Part shown: positions 1 through 64,000 of the stretch, piece after piece
Position numbering within the stretch: the stretch's first letter is position 1
How the letters are laid out: each line of letters opens with the position of its first letter
NCBI GenBank assembly: GCA_034530875.2
Contig: JAVRCJ020000010.1
Location: forward strand, 179,505 to 243,504
Direction of reading: 5' to 3'
Length of the DNA: 64,000 nucleotides
Source of the DNA: Nostoc sp. DedSLP01
Lineage (GTDB): Bacteria; Cyanobacteriota; Cyanobacteriia; Cyanobacteriales; Nostocaceae
The notes under the pieces: model-generated
What the model was told of the DNA's origin: nothing
The model's input: the letters and a program-made list of their open reading frames with translations, nothing else
The model's database searches: none
Translations under genes and position numbers: made by a program

Positions 1-2839
1 CGCCAACTCCATACTCATCGATAAAAACTAACCAGCAGGTATTTTTTTCAATTGCTTGTAATAATTCAATTGGTGTAGATTGTTTCCAAATTGGGATATA
101 AAACCAATCGCTGATATTTGGGTTTTTACCTAATGATTTTGGCGGTATTGTTGATAACGCAGTATCAGAATTAGCCTCAATCCAATAACGTTGGCGCTCA
201 AAAGGATAAGTAGGCAAAGAAATATGTCTGCGTTGTTCGTGGGTATAAAAACCTGCCCAATTTATTGGCAATCCTGTTAACCAAAGCCGAGAGAGAGTAT
301 TCAGCAAAAATGCCACATCAGAAATTTGCTCTTGAGGATGCCGTAAAGAAGTTAGTACTAGATTTTGCGAACTTAACTGTCGTTTGGCTAGAGTAGTTAA
401 CGTGCGTCCCGGGCCAACTTCTAAAAATATTCGCTCTGGTTGTTGCAGTAGTTCGGCAACTCCCTCGCTAAATAATACCGATTGCCGTAAATGTTGAGCA
501 TAGTAGTTAGGGTCAGTTGCTTGCTCTGCTGTAATCCAAGTCCCTGTAACATTAGAAATAAAAGGAATTTGGGGTGGTTTCAAATTGGCTTCTCTAACGT
601 GTCGGACAAATGGTTCTAAAATCGGCTCCATCATTTGAGAATGGAAAGCATGAGATGTATGCAAGCGACGGCAATCTATACCTTTTTCAATCAAATAATT
701 TTGTAATGTTTCTATCGCTTCTGTAGCACCGGAAACCACACACAGAGACGGTGCATTACTCGCTGCTAAAGAAAGTTCTGAACCCAACATTGGCTGTATT
801 TCTCGAGCAGAAATCGAAACAGAAAGCATCGATCCAGATTCGAGTTTTTGCATTAATTGTCCGCGAATTGCGACTAAAGTTAGTGCTTCTTCTAAAGAAA
901 AAATACCCGAAATACAAGCCGCTACATACTCGCCGATACTGTGACCAATCATCGCTTGTGGATGCACGCCCCACGACATCCAAAGTTTAGCCAGAGCATA
1001 TTCAATTACAAATAATGCAGGTTGTGTTAAAGAAGTTTGTTGGAGCTTTTTGCCTGTAGTTTCTAATGTTGTAGTGTAAAGTATATCTCTAATATCTAAC
1101 TTTAAATGCGCTTTTAAAAATTCACAACAATCATCAACTTGTTGCCGAAAGATTGCTTCTGTTTCATATAATTCCCGTCCCATATTTACATACTGCGCTC
1201 CCTGTCCGGGAAACATAAATACAATTGGATGGTTACGGGTTTCTGAGCAACTGTTAAAAATGCCTTGTTTATCTGGTGCTGTTAGTATTTTTATAGCGTC
1301 TGAAATATCTTGGCACAACAACACTCGACGGTGATTAAAACTTTGGCGACCAACTTGCAAAGTATAAGCTACATCAGCAAGATTTAAATCTGGATGCTTT
1401 TGTAGATGATTAGCGAGGTTTTCTGTAGCAGTTTCTAGTGCTGTATTCGTCTTAGCTGAAAGTATCAATTGCTGATACTTTCTTCCCTGCTCCTGTGCTT
1501 TGCTACTCCCCTGCTGCGTTGGAGCTTCTTCTAATATTACATGGGCATTAGTACCGCCAATCCCAAAAGAGCTAACTCCTGCGCGTCTAGGATATTTATC
1601 TGCTTTCCATTCCGAAAGTTTATTGTTGATATAAAAAGGACTGTTGGCAAAATCAATTTGAGGATTTGGTTGCTCAAAATGCAAGCTGGGAGGAATTTGT
1701 TTGTGTTTCAGAGCTAAGACTGTTTTAATTAAACCTGCAACGCCAGCAGCAGCATCCAAGTGTCCGATATTTGTTTTTAAAGAACCAATCGCACAGAAAT
1801 TTTTCTTTTTTGTACTGCTTTGAAATGCTTGGGTTAGTGCAGCAACTTCAATCGGATCTCCTAAAGAAGTTCCTGTTCCGTGTGCTTCAATATAAGTTAT
1901 TGTTTCTGGTTCCACTTCTGCAACAATTTGAGCCGTTTTGATAACTTTAGCTTGACCTTCTATGCGGGGTGCTGTGTAGCTAACTTTGTTTGAACCGTCA
2001 TTATTGATAGCAGAACCTTTAATAACAGCATGAATAGAATCTCCGTCGTTTAGACTATCTTCTAATCTTTTCAAAACAACGATTCCTACACCTTCTCCAC
2101 TCACAGTTCCCCGTGCTTTAGCATCAAAGGCGCGGCAATGTCCGTCAGGAGAATTAATACCTCCTTCGTTATAAAGATAGCCAGTTTTTCTGAATGCACT
2201 GATGGAAATACCGCCAACCAAAGCCATATCGCATTCACCATTGAGCAAACTTTGGCAGGCTAAATGTACGGCTACTAATGAGGTCGAGCAAGCTGTTTGA
2301 ACTGTATAACTAGGCCCTGTTAAATTAAGTTTATAAGAAGTACGCGTAGCCAGGTAATCTTTATCACCTGCGATTACTATCTGACGTTCGTCTGTTGAAT
2401 TTCTAATATTTTGATTCAAATAAATGTTTAGTAAATAACCGCTTAAGTTTGCACCAGCAAAAACACCTATAGTACCATTGTATGTTTCGGAATTATACCC
2501 AGCTTTTTCTAATGCTTCCCAAGCACATTCTAAAAAAATTCTGTGTTGGGGATCGGTCATTTCTGCATCTCTAGGATTGAAACCAAAAAAGGCAGCATCA
2601 AAAAGCTCTACATCTTCTAAAACAGCATTGGCTTTGACATAATTGGGATTAGTAAGAAGCGCTGCATCTACTCCTGATGCCAATAATTCTTCGTCACTGA
2701 AAAAAGAAATTGATTCTACGCCATTTTGGAGATTATGCCAAAATTCATCAAGATTTTTTGCCCCAGGAAATCTTCCTGTTAATCCAATAATTGCGATTTC
2801 TGAACCGTTATGAGGATATGTTTCGGTTGGGATATTCAT
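1..2839 (-). CDS. Type I modular PKS (KS-AT, continuing into a probable KR region; truncated by the left window edge)
   Basis: Not in the ORF track because the stop lies outside the window. Manual translation from ATG 2839 gives MNIPTETYPHNGSEIAIIGLTGRFPGAK. KS motifs TACSTSL, HGTGT and KTNIGHLDAAAG are present, as are AT motifs GHSIGE and HAFHS (malonyl-type) and the post-AT LPTYPFERQRYW. The frame still reads at position 1 (TCWLVFIDEYGVG). Confidence 0.93.
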   Translation of the reverse strand, partial: MNIPTETYPHNGSEIAIIGLTGRFPGAKNLDEFWHNLQNGVESISFFSDEELLASGVDAALLTNPNYVKANAVLEDVELFDAAFFGFNPRDAEMTDPQHRIFLECAWEALEKAGYNSETYNGTIGVFAGANLSGYLLNIYLNQNIRNSTDERQIVIAGDKDYLATRTSYKLNLTGPSYTVQTACSTSLVAVHLACQSLLNGECDMALVGGISISAFRKTGYLYNEGGINSPDGHCRAFDAKARGTVSGEGVGIVVLKRLEDSLNDGDSIHAVIKGSAINNDGSNKVSYTAPRIEGQAKVIKTAQIVAEVEPETITYIEAHGTGTSLGDPIEVAALTQAFQSSTKKKNFCAIGSLKTNIGHLDAAAGVAGLIKTVLALKHKQIPPSLHFEQPNPQIDFANSPFYINNKLSEWKADKYPRRAGVSSFGIGGTNAHVILEEAPTQQGSSKAQEQGRKYQQLILSAKTNTALETATENLANHLQKHPDLNLADVAYTLQVGRQSFNHRRVLLCQDISDAIKILTAPDKQGIFNSCSETRNHPIVFMFPGQGAQYVNMGRELYETEAIFRQQVDDCCEFLKAHLKLDIRDILYTTTLETTGKKLQQTSLTQPALFVIEYALAKLWMSWGVHPQAMIGHSIGEYVAACISGIFSLEEALTLVAIRGQLMQKLESGSMLSVSISAREIQPMLGSELSLAASNAPSLCVVSGATEAIETLQNYLIEKGIDCRRLHTSHAFHSQMMEPILEPFVRHVREANLKPPQIPFISNVTGTWITAEQATDPNYYAQHLRQSVLFSEGVAELLQQPERIFLEVGPGRTLTTLAKRQLSSQNLVLTSLRHPQEQISDVAFLLNTLSRLWLTGLPINWAGFYTHEQRRHISLPTYPFERQRYWIEANSDTALSTIPPKSLGKNPNISDWFYIPIWKQSTPIELLQAIEKNTCWLVFIDEYGVG

Positions 2840-2853
2840 GACTTATTAATTCT

Positions 2854-5800
2854 TTAATTATTTTCAAATAATTTTATTTTTTGCAAACGTTTTCTCTGTT
2901 GCGCTTTCCCAGATAAAATTTTCTCTGTTTCGATATCACTGTCTTGTAAAGGTACGGTTTTATTTGCAGATGAACTTAAATATTCTGCTAAAGAATTGAT
3001 GGTGGGATATCTAAACAAATCAAGAGTTGATAGTTCTGCCTTTAATATTTCCTGTAACTGGCTGTGAACTGTAACTAAAAGTAATGAATGACCGCCAATT
3101 TCAAAGAAATTATCATGAATGCCTATCTTTTCAAGATTCAAAGCTTGCTGCCAAACAGAGGCTATTGTTTTTTCAATCTCAGTTTGTGGAACCGCATAAG
3201 CAACTTCTAATTCTGGGCGTAGACCATTCGGAATTGGCAATGCTCGACGATCTACTTTGCCATTGGATGTGAGTGGAAACGCTTCTAATATCATAAATGC
3301 TGTTGGCATCATGTGGTCAAGCAATTTATTTTGTAAGAAGCGTCGCAATTCAGAAATTGTTAGTGTTTTGTCTGAATGAAGAGTTATATAAGCGATTAAA
3401 TTTTGATTTCCTGGCTTATCCTCCCGCACGATCGCCACACTTGCAGATACAGATGGATGCTGATTGATAACTCCTTCAATTTCTCCTAATTCAACACGGA
3501 AACCTCGGATTTTTATTTGGTTGTCAATTCTCCCGATATATTCAATATCTCCACTTGCTAGAAAGCGAACTAAATCGCCTGTTTTGTAAAGGCGATCGCC
3601 TTCTTGTTTGCTAAATGGATTGGGAATAAATTTTAAAGCTGTTAATTCAGGTTGATTCAAATAACCCCTAGCTAATCCCAGTCCACCAATGTGCAATTCA
3701 CCTACTACACCTGTTGGTACTGGTTGTAAGTATTTGTCTAAAATGTACAACTGAGTATTAGCGATGGGTTTACCAATGGGTATGGAACCTAAAGTATATT
3801 TCCCGACTGGAACTTCATAAATACAGCAGCCTACCACCGTTTCTGTAGGGCCGTATTCGTTGATTAACATCGTATCTGGGGCTACATCTTGCCAGAAAGT
3901 TATACTTTCAGCTAATAAGTTTTCTCCACCAATAATAAAAGCTCTAGTTTTATTTGCTATCTCTTCTTGAGATAACTGTTGTTTCAACAAATCTAAGTGC
4001 GCGGGCGTGATTTTCACCAAGCTTAAATTCGAGCTTTTCTTTAAAGCTTGAGAAAGTGTTTCAATTCCTTGTTCTTCTGGTAATAATTCTGCTGTGCGGC
4101 CAACTAATAAAGGCGATAACAAACTGGTAATTGTTAAGTCAAAACCCAGAGGTGAATGAACTACAGTTCCTACTCCTTGTTCTACTGCATATCTTTGGGT
4201 AGCCCAAGTGAGGTAATTAACTAATCCTTGATGAGGAATCAGAGTTCCTTTCGGTTTGCCAGTAGAACCGGAAGTGTAAATAATATAAGCTAAATTTAAC
4301 TCGGTTGTTGTAGTAATTAAATTCTCAATTTTTTGTTGACTTATAGCTTGCCAATCGCTATCGATACAAATGGCTTTAATTTCATTTGTAGCGAAATCTG
4401 CCATTAAACGCTGTTGAGTCAGCAGGATTGGTATTTGAGAATCATTGATAATAAAAGCTTTTCTTTCTGAAGGATAGCTTGGGTCAATTGGTATGTATGC
4501 ACCGCCAGCTTTCAAGATGCCTAAAAGTGCAATTAACATTAAAGGCGATCGCTCTAGACAAATCCCCACCATAACATCTGGTTTTATGCCTAATTGCTGT
4601 AGGTAATGCGCTAGCTGGTTAGCACGAGTGTTTAATTCTTGGTAGGTTAGTTGCTGATTTTGATAAATAACAGCAATGTTATCTGAGGTGCGATCGCATT
4701 GAGCTTCAAACCAATGATGAATGCATTTATATTGTAGCTCTGATGTTTGAGTATTATTAAATGCAATTAACAGTTGTTCTCGCTCTTGTTCGCTGAGTAT
4801 ATCCAACCGCGAAATCTCTACAGAGGGATTGTCAATAACACTGAGTAACAAACTTTGCCACTGACTTGCTAAACGTTGAATATCTTCTTTATGGAAATGT
4901 TTGGCATCATAGTGAAATTCTACTTGAACTAAATCATTTTGTCTGCGAACACAAGAAAGCTTTAGTTTAAATCTGTCAAAGCAGACGTAAGATTGATAAA
5001 TTGAAAATGCTACTTGATGAGCAGAATAATTAGTAACTGTTTCCTCAAACTCATAACAAAATGGTAAAACTAGCTCTTCTATATTATCTTTAGCTGTTTT
5101 GGCAAATACGTTCCAACTAAAGCTATCTTGCCATTTCAGTGTTTCATCTGTTAACTCTTTAACCTGCACTAAGCGATCGCTAAATGTATAATTATCTTTC
5201 AGGTCAGAAACAAGCGGTAAATATTTGCTAAATAAACCTAGTGCTGTTTTTAATTCTTCATAGCTGCGACCATCACAGCCTACACCTATAATTAACTTTG
5301 ATTGACCAGTAAGACGCCAAAGTAAAATTTGCCAACAAGTAAGGAAAAAGATATCTATTGAGACTTGGGATTTTTGGATAATTTCTTCAATTTTAGTAAG
5401 TAAATTTTTGGGAATCGCTAAGCTAATAACTTGAGGTTCAAATTCTGATTCTTCAGAAAAGCAATTCTCAAAAGCAAGCTTTAAATTATCCAGAGTTGAA
5501 AAATCTACTTTCTGCCAGTATTTTGTTCTGGTTGTAGTTTCTTCTGCCTCCAGTAATTCATTTTGCCAGGTAGCAATATCAGCATATTGTAGTGGTTCTT
5601 CATCTATTTCTATTTCTATATTTTGTAAGCAGGCAGTATAATATTGGCTAATTTCAGTAACTATATTTTTGAATGTTTTAAAATCCGTACACAGAGATGG
5701 CAAATTTATAAATAAAATATACTTATTTGCTGAAAAATTTACTAAAACTATCTTTAATAAGTGATTTTCGCCTAATTTAGATGACTCTTGCCTGATTTTA

Positions 5801-6108
5801 TCGAAAAGGGTTTCTATCTCTATATTGTGAGGAGATTGACTTTCTAAATCATACTCATTTAAAAAAACATTAGTATGATTATTTATTACCTGAATAGGGA
5901 TTTTTAACCCAGGTTGGCGATAAAAACTTGTGCGAAGAACTTCGTTCCTAGCAATAATTTTATCTAACGCTTGTTTCAATATATCTACTTGTAAATTTCC
6001 CTCAATGAGAATACCACATTGATTTCGATAGAAATTACCACCTTGCTGTACTAACCAAAGGCGCTTTTGTTGAGGAGATAGTGGGAAACCCTGAATTTTT
6101 TCTTGCAT
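2854..6108 (-). CDS. NRPS: degenerate C ('interface') domain - A (Asn-type code) - PCP
   Basis: The C-like domain has NLPSLCTDF in place of HHxxxDG. A-domain cores YTSGSTGKPKG, YGPTE and YKTGD are present; the hand-read code DLTKIGEVGK is Asn-like. PCP motif is GGHSL. Confidence 0.92.
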   Translation of the reverse strand: MQEKIQGFPLSPQQKRLWLVQQGGNFYRNQCGILIEGNLQVDILKQALDKIIARNEVLRTSFYRQPGLKIPIQVINNHTNVFLNEYDLESQSPHNIEIETLFDKIRQESSKLGENHLLKIVLVNFSANKYILFINLPSLCTDFKTFKNIVTEISQYYTACLQNIEIEIDEEPLQYADIATWQNELLEAEETTTRTKYWQKVDFSTLDNLKLAFENCFSEESEFEPQVISLAIPKNLLTKIEEIIQKSQVSIDIFFLTCWQILLWRLTGQSKLIIGVGCDGRSYEELKTALGLFSKYLPLVSDLKDNYTFSDRLVQVKELTDETLKWQDSFSWNVFAKTAKDNIEELVLPFCYEFEETVTNYSAHQVAFSIYQSYVCFDRFKLKLSCVRRQNDLVQVEFHYDAKHFHKEDIQRLASQWQSLLLSVIDNPSVEISRLDILSEQEREQLLIAFNNTQTSELQYKCIHHWFEAQCDRTSDNIAVIYQNQQLTYQELNTRANQLAHYLQQLGIKPDVMVGICLERSPLMLIALLGILKAGGAYIPIDPSYPSERKAFIINDSQIPILLTQQRLMADFATNEIKAICIDSDWQAISQQKIENLITTTTELNLAYIIYTSGSTGKPKGTLIPHQGLVNYLTWATQRYAVEQGVGTVVHSPLGFDLTITSLLSPLLVGRTAELLPEEQGIETLSQALKKSSNLSLVKITPAHLDLLKQQLSQEEIANKTRAFIIGGENLLAESITFWQDVAPDTMLINEYGPTETVVGCCIYEVPVGKYTLGSIPIGKPIANTQLYILDKYLQPVPTGVVGELHIGGLGLARGYLNQPELTALKFIPNPFSKQEGDRLYKTGDLVRFLASGDIEYIGRIDNQIKIRGFRVELGEIEGVINQHPSVSASVAIVREDKPGNQNLIAYITLHSDKTLTISELRRFLQNKLLDHMMPTAFMILEAFPLTSNGKVDRRALPIPNGLRPELEVAYAVPQTEIEKTIASVWQQALNLEKIGIHDNFFEIGGHSLLLVTVHSQLQEILKAELSTLDLFRYPTINSLAEYLSSSANKTVPLQDSDIETEKILSGKAQQRKRLQKIKLFENN

Positions 6109-6135
6109 TTTTTCTATCCAAGCCTATACAAAATC

Positions 6136-7194
6136 TTAATTTTTACTAAAACTTTTCAGTTCGCCCATCGCAACAAAAAGCTTACGTTCTCCCACATAAG
6201 GATTGCGGGCATGAGCAGTTAATACGTTATCTAGTAATAATATGTCTCCTTGTTTCCAAGGAAAACATACTTCTAATTTCTGATATACTTCACAAATTTC
6301 TTGCATTGTAGAGTCTGAAATTATAGTACCATCACCGTAATAACAATTGCGTGGTAAATCTTCTTCTTTAAAAGTTGACACTAGCGATTCGCGGATTTGT
6401 GTTTCTAAACAAGCTAAATGCCAATGTTGGGCTTGATTAAACCAAGAAAGTTCGCCTGTTTGAGGATGTTTAACTACAGCTGGGCGAATAGAAATAGTTC
6501 TTAAGCCACCATCTTTTCTCCATTCAAAATCTATGAAATTATTTCGACAAATATTTTCTACCTGTGCTTTGCTTTGAGTTTGAAAAACTGTTTGCCAGTC
6601 AAGCCCTAACCCATTTCTATAATTACGGACATACATAACTTGTTTTTCAACAAATTGTTCCCTAATTTTGGGTTTTATCAGTTGAAATACTTTACGACTA
6701 TCAACTATTGGAGTTTCTCCTCCTTGCTGTGCGGGTTGACAACAGCCGAACAAAATTTTTGCAGGCCATCGATGGTTAAAAGAATTTTCGTTGTGCCACA
6801 ACAACTTCTTATCAGCAGGATAAAAAACAGGAGTATAAACTTGACCGCTGAGAGTTTCGCGGGGATGTTCGCCATTTTCTTTAAATAATTCCGAGCAAAC
6901 GGCTAAAGAAAATCTTTCAAATGCAGCTGCTGTAGTAATATTAAATCCTTTAAAAAGGATAGCACCATATTTAATTAAATTTGTATCTATAAATTCTCGA
7001 TTTGCTTGCGCCCAATCTGCAATATCAACATCTGATACAGATGGTTTGATAACCAACGGTAGGGTTTGCTCGTCTCCAAATTTATCTATTTTGATTAATT
7101 CAGATTCTAAATTAATAGATTTTCTACTAATTTTATGGAATTTTTCCTTGAAATTAGAATTGTTGATTTTTATTTCTTTCATTTTATTATTCAA
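6136..7194 (-). CDS. TauD/SyrP-family Fe(II)/2OG dioxygenase, probable PCP-bound Asx beta-hydroxylase
   Basis: H-x-E motif (LWHNENS) and distal His (LTAHARNPY), with GGETP and WFNQAQHWH motifs. It lies between an NRPS ending in a C domain and an NRPS starting with an interface domain. Confidence 0.88.
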   Translation of the reverse strand: MNNKMKEIKINNSNFKEKFHKISRKSINLESELIKIDKFGDEQTLPLVIKPSVSDVDIADWAQANREFIDTNLIKYGAILFKGFNITTAAAFERFSLAVCSELFKENGEHPRETLSGQVYTPVFYPADKKLLWHNENSFNHRWPAKILFGCCQPAQQGGETPIVDSRKVFQLIKPKIREQFVEKQVMYVRNYRNGLGLDWQTVFQTQSKAQVENICRNNFIDFEWRKDGGLRTISIRPAVVKHPQTGELSWFNQAQHWHLACLETQIRESLVSTFKEEDLPRNCYYGDGTIISDSTMQEICEVYQKLEVCFPWKQGDILLLDNVLTAHARNPYVGERKLFVAMGELKSFSKN

Positions 7195-10100
7195 CTTCAG
7201 TTACTATCTCAATTACTTTTCGCTTAACTCTACTTAATTTTTGTTGATGTTTCTCTTTTCGCTTTTCTTCTTGATTCAACTGATATTCTTTATCTGCTTT
7301 GATAATAATTTTTTCTAGTTCGTTTAAATTTATATGAGGATTAGCAACAATTTGAGACAAGATTAGCTCAAAATTATTTACTAATCGGCTTGTGCTACTA
7401 GCATCAAATAAATCTTTGTTATATTTCAATAACCCAACTATTCCTTGCTCTGTATCGTTTAATTCTAGAAGTAGATCGAATCTTGTTACCGTATTTTCTA
7501 AAACATCCAAACTAGTCAAAGTCAAATCTGAAAGTACCAAAGGATGTGTAGGAGTATTTTGGAGGATAAATTTAACCTGAAATAAAGGAGTTTGGCTGAA
7601 GTCTCTTTTAGGATTAAGAGCAGTAACTAGTTGTTCAAATGGTAAATCTTGGTGAGTATATGCTTCTAGGCAAACTTTACGTATGTGTTGCAAAAAATCG
7701 GTAAAATTAGGGTTGCCGTATAAGCTACTACGTAACACTAATTGATTAACAAAAAAACCAATTAAACTCTCTATTTCTATTTGATTTCGGTTAGCTATAT
7801 CAGTACCAACAACAATATCTTTATCACCTGTATACCAAGATAATAAAACTTTAAACGTTCCAAGTAACGTCATAAATAACGTCGTACCTAGACTGTTACT
7901 TAGCTTTTTAATTTCTTGGGATAATGTGTGAGACAGTATTAAAGTTTGTCTCCCTTCCAGAAATGTTTTCGCTTCGCCAACTTGAGGAATTGTAGGTAAT
8001 TGTAAAACTGGTAAATTCTCTCCTAATTGTTTTTTCCAATATGTAACTAAGGTATCCAATAACTCACCCTGTAAGTACTTTCTTTGCCAAGCGGCAAAGT
8101 CTGCATACTGGATATTTATCTCTGGAAGCGGTGAAGGCAGATCGTGAGAAAAAGCTTCATAAAGTGCTGACAGTTCTCGAATAAGTACTCCTTCTGACCA
8201 GCCATCAAAGATAATATGATGCATAGTCACTAATAAAATATGTTTCCTAGCTTCCAAGCGTAAAAGAGTTAGCCTTAACAATGGAGCTTGTGTTAAATCA
8301 AACGGTTGTTGGTAATTTGCTAGTCTTATAGCTTGTATTTGTGTTTCATGCTCGCTGTCAGGTAAATGTCCTAAATCTACTATTGTTAGGGGTATCTTTA
8401 AAGCAGAAGCAATGATTTGGGCCGGTTGACCATTTACAATCTGTAAGGATGTTCGTAAAATTTCATGTCTGCGTACTATTTCATTAATACTTTTCTCTAA
8501 AGCTTTGACATTGAGTAAGCCTTCTAACAGCACTGCACTAGAACCATTGTAAATATATGATTTTGGATCTAGTTGATGTAAAAACCACAATCTCTGCTGT
8601 GCAAAAGATAGCGGTAATTCTATCTCTCGGGAAACTCGTTCAATTGGTGGCAGTGAATTAAATATTAACTGTTTATCTTCGATATTTTTGGATAATTTTG
8701 CTATTGTCGGCGATTCAAAAATTCGGCGCAACGGTAACTCGATATCAAAATTTTTATTAATCCGAGATATAACTTGGGTTGCTAAGAGTGAGTGTCCGCC
8801 CAATTCAAAAAAGTTGTCGTTGATTCCTAACTTTTCTAAGTCAAGTACTTGCATCCAAATCATCGCCAGTTGTTTTTCGATGGCGGTTTGAGGTGCAACA
8901 AAGTTGTCTGCAAATTCTGAAAGTATTGTATCAAGCGCAGGTAGGGCTTTTCGGTCTACTTTACCATTTGGTGTAAGTGGAAGTGTTTCTAAGATGACAA
9001 AATTTGTTGGCATCATGTAGCTTGGCAACTTTGACTCCAAAAAGCTACGGACTTGTGAAATTATTAATTTTTGTTCGTTTTCAGCAACTAAATAAGCGAC
9101 TATTCTTTGAGAATCTACTGCATCTTTGCGTACTATAACTACAGCTTGTTGAACTCCAGAGTGTTGGTTGAGGAGTGCTTCAATTTCTTGTAATTCAATA
9201 CGAAAACCACGAACTTTGACTTGATTATCAATACGACCGATATATTCGATTTCTCCATTTGGTAAATAGCGGGCTAAATCTCCTGTTTTATACAAACGCC
9301 CAGGTTTTTGACTAAATGGATTTGGTATAAAATTCTGTGCCGTCAACTGTGGACGGTTAAAATAACCTCGTGCAAGTCCATCCCCACCAATATGCAATTG
9401 ACCTGGTACACCCACAGGAACCAACCGATCGTATTCGTCTAAAATGTAAAATTGCGTATTAGCGATCGCACCACTAATCGATATAGTCCTATTGTCAGTT
9501 TCTACCTGAGATGCTGCCGACCAAATAGTAGTTTCTGTGGGGCCGTACATATTCCACAAAGACCCACACCGATGCAATAATTGATTGGCTAACTGTTCAG
9601 GTAAAGCTTCTCCACCACAAAGAATTTTTAATTCCTCGTTACCACTCCAGCCTGCTGTTAAAAGTAGTTGCCAAGTCGCCGGTGTTGCTTGCATAACTGT
9701 CGCTTTGGAATCAGTTATTTTTGCAGACAATTCAATTCCATCAGCAGCTACTTCGCGGCTCACAATTACCACACGACCACCAACTATGATTGGTAGAAAA
9801 AGTTCTAACGCTGCAATATCAAAGGAATATGTTGTAACTGCAACTAATGTATCTTCCTGAGTTAAACCTGGCGTTTCTTTCATGGAGTACAAAAAGTTGC
9901 TTAAAGCACTGTGAGGAATTTGTACGCCTTTTGGTTTGCCTGTTGAACCAGAGGTATAGATGACATAAGCTAGGTTGTCAAGAGAAAGTTTGGATAATAA
10001 ATTCTCTTGATTTTCTTGGGCAATGTTGTGCCAATCTGCATCTAAACAAATGATTTTAGCTTCATTGTGTGGTATTGCTCCTAAAAGTGATGTTTGAGTT

Positions 10101-11911
10101 AGTAATACTGGGGCTTGAGTTTCTTCTAAAATAAATGCTAATCGCTCAATTGGATAACTCGGGTCTAGTGGAATATATGCTCCGCCTGCTTTGAGGATTC
10201 CCAACAGCCCGATTAGCATATTTAGGGAACGCTCTACACAAATCCCCACCAATACCTCTGGTTTTACTCCCAGTTGTTGTAAATAATGCCCTAGTTGATT
10301 TGTTCTATTGTTGAGTTCGCGGTAGGTTAATTGTTGGTCTTCAAACACCACCGCTACAGCATCGGGTGTTTTTTCTACTTGCGCTTCAAATAACTCATGA
10401 ATGCACTGTTGAGCATATTCAACTTCTGTATCATTCCACTCCACAAGCAATAGCTGTCGCTCAATATCTGTTAACAGTGGTAACTCTGATAAAAGCTGCT
10501 TTGGATTAGTAACAATTCCTTCTAGCAAAGTCTGCAAATGTCCGAGCATTCTTTGTATAGAGCTTTCATCAAATAAATCAGTGTTGTATTCTAAATTCCC
10601 TAATAAACCATGAATAGTTTCAGTTAAATATAGAGTTAGATCTAACTTGGCAGTATCGCTATTGCTTTCTAAGAAATTTAAAGTTAAACCAGGCAACTCT
10701 AAGGCAGATATCGGCGCATTCTGAAGCACAAACATCACTTGAAATAGTGGTGTATGACTTAAGTCTCGCTGTGGTTGCAGTTCTTCAACTAACAACTCAA
10801 AAGGCAAATCTTGATGGGCGTAAGCTCCTAAAGCTACTTCCCGCACTCGTTTTAGTAACTCTTCAAAGCTGGGATTTCCTGCTAAGTTAGTCCGCAATAC
10901 TAAGGTATTGACAAAAACTCCAATTAACCCTTCTATTTCTGCTCTGTTACGGTTAGCGATGGGCGAACCGACAACAATATCTTCGCTGCCTGTGTAACGC
11001 CATAATAATGTTTGGAAAGCTGCCAATAGAGTTATAAATAATGTACTTCCTTGTTGTCTGCTGAATTTATTTAAGGAAAAAGAGAGTTTATCCGATAGTT
11101 TGAATGAGTAAGTCGAACCGCGATAAGTTTGAATTGCTGGTCTTGGACGGTCAGTAGGTAATTCTAATACTTTTGGCGCATTCTTTAACTGCTCAAGCCA
11201 ATAAGATAGTTGAGTTTTGAGTACTTCTGTTTGCAGCCATTGTCGTTGCCAAGCTGCGAAGTCTACATACTGTATTGGTAGCGCAGGTAATGGTGAGGGC
11301 TGTCCATTACAAAAAGCTTGATAAAGTGTTGCCAACTCCCGCGCTAGTACATCGATTGACCAACCATCAGAGACGATATGGTGCATTGTCAATAATAAGA
11401 TGTGTTCTTGTTGATCGAGACGTAATAGTTTCACTCTCAGCAGTAAGTCGCTTTTGAGATTGAAAGGTTTTTGTGCTTCTTGAGTAGCTTGTTTTTTGAC
11501 TTCTGCTTCTTGTCGATCTAAAGATAAATCGCTAATATCGAGTATTGGTAATATTAAAGATATCGCTTCCGAAATTACAGCGATCGCCTGTCCTTCTTTT
11601 GTTTCAAAATTTGTTCGCAGGGCTTCATGGCGGTTGATAATTTCGTTAAAACTTTGTTCTAGCGCCTTAACATTCAATTGCCCCTCTAGGCGAACAGCAG
11701 CAGGCATATTGTAAAAGGGACTATCTGGTTCTAATTGAGCGAGGAAGTATAAGCGTTCTTGAGCGAATGAGAGTTTATAAAAATCATTCTCTACGATACG
11801 AAGAATAGTTCCAATTTTTGAAGTGTTTATCCCCTTTTTTTGGAGTAGCAGCTTAAAAAGCTCTTGTTTTTCTGAGGGAAAATTACCTCTATGTGTCGAT
11901 GATTCAGCCAT
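7187..11911 (-). CDS. NRPS: C-A(Gly)-PCP-C
   Basis: Two intact C motifs (HHIVSDGWS, HHIIFDGWS), A code DILQLGMIWK (Gly) and PCP motif GGHSL. Confidence 0.93.
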   Translation of the reverse strand: MAESSTHRGNFPSEKQELFKLLLQKKGINTSKIGTILRIVENDFYKLSFAQERLYFLAQLEPDSPFYNMPAAVRLEGQLNVKALEQSFNEIINRHEALRTNFETKEGQAIAVISEAISLILPILDISDLSLDRQEAEVKKQATQEAQKPFNLKSDLLLRVKLLRLDQQEHILLLTMHHIVSDGWSIDVLARELATLYQAFCNGQPSPLPALPIQYVDFAAWQRQWLQTEVLKTQLSYWLEQLKNAPKVLELPTDRPRPAIQTYRGSTYSFKLSDKLSFSLNKFSRQQGSTLFITLLAAFQTLLWRYTGSEDIVVGSPIANRNRAEIEGLIGVFVNTLVLRTNLAGNPSFEELLKRVREVALGAYAHQDLPFELLVEELQPQRDLSHTPLFQVMFVLQNAPISALELPGLTLNFLESNSDTAKLDLTLYLTETIHGLLGNLEYNTDLFDESSIQRMLGHLQTLLEGIVTNPKQLLSELPLLTDIERQLLLVEWNDTEVEYAQQCIHELFEAQVEKTPDAVAVVFEDQQLTYRELNNRTNQLGHYLQQLGVKPEVLVGICVERSLNMLIGLLGILKAGGAYIPLDPSYPIERLAFILEETQAPVLLTQTSLLGAIPHNEAKIICLDADWHNIAQENQENLLSKLSLDNLAYVIYTSGSTGKPKGVQIPHSALSNFLYSMKETPGLTQEDTLVAVTTYSFDIAALELFLPIIVGGRVVIVSREVAADGIELSAKITDSKATVMQATPATWQLLLTAGWSGNEELKILCGGEALPEQLANQLLHRCGSLWNMYGPTETTIWSAASQVETDNRTISISGAIANTQFYILDEYDRLVPVGVPGQLHIGGDGLARGYFNRPQLTAQNFIPNPFSQKPGRLYKTGDLARYLPNGEIEYIGRIDNQVKVRGFRIELQEIEALLNQHSGVQQAVVIVRKDAVDSQRIVAYLVAENEQKLIISQVRSFLESKLPSYMMPTNFVILETLPLTPNGKVDRKALPALDTILSEFADNFVAPQTAIEKQLAMIWMQVLDLEKLGINDNFFELGGHSLLATQVISRINKNFDIELPLRRIFESPTIAKLSKNIEDKQLIFNSLPPIERVSREIELPLSFAQQRLWFLHQLDPKSYIYNGSSAVLLEGLLNVKALEKSINEIVRRHEILRTSLQIVNGQPAQIIASALKIPLTIVDLGHLPDSEHETQIQAIRLANYQQPFDLTQAPLLRLTLLRLEARKHILLVTMHHIIFDGWSEGVLIRELSALYEAFSHDLPSPLPEINIQYADFAAWQRKYLQGELLDTLVTYWKKQLGENLPVLQLPTIPQVGEAKTFLEGRQTLILSHTLSQEIKKLSNSLGTTLFMTLLGTFKVLLSWYTGDKDIVVGTDIANRNQIEIESLIGFFVNQLVLRSSLYGNPNFTDFLQHIRKVCLEAYTHQDLPFEQLVTALNPKRDFSQTPLFQVKFILQNTPTHPLVLSDLTLTSLDVLENTVTRFDLLLELNDTEQGIVGLLKYNKDLFDASSTSRLVNNFELILSQIVANPHINLNELEKIIIKADKEYQLNQEEKRKEKHQQKLSRVKRKVIEIVTEVE

Positions 11912-11926
11912 ATTTTAACCTCACTT

Positions 11927-12769
11927 CTACGCCAAGCTTTCAATCAATAAAGCATTCTCTGATAGAGGTTCTATTGGTCGATAATCACGGCTTACAAGAA
12001 ACTCCGGTCGGGGATTTGGTACAGGTAAAGGAATATTTTCAATACTGTTGTAAGTAACAATTACAACTGCTCTGTCAAACGGAGATATGTTACTCGGTGA
12101 AGCATGAACAATATTGCTATCAAATAATAGCACTGAGCCTGCCGAAGCTTTGATAGAGCAAATTCCATACTTTAATACTAAATCAGCAACCAACTCTTTA
12201 TTAAGAGAATACTTTAGTTTTGCACTAAAATTTGACATCCATGCCGGACGTTCTGTTTTAGCTATAGGCTGATTGCTTGTATTTGGGTCTACAATTTCAA
12301 TCATCCCTTCCTTGTGTGAACCAGGAATCACAAATAGTGGTCCGTTAAATTCATTCATGTCATCCAATAATACAAGGGCATTCACCACTCGTGGTGTTGG
12401 CAAACCATCTTCTTTACGCCAAAAAATGTAGTCTTGATGCCATTCCCAAATGTCTCCCCTAAATGCAGCCTTCGCATTAATTTTGAACTGGTAGATATAA
12501 ACTTTGCTGCCAAGAAGCTGCATTGCAGGTTTAACTAGCTGTGGATGTTGAGATAAACGTTGAAAAATCTCATCTGTGCTATGTACTCCATGCACTGCTC
12601 GCACAGTCTTTCCCTCTTCTTCAAGAATCCTTTTTGAGGTTTCTTGAGAAAAGATTAGAGGTAACTTAAGGTTCATTCTATTAACTTCTGCTTGAGAAAA
12701 ACATTCGGGTAGCAAGACAAAACCATTGTCTTCATAAATTTGAATTTGCTCTTTTGTCAAATACATCAT
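11927..12769 (-). CDS. PhyH-family Fe(II)/2OG dioxygenase, L-proline trans-4-hydroxylase-like
   Basis: H-x-D (WHQD) and distal His (IVHAS). The segments TVRAVHG, QFKINAKA, WHQDYIFW-x-x-EDG and PRPEFL resemble, from recall, the actinobacterial free-proline trans-4-hydroxylase. Confidence 0.8.
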   Translation of the reverse strand: MMYLTKEQIQIYEDNGFVLLPECFSQAEVNRMNLKLPLIFSQETSKRILEEEGKTVRAVHGVHSTDEIFQRLSQHPQLVKPAMQLLGSKVYIYQFKINAKAAFRGDIWEWHQDYIFWRKEDGLPTPRVVNALVLLDDMNEFNGPLFVIPGSHKEGMIEIVDPNTSNQPIAKTERPAWMSNFSAKLKYSLNKELVADLVLKYGICSIKASAGSVLLFDSNIVHASPSNISPFDRAVVIVTYNSIENIPLPVPNPRPEFLVSRDYRPIEPLSENALLIESLA

Positions 12770-12869
12770 TAGTTTTTTGAACGTTATTTAGTAAGTCAAT
12801 AAATTTCCATCAATTTCTTTTTAACTAAAAAGTTGATAATGCTTCAGCTGAATCTGTACAGCAAACTCT

Positions 12870-15800
12870 TTAGTTTGACTCATTTTTTAATTTTTCAATC
12901 TCACTTTTTTCTTGAGAAAGTATTTTTTTTACTTCGTCGGTCGGGATTTGTTCCAATTCTTTCCACGTTCGAGCAATTTCTTCGACAACTTCGTGAGTAC
13001 CCCAGATTTGCGTGACTGTATTAACCAAACCTTCTATCGTAGGTGATTTAAACAAACTACGTATAGGTAGCTCTACTTGGAAGACTTGCCTAATCTGGGA
13101 AATAACTCGTGTTGTCATTAGTGAATGACCTCCTAACTCAAAGAAATTATCGTATATGCCCACTTTTTCAATACCAAGAACTTTTCCCCATATCTGTGCC
13201 ATTATTTCCTCTGCCGCAGTTCGAGGTGCGGTAAAAGTTCTTTCTAGTTCAGGTTGTGTAAAGTTTGGTATTGGCAATGCTCGACGATTCACCTTGCCAT
13301 TAGGTGTCAGTGGTAGTGCCTCCAAGAATATAAATGCTGATGGCACCATATAATTAGGTAATTTATCGTGCAATAAACAGCGCAATTCAGTACCTATGGA
13401 AGTTGATTCATCGTTAGACACCACATAGGCGACTAAACGCTTGTTGTCTGCTTCATCTTTGCGATCAAGGACAACTACTTCTCTTACAGCTGGATGCTGG
13501 CTTAGTACTGCTTCAATTTCTCCGAGTTCAATGCGGAAACCACGAATTTTAACTTGGTCGTCAATACGCCCTAGATATTCAATATTACCATCGGGCAGAT
13601 ATCGGGCTAAATCCCCCGTTTTATACAAACGGGCATCAGGTTTGTTACTAATGGGATCGGGTATAAATTTTTCTGCTGTTAAATCCGGTCGATTTAAATA
13701 GCCTTGTGCTAAAGAAACCCCACCTATATAAAGTTCTCCACTAACTCCAAGCGGTACAGGATTAAATTGTCGATCTAATATGTAGATTTGAGTATTAGCA
13801 ATGGGTTTACCAATAGAAGGATAGAATGTCCACTCATCAGGATTGTTCTCTAGACTTAAAGCAGTTACTACATGAGTTTCTGATGGTCCATAGTGGTTGT
13901 GTAAGGAACAATGCTTCAAGAATTTGAATAGTTTGATGATAGGTTGAGTAATTTGTAATTGCTCGCCTGTAGTAGTAATTTCTCTAAGAGTGCCCAACAG
14001 TTGAGTATGTAAGGGAGTAATGCCTTGCTCATCTACCAATTCGGCTAGTAACTTTAGCACAACAACTGGGAGAATCATTTTTTCAATTGCTTTATATGAA
14101 AGAAATTGCCCTAAGCGAACAGCATCCATTCGTAAATTTTCTGAAAGGATGAACAAAGTACCGCCAGTACCCCAGGTAGCAAATATCTCATGAAAGCTAG
14201 CATCGAAGCTCAAAGAGGCAAACTGAAGGGTACGCGCCCCTGTGTAGAGACATGAAAAATGCCATTGGAGGAGATTCATTAAAGAACGTTGGGGTAAACA
14301 AATACCTTTAGGCCTACCTGTGGAACCAGATGTGTAAATTACATACGCTAAGTTGGCAATTGTAACACCGTTGACTAAGTTTTCTTCGCTGGTATTGGCT
14401 ATATTTTCCCAGTCTTTGTCCAAGCAGATGACACGCGCTTTGTTCTCCGGAAGCTGCTCAAATAGCGACTCTTGGGTTAATAGTACAGATACCTGTGTAT
14501 CCTCCAGCATGAATGCTATACGTTCTTGTGGATATGCTGGATCTATTGGGACATACGCGCCACCGGCTTTGAGAATCCCCAACACTCCGATCGCCATATC
14601 GAGCGATCGCTCTACATAAATCCCCACCAATACTTCTGGTTTTACTCCCAGTTGTTGTAAGTAATGCGCTAATTGATTCGCTTTGGCGTTCAGTTCTCGA
14701 TAGGTTAATTGCTCATTTTCAAACACCACCGCCACAGCATCGGGTGTTTTTTCTACTTGCGCTTCAAATAACTCATGAATGCAATCTTGAGGATACTCAA
14801 CTTGCGTATCATTCCACTCTACAAGCAACTGATGTCGCTCAATTTCTGTTAAAAGCGACAACTCACAAAGGCGCTGCTGTGGATTAGCGACTATACCCTC
14901 TAGCAAAGTCTGTAAATGCCCTAGCATTCGAGCGATACTATCAGTGTCGAAGCGATCGCCATCATCATAACTAATTTTGAGCGATAACTCTTCACCAGGA
15001 ATTACAGTTAGCCTAATAGGGTAATTAGTCTTTTCAAAGCTATGAAAACCCTTAATTTCTAAATTAATATTCTGTTGCCGTAATGAAGCATCAATAGGAT
15101 AGTTCTCAAAAACTACAATACTCTCAAACAAAGATAAATCTTTAGGAACTTCGCTCCATTCTTGGATTTTTACTAACGGACTATACTCGTATTGACGTGC
15201 TTCAACTAGTTGATTTTTAATTTTCTCAAGCCAAGGCAAAAGAAATTCTTCGGGTGATATTTGTACTCGAATCGGCAGTGTGTTGATTAACAGACCTACC
15301 ATAGACTCAACTTTCGCTAAAGTCGGAGGACGCCCAGAAGTTACCGCCCCAAAAACTACATCCTCCTGACCGCTGTAGCGGCTCAATAGTAAAGCCCAAG
15401 CTCCCTGTACTATGGTATTTAGCGTTAGCTGATATTGCTTTGCTAGAGATTGCAGCTTTGCTGTTGTGGCTACAGAAAGCTTAACTTCTCGCTCCATAGA
15501 GGCATCGATTTGAGCCAGTAATTTTCTCGCTCCTTTATTTACTGATAGCTGTGTTGGAGTCGTAAAACCTTTAAGTGTCTGTCGCCAGAAAGTCTCAGCC
15601 TCAGATAGGTTTTCTTGCTGTAACCAGACAATATAATCCCGATATGGGCGAATGGGTTCTAAGTTGACATTTTGACCATTGCTGAAAGCTTTATAACAAT
15701 CAAAAACTTCCTTCAGAACCAATGCAATAGACCACCCATCCAACAATATATGATGATGGCTCCAAGTAAAGTTATAGGAAATATCCGAAAGTTGAATGAG

Positions 15801-16187
15801 TGTCAGGCGCATCAATGGCGGCTGCGTCAGTTCAAAGCCTCTAGAAAGATCGCTTTGCCAAAAAAGTTCTAATTTTTGTTGTTGTTCTTCTGATGAGAGA
15901 TGCTGCCAATCATACTCTTGCCAAGGTAGTACTACCTGTCGATGCACAATTTGTACTGGTTCTTTTAAGCCTTCCCAAACAAAGCTAGTTCGTAAAATTG
16001 CATGTCGTTCTATAACATACTGCCATGCACGATGGAATTCTCTAATGTTAAGCTTTCCTTCGAGAGTCCAACTCAATTGTTCAAAATAAACGCCAGATTC
16101 CGGGGCTGCCAAACTATGAAAGAGAATGCCCTGTTGCATGGGCGATAGAGGATAAAATTCTTGAATATTTTTGTTTTTTACACTCAT
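12870..16187 (-). CDS. NRPS: C(DCL-type)-A(Pro-family, atypical code)-PCP
   Basis: Start moved to ATG 16187 (MSVKNKNIQEFYPLSPMQQG), 2 nt after the upstream stop. C motif is HHHILLDGWS with DCL-like GAVTSGRP. The A domain has the Pro-family HNHYGPSETHVVT; hand-read code DAHITTHVVK. Confidence 0.9.
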   Translation of the reverse strand: MSVKNKNIQEFYPLSPMQQGILFHSLAAPESGVYFEQLSWTLEGKLNIREFHRAWQYVIERHAILRTSFVWEGLKEPVQIVHRQVVLPWQEYDWQHLSSEEQQQKLELFWQSDLSRGFELTQPPLMRLTLIQLSDISYNFTWSHHHILLDGWSIALVLKEVFDCYKAFSNGQNVNLEPIRPYRDYIVWLQQENLSEAETFWRQTLKGFTTPTQLSVNKGARKLLAQIDASMEREVKLSVATTAKLQSLAKQYQLTLNTIVQGAWALLLSRYSGQEDVVFGAVTSGRPPTLAKVESMVGLLINTLPIRVQISPEEFLLPWLEKIKNQLVEARQYEYSPLVKIQEWSEVPKDLSLFESIVVFENYPIDASLRQQNINLEIKGFHSFEKTNYPIRLTVIPGEELSLKISYDDGDRFDTDSIARMLGHLQTLLEGIVANPQQRLCELSLLTEIERHQLLVEWNDTQVEYPQDCIHELFEAQVEKTPDAVAVVFENEQLTYRELNAKANQLAHYLQQLGVKPEVLVGIYVERSLDMAIGVLGILKAGGAYVPIDPAYPQERIAFMLEDTQVSVLLTQESLFEQLPENKARVICLDKDWENIANTSEENLVNGVTIANLAYVIYTSGSTGRPKGICLPQRSLMNLLQWHFSCLYTGARTLQFASLSFDASFHEIFATWGTGGTLFILSENLRMDAVRLGQFLSYKAIEKMILPVVVLKLLAELVDEQGITPLHTQLLGTLREITTTGEQLQITQPIIKLFKFLKHCSLHNHYGPSETHVVTALSLENNPDEWTFYPSIGKPIANTQIYILDRQFNPVPLGVSGELYIGGVSLAQGYLNRPDLTAEKFIPDPISNKPDARLYKTGDLARYLPDGNIEYLGRIDDQVKIRGFRIELGEIEAVLSQHPAVREVVVLDRKDEADNKRLVAYVVSNDESTSIGTELRCLLHDKLPNYMVPSAFIFLEALPLTPNGKVNRRALPIPNFTQPELERTFTAPRTAAEEIMAQIWGKVLGIEKVGIYDNFFELGGHSLMTTRVISQIRQVFQVELPIRSLFKSPTIEGLVNTVTQIWGTHEVVEEIARTWKELEQIPTDEVKKILSQEKSEIEKLKNESN

Positions 16188-16188
16188 C

Positions 16189-19100
16189 TTACATATCTCC
16201 CATAGCTGCTGTAATGGCGTCGAGATCCGCTTGATCCCATTGGCTTTGCTTAAACTCAGCGAAATCCGAAGGAGTAAAACCACCTGCATCGTAAGACTGA
16301 CAATGAGCAATCAGCGATCGCAATGCCTCAATAAACCTTTGAGCGAGTGCTTCAATCGTGCTTTGTCGATGGAACTGATTGCTGTAAGTCCAACTTATTT
16401 CCAGATATCCCTGATAAATACCGGCGTTAATTTCTAATAAGTGAGTTCGTTTATTTCGTAAACTGCGATTTGCATCACTTGCACCCTGGACTAAGCTAAA
16501 TAAAGATGATTCTGATAAAAGGCGATCGAACTGTCCTAAATAGTTAAAAATAACTTCAGCTTTTAATGAAGAAAGTTGTTTGTTTATTTCCTGATTACGA
16601 CTCAGATAGCGTAGTAATCCATAACCAATACCTTGATTGGGAATTGCTCGTAACTGTTCTTTAATCGATTTCAAAGCTTTTCCTAAATCATTGGTATTTT
16701 CCAGATTTAGATGTACCGGAAAAACACTTGTGAACCAACCTACAGTTCTCGATAAATCCACATCCTCAAAGAGTTCTTCTCGTCCATGTCCTTCTAAATC
16801 AATTAGTAGAGAAGTTTCTCCTGTCCACTGGTGAAATATTTGGATAAGTGCTGTTAATAATATATCATTAATTTGTGTCCGATAAGCTGTTGATACTTCT
16901 TGTAACAAACTTTTAGTTTCTTGTTGAGACAAGGATACTGAAACAATAGAAGCTGTTTCTTCTATATTATTTCCGTCAATAAAATCTCTTGGTATCGGCG
17001 AAACAAATTGATGTTGTGTTGCCAGCCAAAACTCTAGCTCTGAAAGTAGTGCTGAAGATTGAGCATATTTTTGGAGACGGCTAGACCATTCTTTATAAGA
17101 AGTTGTTTTTGGTAGCAAGTTTATTAATTTGCCCTGACTAATTTGCTGGTAAGCTGTTTGAAAATCTTCAATTAAAATTCGCCAAGAAACAGCATCAACA
17201 ACTAAATGGTGAATAATCCAAAGCAAGCGGTTACCTTGATTTACACCCAAGTTAAAAAGAGCAACTTGGAATAAAGGCCCTTGTGACAGATTTAAGCTTG
17301 CCTGTAGTTTAGCAGTTGCTGCTGCGATCGCTACCGCTTGTTTATCTTTTTGCAGCTCTGAAAAATCAAAGCACCTCAGCGGAATCTTATCATCAGGAGT
17401 AGCATTCAGTGCTTGAATACTAAATTCATCTTCTATAAATCGCAAACGTAAAACATCATGATGCTTTTGTAGAAACTCTAAAACTTCCTCTAAAATTACA
17501 GGGTCAATGTTCTGCTTGCTTTCTAACAAAACTGACTGATTCCAATGGTGTAGTTCTGGTTGCTTTTGTTCAAAAAACCAATGCTGAATCGGTGTTAGCT
17601 CTAGCGAACCAGCCACAGCCATCTGTTCGGCTTGAATTTTTCTAGTTGTTCCAGCTACAACGGCTAATTGAGCGATGGTTTGATGTTGAAATAATTGCTT
17701 GGGAGTTAGATTTAGCCCTATTTGATTAGCTTTAGATATTACTTGCAAGCTCAGTATAGAATCGCCGCCTAATCTAAAAAAGTTGTCGTTTATACCTACT
17801 TTTTCTAACCCTAATACCTCTGCCCAAATAGCAGCCAGCTGTTTTTCAACGGTTGTATTTGCTGCAACAAACGTTTCTTCAAGTTCTGGATGTACTGTAT
17901 CGGGAACGGGTAATGCTTTGCGGTCAACTTTACCATTAGGCGTGAGGGGTAGTGCTTCTAATATTACAAAAGCCCCTGGTATCATGTAGCTTGGTAACTT
18001 TGACTCTAAAAAGCTTTGTAGTTCAGAAATTGTCAGTGTTTGTTCTTTTTGAGGAACTAAATATGCAACTAAACGTTGAGAATTTCCAGAATCTTCACGT
18101 ACTAAAACTACAGTTTTTTTGACTGTTGGGTATTGCTTTATGAGTGCTTCAATTTCACCCAATTCAATCCTGAAACCACGGACTTTTACTTGATAGTCAA
18201 TCCGACCAAGGTATTCTATTTCTCCATTGGGTAAATAACGGGCTAAATCGCCTGTTTTGTACAATCTTTCCCCTGGCTGATTTGCGTAGGGGTTGGGAAT
18301 AAATTTATCCGCAGTCAGTTCGGGTCGATTTAAATAACCACGCGCTAAACCTGCGCTGCCAATATACAACATACCAGGTACGCCAACAGGAACAGGTTGA
18401 TAATTTCGGTCTAACAAATAAATTTGCGTATTATGAATCGGACGACCAATAGGTGGAGTGTTAGTACTACCTTTTTGTATCCAGGCAGAAGTTGAATAAG
18501 TTGTATCTTCAGAAGGGCCGTAGAGGTTAAAGACCTGTTTTATATTCTCCCGTTGATAAAGTTGTTGTACGAGTTGATTGTCGAGTGGTTCGCCTGCAAT
18601 ATTAACAGTTTGCACTGATGTGGGAATGCCATCAGTTGTGAGTAACTGTGAAATTACACTTGGAACAGTATTGATTAAAGTTACATTCTCGGCTGCTGGG
18701 AAAGTTGGTAAATATAGTGCATTCTCGATTAACAATACCTTGCCACCACAACACAGAGGAACAAATATCTCAAACACCGAAAGGTCAAAGCAAATCGAAG
18801 TTGATGCTAAAACTCCTTTTTTCGCTTCAAACTCAAAGGTTTTATTTGCCCAATCCAACATTGCAACTGTGCTGCTGTGTTGAATTGCTACACCTTTGGG
18901 TCTGCCTGTCGAACCAGAGGTATAGATGACATAAGCTAGGTTGTCAGGAGAAAGCTGAGATAATAAATTTTCTTTGCTTTGTTGGGCGATATCATACCAA
19001 TCTGCATCTAAACAAACGACTTGGGCTTTGTGTTGCGGCATTGCTTCTACAAGCGAGGCTTGAGTTAGCAGTACTGATACTTGGGCATCTTCTAAAATAA

Positions 19101-22100
19101 ATGCTAATCGCTCTTGAGGATATGCGGGGTCTAGTGGCACATAAGCTCCACTTGCTTTGAGGATGCCTAATAGCCCGATAATTATATCAAGCGATCGCTC
19201 TACACAAATCCCCACTAATACTTCTGGTTCTACTCCTAACTTTTGCAAATAATGCGCTAGTTGATTTGCTTTGGTATTTAGTTGGTGATAAGTTAATCGC
19301 TGGTCTTCAAAAACTACTGCGATCGCATCTGGTGTTTTTTCTACCTGTGCCTCAAACAATTGATGAATGCACTTGCCTTGCGGATAGTCTATTTTGGTAT
19401 CATTCCATTCAACTAATAACTGCTGTACTTCCAATGGCGTCAGTAATTGTAAGTCTGCAATACGTTGTTCTGGATTGCTAACTACGCTTTCTAGCAAAGT
19501 TCGGAAGTGTCCAAGCATCCTCACAATTCTATCTGCATTGAATAACTCCGTGTTGTACTCGCAAGTTGCAACCAAACCTTGTTCGGAATCCTCCATAAAC
19601 AATGTCAAATCAAATTTTGATGCTCCGTTGTAACCTTCTTCGTAAGTAATAGATACATCGGATAGATTTAAATTGGGTTTTGGAAGATTCTGGAGAACGA
19701 ACATCACCTGAAACAGTGGGTTATAGCTCAAGTCTCTGGTTGGCTGTAGTTCTTCTACTAACTTTTCAAAAGGTAAGTCTTGGCGGATGTATGCTTCTGA
19801 AGCTGTTGATTTCACCCGCGCCAACAAATCCTGAAAACTAAGTTCGCCAGAAAGGTCTGTACGCAATACTAAAACATTGACAAAAAATCCGATTAATGGT
19901 TTGATTTCTGCTTGGTTCCGATTGGCAATTGGCGAACCTACTACGATATCAGTCTGACCTGTGTAACGATACAGCAAGGCTTTGAAAGCTGCAAGCAAGG
20001 TCATAAACAAAGTTACTCCCCGCTGACGGCTCAAATTTTTCAGTTCTTTTGTCAAAGTTTGGCTAAGAACTAATTTGCTTTGAGCGCCTTTGAAAGTTTG
20101 AAGAGCCGCCCGCGGTCTATCAGTTGGTAAATTCAGTACATTCAGTTCGCCACTCAACTTTTGTTTCCAATAGCTCAATAACTGTTGAAGGCGTTCCCCA
20201 TCAAGCCATTGTCGTTGCCAATTGATAAAGTCTTTATACTGAATGGGTAATTCTGGAAGTAGTGAAACTTTGCCTGTAGAGAATGCTTCGTATAATGCAG
20301 CTAGTTCTTTAATCAGAATACCGATAGACCAGCCGTCTGCAATTATGTGATGGAGAGTGATAAGTAGCTGAGAATTTTTATCATTTAAAACTAAAAATTT
20401 AACCCGTAAAAGCGATCGCTCGGATAATTCAAATCGCTGCTGTGCTAACTCTGTAGCTAAACGTTGTGCTGTTTGAGCGCGTTGCCTTTCTGATAACGAA
20501 CGCAAATCTTCAACCGCCAAAGTTAAGGGTACAGCTTGATTTATAACTTGCGCTGGTTGTCCGTTAACTACGACAAAGCTGGTCCTTAATACTTCATGTC
20601 GTTTAATAATTTCATTCAGACTATCTTGTAAGGCTACTAAATTAATGCAACCCTGGAAGTTAATAACTATAGGAATATTATATGTAGGGGTATCGGGCTT
20701 TATCTGATTGATGAACCACAATCCCTGCTGCGTAAAAGATAGAGGCTGAATGGATGAATCTTTTTCTAGTTGGGTGAAGGATATTGACGTTATGGCGTCG
20801 GTTGTCAGTTGAGCAAGGATTTTGGTAGCAAGCGATCGCGTACTCATTCCTTCAAAGAAGTCTGCGACAGATACTTCTAGTTCTAAGTCAACCTCAATGC
20901 GATTTTTTAACTCAAATACTTTTAAAGAATCCAATCCCAAGGTACTTATTGCTTCTTGAGAATTAATACTATTTGGTGCTATTAAAAGTACTCCCGCCAA
21001 CAATTCAATCAGATATGATTCTAAAAGGAGTTGAGATTCCCTTGGGGAAAGTGCCAAAAGTTCAGAACGCTGTAATAGATGAGTTTCTTTTGAGACGATA
21101 TTGCTGATTTTGAGAATGTCGCTTGCAACTACATTTAGTTCATCATTCTGAAACTGAGCGCGAGTTGTACGCCTTTGAATTTTGCCACTAGAAGTTTTGG
21201 GAATAGTACCTGGTTTAATTAAAACTACAGCATAAACTTGTACTTCATGTTCTTCAGTAACCGCTTGCCGTATTGCAGAAATTACCTGTTCTAAATTTGG
21301 CTTGGCGCGAAATTCTAATTCTTGTACGAGTACTAGTTTTTCTTCGTTATTAACTTCTATAGTAAATGCTGCATTACTGCCAGAACGTAATGATCGATGG
21401 CTGCGTTCTGCGGTTAATTCTATATCTTGCGGGTAAAGATTGCGACCGCGAATAATAATTAAATCTTTGACTCTACCTGTAATAAAAAGTTCGCCATTCT
21501 CTAAAAAACCTAAATCTCCAGTTCGTAAGAATGGCCCTTTACCTGTGTCTGATAAATAAGCGCGAAAAGTTTCTTCTGTTTCTGAAAAACGATTCCAATA
21601 ACCTTGACCAACACTCGGCCCGGATACCCAAATTTCCCCGATTTCACCAGGTTGAGAACTCTTGAGAGTTTCTGGATTAGCAATTACTACTTCCTGTTGT
21701 GGTATGACTCTACCGCAACTAACTAATTGATAAATATTCTCATTTTGATCGGATGCGTCAACGACTCGATTGCATTCTAATGCAGACTTGTAAACTGTTT
21801 TGATAATTGGTGATGTTGCTTTCTCTACGCCAGAAACCATCAAAGTTGTTTCAGCCATTCCGTAACAAGGATAAAATGCCTCTTTACGGAAGCCACAATC
21901 TGCAAAAGCTGCTGCAAAACGCTCTAAAGTCTCATACCGAATCGGTTCAGCGCCGTTAAATGCCACACTCCAACTACTCAAATCAAGAGTCTGTTTTTGT
22001 TCGGGAGTAATTTTTTGGGTACATAATTCATAAGCAAAGTTAGGGCCGCCGCTGGTTGTGCCTTTGTAATCAGATATAACTTGCAACCACCGATATGGAC

Positions 22101-22857
22101 GTTGGAGAAAGGAAGCTGGAGGTATGATGATGCAGGGAAAACCTCCATACAAAGGTTGTAATATTCCTCCAATCAGACCCATATCGTGGTACATGGGTAA
22201 CCACGTTACGAACTTACTTTCTGGAGAATGCTCCATGAATTGGTAAGTTGTATGAGCATTGTGCAGTAGGTTGCCATGAGTAATCATCACACCTTTGGGC
22301 GTGCCTGTAGAACCAGAGGTGTATTGCAGAAAAGCTAAGGTATCCCTATCTATAGGGGGTTCTTGCCAAGTGTCTTCTATTCCCAGAGGTAGATTGTCGG
22401 TAGCTAACCACTGTAAAGATGTAACGTCGGTCTTTTGTGTCATTAAAGACCGGACTGTAGGTAGAAGTTGGGTAGTTGTCAGAGCGATCGCGGCTTGTGC
22501 ATCTAGGGAAATTGCCTTGATTCTAGGCGTGTTGCGCTCATTTCGGGGTGGATATGCAGTTACAGCCACAACGCCGGCATATAAGCAACCGAAAAAAGCA
22601 ACTAAAAAATCTAGTCCTGCGGGATAAAGTAGTAAAGCCCGTTCCCCAGTCAAACCCAATGCTTGTAATTGAGCAGCTATTTGACGCGATCGCCTATCTA
22701 ATTCTTGATATGTTAGCGTTGTCTGTTCTGTTTCCCCATCTAACAAAAACGTAAAAGCATCTCGATTTGGCTGCGTAGAACTTCTGAAGCGCAGTAATTC
22801 GATAACTGTAGAAAAGTTGCCCAAAGGTTCAAACAAGCTATGAGAAAATCGATTCAT
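16189..22857 (-). CDS. Starter FAAL-ACP-C-A(Ala)-PCP-E
   Basis: FAAL motifs FLQYTSGSTG, WLPMYHDMGL and YGMAE; ACP LGLDSL; C HHIIADGWS; A code DLFNNALTYK (Ala); PCP GGDSI (typical before E); E motifs HHLVVDAVSW, EGHGRE, RTVGWFT and FNYLGQFD. Confidence 0.94.
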   Translation of the reverse strand: MNRFSHSLFEPLGNFSTVIELLRFRSSTQPNRDAFTFLLDGETEQTTLTYQELDRRSRQIAAQLQALGLTGERALLLYPAGLDFLVAFFGCLYAGVVAVTAYPPRNERNTPRIKAISLDAQAAIALTTTQLLPTVRSLMTQKTDVTSLQWLATDNLPLGIEDTWQEPPIDRDTLAFLQYTSGSTGTPKGVMITHGNLLHNAHTTYQFMEHSPESKFVTWLPMYHDMGLIGGILQPLYGGFPCIIIPPASFLQRPYRWLQVISDYKGTTSGGPNFAYELCTQKITPEQKQTLDLSSWSVAFNGAEPIRYETLERFAAAFADCGFRKEAFYPCYGMAETTLMVSGVEKATSPIIKTVYKSALECNRVVDASDQNENIYQLVSCGRVIPQQEVVIANPETLKSSQPGEIGEIWVSGPSVGQGYWNRFSETEETFRAYLSDTGKGPFLRTGDLGFLENGELFITGRVKDLIIIRGRNLYPQDIELTAERSHRSLRSGSNAAFTIEVNNEEKLVLVQELEFRAKPNLEQVISAIRQAVTEEHEVQVYAVVLIKPGTIPKTSSGKIQRRTTRAQFQNDELNVVASDILKISNIVSKETHLLQRSELLALSPRESQLLLESYLIELLAGVLLIAPNSINSQEAISTLGLDSLKVFELKNRIEVDLELEVSVADFFEGMSTRSLATKILAQLTTDAITSISFTQLEKDSSIQPLSFTQQGLWFINQIKPDTPTYNIPIVINFQGCINLVALQDSLNEIIKRHEVLRTSFVVVNGQPAQVINQAVPLTLAVEDLRSLSERQRAQTAQRLATELAQQRFELSERSLLRVKFLVLNDKNSQLLITLHHIIADGWSIGILIKELAALYEAFSTGKVSLLPELPIQYKDFINWQRQWLDGERLQQLLSYWKQKLSGELNVLNLPTDRPRAALQTFKGAQSKLVLSQTLTKELKNLSRQRGVTLFMTLLAAFKALLYRYTGQTDIVVGSPIANRNQAEIKPLIGFFVNVLVLRTDLSGELSFQDLLARVKSTASEAYIRQDLPFEKLVEELQPTRDLSYNPLFQVMFVLQNLPKPNLNLSDVSITYEEGYNGASKFDLTLFMEDSEQGLVATCEYNTELFNADRIVRMLGHFRTLLESVVSNPEQRIADLQLLTPLEVQQLLVEWNDTKIDYPQGKCIHQLFEAQVEKTPDAIAVVFEDQRLTYHQLNTKANQLAHYLQKLGVEPEVLVGICVERSLDIIIGLLGILKASGAYVPLDPAYPQERLAFILEDAQVSVLLTQASLVEAMPQHKAQVVCLDADWYDIAQQSKENLLSQLSPDNLAYVIYTSGSTGRPKGVAIQHSSTVAMLDWANKTFEFEAKKGVLASTSICFDLSVFEIFVPLCCGGKVLLIENALYLPTFPAAENVTLINTVPSVISQLLTTDGIPTSVQTVNIAGEPLDNQLVQQLYQRENIKQVFNLYGPSEDTTYSTSAWIQKGSTNTPPIGRPIHNTQIYLLDRNYQPVPVGVPGMLYIGSAGLARGYLNRPELTADKFIPNPYANQPGERLYKTGDLARYLPNGEIEYLGRIDYQVKVRGFRIELGEIEALIKQYPTVKKTVVLVREDSGNSQRLVAYLVPQKEQTLTISELQSFLESKLPSYMIPGAFVILEALPLTPNGKVDRKALPVPDTVHPELEETFVAANTTVEKQLAAIWAEVLGLEKVGINDNFFRLGGDSILSLQVISKANQIGLNLTPKQLFQHQTIAQLAVVAGTTRKIQAEQMAVAGSLELTPIQHWFFEQKQPELHHWNQSVLLESKQNIDPVILEEVLEFLQKHHDVLRLRFIEDEFSIQALNATPDDKIPLRCFDFSELQKDKQAVAIAAATAKLQASLNLSQGPLFQVALFNLGVNQGNRLLWIIHHLVVDAVSWRILIEDFQTAYQQISQGKLINLLPKTTSYKEWSSRLQKYAQSSALLSELEFWLATQHQFVSPIPRDFIDGNNIEETASIVSVSLSQQETKSLLQEVSTAYRTQINDILLTALIQIFHQWTGETSLLIDLEGHGREELFEDVDLSRTVGWFTSVFPVHLNLENTNDLGKALKSIKEQLRAIPNQGIGYGLLRYLSRNQEINKQLSSLKAEVIFNYLGQFDRLLSESSLFSLVQGASDANRSLRNKRTHLLEINAGIYQGYLEISWTYSNQFHRQSTIEALAQRFIEALRSLIAHCQSYDAGGFTPSDFAEFKQSQWDQADLDAITAAMGDM

Positions 22858-23805
22858 TTTTATATCAACCCAACGCCACCTACAATTTATCTTTATTCCC
22901 CAGCCATCAATTAAACATTGTTTTCAAAAATCCCATAAATTTTTTGATTTTCCCAGAAAAAATTGCATAAAAAAGATAAGAAGGCGCAATATTAAAAAAA
23001 ACTGATAACAAGAAATTTCCCCTTATTTACTAGCTATAGCAGTGCTATTCGTGAAAAAAATCTGTTGTCTTTTACTTGTTGCCTGCTTCTACGACTAATT
23101 TCACAACTCAAAGAGGATTGCTATACATCGTTAGTTGTTAGGCAGAATCAGAGCTTGAATGTCTACGCATCCTCATTGGCAAATTTTATGAAGTTTACAA
23201 TTTTAACCCCGGTAGCCAACAAAACCGATAATTCTCAGTGGAGTTAGAGAAGTGGATTTACTTCCTTAACTGGGTTTGAGCCTTTAATAATTAATTCAGC
23301 TAAGCGCCAAGACGATCTAAACGCTAATACTAGTGGCTTACTTGGATAAATACCAAATATTATTGCAAGTAATTTTTATTTACTCTTGATTACATTAACG
23401 AGAATTAGTTGCTTTAGCAATAGAGTATCTATAGATATTTTTTATCGCTGAATAAAAAAGTAGTACCTTCACTTATGATATTAAGCGTATGATTTATATC
23501 TTTAGATAGATGATTATCCTTATATTTGCTTGGATTTCTCAGCTCGATAAATTTAGCATTGGATGAGATTAGCAGTCAATTTTGTGCTTTATTAGCCAGT
23601 TTTGTAGCTGAGGAAGCTAGTTTTGTTTTTGGTTAACACGGAAAAAATGTATATTCGGATACTGAAATGGTATCTAGTTATGGGTTAGGCAAACATCCAA
23701 CTATAACAATACTTGCTGCCTAGTTTCTTTCTCAATTAAAAGAGATTATTAATTATCTTGTTTCTTGTACCAGTTCATAATAGTATTCAAATAATTTCCA
23801 AATTA

Positions 23806-23823
23806 AATGACAATTGTTTTCAA
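23806..23823. promoter_or_regulatory. Putative Fur box upstream of the TonB-dependent receptor
   Basis: AATGACAATTGTTTTCAA matches AATGATAATCATTATCAA at 14 of 18 positions and sits 58 bp before the ATG. The AT-rich background lowers specificity. Confidence 0.45.
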
Positions 23824-23881
23824 AGACTGACATAGTGTCTTTGCATACAGCCAAATACTGTGATTGAGTGTAAGTGGATAA

Positions 23882-26731
23882 ATGAAGTTAGATAGATTTT
23901 TTCAAACCCTACTGCTGACAGGTGCGGTTGTGGTTTTTATCAACGCTCCTGCCAAAGGTGAGGAAGTAAGAGAGGATGTTCCAGGGGAATCTCCTACCCA
24001 GAGGGTACAGAAGTCTAGATTAGATGAGAAGCTTCCAGTTACAGATCGAGAATTTGCGATCGCTAAATCTCAGGTATTAGCTGCTAGTACTAGGAAACCC
24101 CGACTCCGCAAGTCTGACATTAGAACTTTAGTGCAAAGAATAAAGTCGGATGAGACAACTAAAAACATTCTTCAACTTAGTGAAATCGAACTTCCTGCTA
24201 CTAGCGCCCAAATCCTAGTACAGTCAACACCATCTGAGGCTCCTAGTTCAGAACAAACAAGTGGGGATGCGATCGTACCGATCGCAGGAGTTAAAGCAAA
24301 TCCTACACAGACAGGTGTGGAGGTAATTTTACAGACTCCTCTAGGAGAACAACTGCAAGTTATAAATAGCAGTACGAATAATAATTTTATTGCCGATATT
24401 CCTAATGCCCAGTTGCGTTTGCCTAACGGCGATGCTTTTACATTCCGTTCCGAAAAACCAATTGCAGGAATTCTGGAAATAACTGCTACGAACATTGATG
24501 CCAAGACTGTTCGGGTGACTGTGATTGGTGAGAACGCTTTACCAACGGTTGAATTATTTGATGATGATGCAGGGCTGGTTTTTGGTATAAATTCGGCTGC
24601 AACAGCGACCCAGCCATCACAGCAGCCAGAAACACCACAAGCACAAAACCCAGCAAGTGAGACACCGCAACAGCAGCCAGCGCCAGAACAACCGCCCACT
24701 CAGCAGCAGCCCACAGCCCAAGAAGATGAGCCGATTGAGTTGGTGGTGACGGGGGGAGACGATGGATATCGGGTAACAGATACCACGACTGGGACAAAAA
24801 CCGATACACCTTTGCGCGATATTCCACAATCGATTCAGGTAGTACCTCAAGAAGTATTGCGCGACCAACAGGTGACTCGTATAGAAGATGCGGTTAGAAA
24901 TGTCCCTGGTGTGAATCAGAGCTTTAACATTGGTCCAAGTACCTTTTATACCATTCGTGGATTTGATGCCACAGAAACAAATCTTCTCAGAGATGGACTG
25001 ATTGACACATTAGCTGGACAAGTGAGCGAACTTTCCAGTATAGAGCGAGTCGAAGTTCTTAAAGGGCCTGCATCAGTACTATTTGGTTTGGGTAATCCAG
25101 GGGGAAGCATCAACCTAGTATCTAAACGTCCGTTAAGCGATCCGTTTTATGCTATTGATGCCACCGTTGGAACTTATAGTTATTATCGAGGTGCGATTGA
25201 TTTATCAGGGCCGTTAGATGACTCCAAGACAGCTTTATATCGTCTGAATACGGCCTATAGAAATTCAGGTAGTTTTGTCGATTTCTTTAATGGTGAAAGC
25301 TTCAATATATCGCCTGTAATTAGTGTGGCCCTTGGTGAGAGAACTAACCTCACCTTAGATGGAGAATACATCGATACCAGAGATTCTTTGGCGTCTGGCG
25401 TACCTGTCATTGGTAGTGTATTATTTAACCCCAATGGCGAAGTGTCCCGTAACCGCAACTATAGCGAACCTTCCGATATCATCGAACAGACAATTACCAG
25501 GCTTGGATACCAACTAGAACACAAGTTTAGCGATAACTGGTCGTTACGCAACGCGTTTCGACTTGCGTTTCGGGATTACAACGACGAATTGACAATTCCC
25601 TCCAATTTAGATGCAGACAATCGAACTTTTAATCGTACATTTCGAGAATACGAGGTTGAAAACAGAAATTATAGTTTGACAACAAATCTCGTTGGTAAGT
25701 TCTCCACTGGTTCAATTCAGCATCAGCTACTATTTGGACTTGATTTTAATAGTTTTGAAAACTTGACACCAAGATATGTCGAACGGGAAGCAGCACCGAT
25801 TGATATCTTTAATCCTGTTTATCGTCAACTACCGGGATCGGACGTTGTTTTTGAATTTAGCGATCGCACCCTCACCAACTCATTAGGAATTTATCTTCAA
25901 GACCAAGTTGCACTCACAGATGGCTTAAAGTTATTGCTAGGTGTCAGGTTTGATACTTTCGATCGCGAATATGACGATTTGCTCAATAACACACAAAGCA
26001 GTGCATCAGATAGTGCATTCAGTCCTCGTTTTGGGATTGTCTATCAACCCATCCCTGCCATCTCGCTCTATGCAAGCTACACAAGTTCATTTACTCCACC
26101 AGGCGGTACATTCTTTTTTGGTGTTGACTCGACCTTCGAGCCAGAACGCGGCAATCAGTATGAGGTTGGAGTCAAGGCAGATTTGAACGATCGCCTTTCG
26201 GCAACACTCGCATTCTTTGATTTGACTCGTACTAATGTATCTACAGCAGACCCCAACAATCCAGGCTTTTCAATTCAAGTAGGCGAACAAAATAGCCGAG
26301 GTATCGAACTGAATATTGCAGGTGAAATCTTGCCGGGATGGAATGTATATGCAGGCTATGCTTATATCGATGCACGTACTACCGAAGATACTAATCTTGA
26401 ATTGATTGGGAACCGCTTGCCAAATAGCGCAGACCATTCTTTCAACTTATGGACGAGCTACGAAATTCAGCAAGGTAATTTACAAGGTTTTGGCGCTGGA
26501 CTAGGTTTATTTTTTGTCGGCGATCGTGCTGGAGATTTGACCAATACTTACGATTTACCTAGCTATTTTCGCACTGATGCAGCTCTTTTTTATAAGCGAG
26601 ATACATTCAGAGTTGCCCTCAACTTCAAAAATATATTTGATCTAGACTATTTTGAAAGCGCGCTTAATTCTAATCGTGTTTACTACGGACAGCCTTTCAC
26701 AGTTCAAGGAACAATTACCTGGCAGTTTTAA
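23882..26731 (+). CDS. TonB-dependent siderophore receptor with N-terminal AMIN-like domain
   Basis: Signal peptide, Gln/Pro linker, TonB-box-like ELVVTG, plug motifs DIPQSIQVV and ERVEVLKGPASVLFG, and C-terminal Phe (ITWQF). Confidence 0.95.
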   Translation: MKLDRFFQTLLLTGAVVVFINAPAKGEEVREDVPGESPTQRVQKSRLDEKLPVTDREFAIAKSQVLAASTRKPRLRKSDIRTLVQRIKSDETTKNILQLSEIELPATSAQILVQSTPSEAPSSEQTSGDAIVPIAGVKANPTQTGVEVILQTPLGEQLQVINSSTNNNFIADIPNAQLRLPNGDAFTFRSEKPIAGILEITATNIDAKTVRVTVIGENALPTVELFDDDAGLVFGINSAATATQPSQQPETPQAQNPASETPQQQPAPEQPPTQQQPTAQEDEPIELVVTGGDDGYRVTDTTTGTKTDTPLRDIPQSIQVVPQEVLRDQQVTRIEDAVRNVPGVNQSFNIGPSTFYTIRGFDATETNLLRDGLIDTLAGQVSELSSIERVEVLKGPASVLFGLGNPGGSINLVSKRPLSDPFYAIDATVGTYSYYRGAIDLSGPLDDSKTALYRLNTAYRNSGSFVDFFNGESFNISPVISVALGERTNLTLDGEYIDTRDSLASGVPVIGSVLFNPNGEVSRNRNYSEPSDIIEQTITRLGYQLEHKFSDNWSLRNAFRLAFRDYNDELTIPSNLDADNRTFNRTFREYEVENRNYSLTTNLVGKFSTGSIQHQLLFGLDFNSFENLTPRYVEREAAPIDIFNPVYRQLPGSDVVFEFSDRTLTNSLGIYLQDQVALTDGLKLLLGVRFDTFDREYDDLLNNTQSSASDSAFSPRFGIVYQPIPAISLYASYTSSFTPPGGTFFFGVDSTFEPERGNQYEVGVKADLNDRLSATLAFFDLTRTNVSTADPNNPGFSIQVGEQNSRGIELNIAGEILPGWNVYAGYAYIDARTTEDTNLELIGNRLPNSADHSFNLWTSYEIQQGNLQGFGAGLGLFFVGDRAGDLTNTYDLPSYFRTDAALFYKRDTFRVALNFKNIFDLDYFESALNSNRVYYGQPFTVQGTITWQF

Positions 26732-26743
26732 TAATTGAGAACA

Positions 26744-27697
26744 ATGCGAAAACTATTCTGTTGGCTAATATTAGGTATCTTAGGATTTACTCTAGTTACA
26801 GCTTGCAATCCTCAGACATCTCAAAATATATTTTCTTCGTCCAAACTGTCAGCCGCAGAATGTCGCACAATCGAACACACAATGGGGGAAACCTGTGTTC
26901 CCGTTAACCCCCAGCGTGTTGTCACCTTATCTGTCTCTACTTTAGGTAATGCACTTGCGCTCGGTGTTAAACCCATCGCAACAAGCAACGAAATTTATCG
27001 AAAGGAAGACTCTCTAACACCTTTTCAAAGAAAAGTAGAGGAAATAAAATTAGTCGGAATTTCTCAACCAAATGTAGAAGCAATATTACTGCTTAAACCA
27101 GATTTAATCGTAGGCCCAGATTGGTACAAGTCAATTTATCCTCTACTATCTCAAATTGCTCCTACAGTATTGGGCGAAAGTGAATTTGATGCCTGGAGAG
27201 ATCATTTTAGTTTTGTGGCTGAAGCCTTAGGAAAGCAAGAGACAGAAAAAGCACTTTGGGAGCGCTATAATCGGAGAATTGAACAGCTAAAACTAGCACT
27301 AGAAAATCGCTATCAAAACAAAAAAATCTCATTCATATATCTTGGAAGCTATGGAATATCAATTGACACAAAAAGTTCATTCGTTGGGTCAATTCTTAAT
27401 GATGCTCTTTTGCAGCGTCCAGCTTCACAAAATATCCATTCACGCTATGGTTCAGTAGATATTTCGCTCGAAGAATTAAAAAAGGTAGATGGTGATATTT
27501 TATTTGTCACAACTTATTCAAATGTTGGCAAAAAAATACTTACAGAGACACAACAAGATCCACTTTGGAAAAGCCTGAAAGCTGTTCGAGAAAATCATGT
27601 TTATTATGTTGATTACACATCATGGGCTGCATCAAATATGCTGGGAACCGATTTAGTAATTGACGACCTCTTTAAATATCTTGTTGACACACCTTAA
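26744..27697 (+). CDS. Fe-siderophore ABC transporter substrate-binding lipoprotein (FecB/FhuD-like)
   Basis: Lipobox LVTAC and motifs HTMGETCVP-x-NPQRVV, LKPDLI, LSQIAPTV and WKSLKAV. The ATG at 26744 is preferred over the TTG at 26735. Confidence 0.9.
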   Translation: MRKLFCWLILGILGFTLVTACNPQTSQNIFSSSKLSAAECRTIEHTMGETCVPVNPQRVVTLSVSTLGNALALGVKPIATSNEIYRKEDSLTPFQRKVEEIKLVGISQPNVEAILLLKPDLIVGPDWYKSIYPLLSQIAPTVLGESEFDAWRDHFSFVAEALGKQETEKALWERYNRRIEQLKLALENRYQNKKISFIYLGSYGISIDTKSSFVGSILNDALLQRPASQNIHSRYGSVDISLEELKKVDGDILFVTTYSNVGKKILTETQQDPLWKSLKAVRENHVYYVDYTSWAASNMLGTDLVIDDLFKYLVDTP

Positions 27698-27859
27698 CTT
27701 ACAGCTAAATTAAGCAAAAAAACTGGTCTTTCAGACGCGATTTATCGCGTTTCTACAGGAATACTTTTAGGCTTAATCCAAGCGTATTGGATTATATCGT
27801 AGGCTAACGCACCTTAAATTATTGGTGGTGCGGCGCTTGACGACAACACACTGTACTTT

Positions 27860-29653
27860 TTATTTCATACCCGATTGTACGTTCCATAAACTGGCATAAA
27901 TTCCATTCTTTTCTAACAATTGCTCGTGAGTTCCCGATTCTACTAGCTCACCATATTCCATAACGTAGATGCGATCGGCATTGCGGATAGTGGAAAGACG
28001 ATGAGCGATCGCAATTGTAGTTCGATTAACGGTAATCCTTTCTAAAGAACGCTGAATTGCAGCTTCAGTTTCATTATCTACTGCTGATGTAGCTTCATCT
28101 AAAATCAAAATTGGTGGATTCTTTAAAACAGCTCTGGCGATCGCAATTCTTTGGCGTTGTCCGCCAGATAATTTTTGTCCTCGTTCGCCAACTATTGTTT
28201 CATAACCTTGGGGTAGCGCCATAATAAAATCATGGGCTTCGGCAATTTTACTAGCTTTAATTATTTCTTCATCCCTAGCATCAAAGGTACCATAAGCGAT
28301 ATTTTCAGCAACGGTGCCATGAAATAAGAAGACATCTTGACTTACCAAGCCAATACTGCGACGTAAATCGTCTAATTTCAAGTCTTGGATATCAATACCA
28401 TCAATAAGGATTCTTCCGGCAGAAATTTCATACAATCGCAGCAATAATTTTACTAAAGTACTTTTACCGGAACCTGTAGAACCGACAATGGCGATCGTTT
28501 TACCTGCGGGTATATGTAAAGATAAGTTTTTAATTACTGGCTTTCGATTTGCATAAGCAAAAGTGACTTCTTTAAAATCAATTTCACCGCGTACTTTTTC
28601 AATAGGTAAAGCTTTATCTCCTGGAATAATATTAATGGGAGTATCTAATAAATTCATAATTCGATTGGTAGAAGCCATTGACATTTGATATTTGTCAAAC
28701 ATTTCTCCTAATGTTACTAATGGCCATAACAATCTCTGTACTAAAACTAGTAAAACACTGTAATTACCAATAGATATTTTCCCACTATATGTTGCCATCC
28801 CTCCCCCAAATAATAAGGCTGTGAAGCCAGCTAAAATTAACATTCTGATTAAAGGAGTAAATGCAGCAGAAAGTTTAATTGCTTTAGTGTTACTTTTTTT
28901 ATATGCTTCACTTTCTCCAGCAAATCTAGCGCTTTCATAAGCTTCAGCAGTAAAACTTTTAATTGTAGTAATTCCACTCAGATTATTTGCCAATCTCGAG
29001 TTGAGAAAACCTACTCTTTCTCGCACTTCGGCGTAACGCTCTTCTAGCCGCTTTTGATAACTAAAGGAACCCCAAAGAATAAATGGCATAGGCAACAATG
29101 TTGCCAAGGTAATCGAGGGAGGCAAAATCCAGAAAGCACCACAGGTTAAAATAAAAACTGAAGTGGCAACTTGGATAATTTCACTTGCTACAAAATTTAG
29201 AAAATCTTCCAATTTGTTGATATCATCATTCAAAATTGACATCAAACCGCCAGTACTGCTTTCCTCAAAGTAAGCTGAATCTAATTCTTGTACGCGATTG
29301 TAAGTATCTAAACGTAAATCATGCTGAATATCTTGGGCTAAATTACGCCATAGTCTAGTGTATGCGTACTCAGAAGCTGATTCTAATATCCAAATAATAA
29401 TGGTGGCAACTGAAAGTAGGAAAAATTGCCAAATTACATCTTTGACACCTAATTTGGCAATGAATGAATTTTGCTGTTCTACGAGAATATCTACAGCAAC
29501 GCCAATTAACCACGGTGGTGCTAAATCGAAAATCGTATTAGCGATAGTAAAGAATGTTGCTTGCCAAATTTGTAGGCGGTATTGGATAGCATAATTGAGC
29601 AAGCGTTTTAGAGGAGAATTTAAATTTTTAGGTTTAGGAGATACTCTTTTCAC
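27860..29653 (-). CDS. ABCB-type fused permease/ATPase (possible siderophore exporter)
   Basis: N-terminal multi-TM domain, Walker A GSTGSGKST, signature LSGGQ and Walker B ILILDEATS. Confidence 0.88.
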   Translation of the reverse strand: MKRVSPKPKNLNSPLKRLLNYAIQYRLQIWQATFFTIANTIFDLAPPWLIGVAVDILVEQQNSFIAKLGVKDVIWQFFLLSVATIIIWILESASEYAYTRLWRNLAQDIQHDLRLDTYNRVQELDSAYFEESSTGGLMSILNDDINKLEDFLNFVASEIIQVATSVFILTCGAFWILPPSITLATLLPMPFILWGSFSYQKRLEERYAEVRERVGFLNSRLANNLSGITTIKSFTAEAYESARFAGESEAYKKSNTKAIKLSAAFTPLIRMLILAGFTALLFGGGMATYSGKISIGNYSVLLVLVQRLLWPLVTLGEMFDKYQMSMASTNRIMNLLDTPINIIPGDKALPIEKVRGEIDFKEVTFAYANRKPVIKNLSLHIPAGKTIAIVGSTGSGKSTLVKLLLRLYEISAGRILIDGIDIQDLKLDDLRRSIGLVSQDVFLFHGTVAENIAYGTFDARDEEIIKASKIAEAHDFIMALPQGYETIVGERGQKLSGGQRQRIAIARAVLKNPPILILDEATSAVDNETEAAIQRSLERITVNRTTIAIAHRLSTIRNADRIYVMEYGELVESGTHEQLLEKNGIYASLWNVQSGMK

Positions 29654-29710
29654 GACTCTTTATTTTTTGTAATTATATGATTTTAGTAGAGATAAAATTA
29701 AGAATTTAAC

Positions 29711-30520
29711 TCAATTTATTGCTGATTGATTTCTTTTTCTCTTGCGTCCTATTGGTACACACATAGGAGTATCCATAATAGGATCGAGAATAATAAGACA
29801 CTCTAATCCAAAAACCTCTTGAACCATTTCTTGAGTCATCACTAACTTTGGTTCGCCAGCTGCAAAAATTCGCCCTTCTTTAACAGCGACTAAATAATCA
29901 GCATATCGACACGCCTGATTTAAATCGTGTAGCACCATAACAATTGTTCGTCCTTGAGTTTGGTTCAGATCGTACAATAAATCTAAAATTTCTATTTGGT
30001 GTGCTAAATCTAAAAAAGTAGTCGGTTCATCTAAAAGCAAAATATCTGTATCTTGCGCTAAGGACATAGCAATCCAAGCTCTCTGTCTTTGTCCGCCAGA
30101 TAATGTATCTAAGGCTCTATCTGCTAAATTTAATAAATCTGTAATTTCTAGGGCTTGCTGTACGATTTTTTCGTCTTTTGCCGACCATTGTTGTAACCAA
30201 TTTTGATAAGGATAACGTCCTTGTGCAACTAAATCTTTTACTGTTAATCCTTCCGGCGCTACTGGCCCTTGAGGCAAAATACCCAACTGCTGCGCTAGTT
30301 CTTTGGGAGAAAGATTGAAAATAGAATTTCCATCAAGATATACTATACCGCTACACGGTTTGAGCAATCTTGCTAGACCTCTTAACAAAGTTGATTTACC
30401 ACAACCATTAGCACCAACTAAAGCAGTAATTTGTCCGCAAGGAATTGCCAAATTCAAGTCACGAATAATCGTAGCACCATCGTAAGCTAAAGATAGATTT
30501 TTGGCTGACAATCCTTTCAT
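29711..30520 (-). CDS. fecE: Fe-siderophore ABC transporter ATPase (FecE/FhuC-like)
   Basis: Motifs [22 protein letters not shown] and [11 protein letters not shown]. Confidence 0.9.
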
Positions 30521-30619
30521 AATGAATTTTAGATTTAAGATTTTGGATTTATAAAAACCTGATTTGTTAGTCGCTCAAATATGCTTTTCGCTAGTCACCA
30601 GTCACGAGTCCCCAATCTC

Positions 30620-31660
30620 TCATTTCTTCCGATTGCGAATTAATAAATACAAAAAATAAGGAGCGCCAATGGCAGCAGTTACCACTCCACAAGGAAGTTC
30701 AATAGGTGCAAAGGCTGTTCTTCCTAAAAAGTCTGCCATGACAACAATTACTCCTCCTAGCAGTGCAGAAGTAGGAATCAAGCTTTCATGGGTTGTACCT
30801 ACTAACTGTCGTCCTAAATGGGGTGCAATTAAACCCACAAAACCAATGTTACCGGCGGTGGCGACTGCTGCACCTGCTAAGGCTACCCCCACGAACATCA
30901 ATAAACCACGCTGCCATTCCACCAAACTGCCTAGACTTTTAGCAACATCATCTCCTAAACTGAGAGCGTTTAAATGTCTTGTCAATATCAATGCCATCGG
31001 GATAAAAACAACTAACCAAGGTAATAGAGAAAATACTTGTTGTGAAGTACGTCCGTAGACACTTCCAGCTAACCAAACCAAAGCATTGCTAACATTATTA
31101 ATTTCCCCAAAGGTAATCGTTAAGCTAGTTATGGCAGTGGCGATCGCAGATAAACCCACACCAATCAAAATTAATAGAATTGGGGAACTGCCATGATTCC
31201 AAGCCAGCGAGTAAATTAAAATTGCCATCACCCAAGCACCAGCAAAAGCCGATATCGGCAAAATGTATATTGGTGCTGAAGGAAATAAGACAATGACACT
31301 AACTGCTGCTAGAGTCGCCCCAGCATTAATGCCAATAATACCGGGATCGGCCAATGGATTGCGTGTCAGTCCTTGAAAGATAGTCCCAGAAATTCCTAGC
31401 GCCATGCCCACCATCAAAGCTACAAGGGTGCGTGGTAAACGCAGGCTATAAATCACAAATGTATGGTCTGGGTTTCCCGTATCTAGGCCGAATAAAGTTT
31501 TCACAATATCCCAAGGCGAAATTGGATATTCACCCCGCCCCAAATTCATTACCATTGCCACTACAATCGCTAGTGTCAAACATAGCACCACCACTGGTAA
31601 GCGTCGGTCTATACGAAAAGATATCGCCGGGGAGCGAATGACTAGCCAATCAACTTTCAT
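30620..31660 (-). CDS. fecD: Fe-siderophore ABC permease (FecD-like)
   Basis: Motifs LRLPR, RNPLADPGIIG, LGDDVAKSLG and IGFVGLIAPH. Confidence 0.9.
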   Translation of the reverse strand: MKVDWLVIRSPAISFRIDRRLPVVVLCLTLAIVVAMVMNLGRGEYPISPWDIVKTLFGLDTGNPDHTFVIYSLRLPRTLVALMVGMALGISGTIFQGLTRNPLADPGIIGINAGATLAAVSVIVLFPSAPIYILPISAFAGAWVMAILIYSLAWNHGSSPILLILIGVGLSAIATAITSLTITFGEINNVSNALVWLAGSVYGRTSQQVFSLLPWLVVFIPMALILTRHLNALSLGDDVAKSLGSLVEWQRGLLMFVGVALAGAAVATAGNIGFVGLIAPHLGRQLVGTTHESLIPTSALLGGVIVVMADFLGRTAFAPIELPCGVVTAAIGAPYFLYLLIRNRKK

Positions 31661-32688
31661 TTTTTTACCTTTGACTTAGCCAGGTAGACAAAAAAGGGCG
31701 CACCAATCAGTGCTGTCATCACACCTACAGGTAATTCCTGTGGTTTAAGCAACACACGAGCGACGATATCTGCAACCAAGAGTAAAATAGCTCCCAAAAC
31801 TGCACAATAAGGTAATATCCAACGGTAATCGGCTTTAATATAAAATCTCACAATATGGGGAACGACTAAACCAATAAAGCCGATTGGCCCTGCCAAAGCG
31901 ACGGAACTTCCAGCCAGTAAAATTACGCTCATAGCAGTCGCAACTTTGACCCAGGCTGTTTGTTGACCCAAGCCTTTAGCTACGTCTTCACCCAAACTCA
32001 TGGTAGTGATTTGTCTGCCAAGGGCAAAAGCTACAACTAATCCCATGAAGACGAAAGGTAATGCCTGAAAAAACATATTCATATCGCGGCCAGCTAGCGA
32101 ACCAGCTAACCAAAATCTAATTTCTTGTAGGGTGCGTTGGCTAACAATCAGAACCGCGGTGGTAATAGAAGAGATGAGAGCAGTTAAAGCCGCGCCTGCT
32201 ACAGTCAAATTTAATGGGGTGGCTCCTCCCCGTCCCAAAGAACCAAGGAAGTAAACTAATATTGCCGTGGTTCCTGCCCCTAGAAATGCCACAATTGTGT
32301 AAACATCTTGGGATACGCTACCAAATACAAAAGCGGCTAGAACTACTGCTACTGCTGCACCGGACTCAATACCCAAAATCCCTGGATCTGCTAAAGGATT
32401 GCGTGTTAAACCTTGCATTAATGCTCCGGCAACTGCTAAAGCCGATCCTACAAGAATAGCAACGAGCGATCGCGGTAATCTCACAGTCTGAATCACTAAG
32501 CGATCGTATGAACCATCAAAGACTATAAATGATGTCAAAACTCGCTCTAGAGGTATTTCTGCTGCACCCAGCATTACACTGCACACCAAACAAATTAGCA
32601 GTATACACAGCCCCAAAACCAGACCAAATAAGCCCGACATTTGTCGCTTTTTCAATCCTTTCGGTGGTGCTATGGTCGCTTTTATCAT
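31657..32688 (-). CDS. fecC: Fe-siderophore ABC permease (FecC-like)
   Basis: Motifs VRLPR, RNPLADPGILG, LGEDVAKGLG and IGFIGLVVPH; 4-bp overlap with the next permease gene. Confidence 0.9.
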   Translation of the reverse strand: MIKATIAPPKGLKKRQMSGLFGLVLGLCILLICLVCSVMLGAAEIPLERVLTSFIVFDGSYDRLVIQTVRLPRSLVAILVGSALAVAGALMQGLTRNPLADPGILGIESGAAVAVVLAAFVFGSVSQDVYTIVAFLGAGTTAILVYFLGSLGRGGATPLNLTVAGAALTALISSITTAVLIVSQRTLQEIRFWLAGSLAGRDMNMFFQALPFVFMGLVVAFALGRQITTMSLGEDVAKGLGQQTAWVKVATAMSVILLAGSSVALAGPIGFIGLVVPHIVRFYIKADYRWILPYCAVLGAILLLVADIVARVLLKPQELPVGVMTALIGAPFFVYLAKSKVKK

Positions 32689-32777
32689 TATCCTGCTGTC
32701 AGTTGAAAATATTACGCTGCGATCGTTATGTGCTTTTTACGGTAATGAAACCGTTATGGTAGGGGCTTTACAGCTGT

Positions 32778-32972
32778 CATTGATGCCAACTTAAGCTAGA
32801 ACTCTTGCCGCACAATCGTTTTACCCCACCCCCAACCCCTCCCCTTGGCAAGGGGAGGGGCGATTTTGGCTTTAGACAAAATCGGGGTGGGGTAACGCGG
32901 ATCTTGATGGTAAGTGAGTAGAACTCGCTCATCATGTTTTCATCAGGGTTTCATGTTAACTTGACACCAATG
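32778..32972. mobile_element. MITE-like element with imperfect TIRs
   Basis: Left end CATTGATGCCAACTTAA, right end TTAACTTGACACCAATG, and an internal GC-rich hairpin. It sits inside a GTAGGGGC...GCCCCTAC palindrome. Confidence 0.6.
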
Positions 32973-33065
32973 CACAGCTAGCTGTGCGCCCCTACAGAGG
33001 ATTGCCTTAGATGATAAAGTCTGTAAATTCATACTTTCAATATTTAGCAGCTTTTTAGTCATTAA

Positions 33066-33171
33066 ATTGATAATCTTTCTTGATAAATATATAGATTACA
33101 TTATCATGCAACCATTTTTCTATTTTTCTCAAGGATAAAGATACTCAAAAACTTTTGATATTATTTCTCAA
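33066..33171. promoter_or_regulatory. Two putative Fur boxes in the fecC / acylase divergent region
   Basis: ATTGATAATCTTTCTTGAT (33066-33084) matches ATTGATAATCATTATCAAT at 15 of 19 positions; TTGATATTATTTCTCAA lies at 33155-33171. Confidence 0.5.
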
Positions 33172-33288
33172 CAAACTGGTATTGTCTTAGATGAACGTGA
33201 ATCTCAGTTGAAAAAGGGAGTAGGGAAACAAGGGGGAGAATAACCGATGCCCAATGCCCCATACCCAATGACCAATGGCTAATGACCA

Positions 33289-35379
33289 ATGACTAAAGCT
33301 TATAGAAGAAAATCAATACGGATTTTACCCTTAATACTCAGTTTTATAGTGGTTTTGTTTATCGGCAGTCAGACGATCGCTGTACCAACAAAATCCACAG
33401 AGATATTATGGGATACATTCGGTATACCGCACATCTACGGTAAAAATGACCAAAGTGCATTTTATGCCTTTGGTTGGGCACAAATGCAAAGTCATGGAGA
33501 TTTACTTTTGCGTCTCTATGGTCAAGCACGAGGACGCGCGGCCGAATACTGGGGTGAAGAATATCTAGAGTCGGATCGTTGGGTACTGAGTATGGGAGTG
33601 CCGGAACGCGCTCAAAGTTGGTACAAAGCACAAAATCCAACTTTTCGCAAGTATCTAGATGCTTTTGCTGCTGGGATCAATGCTTATGCTTCGCAAAATC
33701 CGAAATCGATCGACGATCGCGTTGAGGCAGTGCTACCAGTCAAGGGTGAAGATGCGATCGCTCATTTACATCGGGTACTCAATTTCAACTTTGTGGTCGA
33801 TCCGGGGTCGGTATTGGAGTTGGGCAAACAAAAATTGCCAGCAGGTTCTAATGGTTGGGCGATCGCACCTTCTCATTCTGCAAGTGGCAAGGCTATGTTA
33901 CTAGCCAATCCCCATCTACCTTGGTCGGATTTATTTTTGTGGTACGAAGCTCAAATTACTACGCCGGGAATTGATGCTTATGGAGCGACGCTTGTAGGTG
34001 TTCCTGTATTGGCGATCGCTTTTAACAATAAATTGGGTTGGACTCACACCGTTAACACCTACGATGGTTGGGATTTGTACGAACTCGCACTGGCAGATAA
34101 TGGCTACCGCTTTGATGGTAAAGTTCGTCAATTCGTTTCTAAAACCCTGTCTTTGAAGGTGAAGCAGAAAGATGGCTCTTTACAAGAACAACCATTAGTA
34201 GTTAAAAGTTCCATCCACGGGCCTGTGGTAGTTGAGAAAGATGGTAAAGCCCTCGCATTAAGAGTTGCCGGTCTTGACAGACCAGGCGTACTCCAACAGT
34301 GGTGGGATATGGCACGAGCAAAAAACCTCAACCAATTTGAAACTGCCCTCAAACGCTTGCAACTATCGATGTTCACGGTGATATATGCCGATAGAGAAGG
34401 GCATATTATGCACCTATTTAACGGTCAAGTTCCGGTACGTCAACAAGGAGATTTTGCATATTGGCGAGGTGTCATTCCTGGCGATACATCTAAAACTCTA
34501 TGGACAAAAATCCATCCATACCAAGAGTTACCACGGGTAGTCGATCCTAAAAGTGGTTGGTTGCAAAATACAAACGACCCACCTTGGACAACTACTTTCC
34601 CAGCCGCCATTAAAGCAGATGATTACCCATCTTATATTGCACCTCGTTTCATGGATTTTCGCTCGCAACGTTCTGTGAGAATGTTGGCTGAAGATGACAA
34701 AATCTCTTTTGATGAGATGATTGCATACAAGCATTCGACCCGTATGGAAATGGCCGATCGCCTTTTGGACGATTTAATTCCTGCCGCCCGCAAGTACGGT
34801 AAAGAATTGGGACAAAAAGCAGCCAATGTTTTGGAAACCTGGGATCGGCAAGCCAATGCAGATAGTCGAGGGGCAGTACTATTTACCTTTTGGGTTCAAC
34901 AGTTGGACTTAGATAAAACATTTAGTAAACCTTGGAATGAAAATTCTCCACGCACCACACCCGATGGTTTAGCCGATCCCCAAAATGCAGTTGCAACCCT
35001 CGAAGCAGTGGCAGCAGAAATAGAAAAAACATATAGAACAATAGATGTGGCATGGGGAGATGTTGTTCGACTGCGTTATGGCAATGTAGATTTACCTGCC
35101 AATGGTGGTGCAGATCCTCTTGGGATCTTCCGCAGTATCTATCCATCACCGCAGCCTGATGGAAAATTCAAATCCGAGGGTGGCGATTCCTATGTTGCAG
35201 CAATTGAATTTTCTAACCCTGTACGAGCAATGGCACTCACCAGCTACGGCAATGCAACTCAACCAGGGTCGCCCCATGTTGGCGATCAGTTAAAGCTGTT
35301 TGCCAAAAAACAATTGCGTCCTGTGTGGCGCGATCGCTCCGATATTCTCGCCCATCTAGAAGCACGAAAAGTATTCTAA
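33289..35379 (+). CDS. Secreted penicillin-acylase-family Ntn hydrolase (PvdQ / glutaryl-7-ACA-acylase-like)
   Basis: Signal peptide, WDTFGIPHI, autoprocessing site GSNGWA (Ser nucleophile) and LLANPHLPW. Confidence 0.9.
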
Positions 35380-35457
35380 AACATAGGGCATGGCGCATGG
35401 GGCATTGGGCATGGGAGGTGTGGGAGGATGGGGAAGAAATCTTTCTCCCCACACTCC

Positions 35458-35592
35458 GAATACGGTTCGGTTAACGTGTTTATTCCTCGAAGATCCCCTC
35501 AACCCCCCTTGGAAAGGGGGGCTTACAACCCTCTTTTACCCCCTTAAAAAGGGGGTCGCCGTAGGCGGGGGGATCTTAACCGAACCGTATTG
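35458..35592. mobile_element. 135-bp MITE with 16-bp TIRs and 10-bp target-site duplication
   Basis: AATACGGTTCGGTTAA (35459-35474) and TTAACCGAACCGTATT (35576-35591), flanked by CCCACACTCC at 35448-35457 and 35593-35602. Confidence 0.85.
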
Positions 35593-35658
35593 CCCACACT
35601 CCCCCATTTCCCCACTCCCTACTCCCCACCTCCCCATTTTCAAAGGATGAAAGATTGA

Positions 35659-36315
35659 GTGACTAAAAACCCTATTCTTTCGGTACAAGATTTAGGTCGA
35701 ATAGTTGACCAACGCTGGATTTGGAGCCACCTCAGTTTTCAATTATTTCCAGGGGAGCGAGTAGCGGTAATAGGCGCTTCTGGCTCTGGTAAAAGTTTGC
35801 TGCTGCGAGCATTAGCTGGTCTCGACGCCGTACAAGCAGGACAAATTATTTTTCAGGAACAGTCGATAAATTCTTACTTTATGCCGGCGTATCGTTCCCA
35901 AATTATTTATCTGCAACAACGACCAGCCCTTTGGGAAGGAACTGTGGAAGAAAATCTTCAGCAAGTTTATCGATTAGCTGTTCATCGGCATCTAATTTAC
36001 AACCGCAAGTTGATTTTAGATTATCTGCATCTTTTGCATAAAACGCCAGACTTTTTGCAGCGTCCGGTTAGCGCCCTTTCCGGTGGAGAAGCGCAGATAG
36101 TTGCTTTTCTGAGAGCTTTGCAACTTTCACCTGCGATACTGCTACTAGATGAACCTACTGCTTCACTAGATGCTGGAACTGCCCACAGTTTAGAGGCTTT
36201 AGTTACAGCTTGGCAAGACGAACGTCCCCAACGCGCATATCTCTGGACAAGTCACGACCCCAACCAATTGGAAAGGATTACTAATCGTCAAATTACTTTG
36301 AAGGGGAAAGATTGA
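35659..36315 (+). CDS. ABC ATPase, FetA/YbbL-like
   Basis: Motifs GASGSGKS, LSGGE and LLLDEPT; translationally coupled to a FetB-like permease. Confidence 0.8.
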   Translation: MTKNPILSVQDLGRIVDQRWIWSHLSFQLFPGERVAVIGASGSGKSLLLRALAGLDAVQAGQIIFQEQSINSYFMPAYRSQIIYLQQRPALWEGTVEENLQQVYRLAVHRHLIYNRKLILDYLHLLHKTPDFLQRPVSALSGGEAQIVAFLRALQLSPAILLLDEPTASLDAGTAHSLEALVTAWQDERPQRAYLWTSHDPNQLERITNRQITLKGKD

Positions 36316-37136
36316 TGGAAACGAACTATATCCAGATTAGTTACGGACAATTGGCTTTGGCGACTTTGTTTATTTTGATTAATGTGGGGCTTTCTTTTGG
36401 TTTGCGGTTGGGGCTGGAACAAAGTTTAGGGATGGCTTCCCTACGTATGGTAGTGCAGTTATTGATGGTGGGATACATATTACAGTGGGTATTTACTCTC
36501 AGCAACCCTGTCTTAATCGTACTTTTGGCTTTAGGGATGACTGTTGTAGCTGGTATATCTAGCGTTAACCGTACACGTAGACGATTTACTAGTATTTATT
36601 GGAATAATTTTATTTCGCTTTTGAGTGGTTCGTTTTTAGTTACCGGGATAGTAGTTAGCGGCATTTTGCGCGTACAACCTTGGTACGAGCCTCAGTATCT
36701 CATTCCTTTTTTGGGTATGGTTTTGGGTAATGCACTCACGGGTACATCTTTGAGTTTAGATCGGTTTATGGAAGACTTGACCAATCGTCGAGGAGAAATA
36801 GAGGCGCTACTGACTTTAGGCGCAACCCGTTGGGAAGCTGCACATCAAACTATTAAAGAAGCCTCCAGAACAGGAATGATTCCTACTATTAATTCAATGA
36901 TGGTGATGGGATTAGTTAGCTTACCGGGAATGATGACTGGTCAAATTCTCGCCGGGGCAAATCCTACTGATGCCATACGCTACCAAATTGTAATTATTTT
37001 TGCACAGGCATCAGGAACAGCGATCGCCATTATCGGCGTAATTATCCTAGCTTTCCTTGCCCTGTTTAATCCTAATCATCAGTTGACAGATTCCTTAATT
37101 AAAAAATCACAAGCCAAGAAGCCCAAACAAACCTGA
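36312..37136 (+). CDS. fetB: FetB/YbbM-like (UPF0014) permease
   Basis: Motifs RMVVQL, IPFLGMVLGN, GLVSLPGMMTGQILAG and AIRYQI. Confidence 0.85.
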   Translation: MMETNYIQISYGQLALATLFILINVGLSFGLRLGLEQSLGMASLRMVVQLLMVGYILQWVFTLSNPVLIVLLALGMTVVAGISSVNRTRRRFTSIYWNNFISLLSGSFLVTGIVVSGILRVQPWYEPQYLIPFLGMVLGNALTGTSLSLDRFMEDLTNRRGEIEALLTLGATRWEAAHQTIKEASRTGMIPTINSMMVMGLVSLPGMMTGQILAGANPTDAIRYQIVIIFAQASGTAIAIIGVIILAFLALFNPNHQLTDSLIKKSQAKKPKQT

Positions 37137-37395
37137 GTTATGGCAATTCGTAATGGGCTACGCCCCGCTGCGCTAACGTAATTAAGAAATTCAGCTTTTA
37201 TCTAGGTTTCAAGGTTTGAATCTGTTGCCGAAGTTTCGAGAATTGCTATTATTCAGTAGTTCACCAAAAGAAATCGCCAAATTAAAGGACAAGAGTTTTT
37301 AATCCCTTTCCCCTTTCACCTTTTCCCTTTCCCCCCTCCTCCTACCTCATCTAGTAAAATAACTTAGCAACTCAGCAAACAAAAGGTTCAGTATC

Positions 37396-38268
37396 ATGTC
37401 TCAAGCTAGTATCGGAATTATCGGTGGCAGCGGTCTGTATAAAATGGATGCGCTCAAAGATGTCGAAGAGGTGCAAGTTGAGACTCCCTTTGGTTCGCCA
37501 TCTGATGCTTTGATTCTAGGGACTTTGGAAGGGACACGGGTAGCTTTTTTGGCGCGGCATGGTCGCAATCACACGCTTTTACCTTCTGAGTTACCGTTTC
37601 GCGCTAATATCTATGCGATGAAGCAATTGGGTGTAGAGTATTTAATTTCGGCTAGTGCTGTGGGTTCGTTGAAAGCAGAGGCGAAACCAATGGATATGGT
37701 AGTGCCAGATCAATTTATTGACAGAACAAAAAATCGGATTTCAACGTTTTTCGGTGAGGGAATTGTGGCTCACATTGCCTTTGGCGACCCGATATGCAAG
37801 AATTTGGCTGGAGTTTTGGCAGATGCGATCGCTTCTCTTAATTTACCAGAAGTCACTCTGCATCGCGGCGGTACTTATGTATGCATGGAAGGGCCGGCTT
37901 TTTCCACAAAGGCAGAATCGCATCTTTATCGCAGTTGGGGTGCAACAATCATTGGGATGACGAATTTACCAGAGGCGAAGTTAGCCAGGGAAGCGGAAAT
38001 TGCCTACGCAACTTTAGCGCTGGTGACAGATTACGATTGTTGGCATCCAGACCATGATAGCGTCACAGTGGAAATGGTAATTGGCAATTTACTGCGGAAT
38101 GCGGTGAATGCTCAAAAGGTAATTCAAGAAACTGTGCGACGGTTAAGTGAAAATCCACCATCAAGTGAAGCACATTCGGCTTTGAAATATGCCATTTTGA
38201 CTCAATTGGATAAAGCACCAGCGATGACAAAAGAGAAGTTGGGATTATTGTTGCAGAAATATTTGTAA
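37396..38268 (+). CDS. mtnP: S-methyl-5'-thioadenosine phosphorylase
   Basis: Motifs [29 protein letters not shown] and VTDYDCW. Confidence 0.95.
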
Positions 38269-38470
38269 GTAGGAGGCCGGAGGAGCAAGAAGAATGATTT
38301 GTATCAATAATTTGGTGAAATAGTATTAAACCCAGTTATTCAGACGCGACGCTCGAATACTCGCTAACACTGCGCTATCCGCCAGTCGGACTGCAATTCA
38401 TACTGAATTCTGTTAGCGCAGCGGGGCATAGCCCATTCTGACTTCTGAATTCTTCTTCAATATGGCTGCT

Positions 38471-40726
38471 TTATAAAAGTGTAACTCGCTGATGCGATTG
38501 TTCTATAACTTTGATGGCGGGTTCAGGAGCTTTTTGTCGGATAGGTACTTGAATTATGAAATTAGTGCCTTGGCCAAGATTAGAAAAACATTGCAATTTT
38601 CCACCATGTTTTTCTGTAATAATTTGGTAGCTGATTGCCATACCCATACCTGTTCCTTTGCCTACAGGTTTGGTAGTAAAAAATGGGTCGAAGATTCGGT
38701 TTTGAACTGATTCTGGCATTCCTTGTGCGTTATCAGCGATCGCAATTTGTATGGATTGCGAATCAACTACTGAAGTGTGGATAGTAATTTGACTGGGATT
38801 TTCCTCTATTTGTTGAGAGGTGCGCTTGACGTCTAATTCATCAAGGGCATCCATTGCATTTACCAAAATATTCATAAATACTTGGTTGAGTTGACCAGGA
38901 TAACATTCTACTTGCGGCAAGTTCCCATAATCTCGAATAATTTGAATTGCGGGACGGTCTGGTTTCTCTTTAAGTCGATGTTGCAGAATTAAGAGCGTAC
39001 TTTCGATGCCTTCATGAATATCAACTGTTTTAAATTCGGCTTCATCCATGCGCGAAAAATTCCGCAGCGATCGCACAATATTACGAATTCTCTCAGTCCC
39101 CATTTTCATCGAAGATAGCATCTTCTGTAAATCTTGAATGAGAAATTCTAAATCAATTTCCTCTGCTAATGCTTGAATTTCTGGGTCATCACTACAATGG
39201 CGTTCTTGGTAAAGATAAATCATCTGCAACAAGTTTTGAGTATATTCATCCAAGTGAGTAATATTGCCGTGAATAAAGTTGACTGGGTTATTGATTTCAT
39301 GGGCAATACCTGCTACTAATTGACCCAGACTAGACATTTTTTCACTTTGAACTACTTGTGCTTGGGTACGCTGCAATTCACTTAAGGCTGTTTTGAGTTC
39401 AACAGTCCGTTCTTCGACTCGCGCTTCTAGTTCGGCATTACTATTTTCTAAAGCAATGAAAGATTCGTGCAATTGCCCAGCCATGTGATTAAAAGAGTGG
39501 GCTAGAGTATTGAGTTCGTGAATATTGCTTTCTTCGAGTGTCTGTTGTAAATCGCCAAATGCTATTGCTTGGGTAGTCTGATTCAAACGCAAGATAGGAC
39601 GTGCAATCAAGCGCGAGGTCAAAATGCCGATCGCTGTTGCTACTATCAGCGCCCCAAAACAAAGCAGGGTACTAATTTGGGTGTTGGCATGAATTTGCGC
39701 CATGTAAGTTTTTTCTGGAATACCAACTACCACTAACCAGTCCAAACCATATTCATCGCGCCAAGGTACAACATGCACGTAGAAATTTTCTCCTTGAACG
39801 TTAACTTTCAGTTTTTGGGTATTGGTAATAGACCGGAAATTTGGAATGTGCTGCTGAAGGTGCTTGGCAATACTTTGTACCGCCTGATTCGGACTCTCCA
39901 TCGCTTTGAGGCGTTTAATTTCTTTATTGGCTACAGTAAAAGGCTTTTCTTGAGCAGAATTGGCAACTAACATACCATCGCGCTCCATAATAAAAACTTG
40001 TCCGAAGCGACTGACATCTAATTTTTGTAAAAATTCGCTGAGTTTCAATAGGTGAATTTCAGCCCCCACAACACCAATCAGTTTTTTGCTGGCGTCATAA
40101 ATCGGACGACCTGCCGATGCGACAATATAAGGAGGATAAGCAGGATCGTAATAAGTATAAATGCGAACCCAGATAGGTTTTCCTGCTTTCACAGGTTCAG
40201 TGTAGGCAGGTTCATTGACAGTATCCCACGTACTGGTTGTCAAAACTTTAGTTGGGTTGCCATCATTATCTGTTAAGTAAGTTTTCGTATTTATTGGCTG
40301 GCTTGGCGTTTTAATCGCGTTATCATCGATTGTCACTGTCTTGCCATCGTAACGGCCGGCTCCGGTACCTTCACCGGTTGCGAGGTTCAAGCTGATAAAA
40401 GTGAGGTCATAGGCTTGCATTTCGTGCCAGAAGTACTTGCCAACCTTGAGGCGATCGCGCACATTCAACAATCCCATACGAATTGCATCTGCATTTAACT
40501 GGGTAACTTTATGCGGAATTGACAAGTAAGCATCTAAATGTTGATTTACCTCACCACTAGTTCGCTCCATCAACCGATCCGCTAGATTGTTTACCGCTTT
40601 CTCGCCATTTTTAAATGACAGATACCCAACTAGCCCTACCATGCAAAAAACCTGCAATACAAAAGGAACGACTAGAACAAGCTGTAATGAAAATGCCCGG
40701 ATTTTACTAGATAGATGTATATTCAT
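38471..40726 (-). CDS. Membrane sensor histidine kinase (Cache-like sensor, HAMP, HisKA, HATPase)
   Basis: Two TM segments, H-box AHEINNP, N-box LNQVFMNILVNA, and FDPFFTTK / GKGTGMG. Confidence 0.92.
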   Translation of the reverse strand: MNIHLSSKIRAFSLQLVLVVPFVLQVFCMVGLVGYLSFKNGEKAVNNLADRLMERTSGEVNQHLDAYLSIPHKVTQLNADAIRMGLLNVRDRLKVGKYFWHEMQAYDLTFISLNLATGEGTGAGRYDGKTVTIDDNAIKTPSQPINTKTYLTDNDGNPTKVLTTSTWDTVNEPAYTEPVKAGKPIWVRIYTYYDPAYPPYIVASAGRPIYDASKKLIGVVGAEIHLLKLSEFLQKLDVSRFGQVFIMERDGMLVANSAQEKPFTVANKEIKRLKAMESPNQAVQSIAKHLQQHIPNFRSITNTQKLKVNVQGENFYVHVVPWRDEYGLDWLVVVGIPEKTYMAQIHANTQISTLLCFGALIVATAIGILTSRLIARPILRLNQTTQAIAFGDLQQTLEESNIHELNTLAHSFNHMAGQLHESFIALENSNAELEARVEERTVELKTALSELQRTQAQVVQSEKMSSLGQLVAGIAHEINNPVNFIHGNITHLDEYTQNLLQMIYLYQERHCSDDPEIQALAEEIDLEFLIQDLQKMLSSMKMGTERIRNIVRSLRNFSRMDEAEFKTVDIHEGIESTLLILQHRLKEKPDRPAIQIIRDYGNLPQVECYPGQLNQVFMNILVNAMDALDELDVKRTSQQIEENPSQITIHTSVVDSQSIQIAIADNAQGMPESVQNRIFDPFFTTKPVGKGTGMGMAISYQIITEKHGGKLQCFSNLGQGTNFIIQVPIRQKAPEPAIKVIEQSHQRVTLL

Positions 40727-40898
40727 CAGTGGTAAATCTTGGTTATTATAAGTCTTTGCTTAACCTAGATTACCCATCAGTAACTTTGGACTACCAAAAT
40801 AATATTTTGTTTGATTAAGCAGGCAATAAGTATGAGAAAATATCTCTGTTTGCAACTCTTCAACTAATTGCTGTTGAATTTCAGCGGCTAATTTAACA

Positions 40899-40978
40899 TC
40901 TTTACAAGAATTTCATTTTGGAAATTTTTTAATCAAATTAATCGTTAAACCTACTATTCTTTACAAGAATTTCATTTT
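40899..40978. repeat. Exact 21-bp direct repeat pair in the divergent promoter
   Basis: TCTTTACAAGAATTTCATTTT at 40899-40919 and 40958-40978. Confidence 0.85.
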
Positions 40979-41185
40979 TTAACTAGTTCAAATTTAGGCT
41001 ATTTTTTTGGTAAAAACACTAATTTTTATCAATCTCATTATTTAGTTATTTTCAGTGCCCTCACTCAAGTTTTATCAAGTTATGGGCGTTATTCTGGCCA
41101 TAGAAAATGCCAATTGCACTTAATTAATAGGAAGCTTTAAGGCAAAATTGGCATTCTGTAAATCTATAAAAAGGAATAGATTTTT

Positions 41186-41908
41186 ATGGAATTTAATCAC
41201 TTAACAAAGCAGCTGAGTCAACTGCTAGTTCAGGATTACCTAGCATTTAGTATTACAAAAAATCCTGTTGTCCAAATTCTGAGTCAAGCAAGTTTTGCTC
41301 AGATTGCTCATGTCATGCAGCAATATTCCATTTTTCCCAAGGAGTTGGTAGGTTTTACAGAGTTAGCAAGACGGAAAGCGCTGGTATCAGGATGGAACGG
41401 TGTAGCTCAGGAACTCCAAGAAAACATAGATGAAGAGATGGGTAGCACTAGTCAAGGAATCTCTCATTACAGACTTTTAGCTGACGGACTGGAAGAAGGA
41501 CTGGGTATTGCTGTCAAGAACACAATGCCATCAGTTGCTACATCCAAACTGCTAAGAACTGTGCAATCGCTATTCGACGGACAAGTAGACTATGTACTTG
41601 GGGCAACCTATGCCATTGAGGCAACCTCAATTCCTGAGTTGACTCTGATTGTGCAACTTATAGAGTGGTTGCTCGAAGGAGCAATGCCCAAAGATTTGCA
41701 ATATTTTTTTAGCAAGCATTTGGATGAGTGGGAACTCGAACATGAAGCGGGTTTGAGAACATCTCTAGCAGCATATATACAACCCGAACAATTTGCAGAC
41801 TTTGCAGCAGGGTTTACGGCAATGATAGATGCGATGGAGATGTGGTGGCAGGAATTAGCACAAGAGGCAATCTCATCTGGGGTTGTTCTGAGTAAAGCGA
41901 TCGCTTAA
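41186..41908 (+). CDS. CADD-like / heme-oxygenase-like diiron protein (DUF3865-like)
   Basis: Helical 240-aa protein with ENIDEEMG...SHY, YAIEA and FFSKHLDEWELEH, matching the E..H / E / H...E..H ligand layout of CADD-type diiron oxidases. Confidence 0.72.
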   Translation: MEFNHLTKQLSQLLVQDYLAFSITKNPVVQILSQASFAQIAHVMQQYSIFPKELVGFTELARRKALVSGWNGVAQELQENIDEEMGSTSQGISHYRLLADGLEEGLGIAVKNTMPSVATSKLLRTVQSLFDGQVDYVLGATYAIEATSIPELTLIVQLIEWLLEGAMPKDLQYFFSKHLDEWELEHEAGLRTSLAAYIQPEQFADFAAGFTAMIDAMEMWWQELAQEAISSGVVLSKAIA

Positions 41909-41936
41909 TAGCACTGATTAAATAGAATTTAACATT

Positions 41937-43043
41937 ATGATTTCGATCCATCCTTCATTTCTCGATCGCACTTCTAGTATCGAACCACCAAAATTCGGAC
42001 TACCTGGGGATTACTACTTTAGCGATCGAATTTTTGCTTACGAACAGCAAACTATCTGGCGTAATACCTGGCAGTTTGTAGGACGCGAATCCGAACTACC
42101 TAATCCTGGCGATTATCTCACTTGCAATGTTGGCGAGCAACCCATGTTCGTGATTCGAGATAATAACGGCGAATTACGAGCGATGCACAATGTTTGTCCG
42201 CATCGGGGAGCGCAGATGTTACAAGGGCAAGGTCATTGTCAACGGGTGCGTTGTCCGTATCATGGTTGGAACTTCAATTATGAAGGCAATCTCAAAGGTT
42301 TACCCCGCGCTGATTGTTTTCCGAATTTAGATAAGTCGGGTGTCTATCTAGCCAGCGGACGAGTAGAGACATGGGGCGGCTTTGTGTTTGTTCATCCAGA
42401 AGCAGAAGGGGAATCTTTAGTAAGTTATTTAGCTGGATTTTCAGCTTACTTAGAACAATATCCACATTCTTGGCAGGAACTCCAGCAGGTTGACCGTTGG
42501 TTTTATGAAGAGCCAGCCAACTGGAAATTTCCCATAGAGAATTATTTAGAGTGTTATCACTTATCAGTTGTTCATGCCCAAAGTTTAAAGTGTTTCGATC
42601 CGAAGCATATTATTTACACTCCAACTGGACGACACTATCAGATATTTGTACCGTTTACAGATGATGAACTTGTTAAAGATCACCCCGCTTTTTCCGGAGA
42701 ACCAAGCGGACAATCTTACCAGGGCTTCATTTTTCCTAATATGATGGTCAATACTGCAAGAGATAAAGTTTCAGTTTTTCGGCTGACTCCTTTATCTCCC
42801 ACAAAAACTAAATTTGAGGTTTTTATTTATCAAACGAAAGCACAGATGGAAGCATTTCCTTACAAACAGGATGAATTTCGACCGGAATTTGAACGGGTGT
42901 TAAATGAAGACTTTGGCGTAGTGCGATCGCTCCAAGCAAGCGTTCATTCCAAAGCTTATGGCGTACTTCAGCTTGCAGACATCGAATATGGAATTTCTCA
43001 CTTCCATCAAGTTTTGTCGAAGTATTATAGGAATCCGGTTTGA
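41937..43043 (+). CDS. Rieske non-heme iron oxygenase, alpha subunit
   Basis: Rieske ligands CPHRG...CPYHGW, mononuclear-Fe motif NWK...ENYLECYHLSVVH and a distal ED. Confidence 0.9.
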   Translation: MISIHPSFLDRTSSIEPPKFGLPGDYYFSDRIFAYEQQTIWRNTWQFVGRESELPNPGDYLTCNVGEQPMFVIRDNNGELRAMHNVCPHRGAQMLQGQGHCQRVRCPYHGWNFNYEGNLKGLPRADCFPNLDKSGVYLASGRVETWGGFVFVHPEAEGESLVSYLAGFSAYLEQYPHSWQELQQVDRWFYEEPANWKFPIENYLECYHLSVVHAQSLKCFDPKHIIYTPTGRHYQIFVPFTDDELVKDHPAFSGEPSGQSYQGFIFPNMMVNTARDKVSVFRLTPLSPTKTKFEVFIYQTKAQMEAFPYKQDEFRPEFERVLNEDFGVVRSLQASVHSKAYGVLQLADIEYGISHFHQVLSKYYRNPV

Positions 43044-43245
43044 TTTGGAGAATTTATTTGTGTAGACAGGGAGTAGGGAATGGGGAGTAGGGAGTAGGAA
43101 AGAGTGATTTTTGGGTGTACGGATTTTTTTCACCAAATCAAATATGAGTCCTATATTGTCTAAGAGTATCACAAATAATTTGACGATATTTCTCTAATTT
43201 ATCCATTTTCAAATCACCTCAGAGTTTGGTTCAAAAACAATTAAT

Positions 43246-43403
43246 TTAACGTGAATTCGACGAACCTCTCCCTGCCTTGAACTAGTGTTCAAGTCTGTCC
43301 CTCTCTGAATCGGAGAGGGACGGTTTTACTACGTAAAACCAGGGAGAGGTTTTTTATTTGGCTAATTAGGCGGACACTATATAAACCGTCGAATTCACGT
43401 TAA
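43246..43403. mobile_element. MITE with 17-bp perfect TIRs
   Basis: TTAACGTGAATTCGACG (43246-43262) and CGTCGAATTCACGTTAA (43387-43403), with internal hairpins. Confidence 0.8.
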
Positions 43404-43507
43404 TTTAATTAGTTTTTTTTGTAATAAAACTTTGCCAATCGCCCTTTCTGAAATTACAGCGAAATCGCCCTTGCTCAAATCATTCAATCACGCCAGTTTT
43501 GCCACAA

Positions 43508-45580
43508 TCAAGCATCAAAATCTGTCTTTCCCATGCCCCATGCCCAATGCCCCATGCCCCATGCCCCATGCCCCATGCCAATATCGTCGCATATACGCTT
43601 ATCGCTTTCATTCACATTGGGGTTATTTTGCAAATAATCGCGCACCCAAGCACAACCCTTAACCATTAGATCGTTTAAATTCAGATTCCACAGCTTCACC
43701 GTGTTGTCATCACTTGCAGAGGCAATAATTTGACCGTCGGGGCTAAATGCCACGCCCCTAACCGAACTGCTATGACCTTCTAATCGGTTACGTTCTTTAA
43801 CTCCATAAACTACCTGCTGGAGTGTGGCTACTGCCAAAACGCGGGTATCTGGTTCTACATTTTTATCTGGAGTTTTAAGTCGTTTTCCTACCTTCAAGCC
43901 TGCTACTAAAGCCTCAAGTTCTAAATTTGATGCCATCAGGTTTTGTGATTTGAGACTATCAGCGAGAATTTCCGCATTGGTTCGGCGTTTTTCTGCGTCG
44001 GCTTTAGCGACAATTGCTTGCTGTTGTTGATTTTGAGCAATGTTTCGCTGTTTTTCGGCTTCTGCTTGTCTTTGTCTGGCTAGTTGTTCAGCCATTTTGG
44101 TTTTATCGAGTGCATTTGCTAACTTTTTTCCCCTTTCTTCAGCTAATTTTTGTGCAGATTTTGCTTGGTCTTCTCCTTTTTTAGCTCTTGCACTCTGTTT
44201 ATTAGCAATGCGCTTTTGCTTTTCTGCCTCCCGGCGTTGTTCCTCTGCTTTTTTTTGCTGGTTCTCAGCATTTTTAGTTTGACGGTCTGCTTCTTGTCGC
44301 TGTGTTTGTTCTCTTTTCAGGGCATCTTGGGCAATGAGACGTTGCTCTTTTTCACTGTCGAGGGCATTCTGTACAATGAGATTTTGGTTGTAAATATACC
44401 AAGCGACTGCCGTTGATAATGTCGAAAACACTAGCATTACAATCACATAAGGCAGTGCAGGTTTGAGACGCTCCCACCTATCCCGCAAGTTAAACGGCAA
44501 ATGTTTATTAATCCATTTATAATCGAACACCTGCCGATAAATTTCATTCCGCACCTGCAAAACATTATTCTCCCGCCGCACCACCCCCGACAGCTTCAAG
44601 TGAGATTTGATTATCGATTGTTCCTCATCAACAACCGCACGCTTACCGTAACGAATATCGCGGTAAATAGTTAAAACTTCTGGGTCTGGCGAGCGTTTCG
44701 TGAGCATATCGCGAACAAACTGCAAATTATTGTCTTGCTCGCTCATCGCGCCAAAAAATGTGCTGTTAACTATTCTGTCTACATCAGACGCGATGAATCG
44801 CGTCTCTACAAATTTTTGGCTCTCGGCTACTAATGCGCCACAGAGACGCTGGGTTAAATATGGATGTCCGCCTGTCCATTTCAATACCTGGTGTAATATC
44901 TGGTTGGCTTCATCACTGGGTAATCCCAATCCCTCAGCTAGGGGTAAGGCTTCCTCAAAGGTAAAATCAGTTAAATCTACACGGTGTCCAATATTAAACG
45001 GCGTGCGCTTGGCATCGCTGATTAAATCGCCGGGAGTCGCTACCCCCATTAATACAAAAGAAAGCCGATTAAATTCAGGATTTGTAGCACGGGCAACATA
45101 GAGATAACGAATGGCGATAAAAAAATCATCGGTAAAATCTAGGCTGAGGGTAGAGTCAATTTCATCGACAAAAATTACAACTTGCCCCTCAACCTCAGCC
45201 AGCAAAACTTTCTCAAAAAACTGTGTCAGCCGTTGCGATACTCCCAGATGTTCGCGTTCTTGCCACCAACTCACCACATCTGTATCAAACATCAGTTGGT
45301 CATCCAGCTTCACCAAAAAGCCAAAATACCACTGTTCGGCTGTGACACTTGCCCCCAATTCCTGGAGGTCAACAATTACCGAGCGAATGCCCTCATCCGT
45401 CAGCGTTTGCGCCGTGCGTACCATCAGGCTAGACTTCCCCATTTGGCGCGGCGTCAGCACATAAGCGAAAGTTGCCGAACGACATAAACCCAGCAATTCG
45501 TCATCAGCTTGACGGGGAATATAAATTCCACCACCAGCCTGCACAGTCCCGCCAACAGTGTAAACGGTTGGATTAGCCAT
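43508..45580 (-). CDS. AAA_35 (STAND-like) NTPase - TM - coiled coil - single WD40 repeat
   Basis: Walker A-like TPRQMGKSS, Walker [41 protein letters not shown], an E/K/Q/A-rich coiled coil, and one repeat [31 protein letters not shown]. Confidence 0.85.
43530..43578. repeat. STRR heptamer array (CCCATGC x7) inside the 3' end of the AAA_35-WD40 CDS
   Basis: Seven CCCATGC/CCAATGC units, translated on the minus strand as [17 protein letters not shown]. Confidence 0.9.
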
Positions 45581-45779
45581 GTCACAGACTCCGAGAGGAA
45601 GGGAAACGCAAAAGGCACTGACTCAATTTACAATGACATTGTGTAATACATTTTGTCTATCTACCTGAAAATTTCTGTAAAAAAATTGTAGGTCGGGTTG
45701 AGCTTTAGCGTTACCCAACAATTAACGCTTAATGTTGGGTTTCGTTCCTCAACCCAACCTTGTATATTGAGGGAAGAAG

Positions 45780-46050
45780 GAGTATTTGAAATCTATTAAC
45801 GAGTATTTGAGCTTCATTAATGAGGCTTTGAACTTCATTAACGAGTATTTGAACTCCATTAATGAGGCTTTGAGCTTCATTAACGAGTATTTGAACTCCA
45901 TTAATGAGGCTTTGAACTCCATTAATGAGTATTTGAACTCCATTAATGAGGCTTTGAACTCCATTAATGAGTATTTGAGCTTCATTAATGAGGCTTTGAA
46001 CTCCATTAATGAGTATTTGAGCTTCATTAATGAGTATGTGAACTTCGCAG
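45780..46050. repeat. 21-bp tandem repeat array (12 units plus 1 partial)
   Basis: Units GAG(TA/GC)TTTGA(A/G)CT(C/T)CATTAA(T/C), contiguous with no spacers. TAT and GCT variants alternate through most of the array. Confidence 0.95.
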
Positions 46051-46152
46051 GCAATTTTTTTGTAATGTCTGTAATTACCTGCAACTACGCTGTAGTAAAG
46101 TGTATTTAATTGATATGCTAATGCGCTGACATATTGCACTATTTCCCATTAA

Positions 46153-46386
46153 GAGGTTGTTTGAAAAGTGGCTGACTGTGATTTTAATTGCGTTTTTACC
46201 CCCCTTATAAAGGCTACGGTGTACACACAAATCGGATTTTCTTTGTAGATTCGGGTTTTACCCCCCTTAATCCCCCCTTGTAAAGGGGGGAAAAAAGAAG
46301 ATCTAGTTCCCTCCCCTTGTAAAGGGGAGGGTTAGGGAGGGGTAAAAAATATTTAGTACATCAATCATGACTTTTCAAACATCCTC
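46153..46386. mobile_element. MITE, probably IS5/IS1031-like, with TAA target duplication
   Basis: GAGGTTGTTTGAAAAGT and ACTTTTCAAACATCCTC (1 mismatch), with TAA on both sides. It contains a CTACGGTGTACACACAA end from another element family and GC-rich hairpins. Confidence 0.75.
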
Positions 46387-46513
46387 TAAGACTTCATTAG
46401 TTGTGTAGTTATCGGTGAAAGTAAGACACCAAACATCGTTGACGGTGCGTTAGGACTTGCGTCCATAACGCACCCTACCAAACTAATGACTAATGACTAA
46501 TAACTAATAACTA

Positions 46514-48037
46514 ATGACTAAAAATATATTTATCAGCTATAAGCGTAATGTTGACCCAGACGAGCAAGTTGCATTGCAAGTTTACCAGGCGCTATCGCAG
46601 CAACACAAAGTGTTCATCGACCAAACCATGTCCGTTGGCACGCGCTGGGCTGAACGTATTGAAGCAGAAATCCGCCAAGCTGATTTTCTCATTACTTTTC
46701 TTTCAGCCTGGTCAACTCAAAGCGAGATGGTAATAGCAGAAATCGAGACAGCACACCACTTAGCAAAATCACAACAAAGACGCCCGGTAATTCTCCCAGT
46801 GCGTTTGGCATATCACGAACCCTTCGTCTATCCTTTAAGTGCCTATCTCAATGGTATTAACTGGGCATTCTGGAAAGATGCGGAAGATACGCCGCGCCTA
46901 ATTAATGAATTATTACAAGCTGTCTCTGGGAGTACATTGGCTATCAACGAAGAAAAATCTAAGGCAGACTTACTCCAAATAAGTCAGCCGTCACCTCTAC
47001 CCCATCCTTTTCCTTCAGCACAACCGGTTTCTTTAGAAATGCCTGAAGGAACAATGGAATCACAATCTGCTTTTTATGTGGAACGCTCATCAGATGCACT
47101 TGCTTTGCAAACTATTGAGCAGCAGGGTGTGACAATTACCATTAAAGGCCCCCGGCAAATGGGCAAAAGTTCGCTGTTAATTCGCACAATTAAAACTGCT
47201 GTGAATGCAGGTAAGCGAGTTGCTTTGCTGGATTTCCAATTGTTTGACAAAGCTGCTTTAACGAATGCTGACCTCTTCTTTCGCCAGTTCTGTAGTTGGT
47301 TAACTGATGAACTGGAAATGACTGATAAAGTAGCTGAATATTGGAATATGCCCTTGGGGAATAGTCAGCGTTGCACTCGTTATGTCGGTCGCTACCTGCT
47401 CAAAGAGTTTGGCAACCCCCTTGTTTTGGCAATGGATGAAGTTGAAAGAGTTTTTGATACTGAATTTCGCTCTGATTTCTTTGGAATGCTGCGAAGCTGG
47501 CACAACAGCCGCGCCACTACTCCCATTTGGAAGCAACTCGATTTAGCGTTAGTGACTTCCACCGAACCCTACCAACTAATTGATAATCTTAACCAATCTC
47601 CCTTTAATGTTGGGCAGGTGATTGATTTAGAAGACTTCACACCAGCGCAGGTTTCTGACCTCAACCGCCGTCACAGTTCTCCTTTCAACCCCAAGGAAGA
47701 ACAGCAATTAATGGCATTGTTAGGGGGACATCCTTATTTAGTCCGCCTTGCACTCTACTTACTTGCCAGCTACCGCCTCTCTGGTACCGAACTATTTGCC
47801 ACAGCCACCACAGATAACGGCCCCTTTGGCAACCATCTGCGTAACCATCTGTTCCGGTTGCATAGCAAAAAAGAGTTAGTTCAAGGAATGTTCCAAGTAA
47901 TTCGCCAGAACATCTGCGAAGATGAGGGAATTTTCTTTCGCTTGCGGGGTGCAGGTTTAGTCCGCCGCGAGGGGCGTATAGTCTTACCCCGTTGTCAACT
48001 TTACGCAGAATATTTTCGGGAGCATTTGCGTGGATGA
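46514..48037 (+). CDS. TIR domain - AAA_35 (STAND-like) NTPase
   Basis: TIR motifs IFISYKR, VFID and SEMVIAEI (putative catalytic Glu); Walker [10 protein letters not shown]; Walker B LAMDEVE; SPFNVG; GGHPYL. Confidence 0.88.
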   Translation: MTKNIFISYKRNVDPDEQVALQVYQALSQQHKVFIDQTMSVGTRWAERIEAEIRQADFLITFLSAWSTQSEMVIAEIETAHHLAKSQQRRPVILPVRLAYHEPFVYPLSAYLNGINWAFWKDAEDTPRLINELLQAVSGSTLAINEEKSKADLLQISQPSPLPHPFPSAQPVSLEMPEGTMESQSAFYVERSSDALALQTIEQQGVTITIKGPRQMGKSSLLIRTIKTAVNAGKRVALLDFQLFDKAALTNADLFFRQFCSWLTDELEMTDKVAEYWNMPLGNSQRCTRYVGRYLLKEFGNPLVLAMDEVERVFDTEFRSDFFGMLRSWHNSRATTPIWKQLDLALVTSTEPYQLIDNLNQSPFNVGQVIDLEDFTPAQVSDLNRRHSSPFNPKEEQQLMALLGGHPYLVRLALYLLASYRLSGTELFATATTDNGPFGNHLRNHLFRLHSKKELVQGMFQVIRQNICEDEGIFFRLRGAGLVRREGRIVLPRCQLYAEYFREHLRG

Positions 48038-48052
48038 TGCCCAATGCCCAAT

Positions 48053-50197
48053 TTAGGCAACCTGAAAATTAAGGCTAAAACTTGCCCAGTTATTTACATC
48101 TAAGATATATGAGTCAGCAGTTGTAGTGCTGATTTCGGTTTTGATGGCGCTGGCGTTATGCAAGTCTAGTAGCAAAGCTTGTGCAACATATAAGGAATTC
48201 AATAATGGGGCAATTGGGCGCTGGTCGGGTGTGGGATACTTAGCGGTGTTCAAGACGGCGAGGGTTGCAGTGAAGGGGGCAGTACTGAAAATTAGTTGTT
48301 GTTCTGAAAAGAAAGCGGGGCCTGAAATTACCCATTCGGAACCAGCTTTTGTTTGAGGTAAGGTGAGGGTTTCACCTGGGGCGATCGCAACTTCTCTAAA
48401 AAGGGTTTGGGTTTCGGTAGTCTGCGGTTCTGAAGGAGTTTCCCAAGGGTAGAAGGCGAATGCTGTTTGATTATTTTTTAATCCTAGTAAGATTAAGTAT
48501 ACTGGGCGATCGCTTTGATTTTCCAGTCGATACTGCATTTGAGTACCAATAGGCACAATGGGAGTGGGTAGAGACGCGATAACTCTTGTCTGTGCGCCAT
48601 CGGTAGAGACGCGATTAATGGCATCTGTGGAGGTTCGCTGTGTTTGGCGTTCTATTAATCTCTGGGGTGATGTACCGCTAATTATCTCTAAGGTTCCTTT
48701 AATGGCTAGGCGGGAAGAACCTTCATTTTCTGTGAGTCGCCATAGTTTAGCTGCTAGCAAGGTGGATAATTTCGGCGCTAACCGCAGTACTGCAACTTTT
48801 ACAGCTTCGCCAACTTCGCCGGCGGTGTTGGGAATTAATTCGCCATCGAGAGTAAATAGTCCATAGCGACTAGGCGCTTGCTGAAGTTTACCAAATATAT
48901 AATCAGCTGGTTGTTCTCCTGCTACTACGGTGGATACATGAGGGTTTGCAGCAAAGCCACTTGTAGCATCTACTCGTTCAATTCTTTCCAGTCCAGTATC
49001 CAGACCAATTATCAAATTAATATTTTTTGGTAAAACCCGGACTGCTTCTCGAACAATTTGCCCGACTTGTACCGGAGTTGTACCTTCAATTTTGGCTTTT
49101 GCTGTTAACCCGGTACGCGATCGCAATACCAATTGCTCTGTTGTTGGTAGAGTAAATCGAGAATTAACTCCATAGTGTAGCAGCACTTGGGGAGGTAATC
49201 CTGCTAACCACAGATGCACGGTTTTGCCGTCTTCATCAATGGCTTTCACCATGCCTTCTCCACCAATGTTACTGTCTGGAAGTAGAGACGTTACATGTAA
49301 CGTCTCTACCTGTTGGTTTTTCTTAGTGTCTAATAACTTTGGTTCCTGTTTGCTACCCAATTTGTACAGAGAATTTTCTACACGAGAAAGAACAACTTGA
49401 ATTTTTGTCGCTGGGGTAGCTTCCCATAAATACTGAGTCAAGGCGTAGGTAAATAATCCCGCACTAAAACCAGAAAATAGGCCTTCCCTAGCTGACTGCT
49501 TGGAGGTGGAGGTAGCTGTTAAGACAAGGGGAGTGCTGAGTGATTTTTGAGTTTTCAGTTGTTGGAGAAAGTCGAGTTCTTCTGCTATAAGTTTGGCTTC
49601 TACTGGTTCCGGGAGGGCGCGAGTTTTTAAGCCGATGACTGAAGTAGGTGCATCATAGCTAGTATCTAATACTGCTGTGACTAGTTTTGTGGGGAGCGAT
49701 CGCAATAATAATAGTAAAGTTTCTTCTAATAAATAATTGACTATTTTTTCATTTTGTGTAATCTGGCTTTCATTAGCTGGCACTAGAGCATTTTGCATTG
49801 TCTCTGGCGATGTTTCCAATTTGACACGACTGCCATAGCCGCTAAAGTGGAATACTACCACATCACCAGCTTGAGCTTGCTTGCCCAGATGGTCTAAAAA
49901 AGCCGCTTCAATGAATTCTCTATTAGCCTGTTCTTCCGTTAAGGTGAGAATATCTGAACTTTGGAACCCAAAGCGATGAATTAAAAGTTCTTTTTGAAGT
50001 TCCACATCAGTGAGACAACCACTGAGAGCCGGGATTTTTGGGTATTGGTTAATACCGATTAATAATGCCAACTTGCGCGGACTGGGTTGTGCCAAAGCAT
50101 AGTAGTAGCGATTTCCCAAACTCAACCACTCAGCTTCAGTTAGCCCCAATACGGTGAGTATTGAGCCAATTCTGTTTAAAAACGTGCGCCGCTTCAT
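48053..50197 (-). CDS. Caspase-family (C14) homologue with substituted dyad, Tat-like leader and C-terminal DUF4384-like region
   Basis: Leader MKRRTFL; ALLIGINQY and LSGCLTDV; HFSGYG (His to Tyr) and LDTSY (Cys to Ser); GLFTYALTQYL. Confidence 0.85.
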   Translation of the reverse strand: MKRRTFLNRIGSILTVLGLTEAEWLSLGNRYYYALAQPSPRKLALLIGINQYPKIPALSGCLTDVELQKELLIHRFGFQSSDILTLTEEQANREFIEAAFLDHLGKQAQAGDVVVFHFSGYGSRVKLETSPETMQNALVPANESQITQNEKIVNYLLEETLLLLLRSLPTKLVTAVLDTSYDAPTSVIGLKTRALPEPVEAKLIAEELDFLQQLKTQKSLSTPLVLTATSTSKQSAREGLFSGFSAGLFTYALTQYLWEATPATKIQVVLSRVENSLYKLGSKQEPKLLDTKKNQQVETLHVTSLLPDSNIGGEGMVKAIDEDGKTVHLWLAGLPPQVLLHYGVNSRFTLPTTEQLVLRSRTGLTAKAKIEGTTPVQVGQIVREAVRVLPKNINLIIGLDTGLERIERVDATSGFAANPHVSTVVAGEQPADYIFGKLQQAPSRYGLFTLDGELIPNTAGEVGEAVKVAVLRLAPKLSTLLAAKLWRLTENEGSSRLAIKGTLEIISGTSPQRLIERQTQRTSTDAINRVSTDGAQTRVIASLPTPIVPIGTQMQYRLENQSDRPVYLILLGLKNNQTAFAFYPWETPSEPQTTETQTLFREVAIAPGETLTLPQTKAGSEWVISGPAFFSEQQLIFSTAPFTATLAVLNTAKYPTPDQRPIAPLLNSLYVAQALLLDLHNASAIKTEISTTTADSYILDVNNWASFSLNFQVA

Positions 50198-50269
50198 AAA
50201 TTAGCTATCATTTCTCAGCCTACCAGCTAGCAGCTTAAAGGTTTGAGTCCTGTAGTGTAAAGGGGGAGA

Positions 50270-50350
50270 TGAGGAAGTGTGGGGAGTGTGGGGAGTGTGG
50301 GGAGTGTGGGGGGAAAGATTTCTTCCCCATCCTCCCACACCTCCCACACT
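50270..50350. repeat. GTGTGGGGA / CTCCCACAC 9-mer inverted repeat (hairpin) downstream of sat
   Basis: Tandem GTGTGGGGA units followed by complementary CTCCCACAC units. A similar structure lies at about 51655-51765. Confidence 0.7.
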
Positions 50351-50368
50351 CTCTATTTGCCCCATTCC

Positions 50369-51547
50369 CTAAACCGGCACTTGTATCCGCATTGCCCGCG
50401 CCAACTCTGCGGCTACTTCGGGACGGGAAAATTCTGGTGGAGGTAACTCACCGCGTCGCAGCATTTCCCGGACTTTGGTTCCTGAGAGGTGAATGCGTTC
50501 TTCTGGCTTGCTGGGACTGGTTTTAGTCGTCGCCATTTGCTTGGTACGGGTACAGTAGAAAGCGTGTTCAAATTTCATGGGTACGATGCCTAATTCAGCT
50601 GGCTCGAATTCATCAAAGATGTATTGAGCATCGTAAGTGCCATAATAATTGCCGACGCCAGCATGATCGCGACCAACGATAAAGTGAGTACAGCCGTAGT
50701 TTTTGCGGACTAAAGCATGGAATATTGCTTCGCGGGGGCCAGCATAACGCATTGCTGCGGGATTAATTGCCAAAATTACCCGGTCGTGGGGGTAGTAGTG
50801 TTCTAGCAAAATTTCATAACAGCGCATCCGCACGTCAGCAGGAATATCATCATCTTTGGTTGCCCCGACCAATGGATGCAAAAATAAGGCATCTACTGTT
50901 TCTAAGGCGCACTTTTGGATATATTCATGGGCGCGGTGGATGGGGTTGCGAGTTTGGAAACCAACAATCGTTTTCCAGCCATTTTCGCGAAACAGTTGCC
51001 GTGAGGCAGTGGGATCGATTTGATAAGTGGGAAACTGAGGATGGGCTTCGCGTTGTAATAGCCAGATATCACCAGCCAGATGTACTGAACCTTGGTTATA
51101 GATTACTTGAACGCCAGGATGATTTGCATCATCAGTACGGTAGACATTAATTGCCTCGCGGGTTTTGTCGTAGTGATATTTTTGCGTAAGTTGCAAAACT
51201 CCAACAAACTTCCCGGCAGGGTTATCTAGGCGAATTAAGCCACCTTCTTTGAGAGGAGAAGCTACTTCTTCGGCTACTGATAGCGTAACTGGTATTGACC
51301 ACGCACAACCGTTAGCGAGTCGCATTTCTGTTACAGTGCGATCGTAGTCTTCCTGGTTCATAAAACCCGTGAGTGGACTAAAAGCACCGATCGCAATCAT
51401 TTCTAAATCGGAAACGGCGCGATCGTCAAGTTGCACTCGCGGCAAAAACTCAGCTTTCGAGAGAAATTCCTCTCTTTGTTCTTCTGTGGCGATACGGTTA
51501 ACCAACTGTCCACCGTGGGGGGCAATGGCATCTGGATGGTGACTCAA
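50369..51547 (-). CDS. sat: Sulfate adenylyltransferase
   Basis: Motifs [21 protein letters not shown] and [10 protein letters not shown]. Confidence 0.97.
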
Positions 51548-51876
51548 CGTAGATCCCCTCTTGCAATAATTGCTATTGTTTCAGACTATGTACTAACTTA
51601 CCAAATGCTGGTACAAAAGATTCTGGACATTGGGCAAAGGGCATCGCGAGAGGATGGGGAGCAGGGGAGATAGGGAAGTGTGGGGAGTGTGGGGAGATAG
51701 GGGGGAAGATTTCTTCTCCATCTTCCCCATCCTCCCACACCTCTCACACCTCCCACACTCCCTGCTTGCCCCATGCCCAATGCCGACCAATAATAAAAAC
51801 TCTCCAAACATCCGCATATTACCAGATGTAGCAAAGCATAATAACGGAATAACAGCGGTGACAGGAATGTAACTCG

Positions 51877-52593
51877 ATGGTTGAAGAAAATGGATCGATT
51901 CGGACATTATCGGTTGATATTGGCGGTAGTGGTGTTAAGGCGATGGTTTTGAATATTACGGGAAATCCAATAACCGAAAGAGCGCGTTTAGATACACCCC
52001 AACCTGCAACCCCAGAGGTTGTAATTAATGCAATTGCTGTGTTAGCTGCTGCTCAAGGTGAGTTTCATCGCGTTTCGGTAGGTTTTCCTGGTGTGGTGCG
52101 GTGTGGAGTCACGGAAACAGCGGTAAATTTGCATCAAGATTGGATTGGCTTTGATTTAGAAACAGCATTATTCAAACGCTTAAACAAGCCTGTACGGGTG
52201 ATTAATGATGCAGATATGCAAGGGCTTGGGGCGATCGCAGGTAAAGGTGTAGAATTAACGATCACTTTAGGTACGGGGTTTGGTTCGGCTTTATTTGTCG
52301 ATGGAAAGCTGGTACCGAATATGGAAATGGGACATCATCCATTTCGTAAAGGAGAGACTTTTGAGGAACAATTAGGACGCGCCGAGTTAGAAAAAATTGG
52401 CGAGAAAAGATGGAACAAGCGTTTAGAAAAGGCGATCGCATCTTTGCAACATCTGTTCAATTATGATTACTTATATATTGGCGGTGGTGAAGCTGTAAGA
52501 GTAAATCTTCAGTTGCCCTTAAATGTCAAACTGATCCCCAATATCACTGGTTTATTAGGCGGTATTGCTTTGTGGCGCGATGAGAAAAAGTAA
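51877..52593 (+). CDS. ppgK: ROK-family polyphosphate glucokinase
   Basis: Motifs VDIGGSGVK, NDADMQG, TLGTGFGSA and PNMEMGH. From recall it resembles the Anabaena polyphosphate glucokinase. Confidence 0.82.
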   Translation: MVEENGSIRTLSVDIGGSGVKAMVLNITGNPITERARLDTPQPATPEVVINAIAVLAAAQGEFHRVSVGFPGVVRCGVTETAVNLHQDWIGFDLETALFKRLNKPVRVINDADMQGLGAIAGKGVELTITLGTGFGSALFVDGKLVPNMEMGHHPFRKGETFEEQLGRAELEKIGEKRWNKRLEKAIASLQHLFNYDYLYIGGGEAVRVNLQLPLNVKLIPNITGLLGGIALWRDEKK

Positions 52594-52630
52594 AAACTTT
52601 TGGTTTTTTCATCAATAAATTTTGGAACTT

Positions 52631-52730
52631 TACAGCAGTTTTCATGTATTGAGACCAAAATCTTGTTTCTTGCTTTGTTCCTTTGCGCAAGATAAAAATA
52701 ATGTAATTCATTTACCTGAAAATTGCTGTA
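52631..52730. mobile_element. Short MITE-like element (TA-ended, IS630-like ends)
   Basis: TACAGCAGTTTTCATGTA and TACCTGAAAATTGCTGTA (2 mismatches). Confidence 0.6.
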
Positions 52731-53415
52731 AACCCAATATTAGGGCAGGTTTTTAAAGCTGCTCCTGTTCCCTCTTTTTTGTTCCCTACCAGAAGGGTAT
52801 GGTAAAACCACATCAGATTCCGGCAAGCAGCATGTATCCATCAAGATAACATTCAGCAAATAAGATTTGATAACTCACTCCCAGGGGAGACAAATTGTTC
52901 AGAATCGGGAGTTTATCCTTCTTACCAAATATTAAAGTAATTAAGGCTGAAAAAGTTTACTAAGTCAACTCAGTAAGATTTTGCCTTGCAGTAGAAAAAC
53001 AAAAAACCAACATTAGTATACCAAGTAAGGGCCAAAGATAAGTAGATAAATTTGTTTCATAGTATTCCCATGCGATGTATAGTATGTTATTGTCTAAACC
53101 ATTGATTTGTATCAAATCAGGCTAATTACTGGATTGTTAGAATCTCTGTGCGTCACTTCGTCAGCCTAAATGATAAGTCTTGAAGCAGACATAATATTAC
53201 ACAAAATGTCTGACAATTTGATAGCTCGAACGAAGATAAAAAAAGCACAAAGCCTAATGAGATTTACTCTGAATTAACCCGAATAGGAGGTAAAAAAATT
53301 AAGATTTATCTGAGAAATGACTACATAATTTTTTGATTTGAACGGTATGCGGTATCCCGGATAGCATTACTGTTATTTGTTAAAAGAAATATTGGTCTCA
53401 ATCAAATGAACAACA

Positions 53416-53955
53416 ATGACTGAAATTGGCCTGATGATGACGGGCATGTTAACAGCAAGACAAGCATCTGGGGCTAATTTGCCAGAACAGCAATTATTTC
53501 AGATGGAAAATGGCTTAAACAAGTCAACACAGAGTCAGCAAGAGATAACTGCTCAAGTCACACCACCTGAATTCATCCAGACAGATGCAACTTTGCACGC
53601 TTCTATCAAAGCGATCGCAATAGAAAAAGAACATACAATAAAAAAAATGTTTCTCGATCCTTCCGATATAGCACAGGCTAAAAAGTATTCTCAGTCTGTA
53701 GGGAAAGGCCGTACAAAAGCTAGGGGAAATTTCGAGAAATATAGTAGCCAATCTCTACCGACTCTGTATTTTGGTAGCTCTGGTATTGCTGTCAGAGCTT
53801 TACAACGGCTATTAGTATCAAATGGTTATATTGTTAAAGTTGATGGGATTTTTGGAGCGCTGACTGAGACTGCTGTCAAGGCTTTTCAAAACCAGCGAAA
53901 TTTAGCAGTGGATGGAGTCGTTGGTCAACGAACCTGGCGGGCGTTAACAATTTAG
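53416..53955 (+). CDS. Peptidoglycan-binding domain protein (PG_binding_1)
   Basis: C-terminal GSSGIAVRALQRLL...VDGIFGALTETAVKAFQ...DGVVGQRTWRAL. Confidence 0.88.
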   Translation: MTEIGLMMTGMLTARQASGANLPEQQLFQMENGLNKSTQSQQEITAQVTPPEFIQTDATLHASIKAIAIEKEHTIKKMFLDPSDIAQAKKYSQSVGKGRTKARGNFEKYSSQSLPTLYFGSSGIAVRALQRLLVSNGYIVKVDGIFGALTETAVKAFQNQRNLAVDGVVGQRTWRALTI

Positions 53956-54075
53956 TCATTGGTCATTGGTCATTAGTCATTAGTCATTGGTCATTTGTTA
54001 TTAGTTAATAATAAATGAGCCAAAAAGGAGAGAAGACTATAACTAATGACTAACGACTAATGACTAATGACTAAC
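53953..54075. repeat. STRR heptamers (TGGTCAT/TAGTCAT and complement) between convergent genes, probable bidirectional terminator
   Basis: T(A/G)GTCAT units at about 53953-53994 face complementary CTAATGA/CTAACGA units at about 54042-54077. Confidence 0.7.
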
Positions 54076-56491
54076 GATACTTATGTTGCTCTAATAGCTG
54101 TTGCGCTCTGGGCTTATAAATTAAGTAGAATAAAGCCTCAATGTAGCGCAACAAATCTTCGCGATTTTCTTTGGAAGTAAAATTCCAAAAGCCATAAATT
54201 CGTGCTAAAGATAGCAACTTACTAGTGTGAATTTTCCAAGTATAGGTACTGTAAACTCGGTCAATTGCTCGCTCAGAAATTTCAGTCCAGTAGTTAGGAT
54301 TCTGGTCGCATTTTGTGACAAAATCGACAATTCTTGTGGCTGTCTCTTCTAAATTTGTCGGGTTAATATAAAACCCATTCACCTTATTGTGAATAATTTC
54401 CAGCGGCCCGCCAAACTGCGTAGCAAAAGTTGGCAATCCAGAAATCATCGCCTCCAAAATTGTTAAACCGAAAGCTTCAAATAAAGCTGGTTGTACAAAA
54501 ATTCCTTGGCGATCGGCAATTACTCGGTAAATTTCACCAGAATCAGTTTTAGACAAGCGCACGCCCAACCAGCGAATTTTTCCGTGGAGATTGTACTCAT
54601 CAATTATGTGGTAAAGTTTGACGATTTCATCGCGTTCTTCGTTGTCGCCGGATTCTTCTACACGCAACTTACCTGCTACTAAAATTAAGTTGCAATGTTC
54701 TTGTAATTCTTTGCTTTGACCAAAGCATTCGGCTAAACCTGTGAGGTTTTTGATACGGTCGAGACGCGCCATTGAAAATAGCGGGCGTTTGTTAGGATCG
54801 TCGAGTTTGCCAAAGATTTGGCTGGGGTCTTCTAAGGTAAAGAGTGTTTCTGCAAGGCGTTGGCGATCGCTTTCTACTCTATCTTGAGTCCGGGTGTAAG
54901 GAAAGTAGTAACTTTCGTTGACTCCAGGCGGTACCACATTAAACTTAGGACTAAATAATTCAATCCCATTGGTTACGTGGTACAACTCGGGCATAGTGAA
55001 GCATTTATAAGATTCGTACTGTCCCACGCTATCGGGCGTGCCGACAATTTCTTGATAGGTGCTGCTAATAACGAAATTCGCAGCGTTCATCGCAATTAAG
55101 TCAGCTGTAAATTGCAAGGAAAAATGATATTTTTCTTCTAAATCTTGCCAGTAAAGGTTACTAAACAAGTATTTAGATTTTTCCAAAGCATGGGCAATAT
55201 TACATTGCGTTACTTTCATCCGCCGCGCCAGCAAAAATGCTACTAAATTTCCATCAGTATAGTTACCAACTATTAAGTCAGGTCTACCATGAAATTCTGC
55301 TCGCAGTTCTCTTTCGGAGTCAATAGCAAAAGTTTCCAGATAAGGCCAAAACTCAAACCGGGAAATCCAGTTTTGAGTCATATTAGGATTAAATTCCCGT
55401 AAAGGCACTCGCAAAATCCAGGCGTTTTCTGTACCGTGAACTTTTTCTAGTCGCTGATTACAAAGGGTACCATCACTATTAGGAATTAAGCGGCTGAGAA
55501 TAATCACTTTTGGCTGGACGTTCAATCCTTCTAAACCAGCTAGAAAAGCATCTTCTTGCAGCTGTTTTTCCAAACTTTTTGCCTGATCGAGGACGTAAAC
55601 TACCTGACCGCCAGTATCGGGACGTCCCAAAACGCCTTCTTGACCGAACCATCCGTGGGCTGACACCAGGACGATTCTAAAAATCATCGGTACTCGAGAA
55701 ATGAAAGCTTCTAGGGTCTGAGGATCGGGAGAATCAATCAATTCATCGAGAATATTTAGGGTTTCTCGCACGCGGGCTGCGGTATTACCCCAACCCGGTT
55801 CAAAACCCATTGCTTGCAACTGGAACCGAAATTTTTCATAGGCTTCATCATCGGGGCGATCGCTAACAAAACCAATCGCTTTCTTCACTTGGTCGGAAAG
55901 TTGCTGCTGGGATTGAATGCGATCGTTTACTAGCAATTGCATCCCATTGTATTGGTGCAGGCGCAAGAAATTCAACAAGCTTTCTAGCAACTGCTTGGAG
56001 TCTTGAAATATTTTGCTGGATAGATAGCGGTTGAGAAATTGTACTCCCTTACCAATATTTTTCGGGTCGCGGATGACTGGCGTGTAGTCATAAAACGGGC
56101 CGAAGTCCAATTCCAGTAAATCACCCTCGTTAGGATGGTATTTGTTTACCAGGCGATCGCGCAGATCCAGTAATTCCTGCACCGTCATTGGCTCAATGCT
56201 CAAGTCTGACGTCAACCAATATACTTCTTGGCTGGCAATTTTAGAACGGATGATAAAACAGAAGTTTGAGTCCTCCTGAATAATTTCCTGAGTATAGTAA
56301 ATAAGTTTACCTAAGTCAGAGTTAGTGTAAAAAGCCTCAGGTTTCTGGTACTTGGAGCAATATTCAGCATATACATTGAGTATGTCGTTTCGCAGCAAGT
56401 ACTTCTTTTCTTGTTGGCGTAATTCACTAATGAAGGAACGCAAATCATTTTTTTCTTCACTATCTAAGACTGCTTGGAGCAATTCAGACAT
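54071..56491 (-). CDS. susA: Sucrose synthase (806 aa)
   Basis: Start moved to ATG 56491 (MSELLQ). Motifs LGRPDTGGQVVY, HALEKSKY, MARLDRIKN and EAFGLTILEAM. Confidence 0.95.
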   Translation of the reverse strand: MSELLQAVLDSEEKNDLRSFISELRQQEKKYLLRNDILNVYAEYCSKYQKPEAFYTNSDLGKLIYYTQEIIQEDSNFCFIIRSKIASQEVYWLTSDLSIEPMTVQELLDLRDRLVNKYHPNEGDLLELDFGPFYDYTPVIRDPKNIGKGVQFLNRYLSSKIFQDSKQLLESLLNFLRLHQYNGMQLLVNDRIQSQQQLSDQVKKAIGFVSDRPDDEAYEKFRFQLQAMGFEPGWGNTAARVRETLNILDELIDSPDPQTLEAFISRVPMIFRIVLVSAHGWFGQEGVLGRPDTGGQVVYVLDQAKSLEKQLQEDAFLAGLEGLNVQPKVIILSRLIPNSDGTLCNQRLEKVHGTENAWILRVPLREFNPNMTQNWISRFEFWPYLETFAIDSERELRAEFHGRPDLIVGNYTDGNLVAFLLARRMKVTQCNIAHALEKSKYLFSNLYWQDLEEKYHFSLQFTADLIAMNAANFVISSTYQEIVGTPDSVGQYESYKCFTMPELYHVTNGIELFSPKFNVVPPGVNESYYFPYTRTQDRVESDRQRLAETLFTLEDPSQIFGKLDDPNKRPLFSMARLDRIKNLTGLAECFGQSKELQEHCNLILVAGKLRVEESGDNEERDEIVKLYHIIDEYNLHGKIRWLGVRLSKTDSGEIYRVIADRQGIFVQPALFEAFGLTILEAMISGLPTFATQFGGPLEIIHNKVNGFYINPTNLEETATRIVDFVTKCDQNPNYWTEISERAIDRVYSTYTWKIHTSKLLSLARIYGFWNFTSKENREDLLRYIEALFYLIYKPRAQQLLEQHKYR

Positions 56492-57005
56492 GGCAACTCC
56501 ACTGAATGACGATGTTTGCATTTTTAACTGTGAAGGCGAGACAAGCAAGCCTCTAGCTTTTGTTCCGCCGCGTGAAAAACAAAACAACACAGATAAATCA
56601 TAATTTATCTGTGTATCTAAAAGTATCTACTTTTCAGCAGTACTGAAATCATGTTCTACTTTACATAAAGTATCTATTACTCAGTATTTTTGGCTCCCAC
56701 TTAAGGAATACAATCGTTATTTCTTTTGATAGAGGTTGTTAAATAGTTGATACAATCATTAGATAATCAACTCTTACGATTGTTCGTATTTTGTCATGAA
56801 TTTTCTTTAATTTATTCATTCTACGATGGCTATGATTGTATTCGCTAATTTGCTGAAACAAAAGTTATTTATTATTGTTTAAACCTTAATCATTCACTTA
56901 AACTTAAATGAACTAAAATCAAGTTTTTATCTCAGATAGCCTTAAGGTTAATTCAGCCTAGCTATAATTTCAGCATGAACTTTTTGCAATCGGGTCGATA
57001 ATTAT

Positions 57006-57122
57006 ATGGCTGACGATACACATAACTTAACAACTTCTGACCACAGCATAGGCAACCTTATGCTTGTTTCTTTACTTGCCTTATGTGGGTTGACTTTTAT
57101 CATTCTTTTAGGCATTTTCTAA
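57006..57122 (+). CDS. Candidate 38-aa single-TM small protein
   Basis: MADDTHNLTTSDHSIGNLMLVSLLALCGLTFIILLGIF*, with a hydrophobic C-terminal half and a terminator-like hairpin downstream. It is below the ORF-track length cutoff. Confidence 0.5.
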   Translation: MADDTHNLTTSDHSIGNLMLVSLLALCGLTFIILLGIF

Positions 57123-57161
57123 AACTTGAGCATCCTTTACAAAACGCAACTCTTCAAGTTT

Positions 57162-57194
57162 AAATTCCCGATTTCCTCATAAGTCGGGAATTTT
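57162..57194 (+). terminator. Intrinsic terminator-like hairpin
   Basis: AAATTCCCGA...TCGGGAATTTT stem followed by a T-rich tract. Confidence 0.6.
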
Positions 57195-57637
57195 ATATTT
57201 TGTAGATATAGCATTTAAAATGAGTTCTGGAATTTTTTATTGAGTGAGGGAATAGGGAATGGGGAGTAGGGAATAGGAAAGAAGGATGAAAAATATAATT
57301 TGATTTTTGATCGGTGGTTTATCTCTGCTATATTTATTGGCGATCGCTTTTATATAAAACTTTTTAATTTGAAGTAACTCAAATAATTATTTAGTTCAAT
57401 AAAAGTTATATTTTAGTTTTATAAATTATTTATGAAGTAGGCTGTGTTACGGTTTTAGCCTCAGGCAAAGCTGTCAACAACCAAAAACAATGCGCAATTT
57501 AGACGCAGATTAGCTTCAAACAAGCAATTATACTTAAAATAGTAAATTTGCTTATATACATATAATTACTTATAAGCTAAATTAATGAATATCCTGGTTC
57601 GCTTTTATGGCTCTTTTAAGCCTATAAATTTAGTAAG

Positions 57638-57711
57638 GGCGAACGATGGGACTTGAACCCACGAATGGTGGTACCACAAACCACTGCCTTAACCACTTGG
57701 CTACGCTCGCC
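57638..57711 (-). tRNA. trnH: tRNA-His (GTG)
   Basis: Reverse complement folds as G-GCGAGCG TA GCCAAGTGGTTAAGGC A GTGGT-TTGTGGT-ACCAC CATTC GTGGG-TTCAAGT-CCCAT CGTTCGC-C. It has the G-1 and C discriminator typical of bacterial tRNA-His; CCA is not encoded. Confidence 0.96.
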
Positions 57712-57834
57712 ATTCAACAATTCCAATTATAGCAATTTTTTGGAAACTGAGCAAGAGTTTTTGGATAAGGAACGGACTAATTCCATTTAGAGTCTCTGGA
57801 CTCTAACAATTATAATGAATTTCATTGGGCAAAC

Positions 57835-58218
57835 ATGAAACAGCTAACCATCATCGCATATACTGGAGCAGCAGTAGGACTCGCCGCCTTAGGTGTGACA
57901 ATGGCGAAGACAAATCCTAGTCAGGTTGCGTATGAAGAATATGCAGTGCAACGGCTAGCAGGCTATTTAAAAACCGATGTATGTAAAAAAACCACAAATT
58001 TTATAGAAAATATAGTCCGTTTTAATTGTGAAAAGTTAGTAGATCGAGCTAACCCACAAATCCAGCAAATTATTAACAGAACCACAGAAAGGCAAAATTA
58101 CATTATTTTTAGCGTTTACCGTACAGATTTACAAATAAGTTCTTGGATGCCTTCTTACAGATTTGAAACGGTGGGAGCTTTCGATCGCTTTTATACTTAT
58201 ACTGCCGAACAGCAATGA
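57835..58218 (+). CDS. Conserved cyanobacterial protein (DUF4359-like)
   Basis: N-terminal hydrophobic segment, TNPSQ-x-x-YEEYA, TERQNYIIFSVYRT and ETVG. Confidence 0.7.
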   Translation: MKQLTIIAYTGAAVGLAALGVTMAKTNPSQVAYEEYAVQRLAGYLKTDVCKKTTNFIENIVRFNCEKLVDRANPQIQQIINRTTERQNYIIFSVYRTDLQISSWMPSYRFETVGAFDRFYTYTAEQQ

Positions 58219-58442
58219 GGTAAGAGGAAGAGGAAGCAGGGGGAGCAGGGGGAGCAGGGGAGGTAGGGGGAGAATAATTCTTAACTCCTAGCTCTTGTAA
58301 GGACTTGGGTTAACCCTTATCTTTACTCAGCACTTCTCACTTAACATGGGGTAAACCCCGCGCTTCGGGTAACAACACTTCCAATATCTAGTTGCTTTTA
58401 CGTAAAATATGAAAACTAGTTACTGAAAATTTAAGTTTGCCC

Positions 58443-59189
58443 ATGTCATCTGCATATCTATTGGTGTATCACGGAAGTAGCGATTCGCGGCCAGAAATTG
58501 CTATGCAGGAACTGGCAAGGTTGTTGCGTAATAAATTTGACAAAAATTCTGCTGGAGCAAATACAGAAGAACTGCTTGGTATAGCTGCTTTAGAAATGAG
58601 CCAAAAGCCTCTGCACGAGGAAATTAAACAATTTACTGAGACTGCTTTTAGCCGCAACAAAGCGTCTCATGATGAGAAACGCCTGAAAATCTTTCCTTTG
58701 TTTATGCTCCCTGGAGTGCATGTAATGACGGATATTCCTGCTGAAGTAGCTCTGGCACAACAGGCAACTGGTGAAGATATCATTATTGAATTGCAACCAT
58801 ACTTAGGTTCTCACCCAGGTTTGAAAAAATTGCTGGCAAAGCAAATTGCTAAAATAGAAGCGCAAGCATGGATTCTGTTAACTCATGGTAGCCGTCGCCC
58901 TGATTCTCAAAAACCAGTCGAAGCACTAGCTGCAAGTTTGTCAGCGGTAGTTGCTTATTGGTCTGTACCTGATAGTTTAGAATTACGGGTGAAAGAGTTG
59001 GTTGCTGCTGGCTATAAAAAAATTGGAATTTTGCAATATTTTTTATTCGCTGGTGGAATAACTGATGCGATCGCAGCTTCAGTAGAAAAGCTCAAATTAC
59101 AATTTCCGGCAGTGACTTTCCATTTGACAGAACCTCTAGGAATAAGTGCAGAATTAGCTGATTTAATTTGGGATTTAATACAAGAATGA
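58443..59189 (+). CDS. Sirohydrochlorin chelatase (CbiX/SirB family)
   Basis: Duplicated HGS motifs (YHGSSD, THGSRR), PLFMLPGVH and YFLFAG; overlaps cobA. Confidence 0.85.
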   Translation: MSSAYLLVYHGSSDSRPEIAMQELARLLRNKFDKNSAGANTEELLGIAALEMSQKPLHEEIKQFTETAFSRNKASHDEKRLKIFPLFMLPGVHVMTDIPAEVALAQQATGEDIIIELQPYLGSHPGLKKLLAKQIAKIEAQAWILLTHGSRRPDSQKPVEALAASLSAVVAYWSVPDSLELRVKELVAAGYKKIGILQYFLFAGGITDAIAASVEKLKLQFPAVTFHLTEPLGISAELADLIWDLIQE

Positions 59190-59965
59190 ACCGCACAGTC
59201 ACACAGAGGAGCAAATATTTGGCAAAGGTTTATTTAGTAGGTGCGGGGCCAGGAGATCCAGGACTAATAACTCTCAAGGCGAAAGGTTTATTGGAATGTG
59301 CGGATGTAGTCATCTATGATGCTTTGGTAAGTCCAGCAATTCTGGCTATGATTAATCCCCAAGCAGAGCAAATTAACGCTGGGAAGCGCAGGGGAAAACA
59401 TTCGCTCCTGCAAGAAGAAACAACTCAACTCCTGATTGAGAAAGCCCAGGATAATGCCATAGTAGTGCGGCTAAAAGGCGGCGATCCGTTTATTTTTGGT
59501 CGTGGTGGCGAAGAAATGGCAGAATTAGTCGATGCCGGAATTCCTGTAGAAGTTGTTCCTGGTATCACTTCGGGAATTGCTGCCGCTGCTTATGCAGGCA
59601 TACCATTAACGCATCGACTGTATAGCTCTTCAGTCACATTTGTTACTGGACACGAGTCAGCAGGAAAGTATAAACCCTTAGTTAATTGGAGTGCGATCGC
59701 CCACGGCTCGGAAACCATTGTGATCTATATGGGAATTCACAATTTGCCATATATTGTAGAACAATTAACTACAGCTGGATTGAGTTTAGAAACGCCCATT
59801 GGTTTAGTGCGCTGGGGTACGCGTCCCGAACAAGAAGAATTGATTGGCACATTGGAGACAATTGTCGAGCAAGTTGAGAAAACTGGATTTGGTGCACCAG
59901 CGATCGCAATTATCGGACAAGTAGTGAAGATGCACGAAATCTTATCTGGTTGTCGTCCAGTTTGA
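59186..59965 (+). CDS. cobA: Uroporphyrinogen-III C-methyltransferase
   Basis: Motifs VYLVGAGPGDPGL, RLKGGDPFIFGRGGEE and VPGITS; ATG 59186 overlaps the upstream stop. Confidence 0.95.
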   Translation: MNRTVTQRSKYLAKVYLVGAGPGDPGLITLKAKGLLECADVVIYDALVSPAILAMINPQAEQINAGKRRGKHSLLQEETTQLLIEKAQDNAIVVRLKGGDPFIFGRGGEEMAELVDAGIPVEVVPGITSGIAAAAYAGIPLTHRLYSSSVTFVTGHESAGKYKPLVNWSAIAHGSETIVIYMGIHNLPYIVEQLTTAGLSLETPIGLVRWGTRPEQEELIGTLETIVEQVEKTGFGAPAIAIIGQVVKMHEILSGCRPV

Positions 59966-60529
59966 TGCTTGCTGCCTATCCGAGAGCAATTTTCGCATCT
60001 TTCACCGCGACCATCAACGTCAGTGGCGCAAGGGCGATCGCCTTTATCAAACTTTACGATTTTAAGTATAAAAATATACTTAAAAAGTCTGAATAACAAA
60101 ATTTTTATTAAGAATTTTCTAGTTTTAGCGGGAATAAGTTATGCGTAATTTCAGTAATCTTAGCAACAGTATTTAACAAAATCATGCTAAAAATCAAGCT
60201 GTTATTTAACCGCATACTCGCCCAAATTAGATGATGGGGTAGACTCTGGCACAAGGGTAGGCTAGCAAAAACTCTAGGTATCGCTAACATTTACTTCTTG
60301 TAGAATGAGTATATTGTCTGTTCCCCGACAAAGTGTAATTTAAGTTAGCAATAATTGGGCGATCGCTGTTATTTTTGTAGTAATTGCGATTCTAGCGGCA
60401 ATTTGCTAGATATCAGCGTATTTTGGTATCGATTTGTCCACCCAAAGACAGTAGATGAACTTTTGTCTGAGTATCTATAAGGGATGAAATAGCTCTGCTT
60501 TCCAAAAAATTGAAAAGGAACAGATTATT

Positions 60530-61876
60530 ATGACATTTGATTACAACCTGTTTGTCATTGGTGCTGGGCCTGGGGGATTGGCAGCAGCTAAAAAAGCAGC
60601 TAGTTATGGCGTGCGTGTTGCCATTGCCGAACAAGAAGCCTTTGGGGGAACTTGTGTCAATCGTGGCTGCGTTCCCAAAAAACTGATTGTCTATGCTGCT
60701 GACTTTGCCCTGCAAAATAAAATGGCGCACACTTATGGGTGGAGCGATTGTCCAACATACTTTGACTGGACACTATTTATTAAATCCGTACACAAGCATC
60801 TTGACAGCATCAACGAATTCTATTCTCAGCAATTGCATAAAGCTGGAGTTGAAATAATTTCCCAACGTGCCAGTTTTATCGATGCTCATACTATTAGTGT
60901 TGGCGATCGCAAAGTTACAGCAGACAAAATTTTAATTGCTGTGGGTGGAAAACCCCTCAAGCCCAATATCCCAGGTGTAGAATACGCCATCACATCCCGC
61001 GAAATGTTTCAGCTACCCTATCTACCAAAACGCCTGACAATAATTGGTGGCGGCTACATTGGTATAGAATTTGCCAGTATGATGCACGCTTTTGGCTGCC
61101 AGGTGACGGTCATCGAAAAAGAAAAGATGATTTTATCGGGGTTTGATAATGACATTCGCTCTAACGTGCAAAAAGCTTTGAGTAAACGCGGAATTCGGTT
61201 ATTCACTAACACTAGCGTTCAAAAAATCAAATATTCAGAAGAGTGTTTGTTGTTGAGTATTAACAGTGAGAGCAGAGAAATAGTTGCAGCAGATACCATC
61301 TTAGTTGCTACAGGTTACGCCCCAAATACTAAAAATCTGGGCTTGGAAAATGCTGGTGTTGAAGCTAGCGAACATGGTGCAATTAAAGTAGACGAACAAA
61401 GCCGCACCAATCAAGAAAATATCTTTGCTGTCGGTGACTGTACCAGCCGCATCCAATTATCTCCAGTGGCGAAGGCAGAAGGTATTGCCTTTGCCAATAC
61501 AGTTTTTGGCAATCAGCCGCAAAAACTGAATTACGATTATGTGCCTACCGCTGTTTTTTGTCGTCCAGAAGTAGCTAGTATCGGTCTGACAGAAGCTAAG
61601 GCACGGGAAAAATTTGGTGAATCTGTAAAATCCTACTACACCCAATTCCAACCACTGTTTTATCAGCTAACCGAACAGGATAAGCAAGGGACAATTAAGT
61701 TAGTCGTCAATGGCGATTCTGAGGAAGTTTTGGGCGCTCACATGGTGGGTGAAAATGCAGCAGATATCATTCAAAGTCTTGGAATTGCAATTCGCAAGGG
61801 CATTACTAAGCAGGAACTCGATGAAACAATAGGCATTCATCCCACCGTAGGAGAAGAATTCCTGTCGTTAAATTGA
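60530..61876 (+). CDS. gor: Glutathione-disulfide reductase
   Basis: Motifs GAGPGG, GGTCVNRGCVPKK, GGGYIG and HPTVGEE. Confidence 0.88.
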   Translation: MTFDYNLFVIGAGPGGLAAAKKAASYGVRVAIAEQEAFGGTCVNRGCVPKKLIVYAADFALQNKMAHTYGWSDCPTYFDWTLFIKSVHKHLDSINEFYSQQLHKAGVEIISQRASFIDAHTISVGDRKVTADKILIAVGGKPLKPNIPGVEYAITSREMFQLPYLPKRLTIIGGGYIGIEFASMMHAFGCQVTVIEKEKMILSGFDNDIRSNVQKALSKRGIRLFTNTSVQKIKYSEECLLLSINSESREIVAADTILVATGYAPNTKNLGLENAGVEASEHGAIKVDEQSRTNQENIFAVGDCTSRIQLSPVAKAEGIAFANTVFGNQPQKLNYDYVPTAVFCRPEVASIGLTEAKAREKFGESVKSYYTQFQPLFYQLTEQDKQGTIKLVVNGDSEEVLGAHMVGENAADIIQSLGIAIRKGITKQELDETIGIHPTVGEEFLSLN

Positions 61877-61907
61877 AATCAATACAGGATTTATTGATAT
61901 AGCCCAG

Positions 61908-62060
61908 GGTGTACACACAAGTCAGATCGAGTTTAGCCCAATACGCTTGAGATCGGCCAGAAAGACCTCATGTAGAGACGCGATAAATCGCCGTCTCTAC
62001 AGAGAATTTACTCGTCAATTATTCCTTGACAGAATACTATTTGCGACTTGTGTGTACACC
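61908..62060. mobile_element. 153-bp MITE with 16-bp perfect TIRs and a nested palindrome
   Basis: GGTGTACACACAAGTC (61908-61923) and GACTTGTGTGTACACC (62045-62060), with internal TGTAGAGACGCGATAAATCGCCGTCTCTACA. Confidence 0.8.
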
Positions 62061-62464
62061 GTAGAGAGGGGCTGGGGTGAGGTCAAAATCCTATAGATCG
62101 AATTCAGGTTAATTCAAGTTTTGACAAAATTAATATTCAGTATATATACTGCTATTATTTCAAATAAAAGTCATTAGTATAACGTCAGTAAATAAAATAA
62201 GACCTACGAGTAGAAGATTATAAAAACAACCAAGATCGAAATATCTACAAAGTTTATAAAGTGAGGCTTGATGGCAGTATGACCTGTTATCAGCGGGCGA
62301 TTCCTTTGGGTATTGTTCCTGGTACAGGTTTGTTTATTGGTGACCAATTTGCTTTAGACAAAAGTGACCGCTACTACTTCTGAATTTAGTTTTGTGTAAC
62401 CTTTTTTATGCAACTAAGTCTAAAATATGACATTCTATCGCCCAAAAAATTTGAAATTTGATTT

Positions 62465-63568
62465 ATGCTAGCCACCTCCAGCACTACTGCCCCACAAGAG
62501 AACAACTTAATTGAGTGTAATGCCGACGAGGGATTTATCTCTTGGCTGAATCAAGCCGGAGGTTCAGTTGCCATCACCACTTACCAAACCGGAAAACTAG
62601 CACTAGTGGGCTGGAATGGGGAACAGATTACCATGCTGTTACGCCAATTTTCCAAACCAATGGGGTTAGCAGTTCATGGTTCGCGTTTAGCACTAGCTAG
62701 CCATCACGAAGTCTATTTATTAGCTAACGCCCCCACATTAGCTTATGAGTATTTAGAAGACCAACCCGGACGCTACGACGCCCTTTACCTACCACGGATG
62801 ACATACTTCACAGGCGACCTGAACATTCACGACCTGGAATTTGGTAGGGAAGGGCTGTGGATTGTCAACACCCGCTTTTCGTGTCTTTCTGCCTTGAGTC
62901 CAGACTTTAGTTTTGTACCGCGCTGGCATCCCAAATTTATTTCCCAAGTAGTACCAGAAGATCGTTGCCACCTGAATGGCTTAGCGATGGTGGATGGCAA
63001 ACCCAAATATGTGACTGCCTTGGGTGCGACAGATACCGTCGGAGGATGGCGTTTGGGTAAAGCCAACGGTGGAGTCGTGGTGGAAGTGGAGAGCAATGAA
63101 ATTATTGTAGATGGACTATCAATGCCCCATTCTCCAATTTGGCATGACGGGTTTTTATGGTTACTCAACTCTGGTGCTGGGGAAGTATGGCGCATTCATC
63201 CAGAATCAGGGGACAAACAGGTAGTCTGCGTACTGCCAGGATTTCTGCGGGGGTTGTGCTGCGTGGGATATTACGCCCTAGTTGGACTATGCCAGATTCG
63301 GGAACGGCATATTTTTGGTGGGTTGCCCATTACTCAACGGTTTGAGCAGTTGTTGTGTGGTGTGGCAGTTGTAGATTTGCGAAATGGGCAGCATGTAGGG
63401 ATGCTGAAGTTCACCGCAGGTACTCAAGAACTATATGATGTGCAGTTTCTTCCTGGCGTGCAGCGTCCGATGGTTTTGAATTCAGAACGCAAAGAAATCC
63501 GCCAAGCATTTACCGCACCAGAGTTGAACTACTGGCTGCGACCGAGTGCAGTGATTCCTAACGACTAA
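62465..63568 (+). CDS. TIGR03032 / DUF4915-family protein
   Basis: Motifs TTYQTGKL, YDALYLPR, TGDLNIHD, VNTRFSCL, PEDRCHLNGLAM and GLSMPHSP. Confidence 0.85.
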   Translation: MLATSSTTAPQENNLIECNADEGFISWLNQAGGSVAITTYQTGKLALVGWNGEQITMLLRQFSKPMGLAVHGSRLALASHHEVYLLANAPTLAYEYLEDQPGRYDALYLPRMTYFTGDLNIHDLEFGREGLWIVNTRFSCLSALSPDFSFVPRWHPKFISQVVPEDRCHLNGLAMVDGKPKYVTALGATDTVGGWRLGKANGGVVVEVESNEIIVDGLSMPHSPIWHDGFLWLLNSGAGEVWRIHPESGDKQVVCVLPGFLRGLCCVGYYALVGLCQIRERHIFGGLPITQRFEQLLCGVAVVDLRNGQHVGMLKFTAGTQELYDVQFLPGVQRPMVLNSERKEIRQAFTAPELNYWLRPSAVIPND

Positions 63569-63585
63569 TTGTTGAAATCAAATAG

Positions 63586-63750
63586 AACTTATACCAATTC
63601 TCCAAAATAGGGCAACAGATTCAAACCACCAAACCCAGATACAAACTGAGTTTCTTAATTGCGAACTTGTACTGAGCGTACCCCTACAGAGAAGCAAGCT
63701 ACGCGTAGCGTCTCGTAGAGAAGCCGAAATATTGGGAATTGGTATAAGTT
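63586..63750. mobile_element. MITE-like element with 15-bp inverted ends
   Basis: AACTTATACCAATTC (63586-63600) and GAATTGGTATAAGTT (63736-63750). Confidence 0.7.
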
Positions 63751-63799
63751 TTATCAAAGTTGACGACATTAAATTTTTAGTTTTTAAGAGAGGTTTTTT

Positions 63800-64000
63800 A
63801 TGGCTCTATTCAAAGTCAATACCTACACCACGGGCAATCAAAATAACTCCGCAGTAGCAATGGATGCCGATGGGGATTTTGTCATTTGCTGGCAAAGCGA
63901 TGGTCAGGACGGTTCTGGCTATGGCATATATGCCCAACGCTACAACAGTGCTGGGGTAGCTCAAGGCAGCGAATTCAGAGTCAATACCTACACCACGAGC
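63800..64000 (+). CDS. 5' part of a repeat-rich, probably extracellular protein (truncated by the right edge)
   Basis: MALFKVNTYTTGNQNNSAVAMDADGDFVICWQSDGQDGSGYGIYAQRYNSAGVAQGSEFRVNTYTTS; the F-x-VNTYTT repeat recurs, and GAGAGG lies upstream of the ATG. Confidence 0.75.
   Translation, partial: MALFKVNTYTTGNQNNSAVAMDADGDFVICWQSDGQDGSGYGIYAQRYNSAGVAQGSEFRVNTYTTS

Follow-up and report, generated by a model that had tools for sequence, protein, structure and literature searches.

A hybrid peptide-polyketide cluster beside iron-uptake genes in Nostoc sp. DedSLP01 and the conserved distal end it shares with relatives

The assembly line and its extent

The locus begins in the window, the 64-kb stretch of Nostoc sp. 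DedSLP01 DNA that was analysed, and continues to its left on the same contig (JAVRCJ020000010.1, hereafter C10). The gene cluster covers 72 kb of this single contig, contains 0 N and is complete, and the sole broken domain in it is the AT of PKS 3. Parts left of the window are given in C10 coordinates and all lie on the minus strand. An earlier note on this DNA had named genes and domains in the window, and all were found where it placed them and on the same strands; it had also placed the distal modules and the release domain outside the window, and both proved to lie further along the contig, at C10:144.4-182.3 kb. A second PKS cluster at C10:100-124 kb was ruled out as part of the locus, with gyrA and unrelated genes intervening.

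The modules run colinearly on the minus strand from the FAAL line to a KS-AT, as had been proposed, and diverge from the genes for a TonB receptor and binding protein. NRPS 1 (FAAL-ACP-C-A-PCP-E; 16189..22857), recognised by domains and motifs, carries the A code DLFNNALTYK (Ala). NRPS 2 (C-A-PCP; 12870..16187, with its true ATG at 16187) has a Pro-family code with an altered pocket, DAHITTHVVK, whose nearest non-identical codes are of the Pro type DVQFIAHVVK (66-67%). A PhyH/EctD-like Fe/2OG hydroxylase (11927..12769, minus) is predicted to act on a free amino acid, likely proline and possibly leucine, and a paralogue adjoins a similar A domain on contig C1 of the same genome. The PhyH protein is about equally close to the leucine hydroxylase 5nch and to 7e01, so that hydroxyproline is no more than a plausible second residue. 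NRPS 3 (C-A-PCP-C; 7187..11911) has the code DILQLGMIWK (Gly) and is followed by a TauD-family beta-hydroxylase (6136..7182, minus) and by NRPS 4 (C*-A-PCP; 2854..6108), with the code DLTKIGEVGK (Asn). The C* domain of NRPS 4, previously called inactive, has indeed lost its motif, with PSLCTD in place of HHxxxDG, but is better read as an interface domain that recruits TauD. PKS 1 (1..2839 in the window; whole gene C10:177592-182343) shows KS-AT in the window, then KR-ACP and the remnant of a lost E domain. The residue labels for the A codes of this cluster follow general reference codes, and by these the first four codes match the Ala, Pro-like, Gly and Asn of the earlier note.

The middle part comprises a stand-alone C domain (C10:176189-177592), a JmjC/Cupin_8 hydroxylase (C10:175296-176174), an EctB diaminobutyrate transaminase (C10:174000-175256; TIGR02407 above cut-off), a half-C-A-PCP module with the Dab-like code DIWEMVADDK (C10:171186-173951) and PKS 2, KS-AT-KR-ACP (C10:166497-171164). 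The JmjC gene thus travels with EctB and the half-C Dab module, beside iron-uptake genes.

The distal end opens with a PanP aspartate decarboxylase (C10:164806-166461; TIGR03799 score 606.2 against a cut-off of 606.1), PKS 3, a KS-AT-KR-ACP with a dead AT (C10:160317-164738), and PKS 4, a KS-AT-ACP without KR (C10:157056-160283). A SAM methyltransferase (C10:156221-156994) precedes the terminal C-A-PCP-TE module (C10:152011-156120), whose A code is VDWIISLANK (beta-Ala), an assignment based on a reference code and on a PanP fusion in protein P0289. Its TE carries GHCYGG and a Cys-Asp-His triad; it is an in-line, type I PF00975 domain whose PDB matches are thioesterases, the closest solved being AB3403 (4zxh), and its structure model has a mean pLDDT of 55, below the quality for a structure search. 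Two P450s with an atypical I-helix follow (C10:149062-152014), with no close solved relative (best solved-structure match only 2e-33), and then an SDR (C10:148114-149001), a Suc_Fer-like (CctD-type) ferredoxin (C10:147058-148074), a MATE exporter (C10:145662-147032) and a second SDR (C10:144381-145265). Read from the A codes, the predicted product is acyl-D-Ala-(OH)Pro-Gly-(bOH)Asn-ketide-(bOH)Dab-ketide x3-beta-Ala, from which we infer the residues Ala, hydroxy-Pro, Gly, beta-OH-Asn, beta-OH-Dab and beta-Ala.

Iron-uptake genes and the likely role of the product

On the plus strand, an AMIN-domain TonB-dependent siderophore receptor (23882-26731; TIGR01783 above cut-off) and a periplasmic binding protein (26735-27697) together occupy 23882..27697. 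The downstream set reported before was confirmed: an ABCB-type exporter with FecE, FecD and FecC (27860..32688, minus), an Ntn-hydrolase acylase of PvdQ/CcsQ-like type with GSNGWA and an N-terminal signal-like stretch (33289..35379, plus) and homologues of FetA and FetB (35659..37136, plus; both below the NCBIfam cut-off). The receptor is one of only two PF00593 genes in the strain's genome, the other lying outside any siderophore context. As the cluster's receptor is the genome's only siderophore-type one, its product is very likely a metallophore. The earlier proposal of a hybrid FAAL-NRPS/PKS siderophore system is supported as far as genes predict it, and our searches gave no described product for the cluster. 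Schizokinen is disfavoured as the receptor's ligand, and hydroxamate/schizokinen traits were not found: the genome has a lone IucA/IucC gene, on another contig, and weak partial PF13434 matches with no full-length Lys/Orn N-monooxygenase, and the receptor scores with FhuA-type models. After maturation the product is unlikely to be a lipopeptide: as in cyanochelin C, the acyl group is predicted to sit on an amide and the locus has a PvdQ-like acylase.

Upstream of the receptor lies a degenerate copy (23771..23789, plus) of a palindrome that relatives conserve at a distance of ~104-110 nt before the receptor ATG. In a de novo search whose input sequences were kin, the palindrome scored 19.1 against 9.2-9.7 for shuffled sequence; the Nostoc copy reaches 10.5, and at least 58 other sites of the genome score higher. 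A Fur consensus scan, made without a background distribution, matched 9-13 of 14 positions.

The product might instead be an aminopolyol or pyridone antibiotic, or a ligand of another metal, made as an acyl-prodrug, with the neighbouring uptake genes serving foreign siderophores. The hydroxylated residue is Asn-coded rather than Asp-coded, one relative (G246) has the terminal cassette with no receptor on that contig, and the dihydroxy-diamino ketide arm of the predicted product presumably resembles aminopolyol antibiotics. Receptor genes nevertheless lie inside the cassette in G049, G039 and Chroococcidiopsis sp. CCNUC1, a CctD-type ferredoxin is visible in 20 of 34 relative regions, and the layout is like that of the cyanochelin C locus as far as the available text describes it, so we consider this reading improbable. 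It counts against a siderophore that a beta-hydroxy residue makes a poor ligand for iron when it is Asn-coded.

Conservation of the distal end in relatives

Judged from sequence comparison, the distinctive part of the cluster is its distal end, where the conserved core of the family lies, and the N-terminal residues are not part of that core. Of 201 genomes sampled from the family, 57 (~28%) carry the TE, spread over 24 of 67 genera. The distal end is constant in 31/31 clusters with their end in view, while the front half varies strongly, with 33 module orders among 35 clusters. The last KR is deleted in 8 and degenerate in 23 of the 31 clusters with a visible end, and internal KRs keep the canonical motif in 98 of 112 cases. 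The Cys-Asp-His triad and a beta-Ala-type code occur together in 175 of 176 clade proteins, the single exception being Ala-coded with Ser, and the TE is ~50-94% conserved despite variable chain length and order. A P450 directly follows the TE in 30/30 relatives and 25/26 metagenome loci. These counts are not independent, since the 31 clusters share ancestry, and several metagenome loci duplicate genomes already counted.

In eight genomes selected by the TE, whose flanks were compared by gene position only (A codes and KR state come from the other sets), PanP was present in all and lay 7-14 kb upstream in seven. A receptor was linked in six of the eight, standing between the TE gene and the P450 in G049 and G039. 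An orthologue of the JmjC gene occurred in 0/8 and was missing from locus L283, which rules it out as the family core. Among 34 relative regions selected by JmjC, a TonB receptor was visible in 28. The TauD/interface Asx module was not seen in 7 of 34 (two of them short contigs), which rules out beta-OH-Asx as a constant ligand; five of the 34 have the Asp-type code DLTKIGHVGK. In Chroococcidiopsis sp. CCNUC1, a salicylate synthase/Cy line and a receptor accompany the same beta-Ala/Cys-TE module, together with PanP, P450s and a last PKS whose KR is degenerate.

Chain release and relation to described systems

A parallel series of steps is described for kirromycin (PMC5818483, PMC4979870), with an Asp decarboxylase, a beta-Ala module, a release enzyme from the Cys-Asp-His family of Dieckmann cyclases and a P450 desaturase. 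In the portions available for kirromycin, aurodox and factumycin (PMC5818483, PMC4979870, PMC9361827), the terminal beta-Ala module likewise follows a beta-ketoacyl group, with an optional methyltransferase; these antibiotics, however, come from actinomycetes, and their Dieckmann cyclase is a separate protein, with no TE in the line. The Nostoc cluster shares a dedicated Asp decarboxylase, a terminal beta-Ala module after a non-reducing PKS module and a Cys-Asp-His release enzyme, but differs in its PLP-type PanP decarboxylase, its P450s and its iron-uptake context; its release enzyme is the in-line PF00975 TE, with no stand-alone KirHI/TrdC-family cyclase.

What was observed is the order of the genes, their domains and motifs, their conservation and their linkage to iron uptake; on these we base a proposed pathway whose chemistry is inferred. 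PKS extension would use malonyl, PKS 3 being either skipped or supplied in trans, and the fatty-acyl peptide-polyketide chain would end as a 3-oxoacyl-beta-alanine. A Dieckmann condensation on the Cys-TE would then form the ring, which a P450 would oxidise (desaturate) to a 3-acyl-4-hydroxy-2-pyridone. The acylase would remove the acyl tail, and the product would be exported through ABCB/MATE and taken up again through the receptor and FecBCDE. The O,O pair of the pyridone would be the constant iron ligand, and the shuffled polyol/amino-alcohol arm would supply weaker ligands and receptor specificity. We put the probability of Dieckmann release to an iron-binding 3-acyl-4-hydroxy-2-pyridone, or its dihydro form, at about 0.5. 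More tentatively, PanP, the KR-dead PKS, the beta-Ala module, the Cys-TE and the P450 may form a portable cassette that makes an iron-binding head, a 4-hydroxy-2-pyridone, on many different peptide-polyketide arms, salicylate-thiazoline included; siderophores with this head would form a large family not yet described. A universal N-hydroxy-pyridone is disfavoured because an N-methyltransferase is embedded in three beta-Ala modules (P0244, P0249, P0257).

A Cys nucleophile alone is not diagnostic of ring closure, because Cys also occurs, in 18 of 53 cases, in distant TEs (29-38% identical) that follow ordinary modules. Such TEs fit release of the siderophore as a linear acid, in which the TE would hydrolyse and the P450, itself no less constant, would add a hydroxyl to beta-alanine (giving isoserine, an alpha-hydroxycarboxylate) or to the beta-keto amide carbon, iron then sitting on classical hydroxy-carboxylate and beta-keto-amide oxygens. 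That ligand type is standard among the usual metallophore chelators, and the three N-methyltransferases are compatible with it. Hydrolysis by itself does not account for the dead or missing last KR in 31/31 clusters, however, nor for Ser in the sole non-beta-Ala clade member (n=1), and we regard it as unlikely. The Cys-TE could also cyclise the siderophore through an amine or hydroxyl within the chain, such as that of the Dab side chain, to a macrolactam or macrolactone. The chain is predicted to offer free amines and hydroxyls, and JmjC-selected clusters have a Dab-coded module, but the eight TE-selected genomes lack the JmjC orthologue, and the TE keeps its conservation across 33 orders in 35 clusters and variable chain lengths, which makes cyclization of this kind distinctly improbable. 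In mass the macrolactam would equal the Dieckmann product, and MS1 would not tell them apart.

Of the earlier label ‘cyanochelin-type’, the transport genes and, by resemblance, the acylase stand, and the chemistry does not. The Nostoc cluster has a FAAL-primed PKS/NRPS line with adjacent receptor, binding protein, ABC permeases and CctD ferredoxin. It has one TauD/interface module, Asn-coded, instead of two beta-OH-Asp-derived ligands, and no Cy domain: its full C domains are all HHxxxDG except the interface-type one, and none of its codes is for Cys, Ser or Thr. Anachelin/Dmaq siderophores have a salicylate starter and a Tyr-derived Dmaq that involves FbnL/FbnM; neither a salicylate synthase nor an aromatic-residue code was found among cluster ORFs of at least 150 aa. 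According to the available part of its preprint, cyanochelin C from Myxacorys (bioRxiv 10.64898/2026.07.24.740629) shares the FAAL fused directly to an NRPS, the amide-linked acyl group, the PvdQ-like acylase, the receptor/ABC cassette, FetAB, TauD with a C domain and a beta-Ala module, internal there; it lacks a PKS, its C-terminus is reduced and it carries a methyloxazoline and two ligands derived from beta-OH-Asp, whereas in the Nostoc cluster beta-Ala is terminal, one module is Asn-coded, there are four PKS modules and the TE has Cys. ‘P450’, ‘decarboxylase’ and ‘diaminobutyric’ are absent from that part of the text. Cyanochelins A/B (PMC12628792; preprint 2026.07.30.741596) are, in the sections available, likewise hybrid PKS/NRPS products with an AMIN-domain receptor, a CctD-type ferredoxin and dioxygenase beta-hydroxylation, but there the fatty acid is first elongated by the PKS and the product has an azole and two beta-OH-Asp-type ligands, whereas the Nostoc PKS modules are internal and terminal and Cy is lacking. 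Leptochelin, lusichelin and fatuamide (PMC11240249, PMC12210259, PMC11877528) are also cyanobacterial hybrid PKS/NRPS metallophores, but with salicylate-azoline ligands, and the available main texts contain neither ‘pyrid’ nor ‘decarboxylase’. JmjC/cupin-8 genes occur in the laxaphycin/scytocyclamide cluster, also a cyanobacterial lipopeptide NRPS/PKS cluster, as proposed beta-hydroxylases of residues including Asn; the portion available (PMC7524897) describes membrane-active cyclic lipopeptides, whereas the Nostoc gene accompanies EctB and the Dab module beside iron-uptake genes.

Literature searches returned no cyanobacterial pyridone siderophore and no description of the Nostoc cluster, although Galica 2021 and the cyanochelin C supplement (Fig. 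S11 and tables) may already include members as predicted ‘cyanochelin-like’ clusters. Should the ring prediction fail, the product of this family would still probably be an undescribed one. Described siderophore structures from cyanobacteria number only about two dozen, iron acquisition by nitrogen-fixing Nostoc-type cyanobacteria is poorly covered, and the usual chelator list for peptide metallophores contains no pyridone. If correct, the proposal would add a chelator class beyond metallophore-mining rules, a Dieckmann cyclase that is an in-line cysteine TE and, for beta-hydroxy-diaminobutyrate, a JmjC/half-C cassette. The pyridone question is directly testable, because exact masses, fragments, a one-enzyme assay and cultured strains can be drawn on. 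Cultured strains with the same distal line exist.

Extent, flanking genes and class of the cluster

The gene cluster is real and intact, spanning approximately 144.4-216.6 kb of contig C10 with no N in the locus. As the window covers positions 179505-243504 of this contig, the remainder of the assembly line beyond it could be read on C10. In transcription order, the line opens with FAAL-ACP-C-A-PCP-E, C-A-PCP, the oxygenase PhyH, C-A-PCP-C, TauD, C*-A-PCP (C* being what we take to be an interface domain) and KS-AT-KR-ACP; it continues with C, JmjC, EctB, half-C-A-PCP and KS-AT-KR-ACP; and it finishes with the aspartate decarboxylase PanP, KS-AT(dead)-KR-ACP, KS-AT-ACP, a methyltransferase, C-A-PCP-TE and two P450s, followed by genes for an SDR, a Suc_Fer-like protein, a MATE protein and a second SDR. 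Every gene named in the earlier note, which had proposed a siderophore cluster at window positions 1..37136, was found in the window in the order and orientation described. The AT of the third PKS module has lost its serine and about 90 residues, as it has in close relatives, so this module requires loading in trans or must be skipped. The tail of an E domain is the sole remnant in the first PKS module of this strain; KS-AT-KR-T-E modules, PKS modules with a terminal epimerase domain, are common in the regions from G061, G063, G065 and other relatives.

The line is flanked by genes for an AMIN-domain receptor, a binding protein, FecCDE, ABCB, an acylase and FetAB. This set mirrors that of the cyanochelin C locus of Myxacorys, so far as the available part of its description goes, and the Suc_Fer-like gene is of the CctD type known from cyanobacterial siderophore cassettes in the portion of that literature consulted. 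We compared 34 relative regions of 12-100 kb each, picked via the JmjC orthologue from 49 loci and a draw of relatives. Their fetched stretches contain a receptor in 28/34, an acylase in 21/34 and a ferredoxin in 20/34. The source genome encodes two PF00593 genes, a single IucA/IucC gene (G000:C16:145598-147505) that lacks its usual partners and adjoins an RND-type gene, and at most weak partial matches to an N-monooxygenase; these queries thus revealed no second complete siderophore route. We consider the predicted product very probably a metallophore; a role unrelated to iron is improbable.

The cluster belongs with the cyanobacterial FAAL-NRPS/PKS siderophore systems as a new variant. It is set apart from the cyanochelins because a Cy domain is absent and the single TauD/interface module is Asn-coded, so the label cyanochelin-type suits the transport and acylase genes but not the predicted chemistry. 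Among the 34 relatives, this module carries an Asn code in 22 and an Asp code in 5, and none was seen in 7. Measured against the usual chelators of peptide metallophores, as listed in section 5 of PMC12971057, the cluster is short of a strong ligand, drawing attention to its distal end.

Predicted residues

The six A-domain codes (DLFNNALTYK, DAHITTHVVK, DILQLGMIWK, DLTKIGEVGK, DIWEMVADDK and VDWIISLANK, in order) are read, on our assumption, as Ala, a Pro variant, Gly, Asn, Dab and beta-Ala, and the HAFH motif presumably indicates malonyl specificity. From the acyl-D-Ala-(OH)Pro-Gly-(beta-OH)Asn-ketide proposed earlier, the Ala, Gly and Asn calls agree with this reading, as does the Pro-like one; hydroxyproline is likely. 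The Dab reading is independently backed by a neighbouring gene scoring above the EctB cut-off, and the beta-Ala reading by PanP, whose score barely exceeds its cut-off and which forms part of the module itself, as a fusion, in the NRPS P0289 (similar fusions occur at loci L039 and L212). The module-2 A domain groups inside DVQFIAHVVK domains, its own code occurring in 5/120 matches, itself counted. This nesting, together with a similar code that neighbours a PhyH paralogue (62%) on contig C1, independently supports a Pro-family residue. The C1 locus (G000:C1:245270-255795) is a second small pathway with the same odd Pro-like pocket, comprising a two-module NRPS with codes DAHVTTHVVK and DILQFGVIWK and extra inserted domains adjoining the paralogue. 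PhyH itself lies at about the same distance from the leucine hydroxylase 5nch and from 7e01, which is entitled phytanoyl-CoA dioxygenase and which we take to be a proline hydroxylase, so the hydroxyproline call goes no further than likely, with leucine as the alternative.

The layout of an optional second cassette, C / JmjC / EctB / half-C-A(Dab), in which half-C corresponds to just the C-terminal lobe of a C domain, mirrors C / TauD / interface. Cupin-8 proteins in laxaphycin are proposed beta-hydroxylases in the part of that work available to us, and the cassette may make beta-hydroxy-Dab.

A shuffled front and a fixed end

Front modules occur in 33 orders among 35 regions (truncated regions counted), and the PhyH and module-2 code of this strain recur in 0/34 relatives. 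In the 31/35 regions with the end in view, the KR of the last PKS is either missing altogether (8) or broken in its NADPH loop (23); 98/112 internal KRs are canonical. A beta-Ala module follows, then a TE with GHCYGG (31/31), then a P450 (30/30 relatives). Cultured relatives sharing these distal genes are Nostoc linckia NIES-25 and z4 and Nostoc sp. ATCC 43529 (loci L058, L017 and L060).

To escape the bias of JmjC selection, we selected genomes by the TE, counting the source genome in both draws. TE-positive genomes numbered 9/301 in the order draw, where no more than 8 candidates were scored in each genome, and 57/201 in the family draw. All eight other TE genomes of the order draw encode PanP (on the TE contig, 7-14 kb upstream, in 7) and a 55-77% P450 orthologue (at most 5 kb away in 5), and a JmjC orthologue was found in 0/8. 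In six, the TE, PanP or P450 gene has a linked receptor; there is none on the TE contig of G246, and the G289 assembly is too fragmented to tell. G039 has a second TE match. Across 26 orthologous metagenome loci, which partly duplicate genomes already counted, the TE Cys is present in 26/26 and the P450 is next in 25/26; where the last PKS is in view, the KR is absent or degenerate in 18/21, unreadable in 3 and canonical in 0. Cys-Asp-His and a beta-Ala-type code co-occur in 175/176 clade proteins, the exception having an Ala code with Ser; named members are cyanobacterial throughout, none with a product-based name.

Candidate ring closure and neighbouring observations

Kirromycin biosynthesis forms its 3-acyl-4-hydroxy-2-pyridone from a 3-oxoacyl-beta-alanyl thioester by means of a P450 and a release enzyme with a Cys-Asp-His triad, according to the parts of PMC5818483, PMC4979870 and PMC9361827 consulted. 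By analogy, a 3-oxoacyl-beta-alanyl thioester would here be closed by the Cys-Asp-His TE with a P450 step, and the tricarbonyl oxygens of the ring would serve as the constant iron ligand; we give this reading a probability of about 0.5. Against it, a Cys nucleophile also occurs in 18/53 distant TEs, the release enzyme here is an in-line TE, and the clusters behind the counts are kin. A linear product, its isoserine made by the P450, is possible but doubtful; release as a macrolactam is very unlikely. On the residue calls given above, the deacylated product of this strain would have an [M+H]+ of 733.336 as the dihydro ring, 731.321 as the pyridone, 747.316 in the N-hydroxy form, 751.347 as a linear acid or 689.310 with PKS 3 skipped, and methylation would add 14.016 to each. 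N-methyltransferases embedded in the beta-Ala modules of P0244, P0249 and P0257 argue against a universal N-hydroxy ring.

The cluster has a good chance of representing a new chelator class. Our literature searches turned up neither a cyanobacterial pyridone siderophore nor an account of this cluster, and lists of predicted clusters elsewhere may contain members; term searches in the accessible parts of the leptochelin, lusichelin, fatuamide, cyanochelin and minutumamide papers returned neither. The end pieces also occur on a plasmid of Chroococcidiopsis sp. CCNUC1, in company with a salicylate synthase, a halogenase, Cy-type modules and a receptor, which makes the end look portable among metallophore lines. 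There (L282, L284 and L285; NZ_CP097482.1, 63.6-127 kb), hydroxymalonyl-type ACP genes and four PKS are joined to the beta-Ala/Cys-TE/P450/PanP end, likely an undescribed dual-ligand metallophore cluster.

A separate cluster (L005/L006, G000:C10:93.5-124 kb) encodes a FAAL, three PKS, a UbiA prenyltransferase, HAD, SDR and methyltransferase proteins, a TubC_N-docking protein and a thioesterase, with large repeat proteins on its flanks. At window 41186-43043, a Rieske ring-hydroxylating oxygenase is paired with DUF3865, a heme-oxygenase-like iron enzyme, and adjoining AAA_35-WD40, TIR-AAA_35 and caspase-domain genes at 43508-50197 are possibly a signalling or defence set.

Follow-up and report, generated by a model that had tools for sequence, protein, structure and literature searches.

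The 64,000-nt stretch of Nostoc sp. DedSLP01 DNA analysed here (the window) contains two neighbouring, related NTPase genes, one with features of a sensor and the other with a TIR domain, which raises the question of whether together they encode a single receptor divided between two chains. They are referred to as genes A and B:

43508–45580, minus strand: gene A, sensor-type AAA_35 (STAND-like) NTPase followed by a transmembrane helix, a coiled coil and a collapsed WRAP-type WD40 region; assembled as 690 aa, true length probably 731 aa
46514–48037, plus strand: gene B, TIR domain followed by an effector-type AAA_35 NTPase with a C-terminal winged-helix-like end; 507 aa

The genes are divergent, with 933 bp between them. 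A preliminary description had read them as two related NTPases with four common motifs, and this was borne out by Pfam AAA_35 matches (E = 2.8e-37 for A and 8.6e-121 for B), by 29% identity between the NTPase parts over 346 aa (E = 3e-34) and by the presence of RQMGKSS, hhhhDE, PFN[IV]G and GGHPYL in both proteins. AAA_35 is presumably the Npun2340/2341 family. The Npun2340/2341 family of MNS-clade STAND NTPases is named in the accessible text of PMC8195603. Structure models of the two proteins (pLDDT 84.5 and 85.7) suggest the arrangement of that clade, with a P-loop AAA+ core, a helical domain bearing the GGHP (GxP) motif, a winged helix and MJ/SSO-type proteins as nearest folds. For the A NTPase the closest fold was PAB2304 (Z 18.6, rmsd 5.0, 304 aligned), with SSO1545 at Z 18.0 (rmsd 5.0, 310 aligned); after these archaeal ATPases the next closest solved folds were Cdc6/Orc1.

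Judged by sequence, the gene pair is a close copy of the published Nostoc WRAP/TIR-STAND pair. In N. punctiforme PCC 73102, Npun_R6612 (STAND-WRAP) and a TIR-STAND gene form an operon proposed to serve the innate immunity of prokaryotes (Dunin-Horkawicz, Kopec and Lupas 2014, as summarised in available passages of PMC9218822 and PMC6805158). B is 88% identical over 505 aa to N. punctiforme ACC84871.1, the next accession after ACC84870.1 (Npun_R6612), and from this adjacent number ACC84871.1 is taken to be the partner of Npun_R6612. As far as those passages describe the system, the likeness covers the two-gene architecture, the TIR-STAND orthologue, an adjacent STAND protein with a WRAP-type blade and CHAT-extended relatives. 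Unlike the published pair, the genes here are divergent and not co-transcribed, although linkage is kept, and A, which carries a heptamer-repeat extension at its C-terminus, has one or two blades, whereas the roughly 14 blades of Npun_R6612, described there as near-identical, make up two 7-bladed propellers.

PADLOC and NCBIfam profiles gave no anti-phage family match for A and, for B, only weak TIR-level matches, all below cut-off (best E in PADLOC 7.4e-5); neither protein matched an Avs model in PADLOC 2.0 or NCBIfam. It had been expected that a lack of defence-database matches would support novelty, yet both the operon and the proposal of an immune role have been published (available part of PMC9218822); distinctive here are the flipped gene and a sensor shrunk to one or two repeats. 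No functional test of a WRAP/TIR-STAND pair was found in the literature searched, which mostly excluded subscription papers, and one may exist. None of six identifiers looked up was present in the searched main text of PMC13581612 or in 7 of its supplementary files, and the searched text of 10.64898/2025.12.03.692087 contained nothing on the pair.

We hold the chances to be about even that the pair is a split membrane receptor of this published kind. A is predicted to be a membrane-anchored protein whose propeller faces outwards, and would co-assemble with B, through the NTPase domains, as a mixed ring. Within such a ring A would give an invariant Walker B motif (DEID; its Walker motif is without the first Gly), and B, which has a canonical GPRQMGKS and a DEV Walker B, would contribute the invariant Arg (LR) that follows its Walker B and could act in trans. 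Activation by a ligand may then cluster the TIR domains of B, which would likely cleave NAD+, and the putative role would be in defence or non-self recognition. A predicted complex of the A and B NTPases with ATP scored 0.13 and 0.06 (mark 0.32) without controls, and carries no weight either way. According to accessible passages of PMC8195603, a hetero-multimer is also predicted for a two-gene STAND operon with GT4/HEPN effectors; that operon likewise has two STAND modules, but one of its NTPases has eroded motifs, whereas A and B both keep the Walker K and DE and add TIR and WD40.

The features of B that bear on this output are as follows:

46526–46885, plus strand: TIR_2 domain (residues 5–124; Pfam E = 5.2e-21)
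46739–46741, plus strand: codon of TIR E76, aligned with the WCxxE Glu (WCWDE) of the Cat1 TIR
47039–48022, plus strand: AAA_35 domain (residues 176–503; Pfam)

Residues F6, S8, S70, E71, M72 and E76 of the TIR are invariant in 54/54 aligned homologues, which upholds the earlier assignment of a putative catalytic Glu. A TIR profile search matched Cat1 and AbTIR, phmmer with the TIR alone gave one weak PDB match only, and the motif of B, SEMVxxE, differs from WCxxE. Relatives carry an additional CHAT, trypsin or EAD9 ahead of the TIR.

The genome encodes 12 B-type and 11 A-type proteins, no A-type gene being more than about 7 kb from a B-type gene, and no Pfam TIR was found in the other 11 B-type paralogues, so that 10 of the 11 pairs are without one. 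Partners of the A type in this genome include kinase-GAF and CHASE2 proteins. Together, the TIR-less B paralogues and these partners fit a general signalling role, in which the paired AAA_35 module would be a kinase-free transmembrane relay, two-component-like, and its TIR version would hand a signal from the envelope or from symbiosis on to a protein scaffold or nucleotide messenger, without any part in immunity or cell death. Such a relay would also agree with A-type domains that end kinase-AAA_16-GAF proteins or precede CHASE2/HisKA, with two B-type N-termini that have weak HTH matches (E about 3e-4, below cut-off) and with the surroundings of the locus, where housekeeping genes and a siderophore-type NRPS cluster are found and no defence island. 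We nevertheless find it rather doubtful: the TIR, CHAT and trypsin effectors, taken with a patchy and rapidly re-amplified sensor, point to an arms race more than to a housekeeping cue. Of 127 genomes of the genus, 48 have the TIR gene (E ≤ 1e-150), and at one and the same site CHASE2 takes the place of WD40.

Returning to the split receptor, the placement of the sensor depends on the region that follows the NTPase of A:

44525–45550, minus strand: AAA_35 domain (residues 11–352; Pfam)
44396–44458, minus strand: predicted single transmembrane helix (residues 375–395; hydropathy)
43931–44383, minus strand: probable coiled-coil stalk, Q/E/K/A/R-rich (about residues 400–550; sequence composition and alignment)

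The hydrophobic helix (Kyte–Doolittle maximum 1.94) is flanked by four K/R residues on its N side and none on its C side, and is kept in 37 of 38 A homologues; the N-side K/R excess is seen in 25 of these 37 helices, with the bias absent in 12. The stalk, judged by composition rather than by a coiled-coil program, varies in length among orthologues and has a weak TolA-like match. In relatives, CHASE2 or PG_binding_1 takes the slot of the WD40 after the A-type NTPase. The conserved helix and these replacing modules make an extracytoplasmic sensor, as first proposed, likely. The transmembrane helix of the preliminary description stood and its coiled coil continues to be read from sequence; its WD40 is a single repeat (residues 598–632, Pfam) in A as assembled, not a propeller.

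Were the helix not a membrane span, a cytoplasmic propeller could bind phage proteins in the manner of Avs or Apaf-1-like STANDs, the sensor and the effector being on separate chains. The moderate hydropathy of the helix would allow this, the B model matches the folds of RPP1, Avs3/4 and CED-4, and bacterial Apaf-1-like WD40 STANDs are reported in cyanobacteria in available parts of PMC13581612. Conservation of the helix, the extracytoplasmic modules of relatives and the lack of an Avs profile match make this arrangement very improbable. The pair shares a STAND switch and a TIR-class effector with the Avs/bNACHT anti-phage proteins (described in part in PMC13581612), but those are single cytoplasmic chains ordered effector-STAND-sensor, whereas here there are two chains and a transmembrane helix.

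The remainder of A comprises what is left of the propeller and a tail:

43684–43804, minus strand: WRAP-type WD40 remnant, a first strand (43778–43804) and one blade (Pfam; 2YMU match)
43631–43657, minus strand: start of the post-propeller tail, CxWxxDYL and then a second Cys, conserved and in frame

The best PDB match of the blade is 2YMU (WRAP, Npun_R6612), with 38 of 42 residues identical to its first blade. A Cys pair follows the propeller, a further point for an extracytoplasmic position, and in this strain the C-terminus continues as a heptamer-repeat extension (read-through tail). Contigs from three runs contain an in-frame loop of 123 bp, close to single-copy in depth and corresponding to a second near-identical blade, and two other assemblies encode a 731-aa, two-blade A, identical as far as the blades; the window's assembly therefore probably dropped one of two blades. 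That a 14-blade array had simply been assembled down to one blade was ruled out, since the shared unitig at the blade has about 2x depth in two of the three runs, not 14x. About 12 of 14 blades are truly missing in the strain, which probably has two. An intact WD40 sensor is not found here; among the 46 related loci, complete orthologues have 13–15 blades in 10 of 10 cases.

The collapse to two blades in frame means that the receptor of this strain is probably blind, or that its propeller is built from several chains. A single WRAP blade does not fold, and two-blade fragments form tetramers in vitro, according to available passages of PMC6805158, and the two-blade allele may still sense as an oligomeric propeller. 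Alternatively, this copy may be decaying on its sensor side; a two-blade A with a heptamer-repeat tail would sense nothing, and B would be silent or driven by another A-type paralogue. Pointing this way are the blade count itself, the broken or missing genes at six orthologous loci (L042, L055, L061, L067, L073 and L074) and the statement, in the accessible text of PMC9218822, that disrupted WRAP propellers are frequent, which allows for a collapsed state. Decay is unlikely all the same, given that both frames are intact, that NTPase motifs, helix and tail are all kept, that 11 of 38 tail-bearing homologues likewise have one or two blades in frame (some of which may be assembly collapses) and that two-blade fragments can assemble as noted above.

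Orthologue blades are 76–98% identical within one protein, which indicates fast blade turnover. On a broader reading, possible though somewhat doubtful, AAA_35 pairs would be a cyanobacterial class of kinase-free, hetero-oligomeric transmembrane STAND receptors whose WRAP sensor is reset in cycles, shrinking in frame to one or two blades and then being amplified anew; the two-blade allele, with its first strand and tail, would be an intermediate caught in nature and a possible seed for re-amplification. If so, this cycle would account for the seemingly independent amplification of close WRAP homologues. With its propeller collapsed, the locus is ill suited to a test of sensing; it is a useful natural variant for how WRAP propellers re-amplify, the in-frame two-blade allele being supported by contigs of the three runs.

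The coupling of the two genes was examined across related loci. Both are present in 41 of 46, usually with stop and start overlapping, and in 12 other cyanobacteria an A-type gene lies within 6 kb of 36 of 55 B-type genes. Within this genome, the identity matrices of the 11 pairs are correlated (r 0.78, permutation p 0.00015), a value that owes much to one outlying pair and to two recent duplicates; this mirror correlation reflects shared duplication history, not contact. The linkage and the co-divergence of paralogue pairs support the proposal of a conserved functional pair. The convergent caspase gene at 48053–50197 was rejected as a third component, since among the loci listed it adjoins the pair in a single further record, L035, which lies on the contig of L021.

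Plant paired NLRs such as RRS1/RPS4, RGA4/RGA5 and Pik-1/Pik-2 have NB-ARC and LRR in both partners and an integrated decoy in the sensor. The present genes resemble them in being two related STAND-type genes, one with TIR and here head to head, for which a division into sensor and executor is plausible. They differ in having AAA_35 instead of NB-ARC, a sensor predicted to be membrane-anchored, and head-to-head order in a minority; a Pfam scan of A and B found no NB-ARC, LRR or extra (decoy) domain. Head-to-head order had been interpreted as a plant-NLR-like design, but the 46 loci comprise 36 tandem, 5 divergent and 5 without assigned order, which rejects it as an essential feature. Divergent order occurs in 3 of the 11 pairs of this genome and in 3 of 36 in other cyanobacteria. 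It is a derived state, rearranged from an ancestral operon, and no requirement, and the locus offers a natural variant for the need of co-transcription, as the Nostoc lineage keeps the pair after inversion. In a quick tree of B (44 rows, with L067 and L077 left out as partial), six divergent and two orientation-unassigned rows fell on one branch (SH-aLRT 95), whereas in the A tree (38 rows) orientation needs at least 2 changes. Allele exchange or two origins are therefore possible alongside a single origin of the inversion.

The spacer between the genes contains two repeat elements:

45787–46035, plus strand: array of 12 tandem 21-nt units with a CATTAATG palindromic core, a dispersed genus-level repeat
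46152–46387, no strand assigned: MITE-like element separating the array from gene B; its inverted ends are 18 nt long and the genome has about 12 such loci

A promoter scan of the spacer gave 1 site against 3.2 expected. The array as a small coiled-coil gene was ruled out, there being no conserved start and 1–15 units across loci. An immune-regulon operator is not supported, as 16 array loci of relatives lie mostly beside housekeeping genes (by eye from ORF starts). In this genome 4 of 7 such arrays precede TIR-STAND, NACHT, Roc-COR or CHAT genes, and most Nostoc orthologues of the TIR gene likewise have the array upstream.

Both divergent open reading frames of the preliminary description are present, with 933 bp between them, and the pair and its surrounding repeats comprise the following features.

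Gene A, 43508–45580, minus strand, sensor-type, 690 aa as assembled
Gene A, residues 11–352, AAA_35
Gene A, residues 375–395, hydrophobic helix
Gene A, residues 598–632, single WD40 repeat (one blade)
Gene B, 46514–48037, plus strand, effector-type, 507 aa
Gene B, residues 5–124, TIR_2
Gene B, residues 176–503, AAA_35
45787–46035, in the A/B spacer, 21-nt tandem array with palindromic core CATTAATG
46152–46387, in the A/B spacer, MITE-like element with inverted ends
43233–43416, second MITE-like element with inverted ends

The NTPase regions of A and B share 29% identity, and the motifs previously listed for them were found in both. Structure models were confident (pLDDT 84.5 for B, 85.7 for the A NTPase) and resemble SSO1545/PAB2304-type ATPases, Cdc6/Orc1 and NLR cores, predicted fold matches that are as expected for basal STAND proteins. 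The top PDB match of the A blade was 2YMU, with 38 of 42 residues the same as in its first blade. According to the excerpt of PMC6805158, 2YMU is the WD40-type propeller (WRAP) of Npun_R6612 (ACC84870.1). B shares 88% identity with ACC84871.1 from the same strain. Given these matches and the published passage, the central idea of the preliminary description is already in print; A/B is an ordinary member of the published system with one gene inverted and the sensor collapsed.

Among 46 loci fetched from relatives with B, an A-type gene was present in 41, upholding the proposed linkage; the proposed head-to-head order, however, did not generalize, as 36 loci are tandem, B then A, with stop and start mostly overlapping. 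Five loci are divergent, and five have no orientation call (contig ends, one partial match and one broken B without a nearby A). The outgroups Aetokthonos, Scytonema and one Chloroflexota genome have the tandem order, and in a quick tree the B proteins of divergent loci form one branch nested within Nostoc, so that head-to-head is, on this comparison, a derived arrangement; the corresponding A proteins form no single branch in the A tree. The TIR gene is patchy: of 127 same-genus genomes examined, 48 have it, the window's own counted. At some orthologous sites the C-terminal part of A is CHASE2 or CHASE2-kinase in place of WD40 (domain-scanned in L016, L041 and L054; L057 is like L054), with an extra Ser/Thr kinase once. 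In several tandem loci, the gene immediately after A is MTAP-like.

The 21-nt array is a member of a dispersed, genus-level repeat family (13/15 same-genus genomes, 0/9 others), and most Nostoc orthologues of the TIR gene have it ~270 nt upstream, in 1–15 units. There are seven loci in the window's genome, the others being on contigs C1, C4, C12 (two), C27 and C44, and four of the seven precede TIR-STAND, NACHT, Roc-COR or CHAT genes. The MITE-like elements flank the A region and have ~12 (46152–46387) and ~10 (43233–43416) genomic loci.

The WD40 sensor formerly ascribed to A is a remnant, with one repeat in the assembly. In alignment with orthologues, the post-propeller tail of A comes directly after the first strand and the first blade. 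The 10 of 46 loci complete through the Cys-bearing tail have 13–15 blades. Blade number was checked in contigs of three sequencing runs holding 95–97% of the window's words, all from one study that possibly includes the source. These contigs have no other letters except a joint that returns by one blade across 29 intervening letters, an in-frame loop of 123 bp altogether. Loop depths are 215, 433 and 345, against single-copy depths of 187, 432 and 427; the shared unitig, listed for two of the runs, stands at 416 and 843. These depths indicate two blades rather than 14. A 731-aa form encoded in two other assemblies (P0146, P0147) is identical to A up to the blades and has two. From depths and 731-aa forms together, the window's assembly is most likely short by one blade, and ~12 blades are truly gone from the lineage.

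A rival reading, a sensor decaying in the strain of the window, is improbable. Of the 120 A homologues listed, 38 have the tail motif at their end, and one or two blades are present in 11 of the 38, P0146 included. The list is biased by length limits, and assembly collapse may account for some short forms. These short forms suggest that in-frame propeller collapse recurs. In the excerpt of PMC6805158, a lone WRAP blade does not fold and two-blade fragments form tetrameric eight-bladed propellers, and a two-blade chain of A could therefore work only as an oligomer. Recurrent collapse may be the starting point of the independent re-amplifications described in the excerpt of PMC9218822. At the 3' end of A, over the last ~20 codons, tandem heptamer repeats take the place of the usual stop and add a GHGAW-type C-terminal tail, which orthologues do not have.

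The hydrophobic helix was found in 37 of the 38 homologues long enough to score, and in 25 of these 37 the K/R excess lies towards the NTPase. Relatives of A place CHASE2 and PG_binding_1, which are extracytoplasmic domains, after the NTPase. Helix and domain order together make it likely that the sensor part of A faces outside; a cytoplasmic, Avs-like sensor is very improbable. TIR residue E76 of B is invariant in all 54 chosen rows, which include a subfamily at 38–39% identity, and in alignment it falls on the Glu at the catalytic position of Cat1. B relatives carry CHAT, trypsin, EAD9 or LuxR-type HTH N-terminal to TIR.

Anatomy, linkage and these residues are observed, and from them we infer the dynamic steps. 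A ligand would bind the outer propeller of A, the signal would pass through stalk and helix to the A NTPase, which would co-assemble with B, and the clustered TIR domains would turn over NAD+, serving defence or the recognition of non-self. This scheme is the likeliest of those considered, and we give it an even chance.

In the window's genome there are 12 short AAA_35 genes of effector type and 11 of sensor type, and every sensor-type gene lies within ~7 kb of an effector-type gene, leaving one B-type unpaired. Seven pairs run B then A, one A then B, and three are divergent. Across the phylum, the family occurred in 12 of 40 other genomes drawn, where at least 36 of 55 B-type genes have an A-type gene within 6 kb (at least 27 B then A, at least three divergent). 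Pairwise identities within the set of 11 A domains track those within the set of their partners (correlation r 0.78, p 0.00015), so A and B of a pair duplicate together. DEID is invariant and the first Walker A Gly absent in A-type domains; B-type domains have an invariant Arg after Walker B, which is itself variable in non-TIR paralogues. A mixed ring would be expected to show complementary conservation of this kind. Sensor-type partners in this genome bear WD40 arrays, CHASE2 or kinase-GAF modules; that AAA_35 pairs serve general kinase-free signalling is somewhat unlikely.

Two Ser/Thr kinase-AAA_16-GAF proteins of this genome (L004:578–6463 on C52, L005:513–6350 on C4) end in sensor-type AAA_35 where a histidine kinase is usual, with a B-type gene near each. 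In two other genomes (G034 C1:4.60–4.61 Mb; G146 C25:20–34 kb), four consecutive A-type genes come after a single B-type gene, possibly a cassette of alternative sensors. At a second TIR-AAA_35 locus (L023–L030, ~40% identity), the partner ends in HisKA/HATPase, TPR, peptidoglycan-binding or 3-keto-disaccharide hydrolase-like domains, differing between close strains.

A PADLOC profile search gave no match for A and weak TIR-level matches only for B, an NCBIfam search gave none over cut-off for either, and the window around A/B holds no defence island. The flanks are metabolic genes and a convergent caspase-family gene, with an NRPS and iron-uptake cluster farther away. The caspase-family gene (48053–50197; Peptidase_C14, DUF4384), convergent with B, has a PADLOC caspase match (E 1.9e-14) and is not a conserved neighbour. 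DUF3865 (haem-oxygenase-like) and Rieske oxygenase genes (41186–43043) lie between A and the MTAP-like gene. The NRPS cluster (1–35379), which includes TauD and PhyH oxygenases, sits next to genes for a TonB receptor, FecCD and a penicillin-amidase-family protein and resembles a siderophore locus. A tRNA-His gene lies at 57637–57710.
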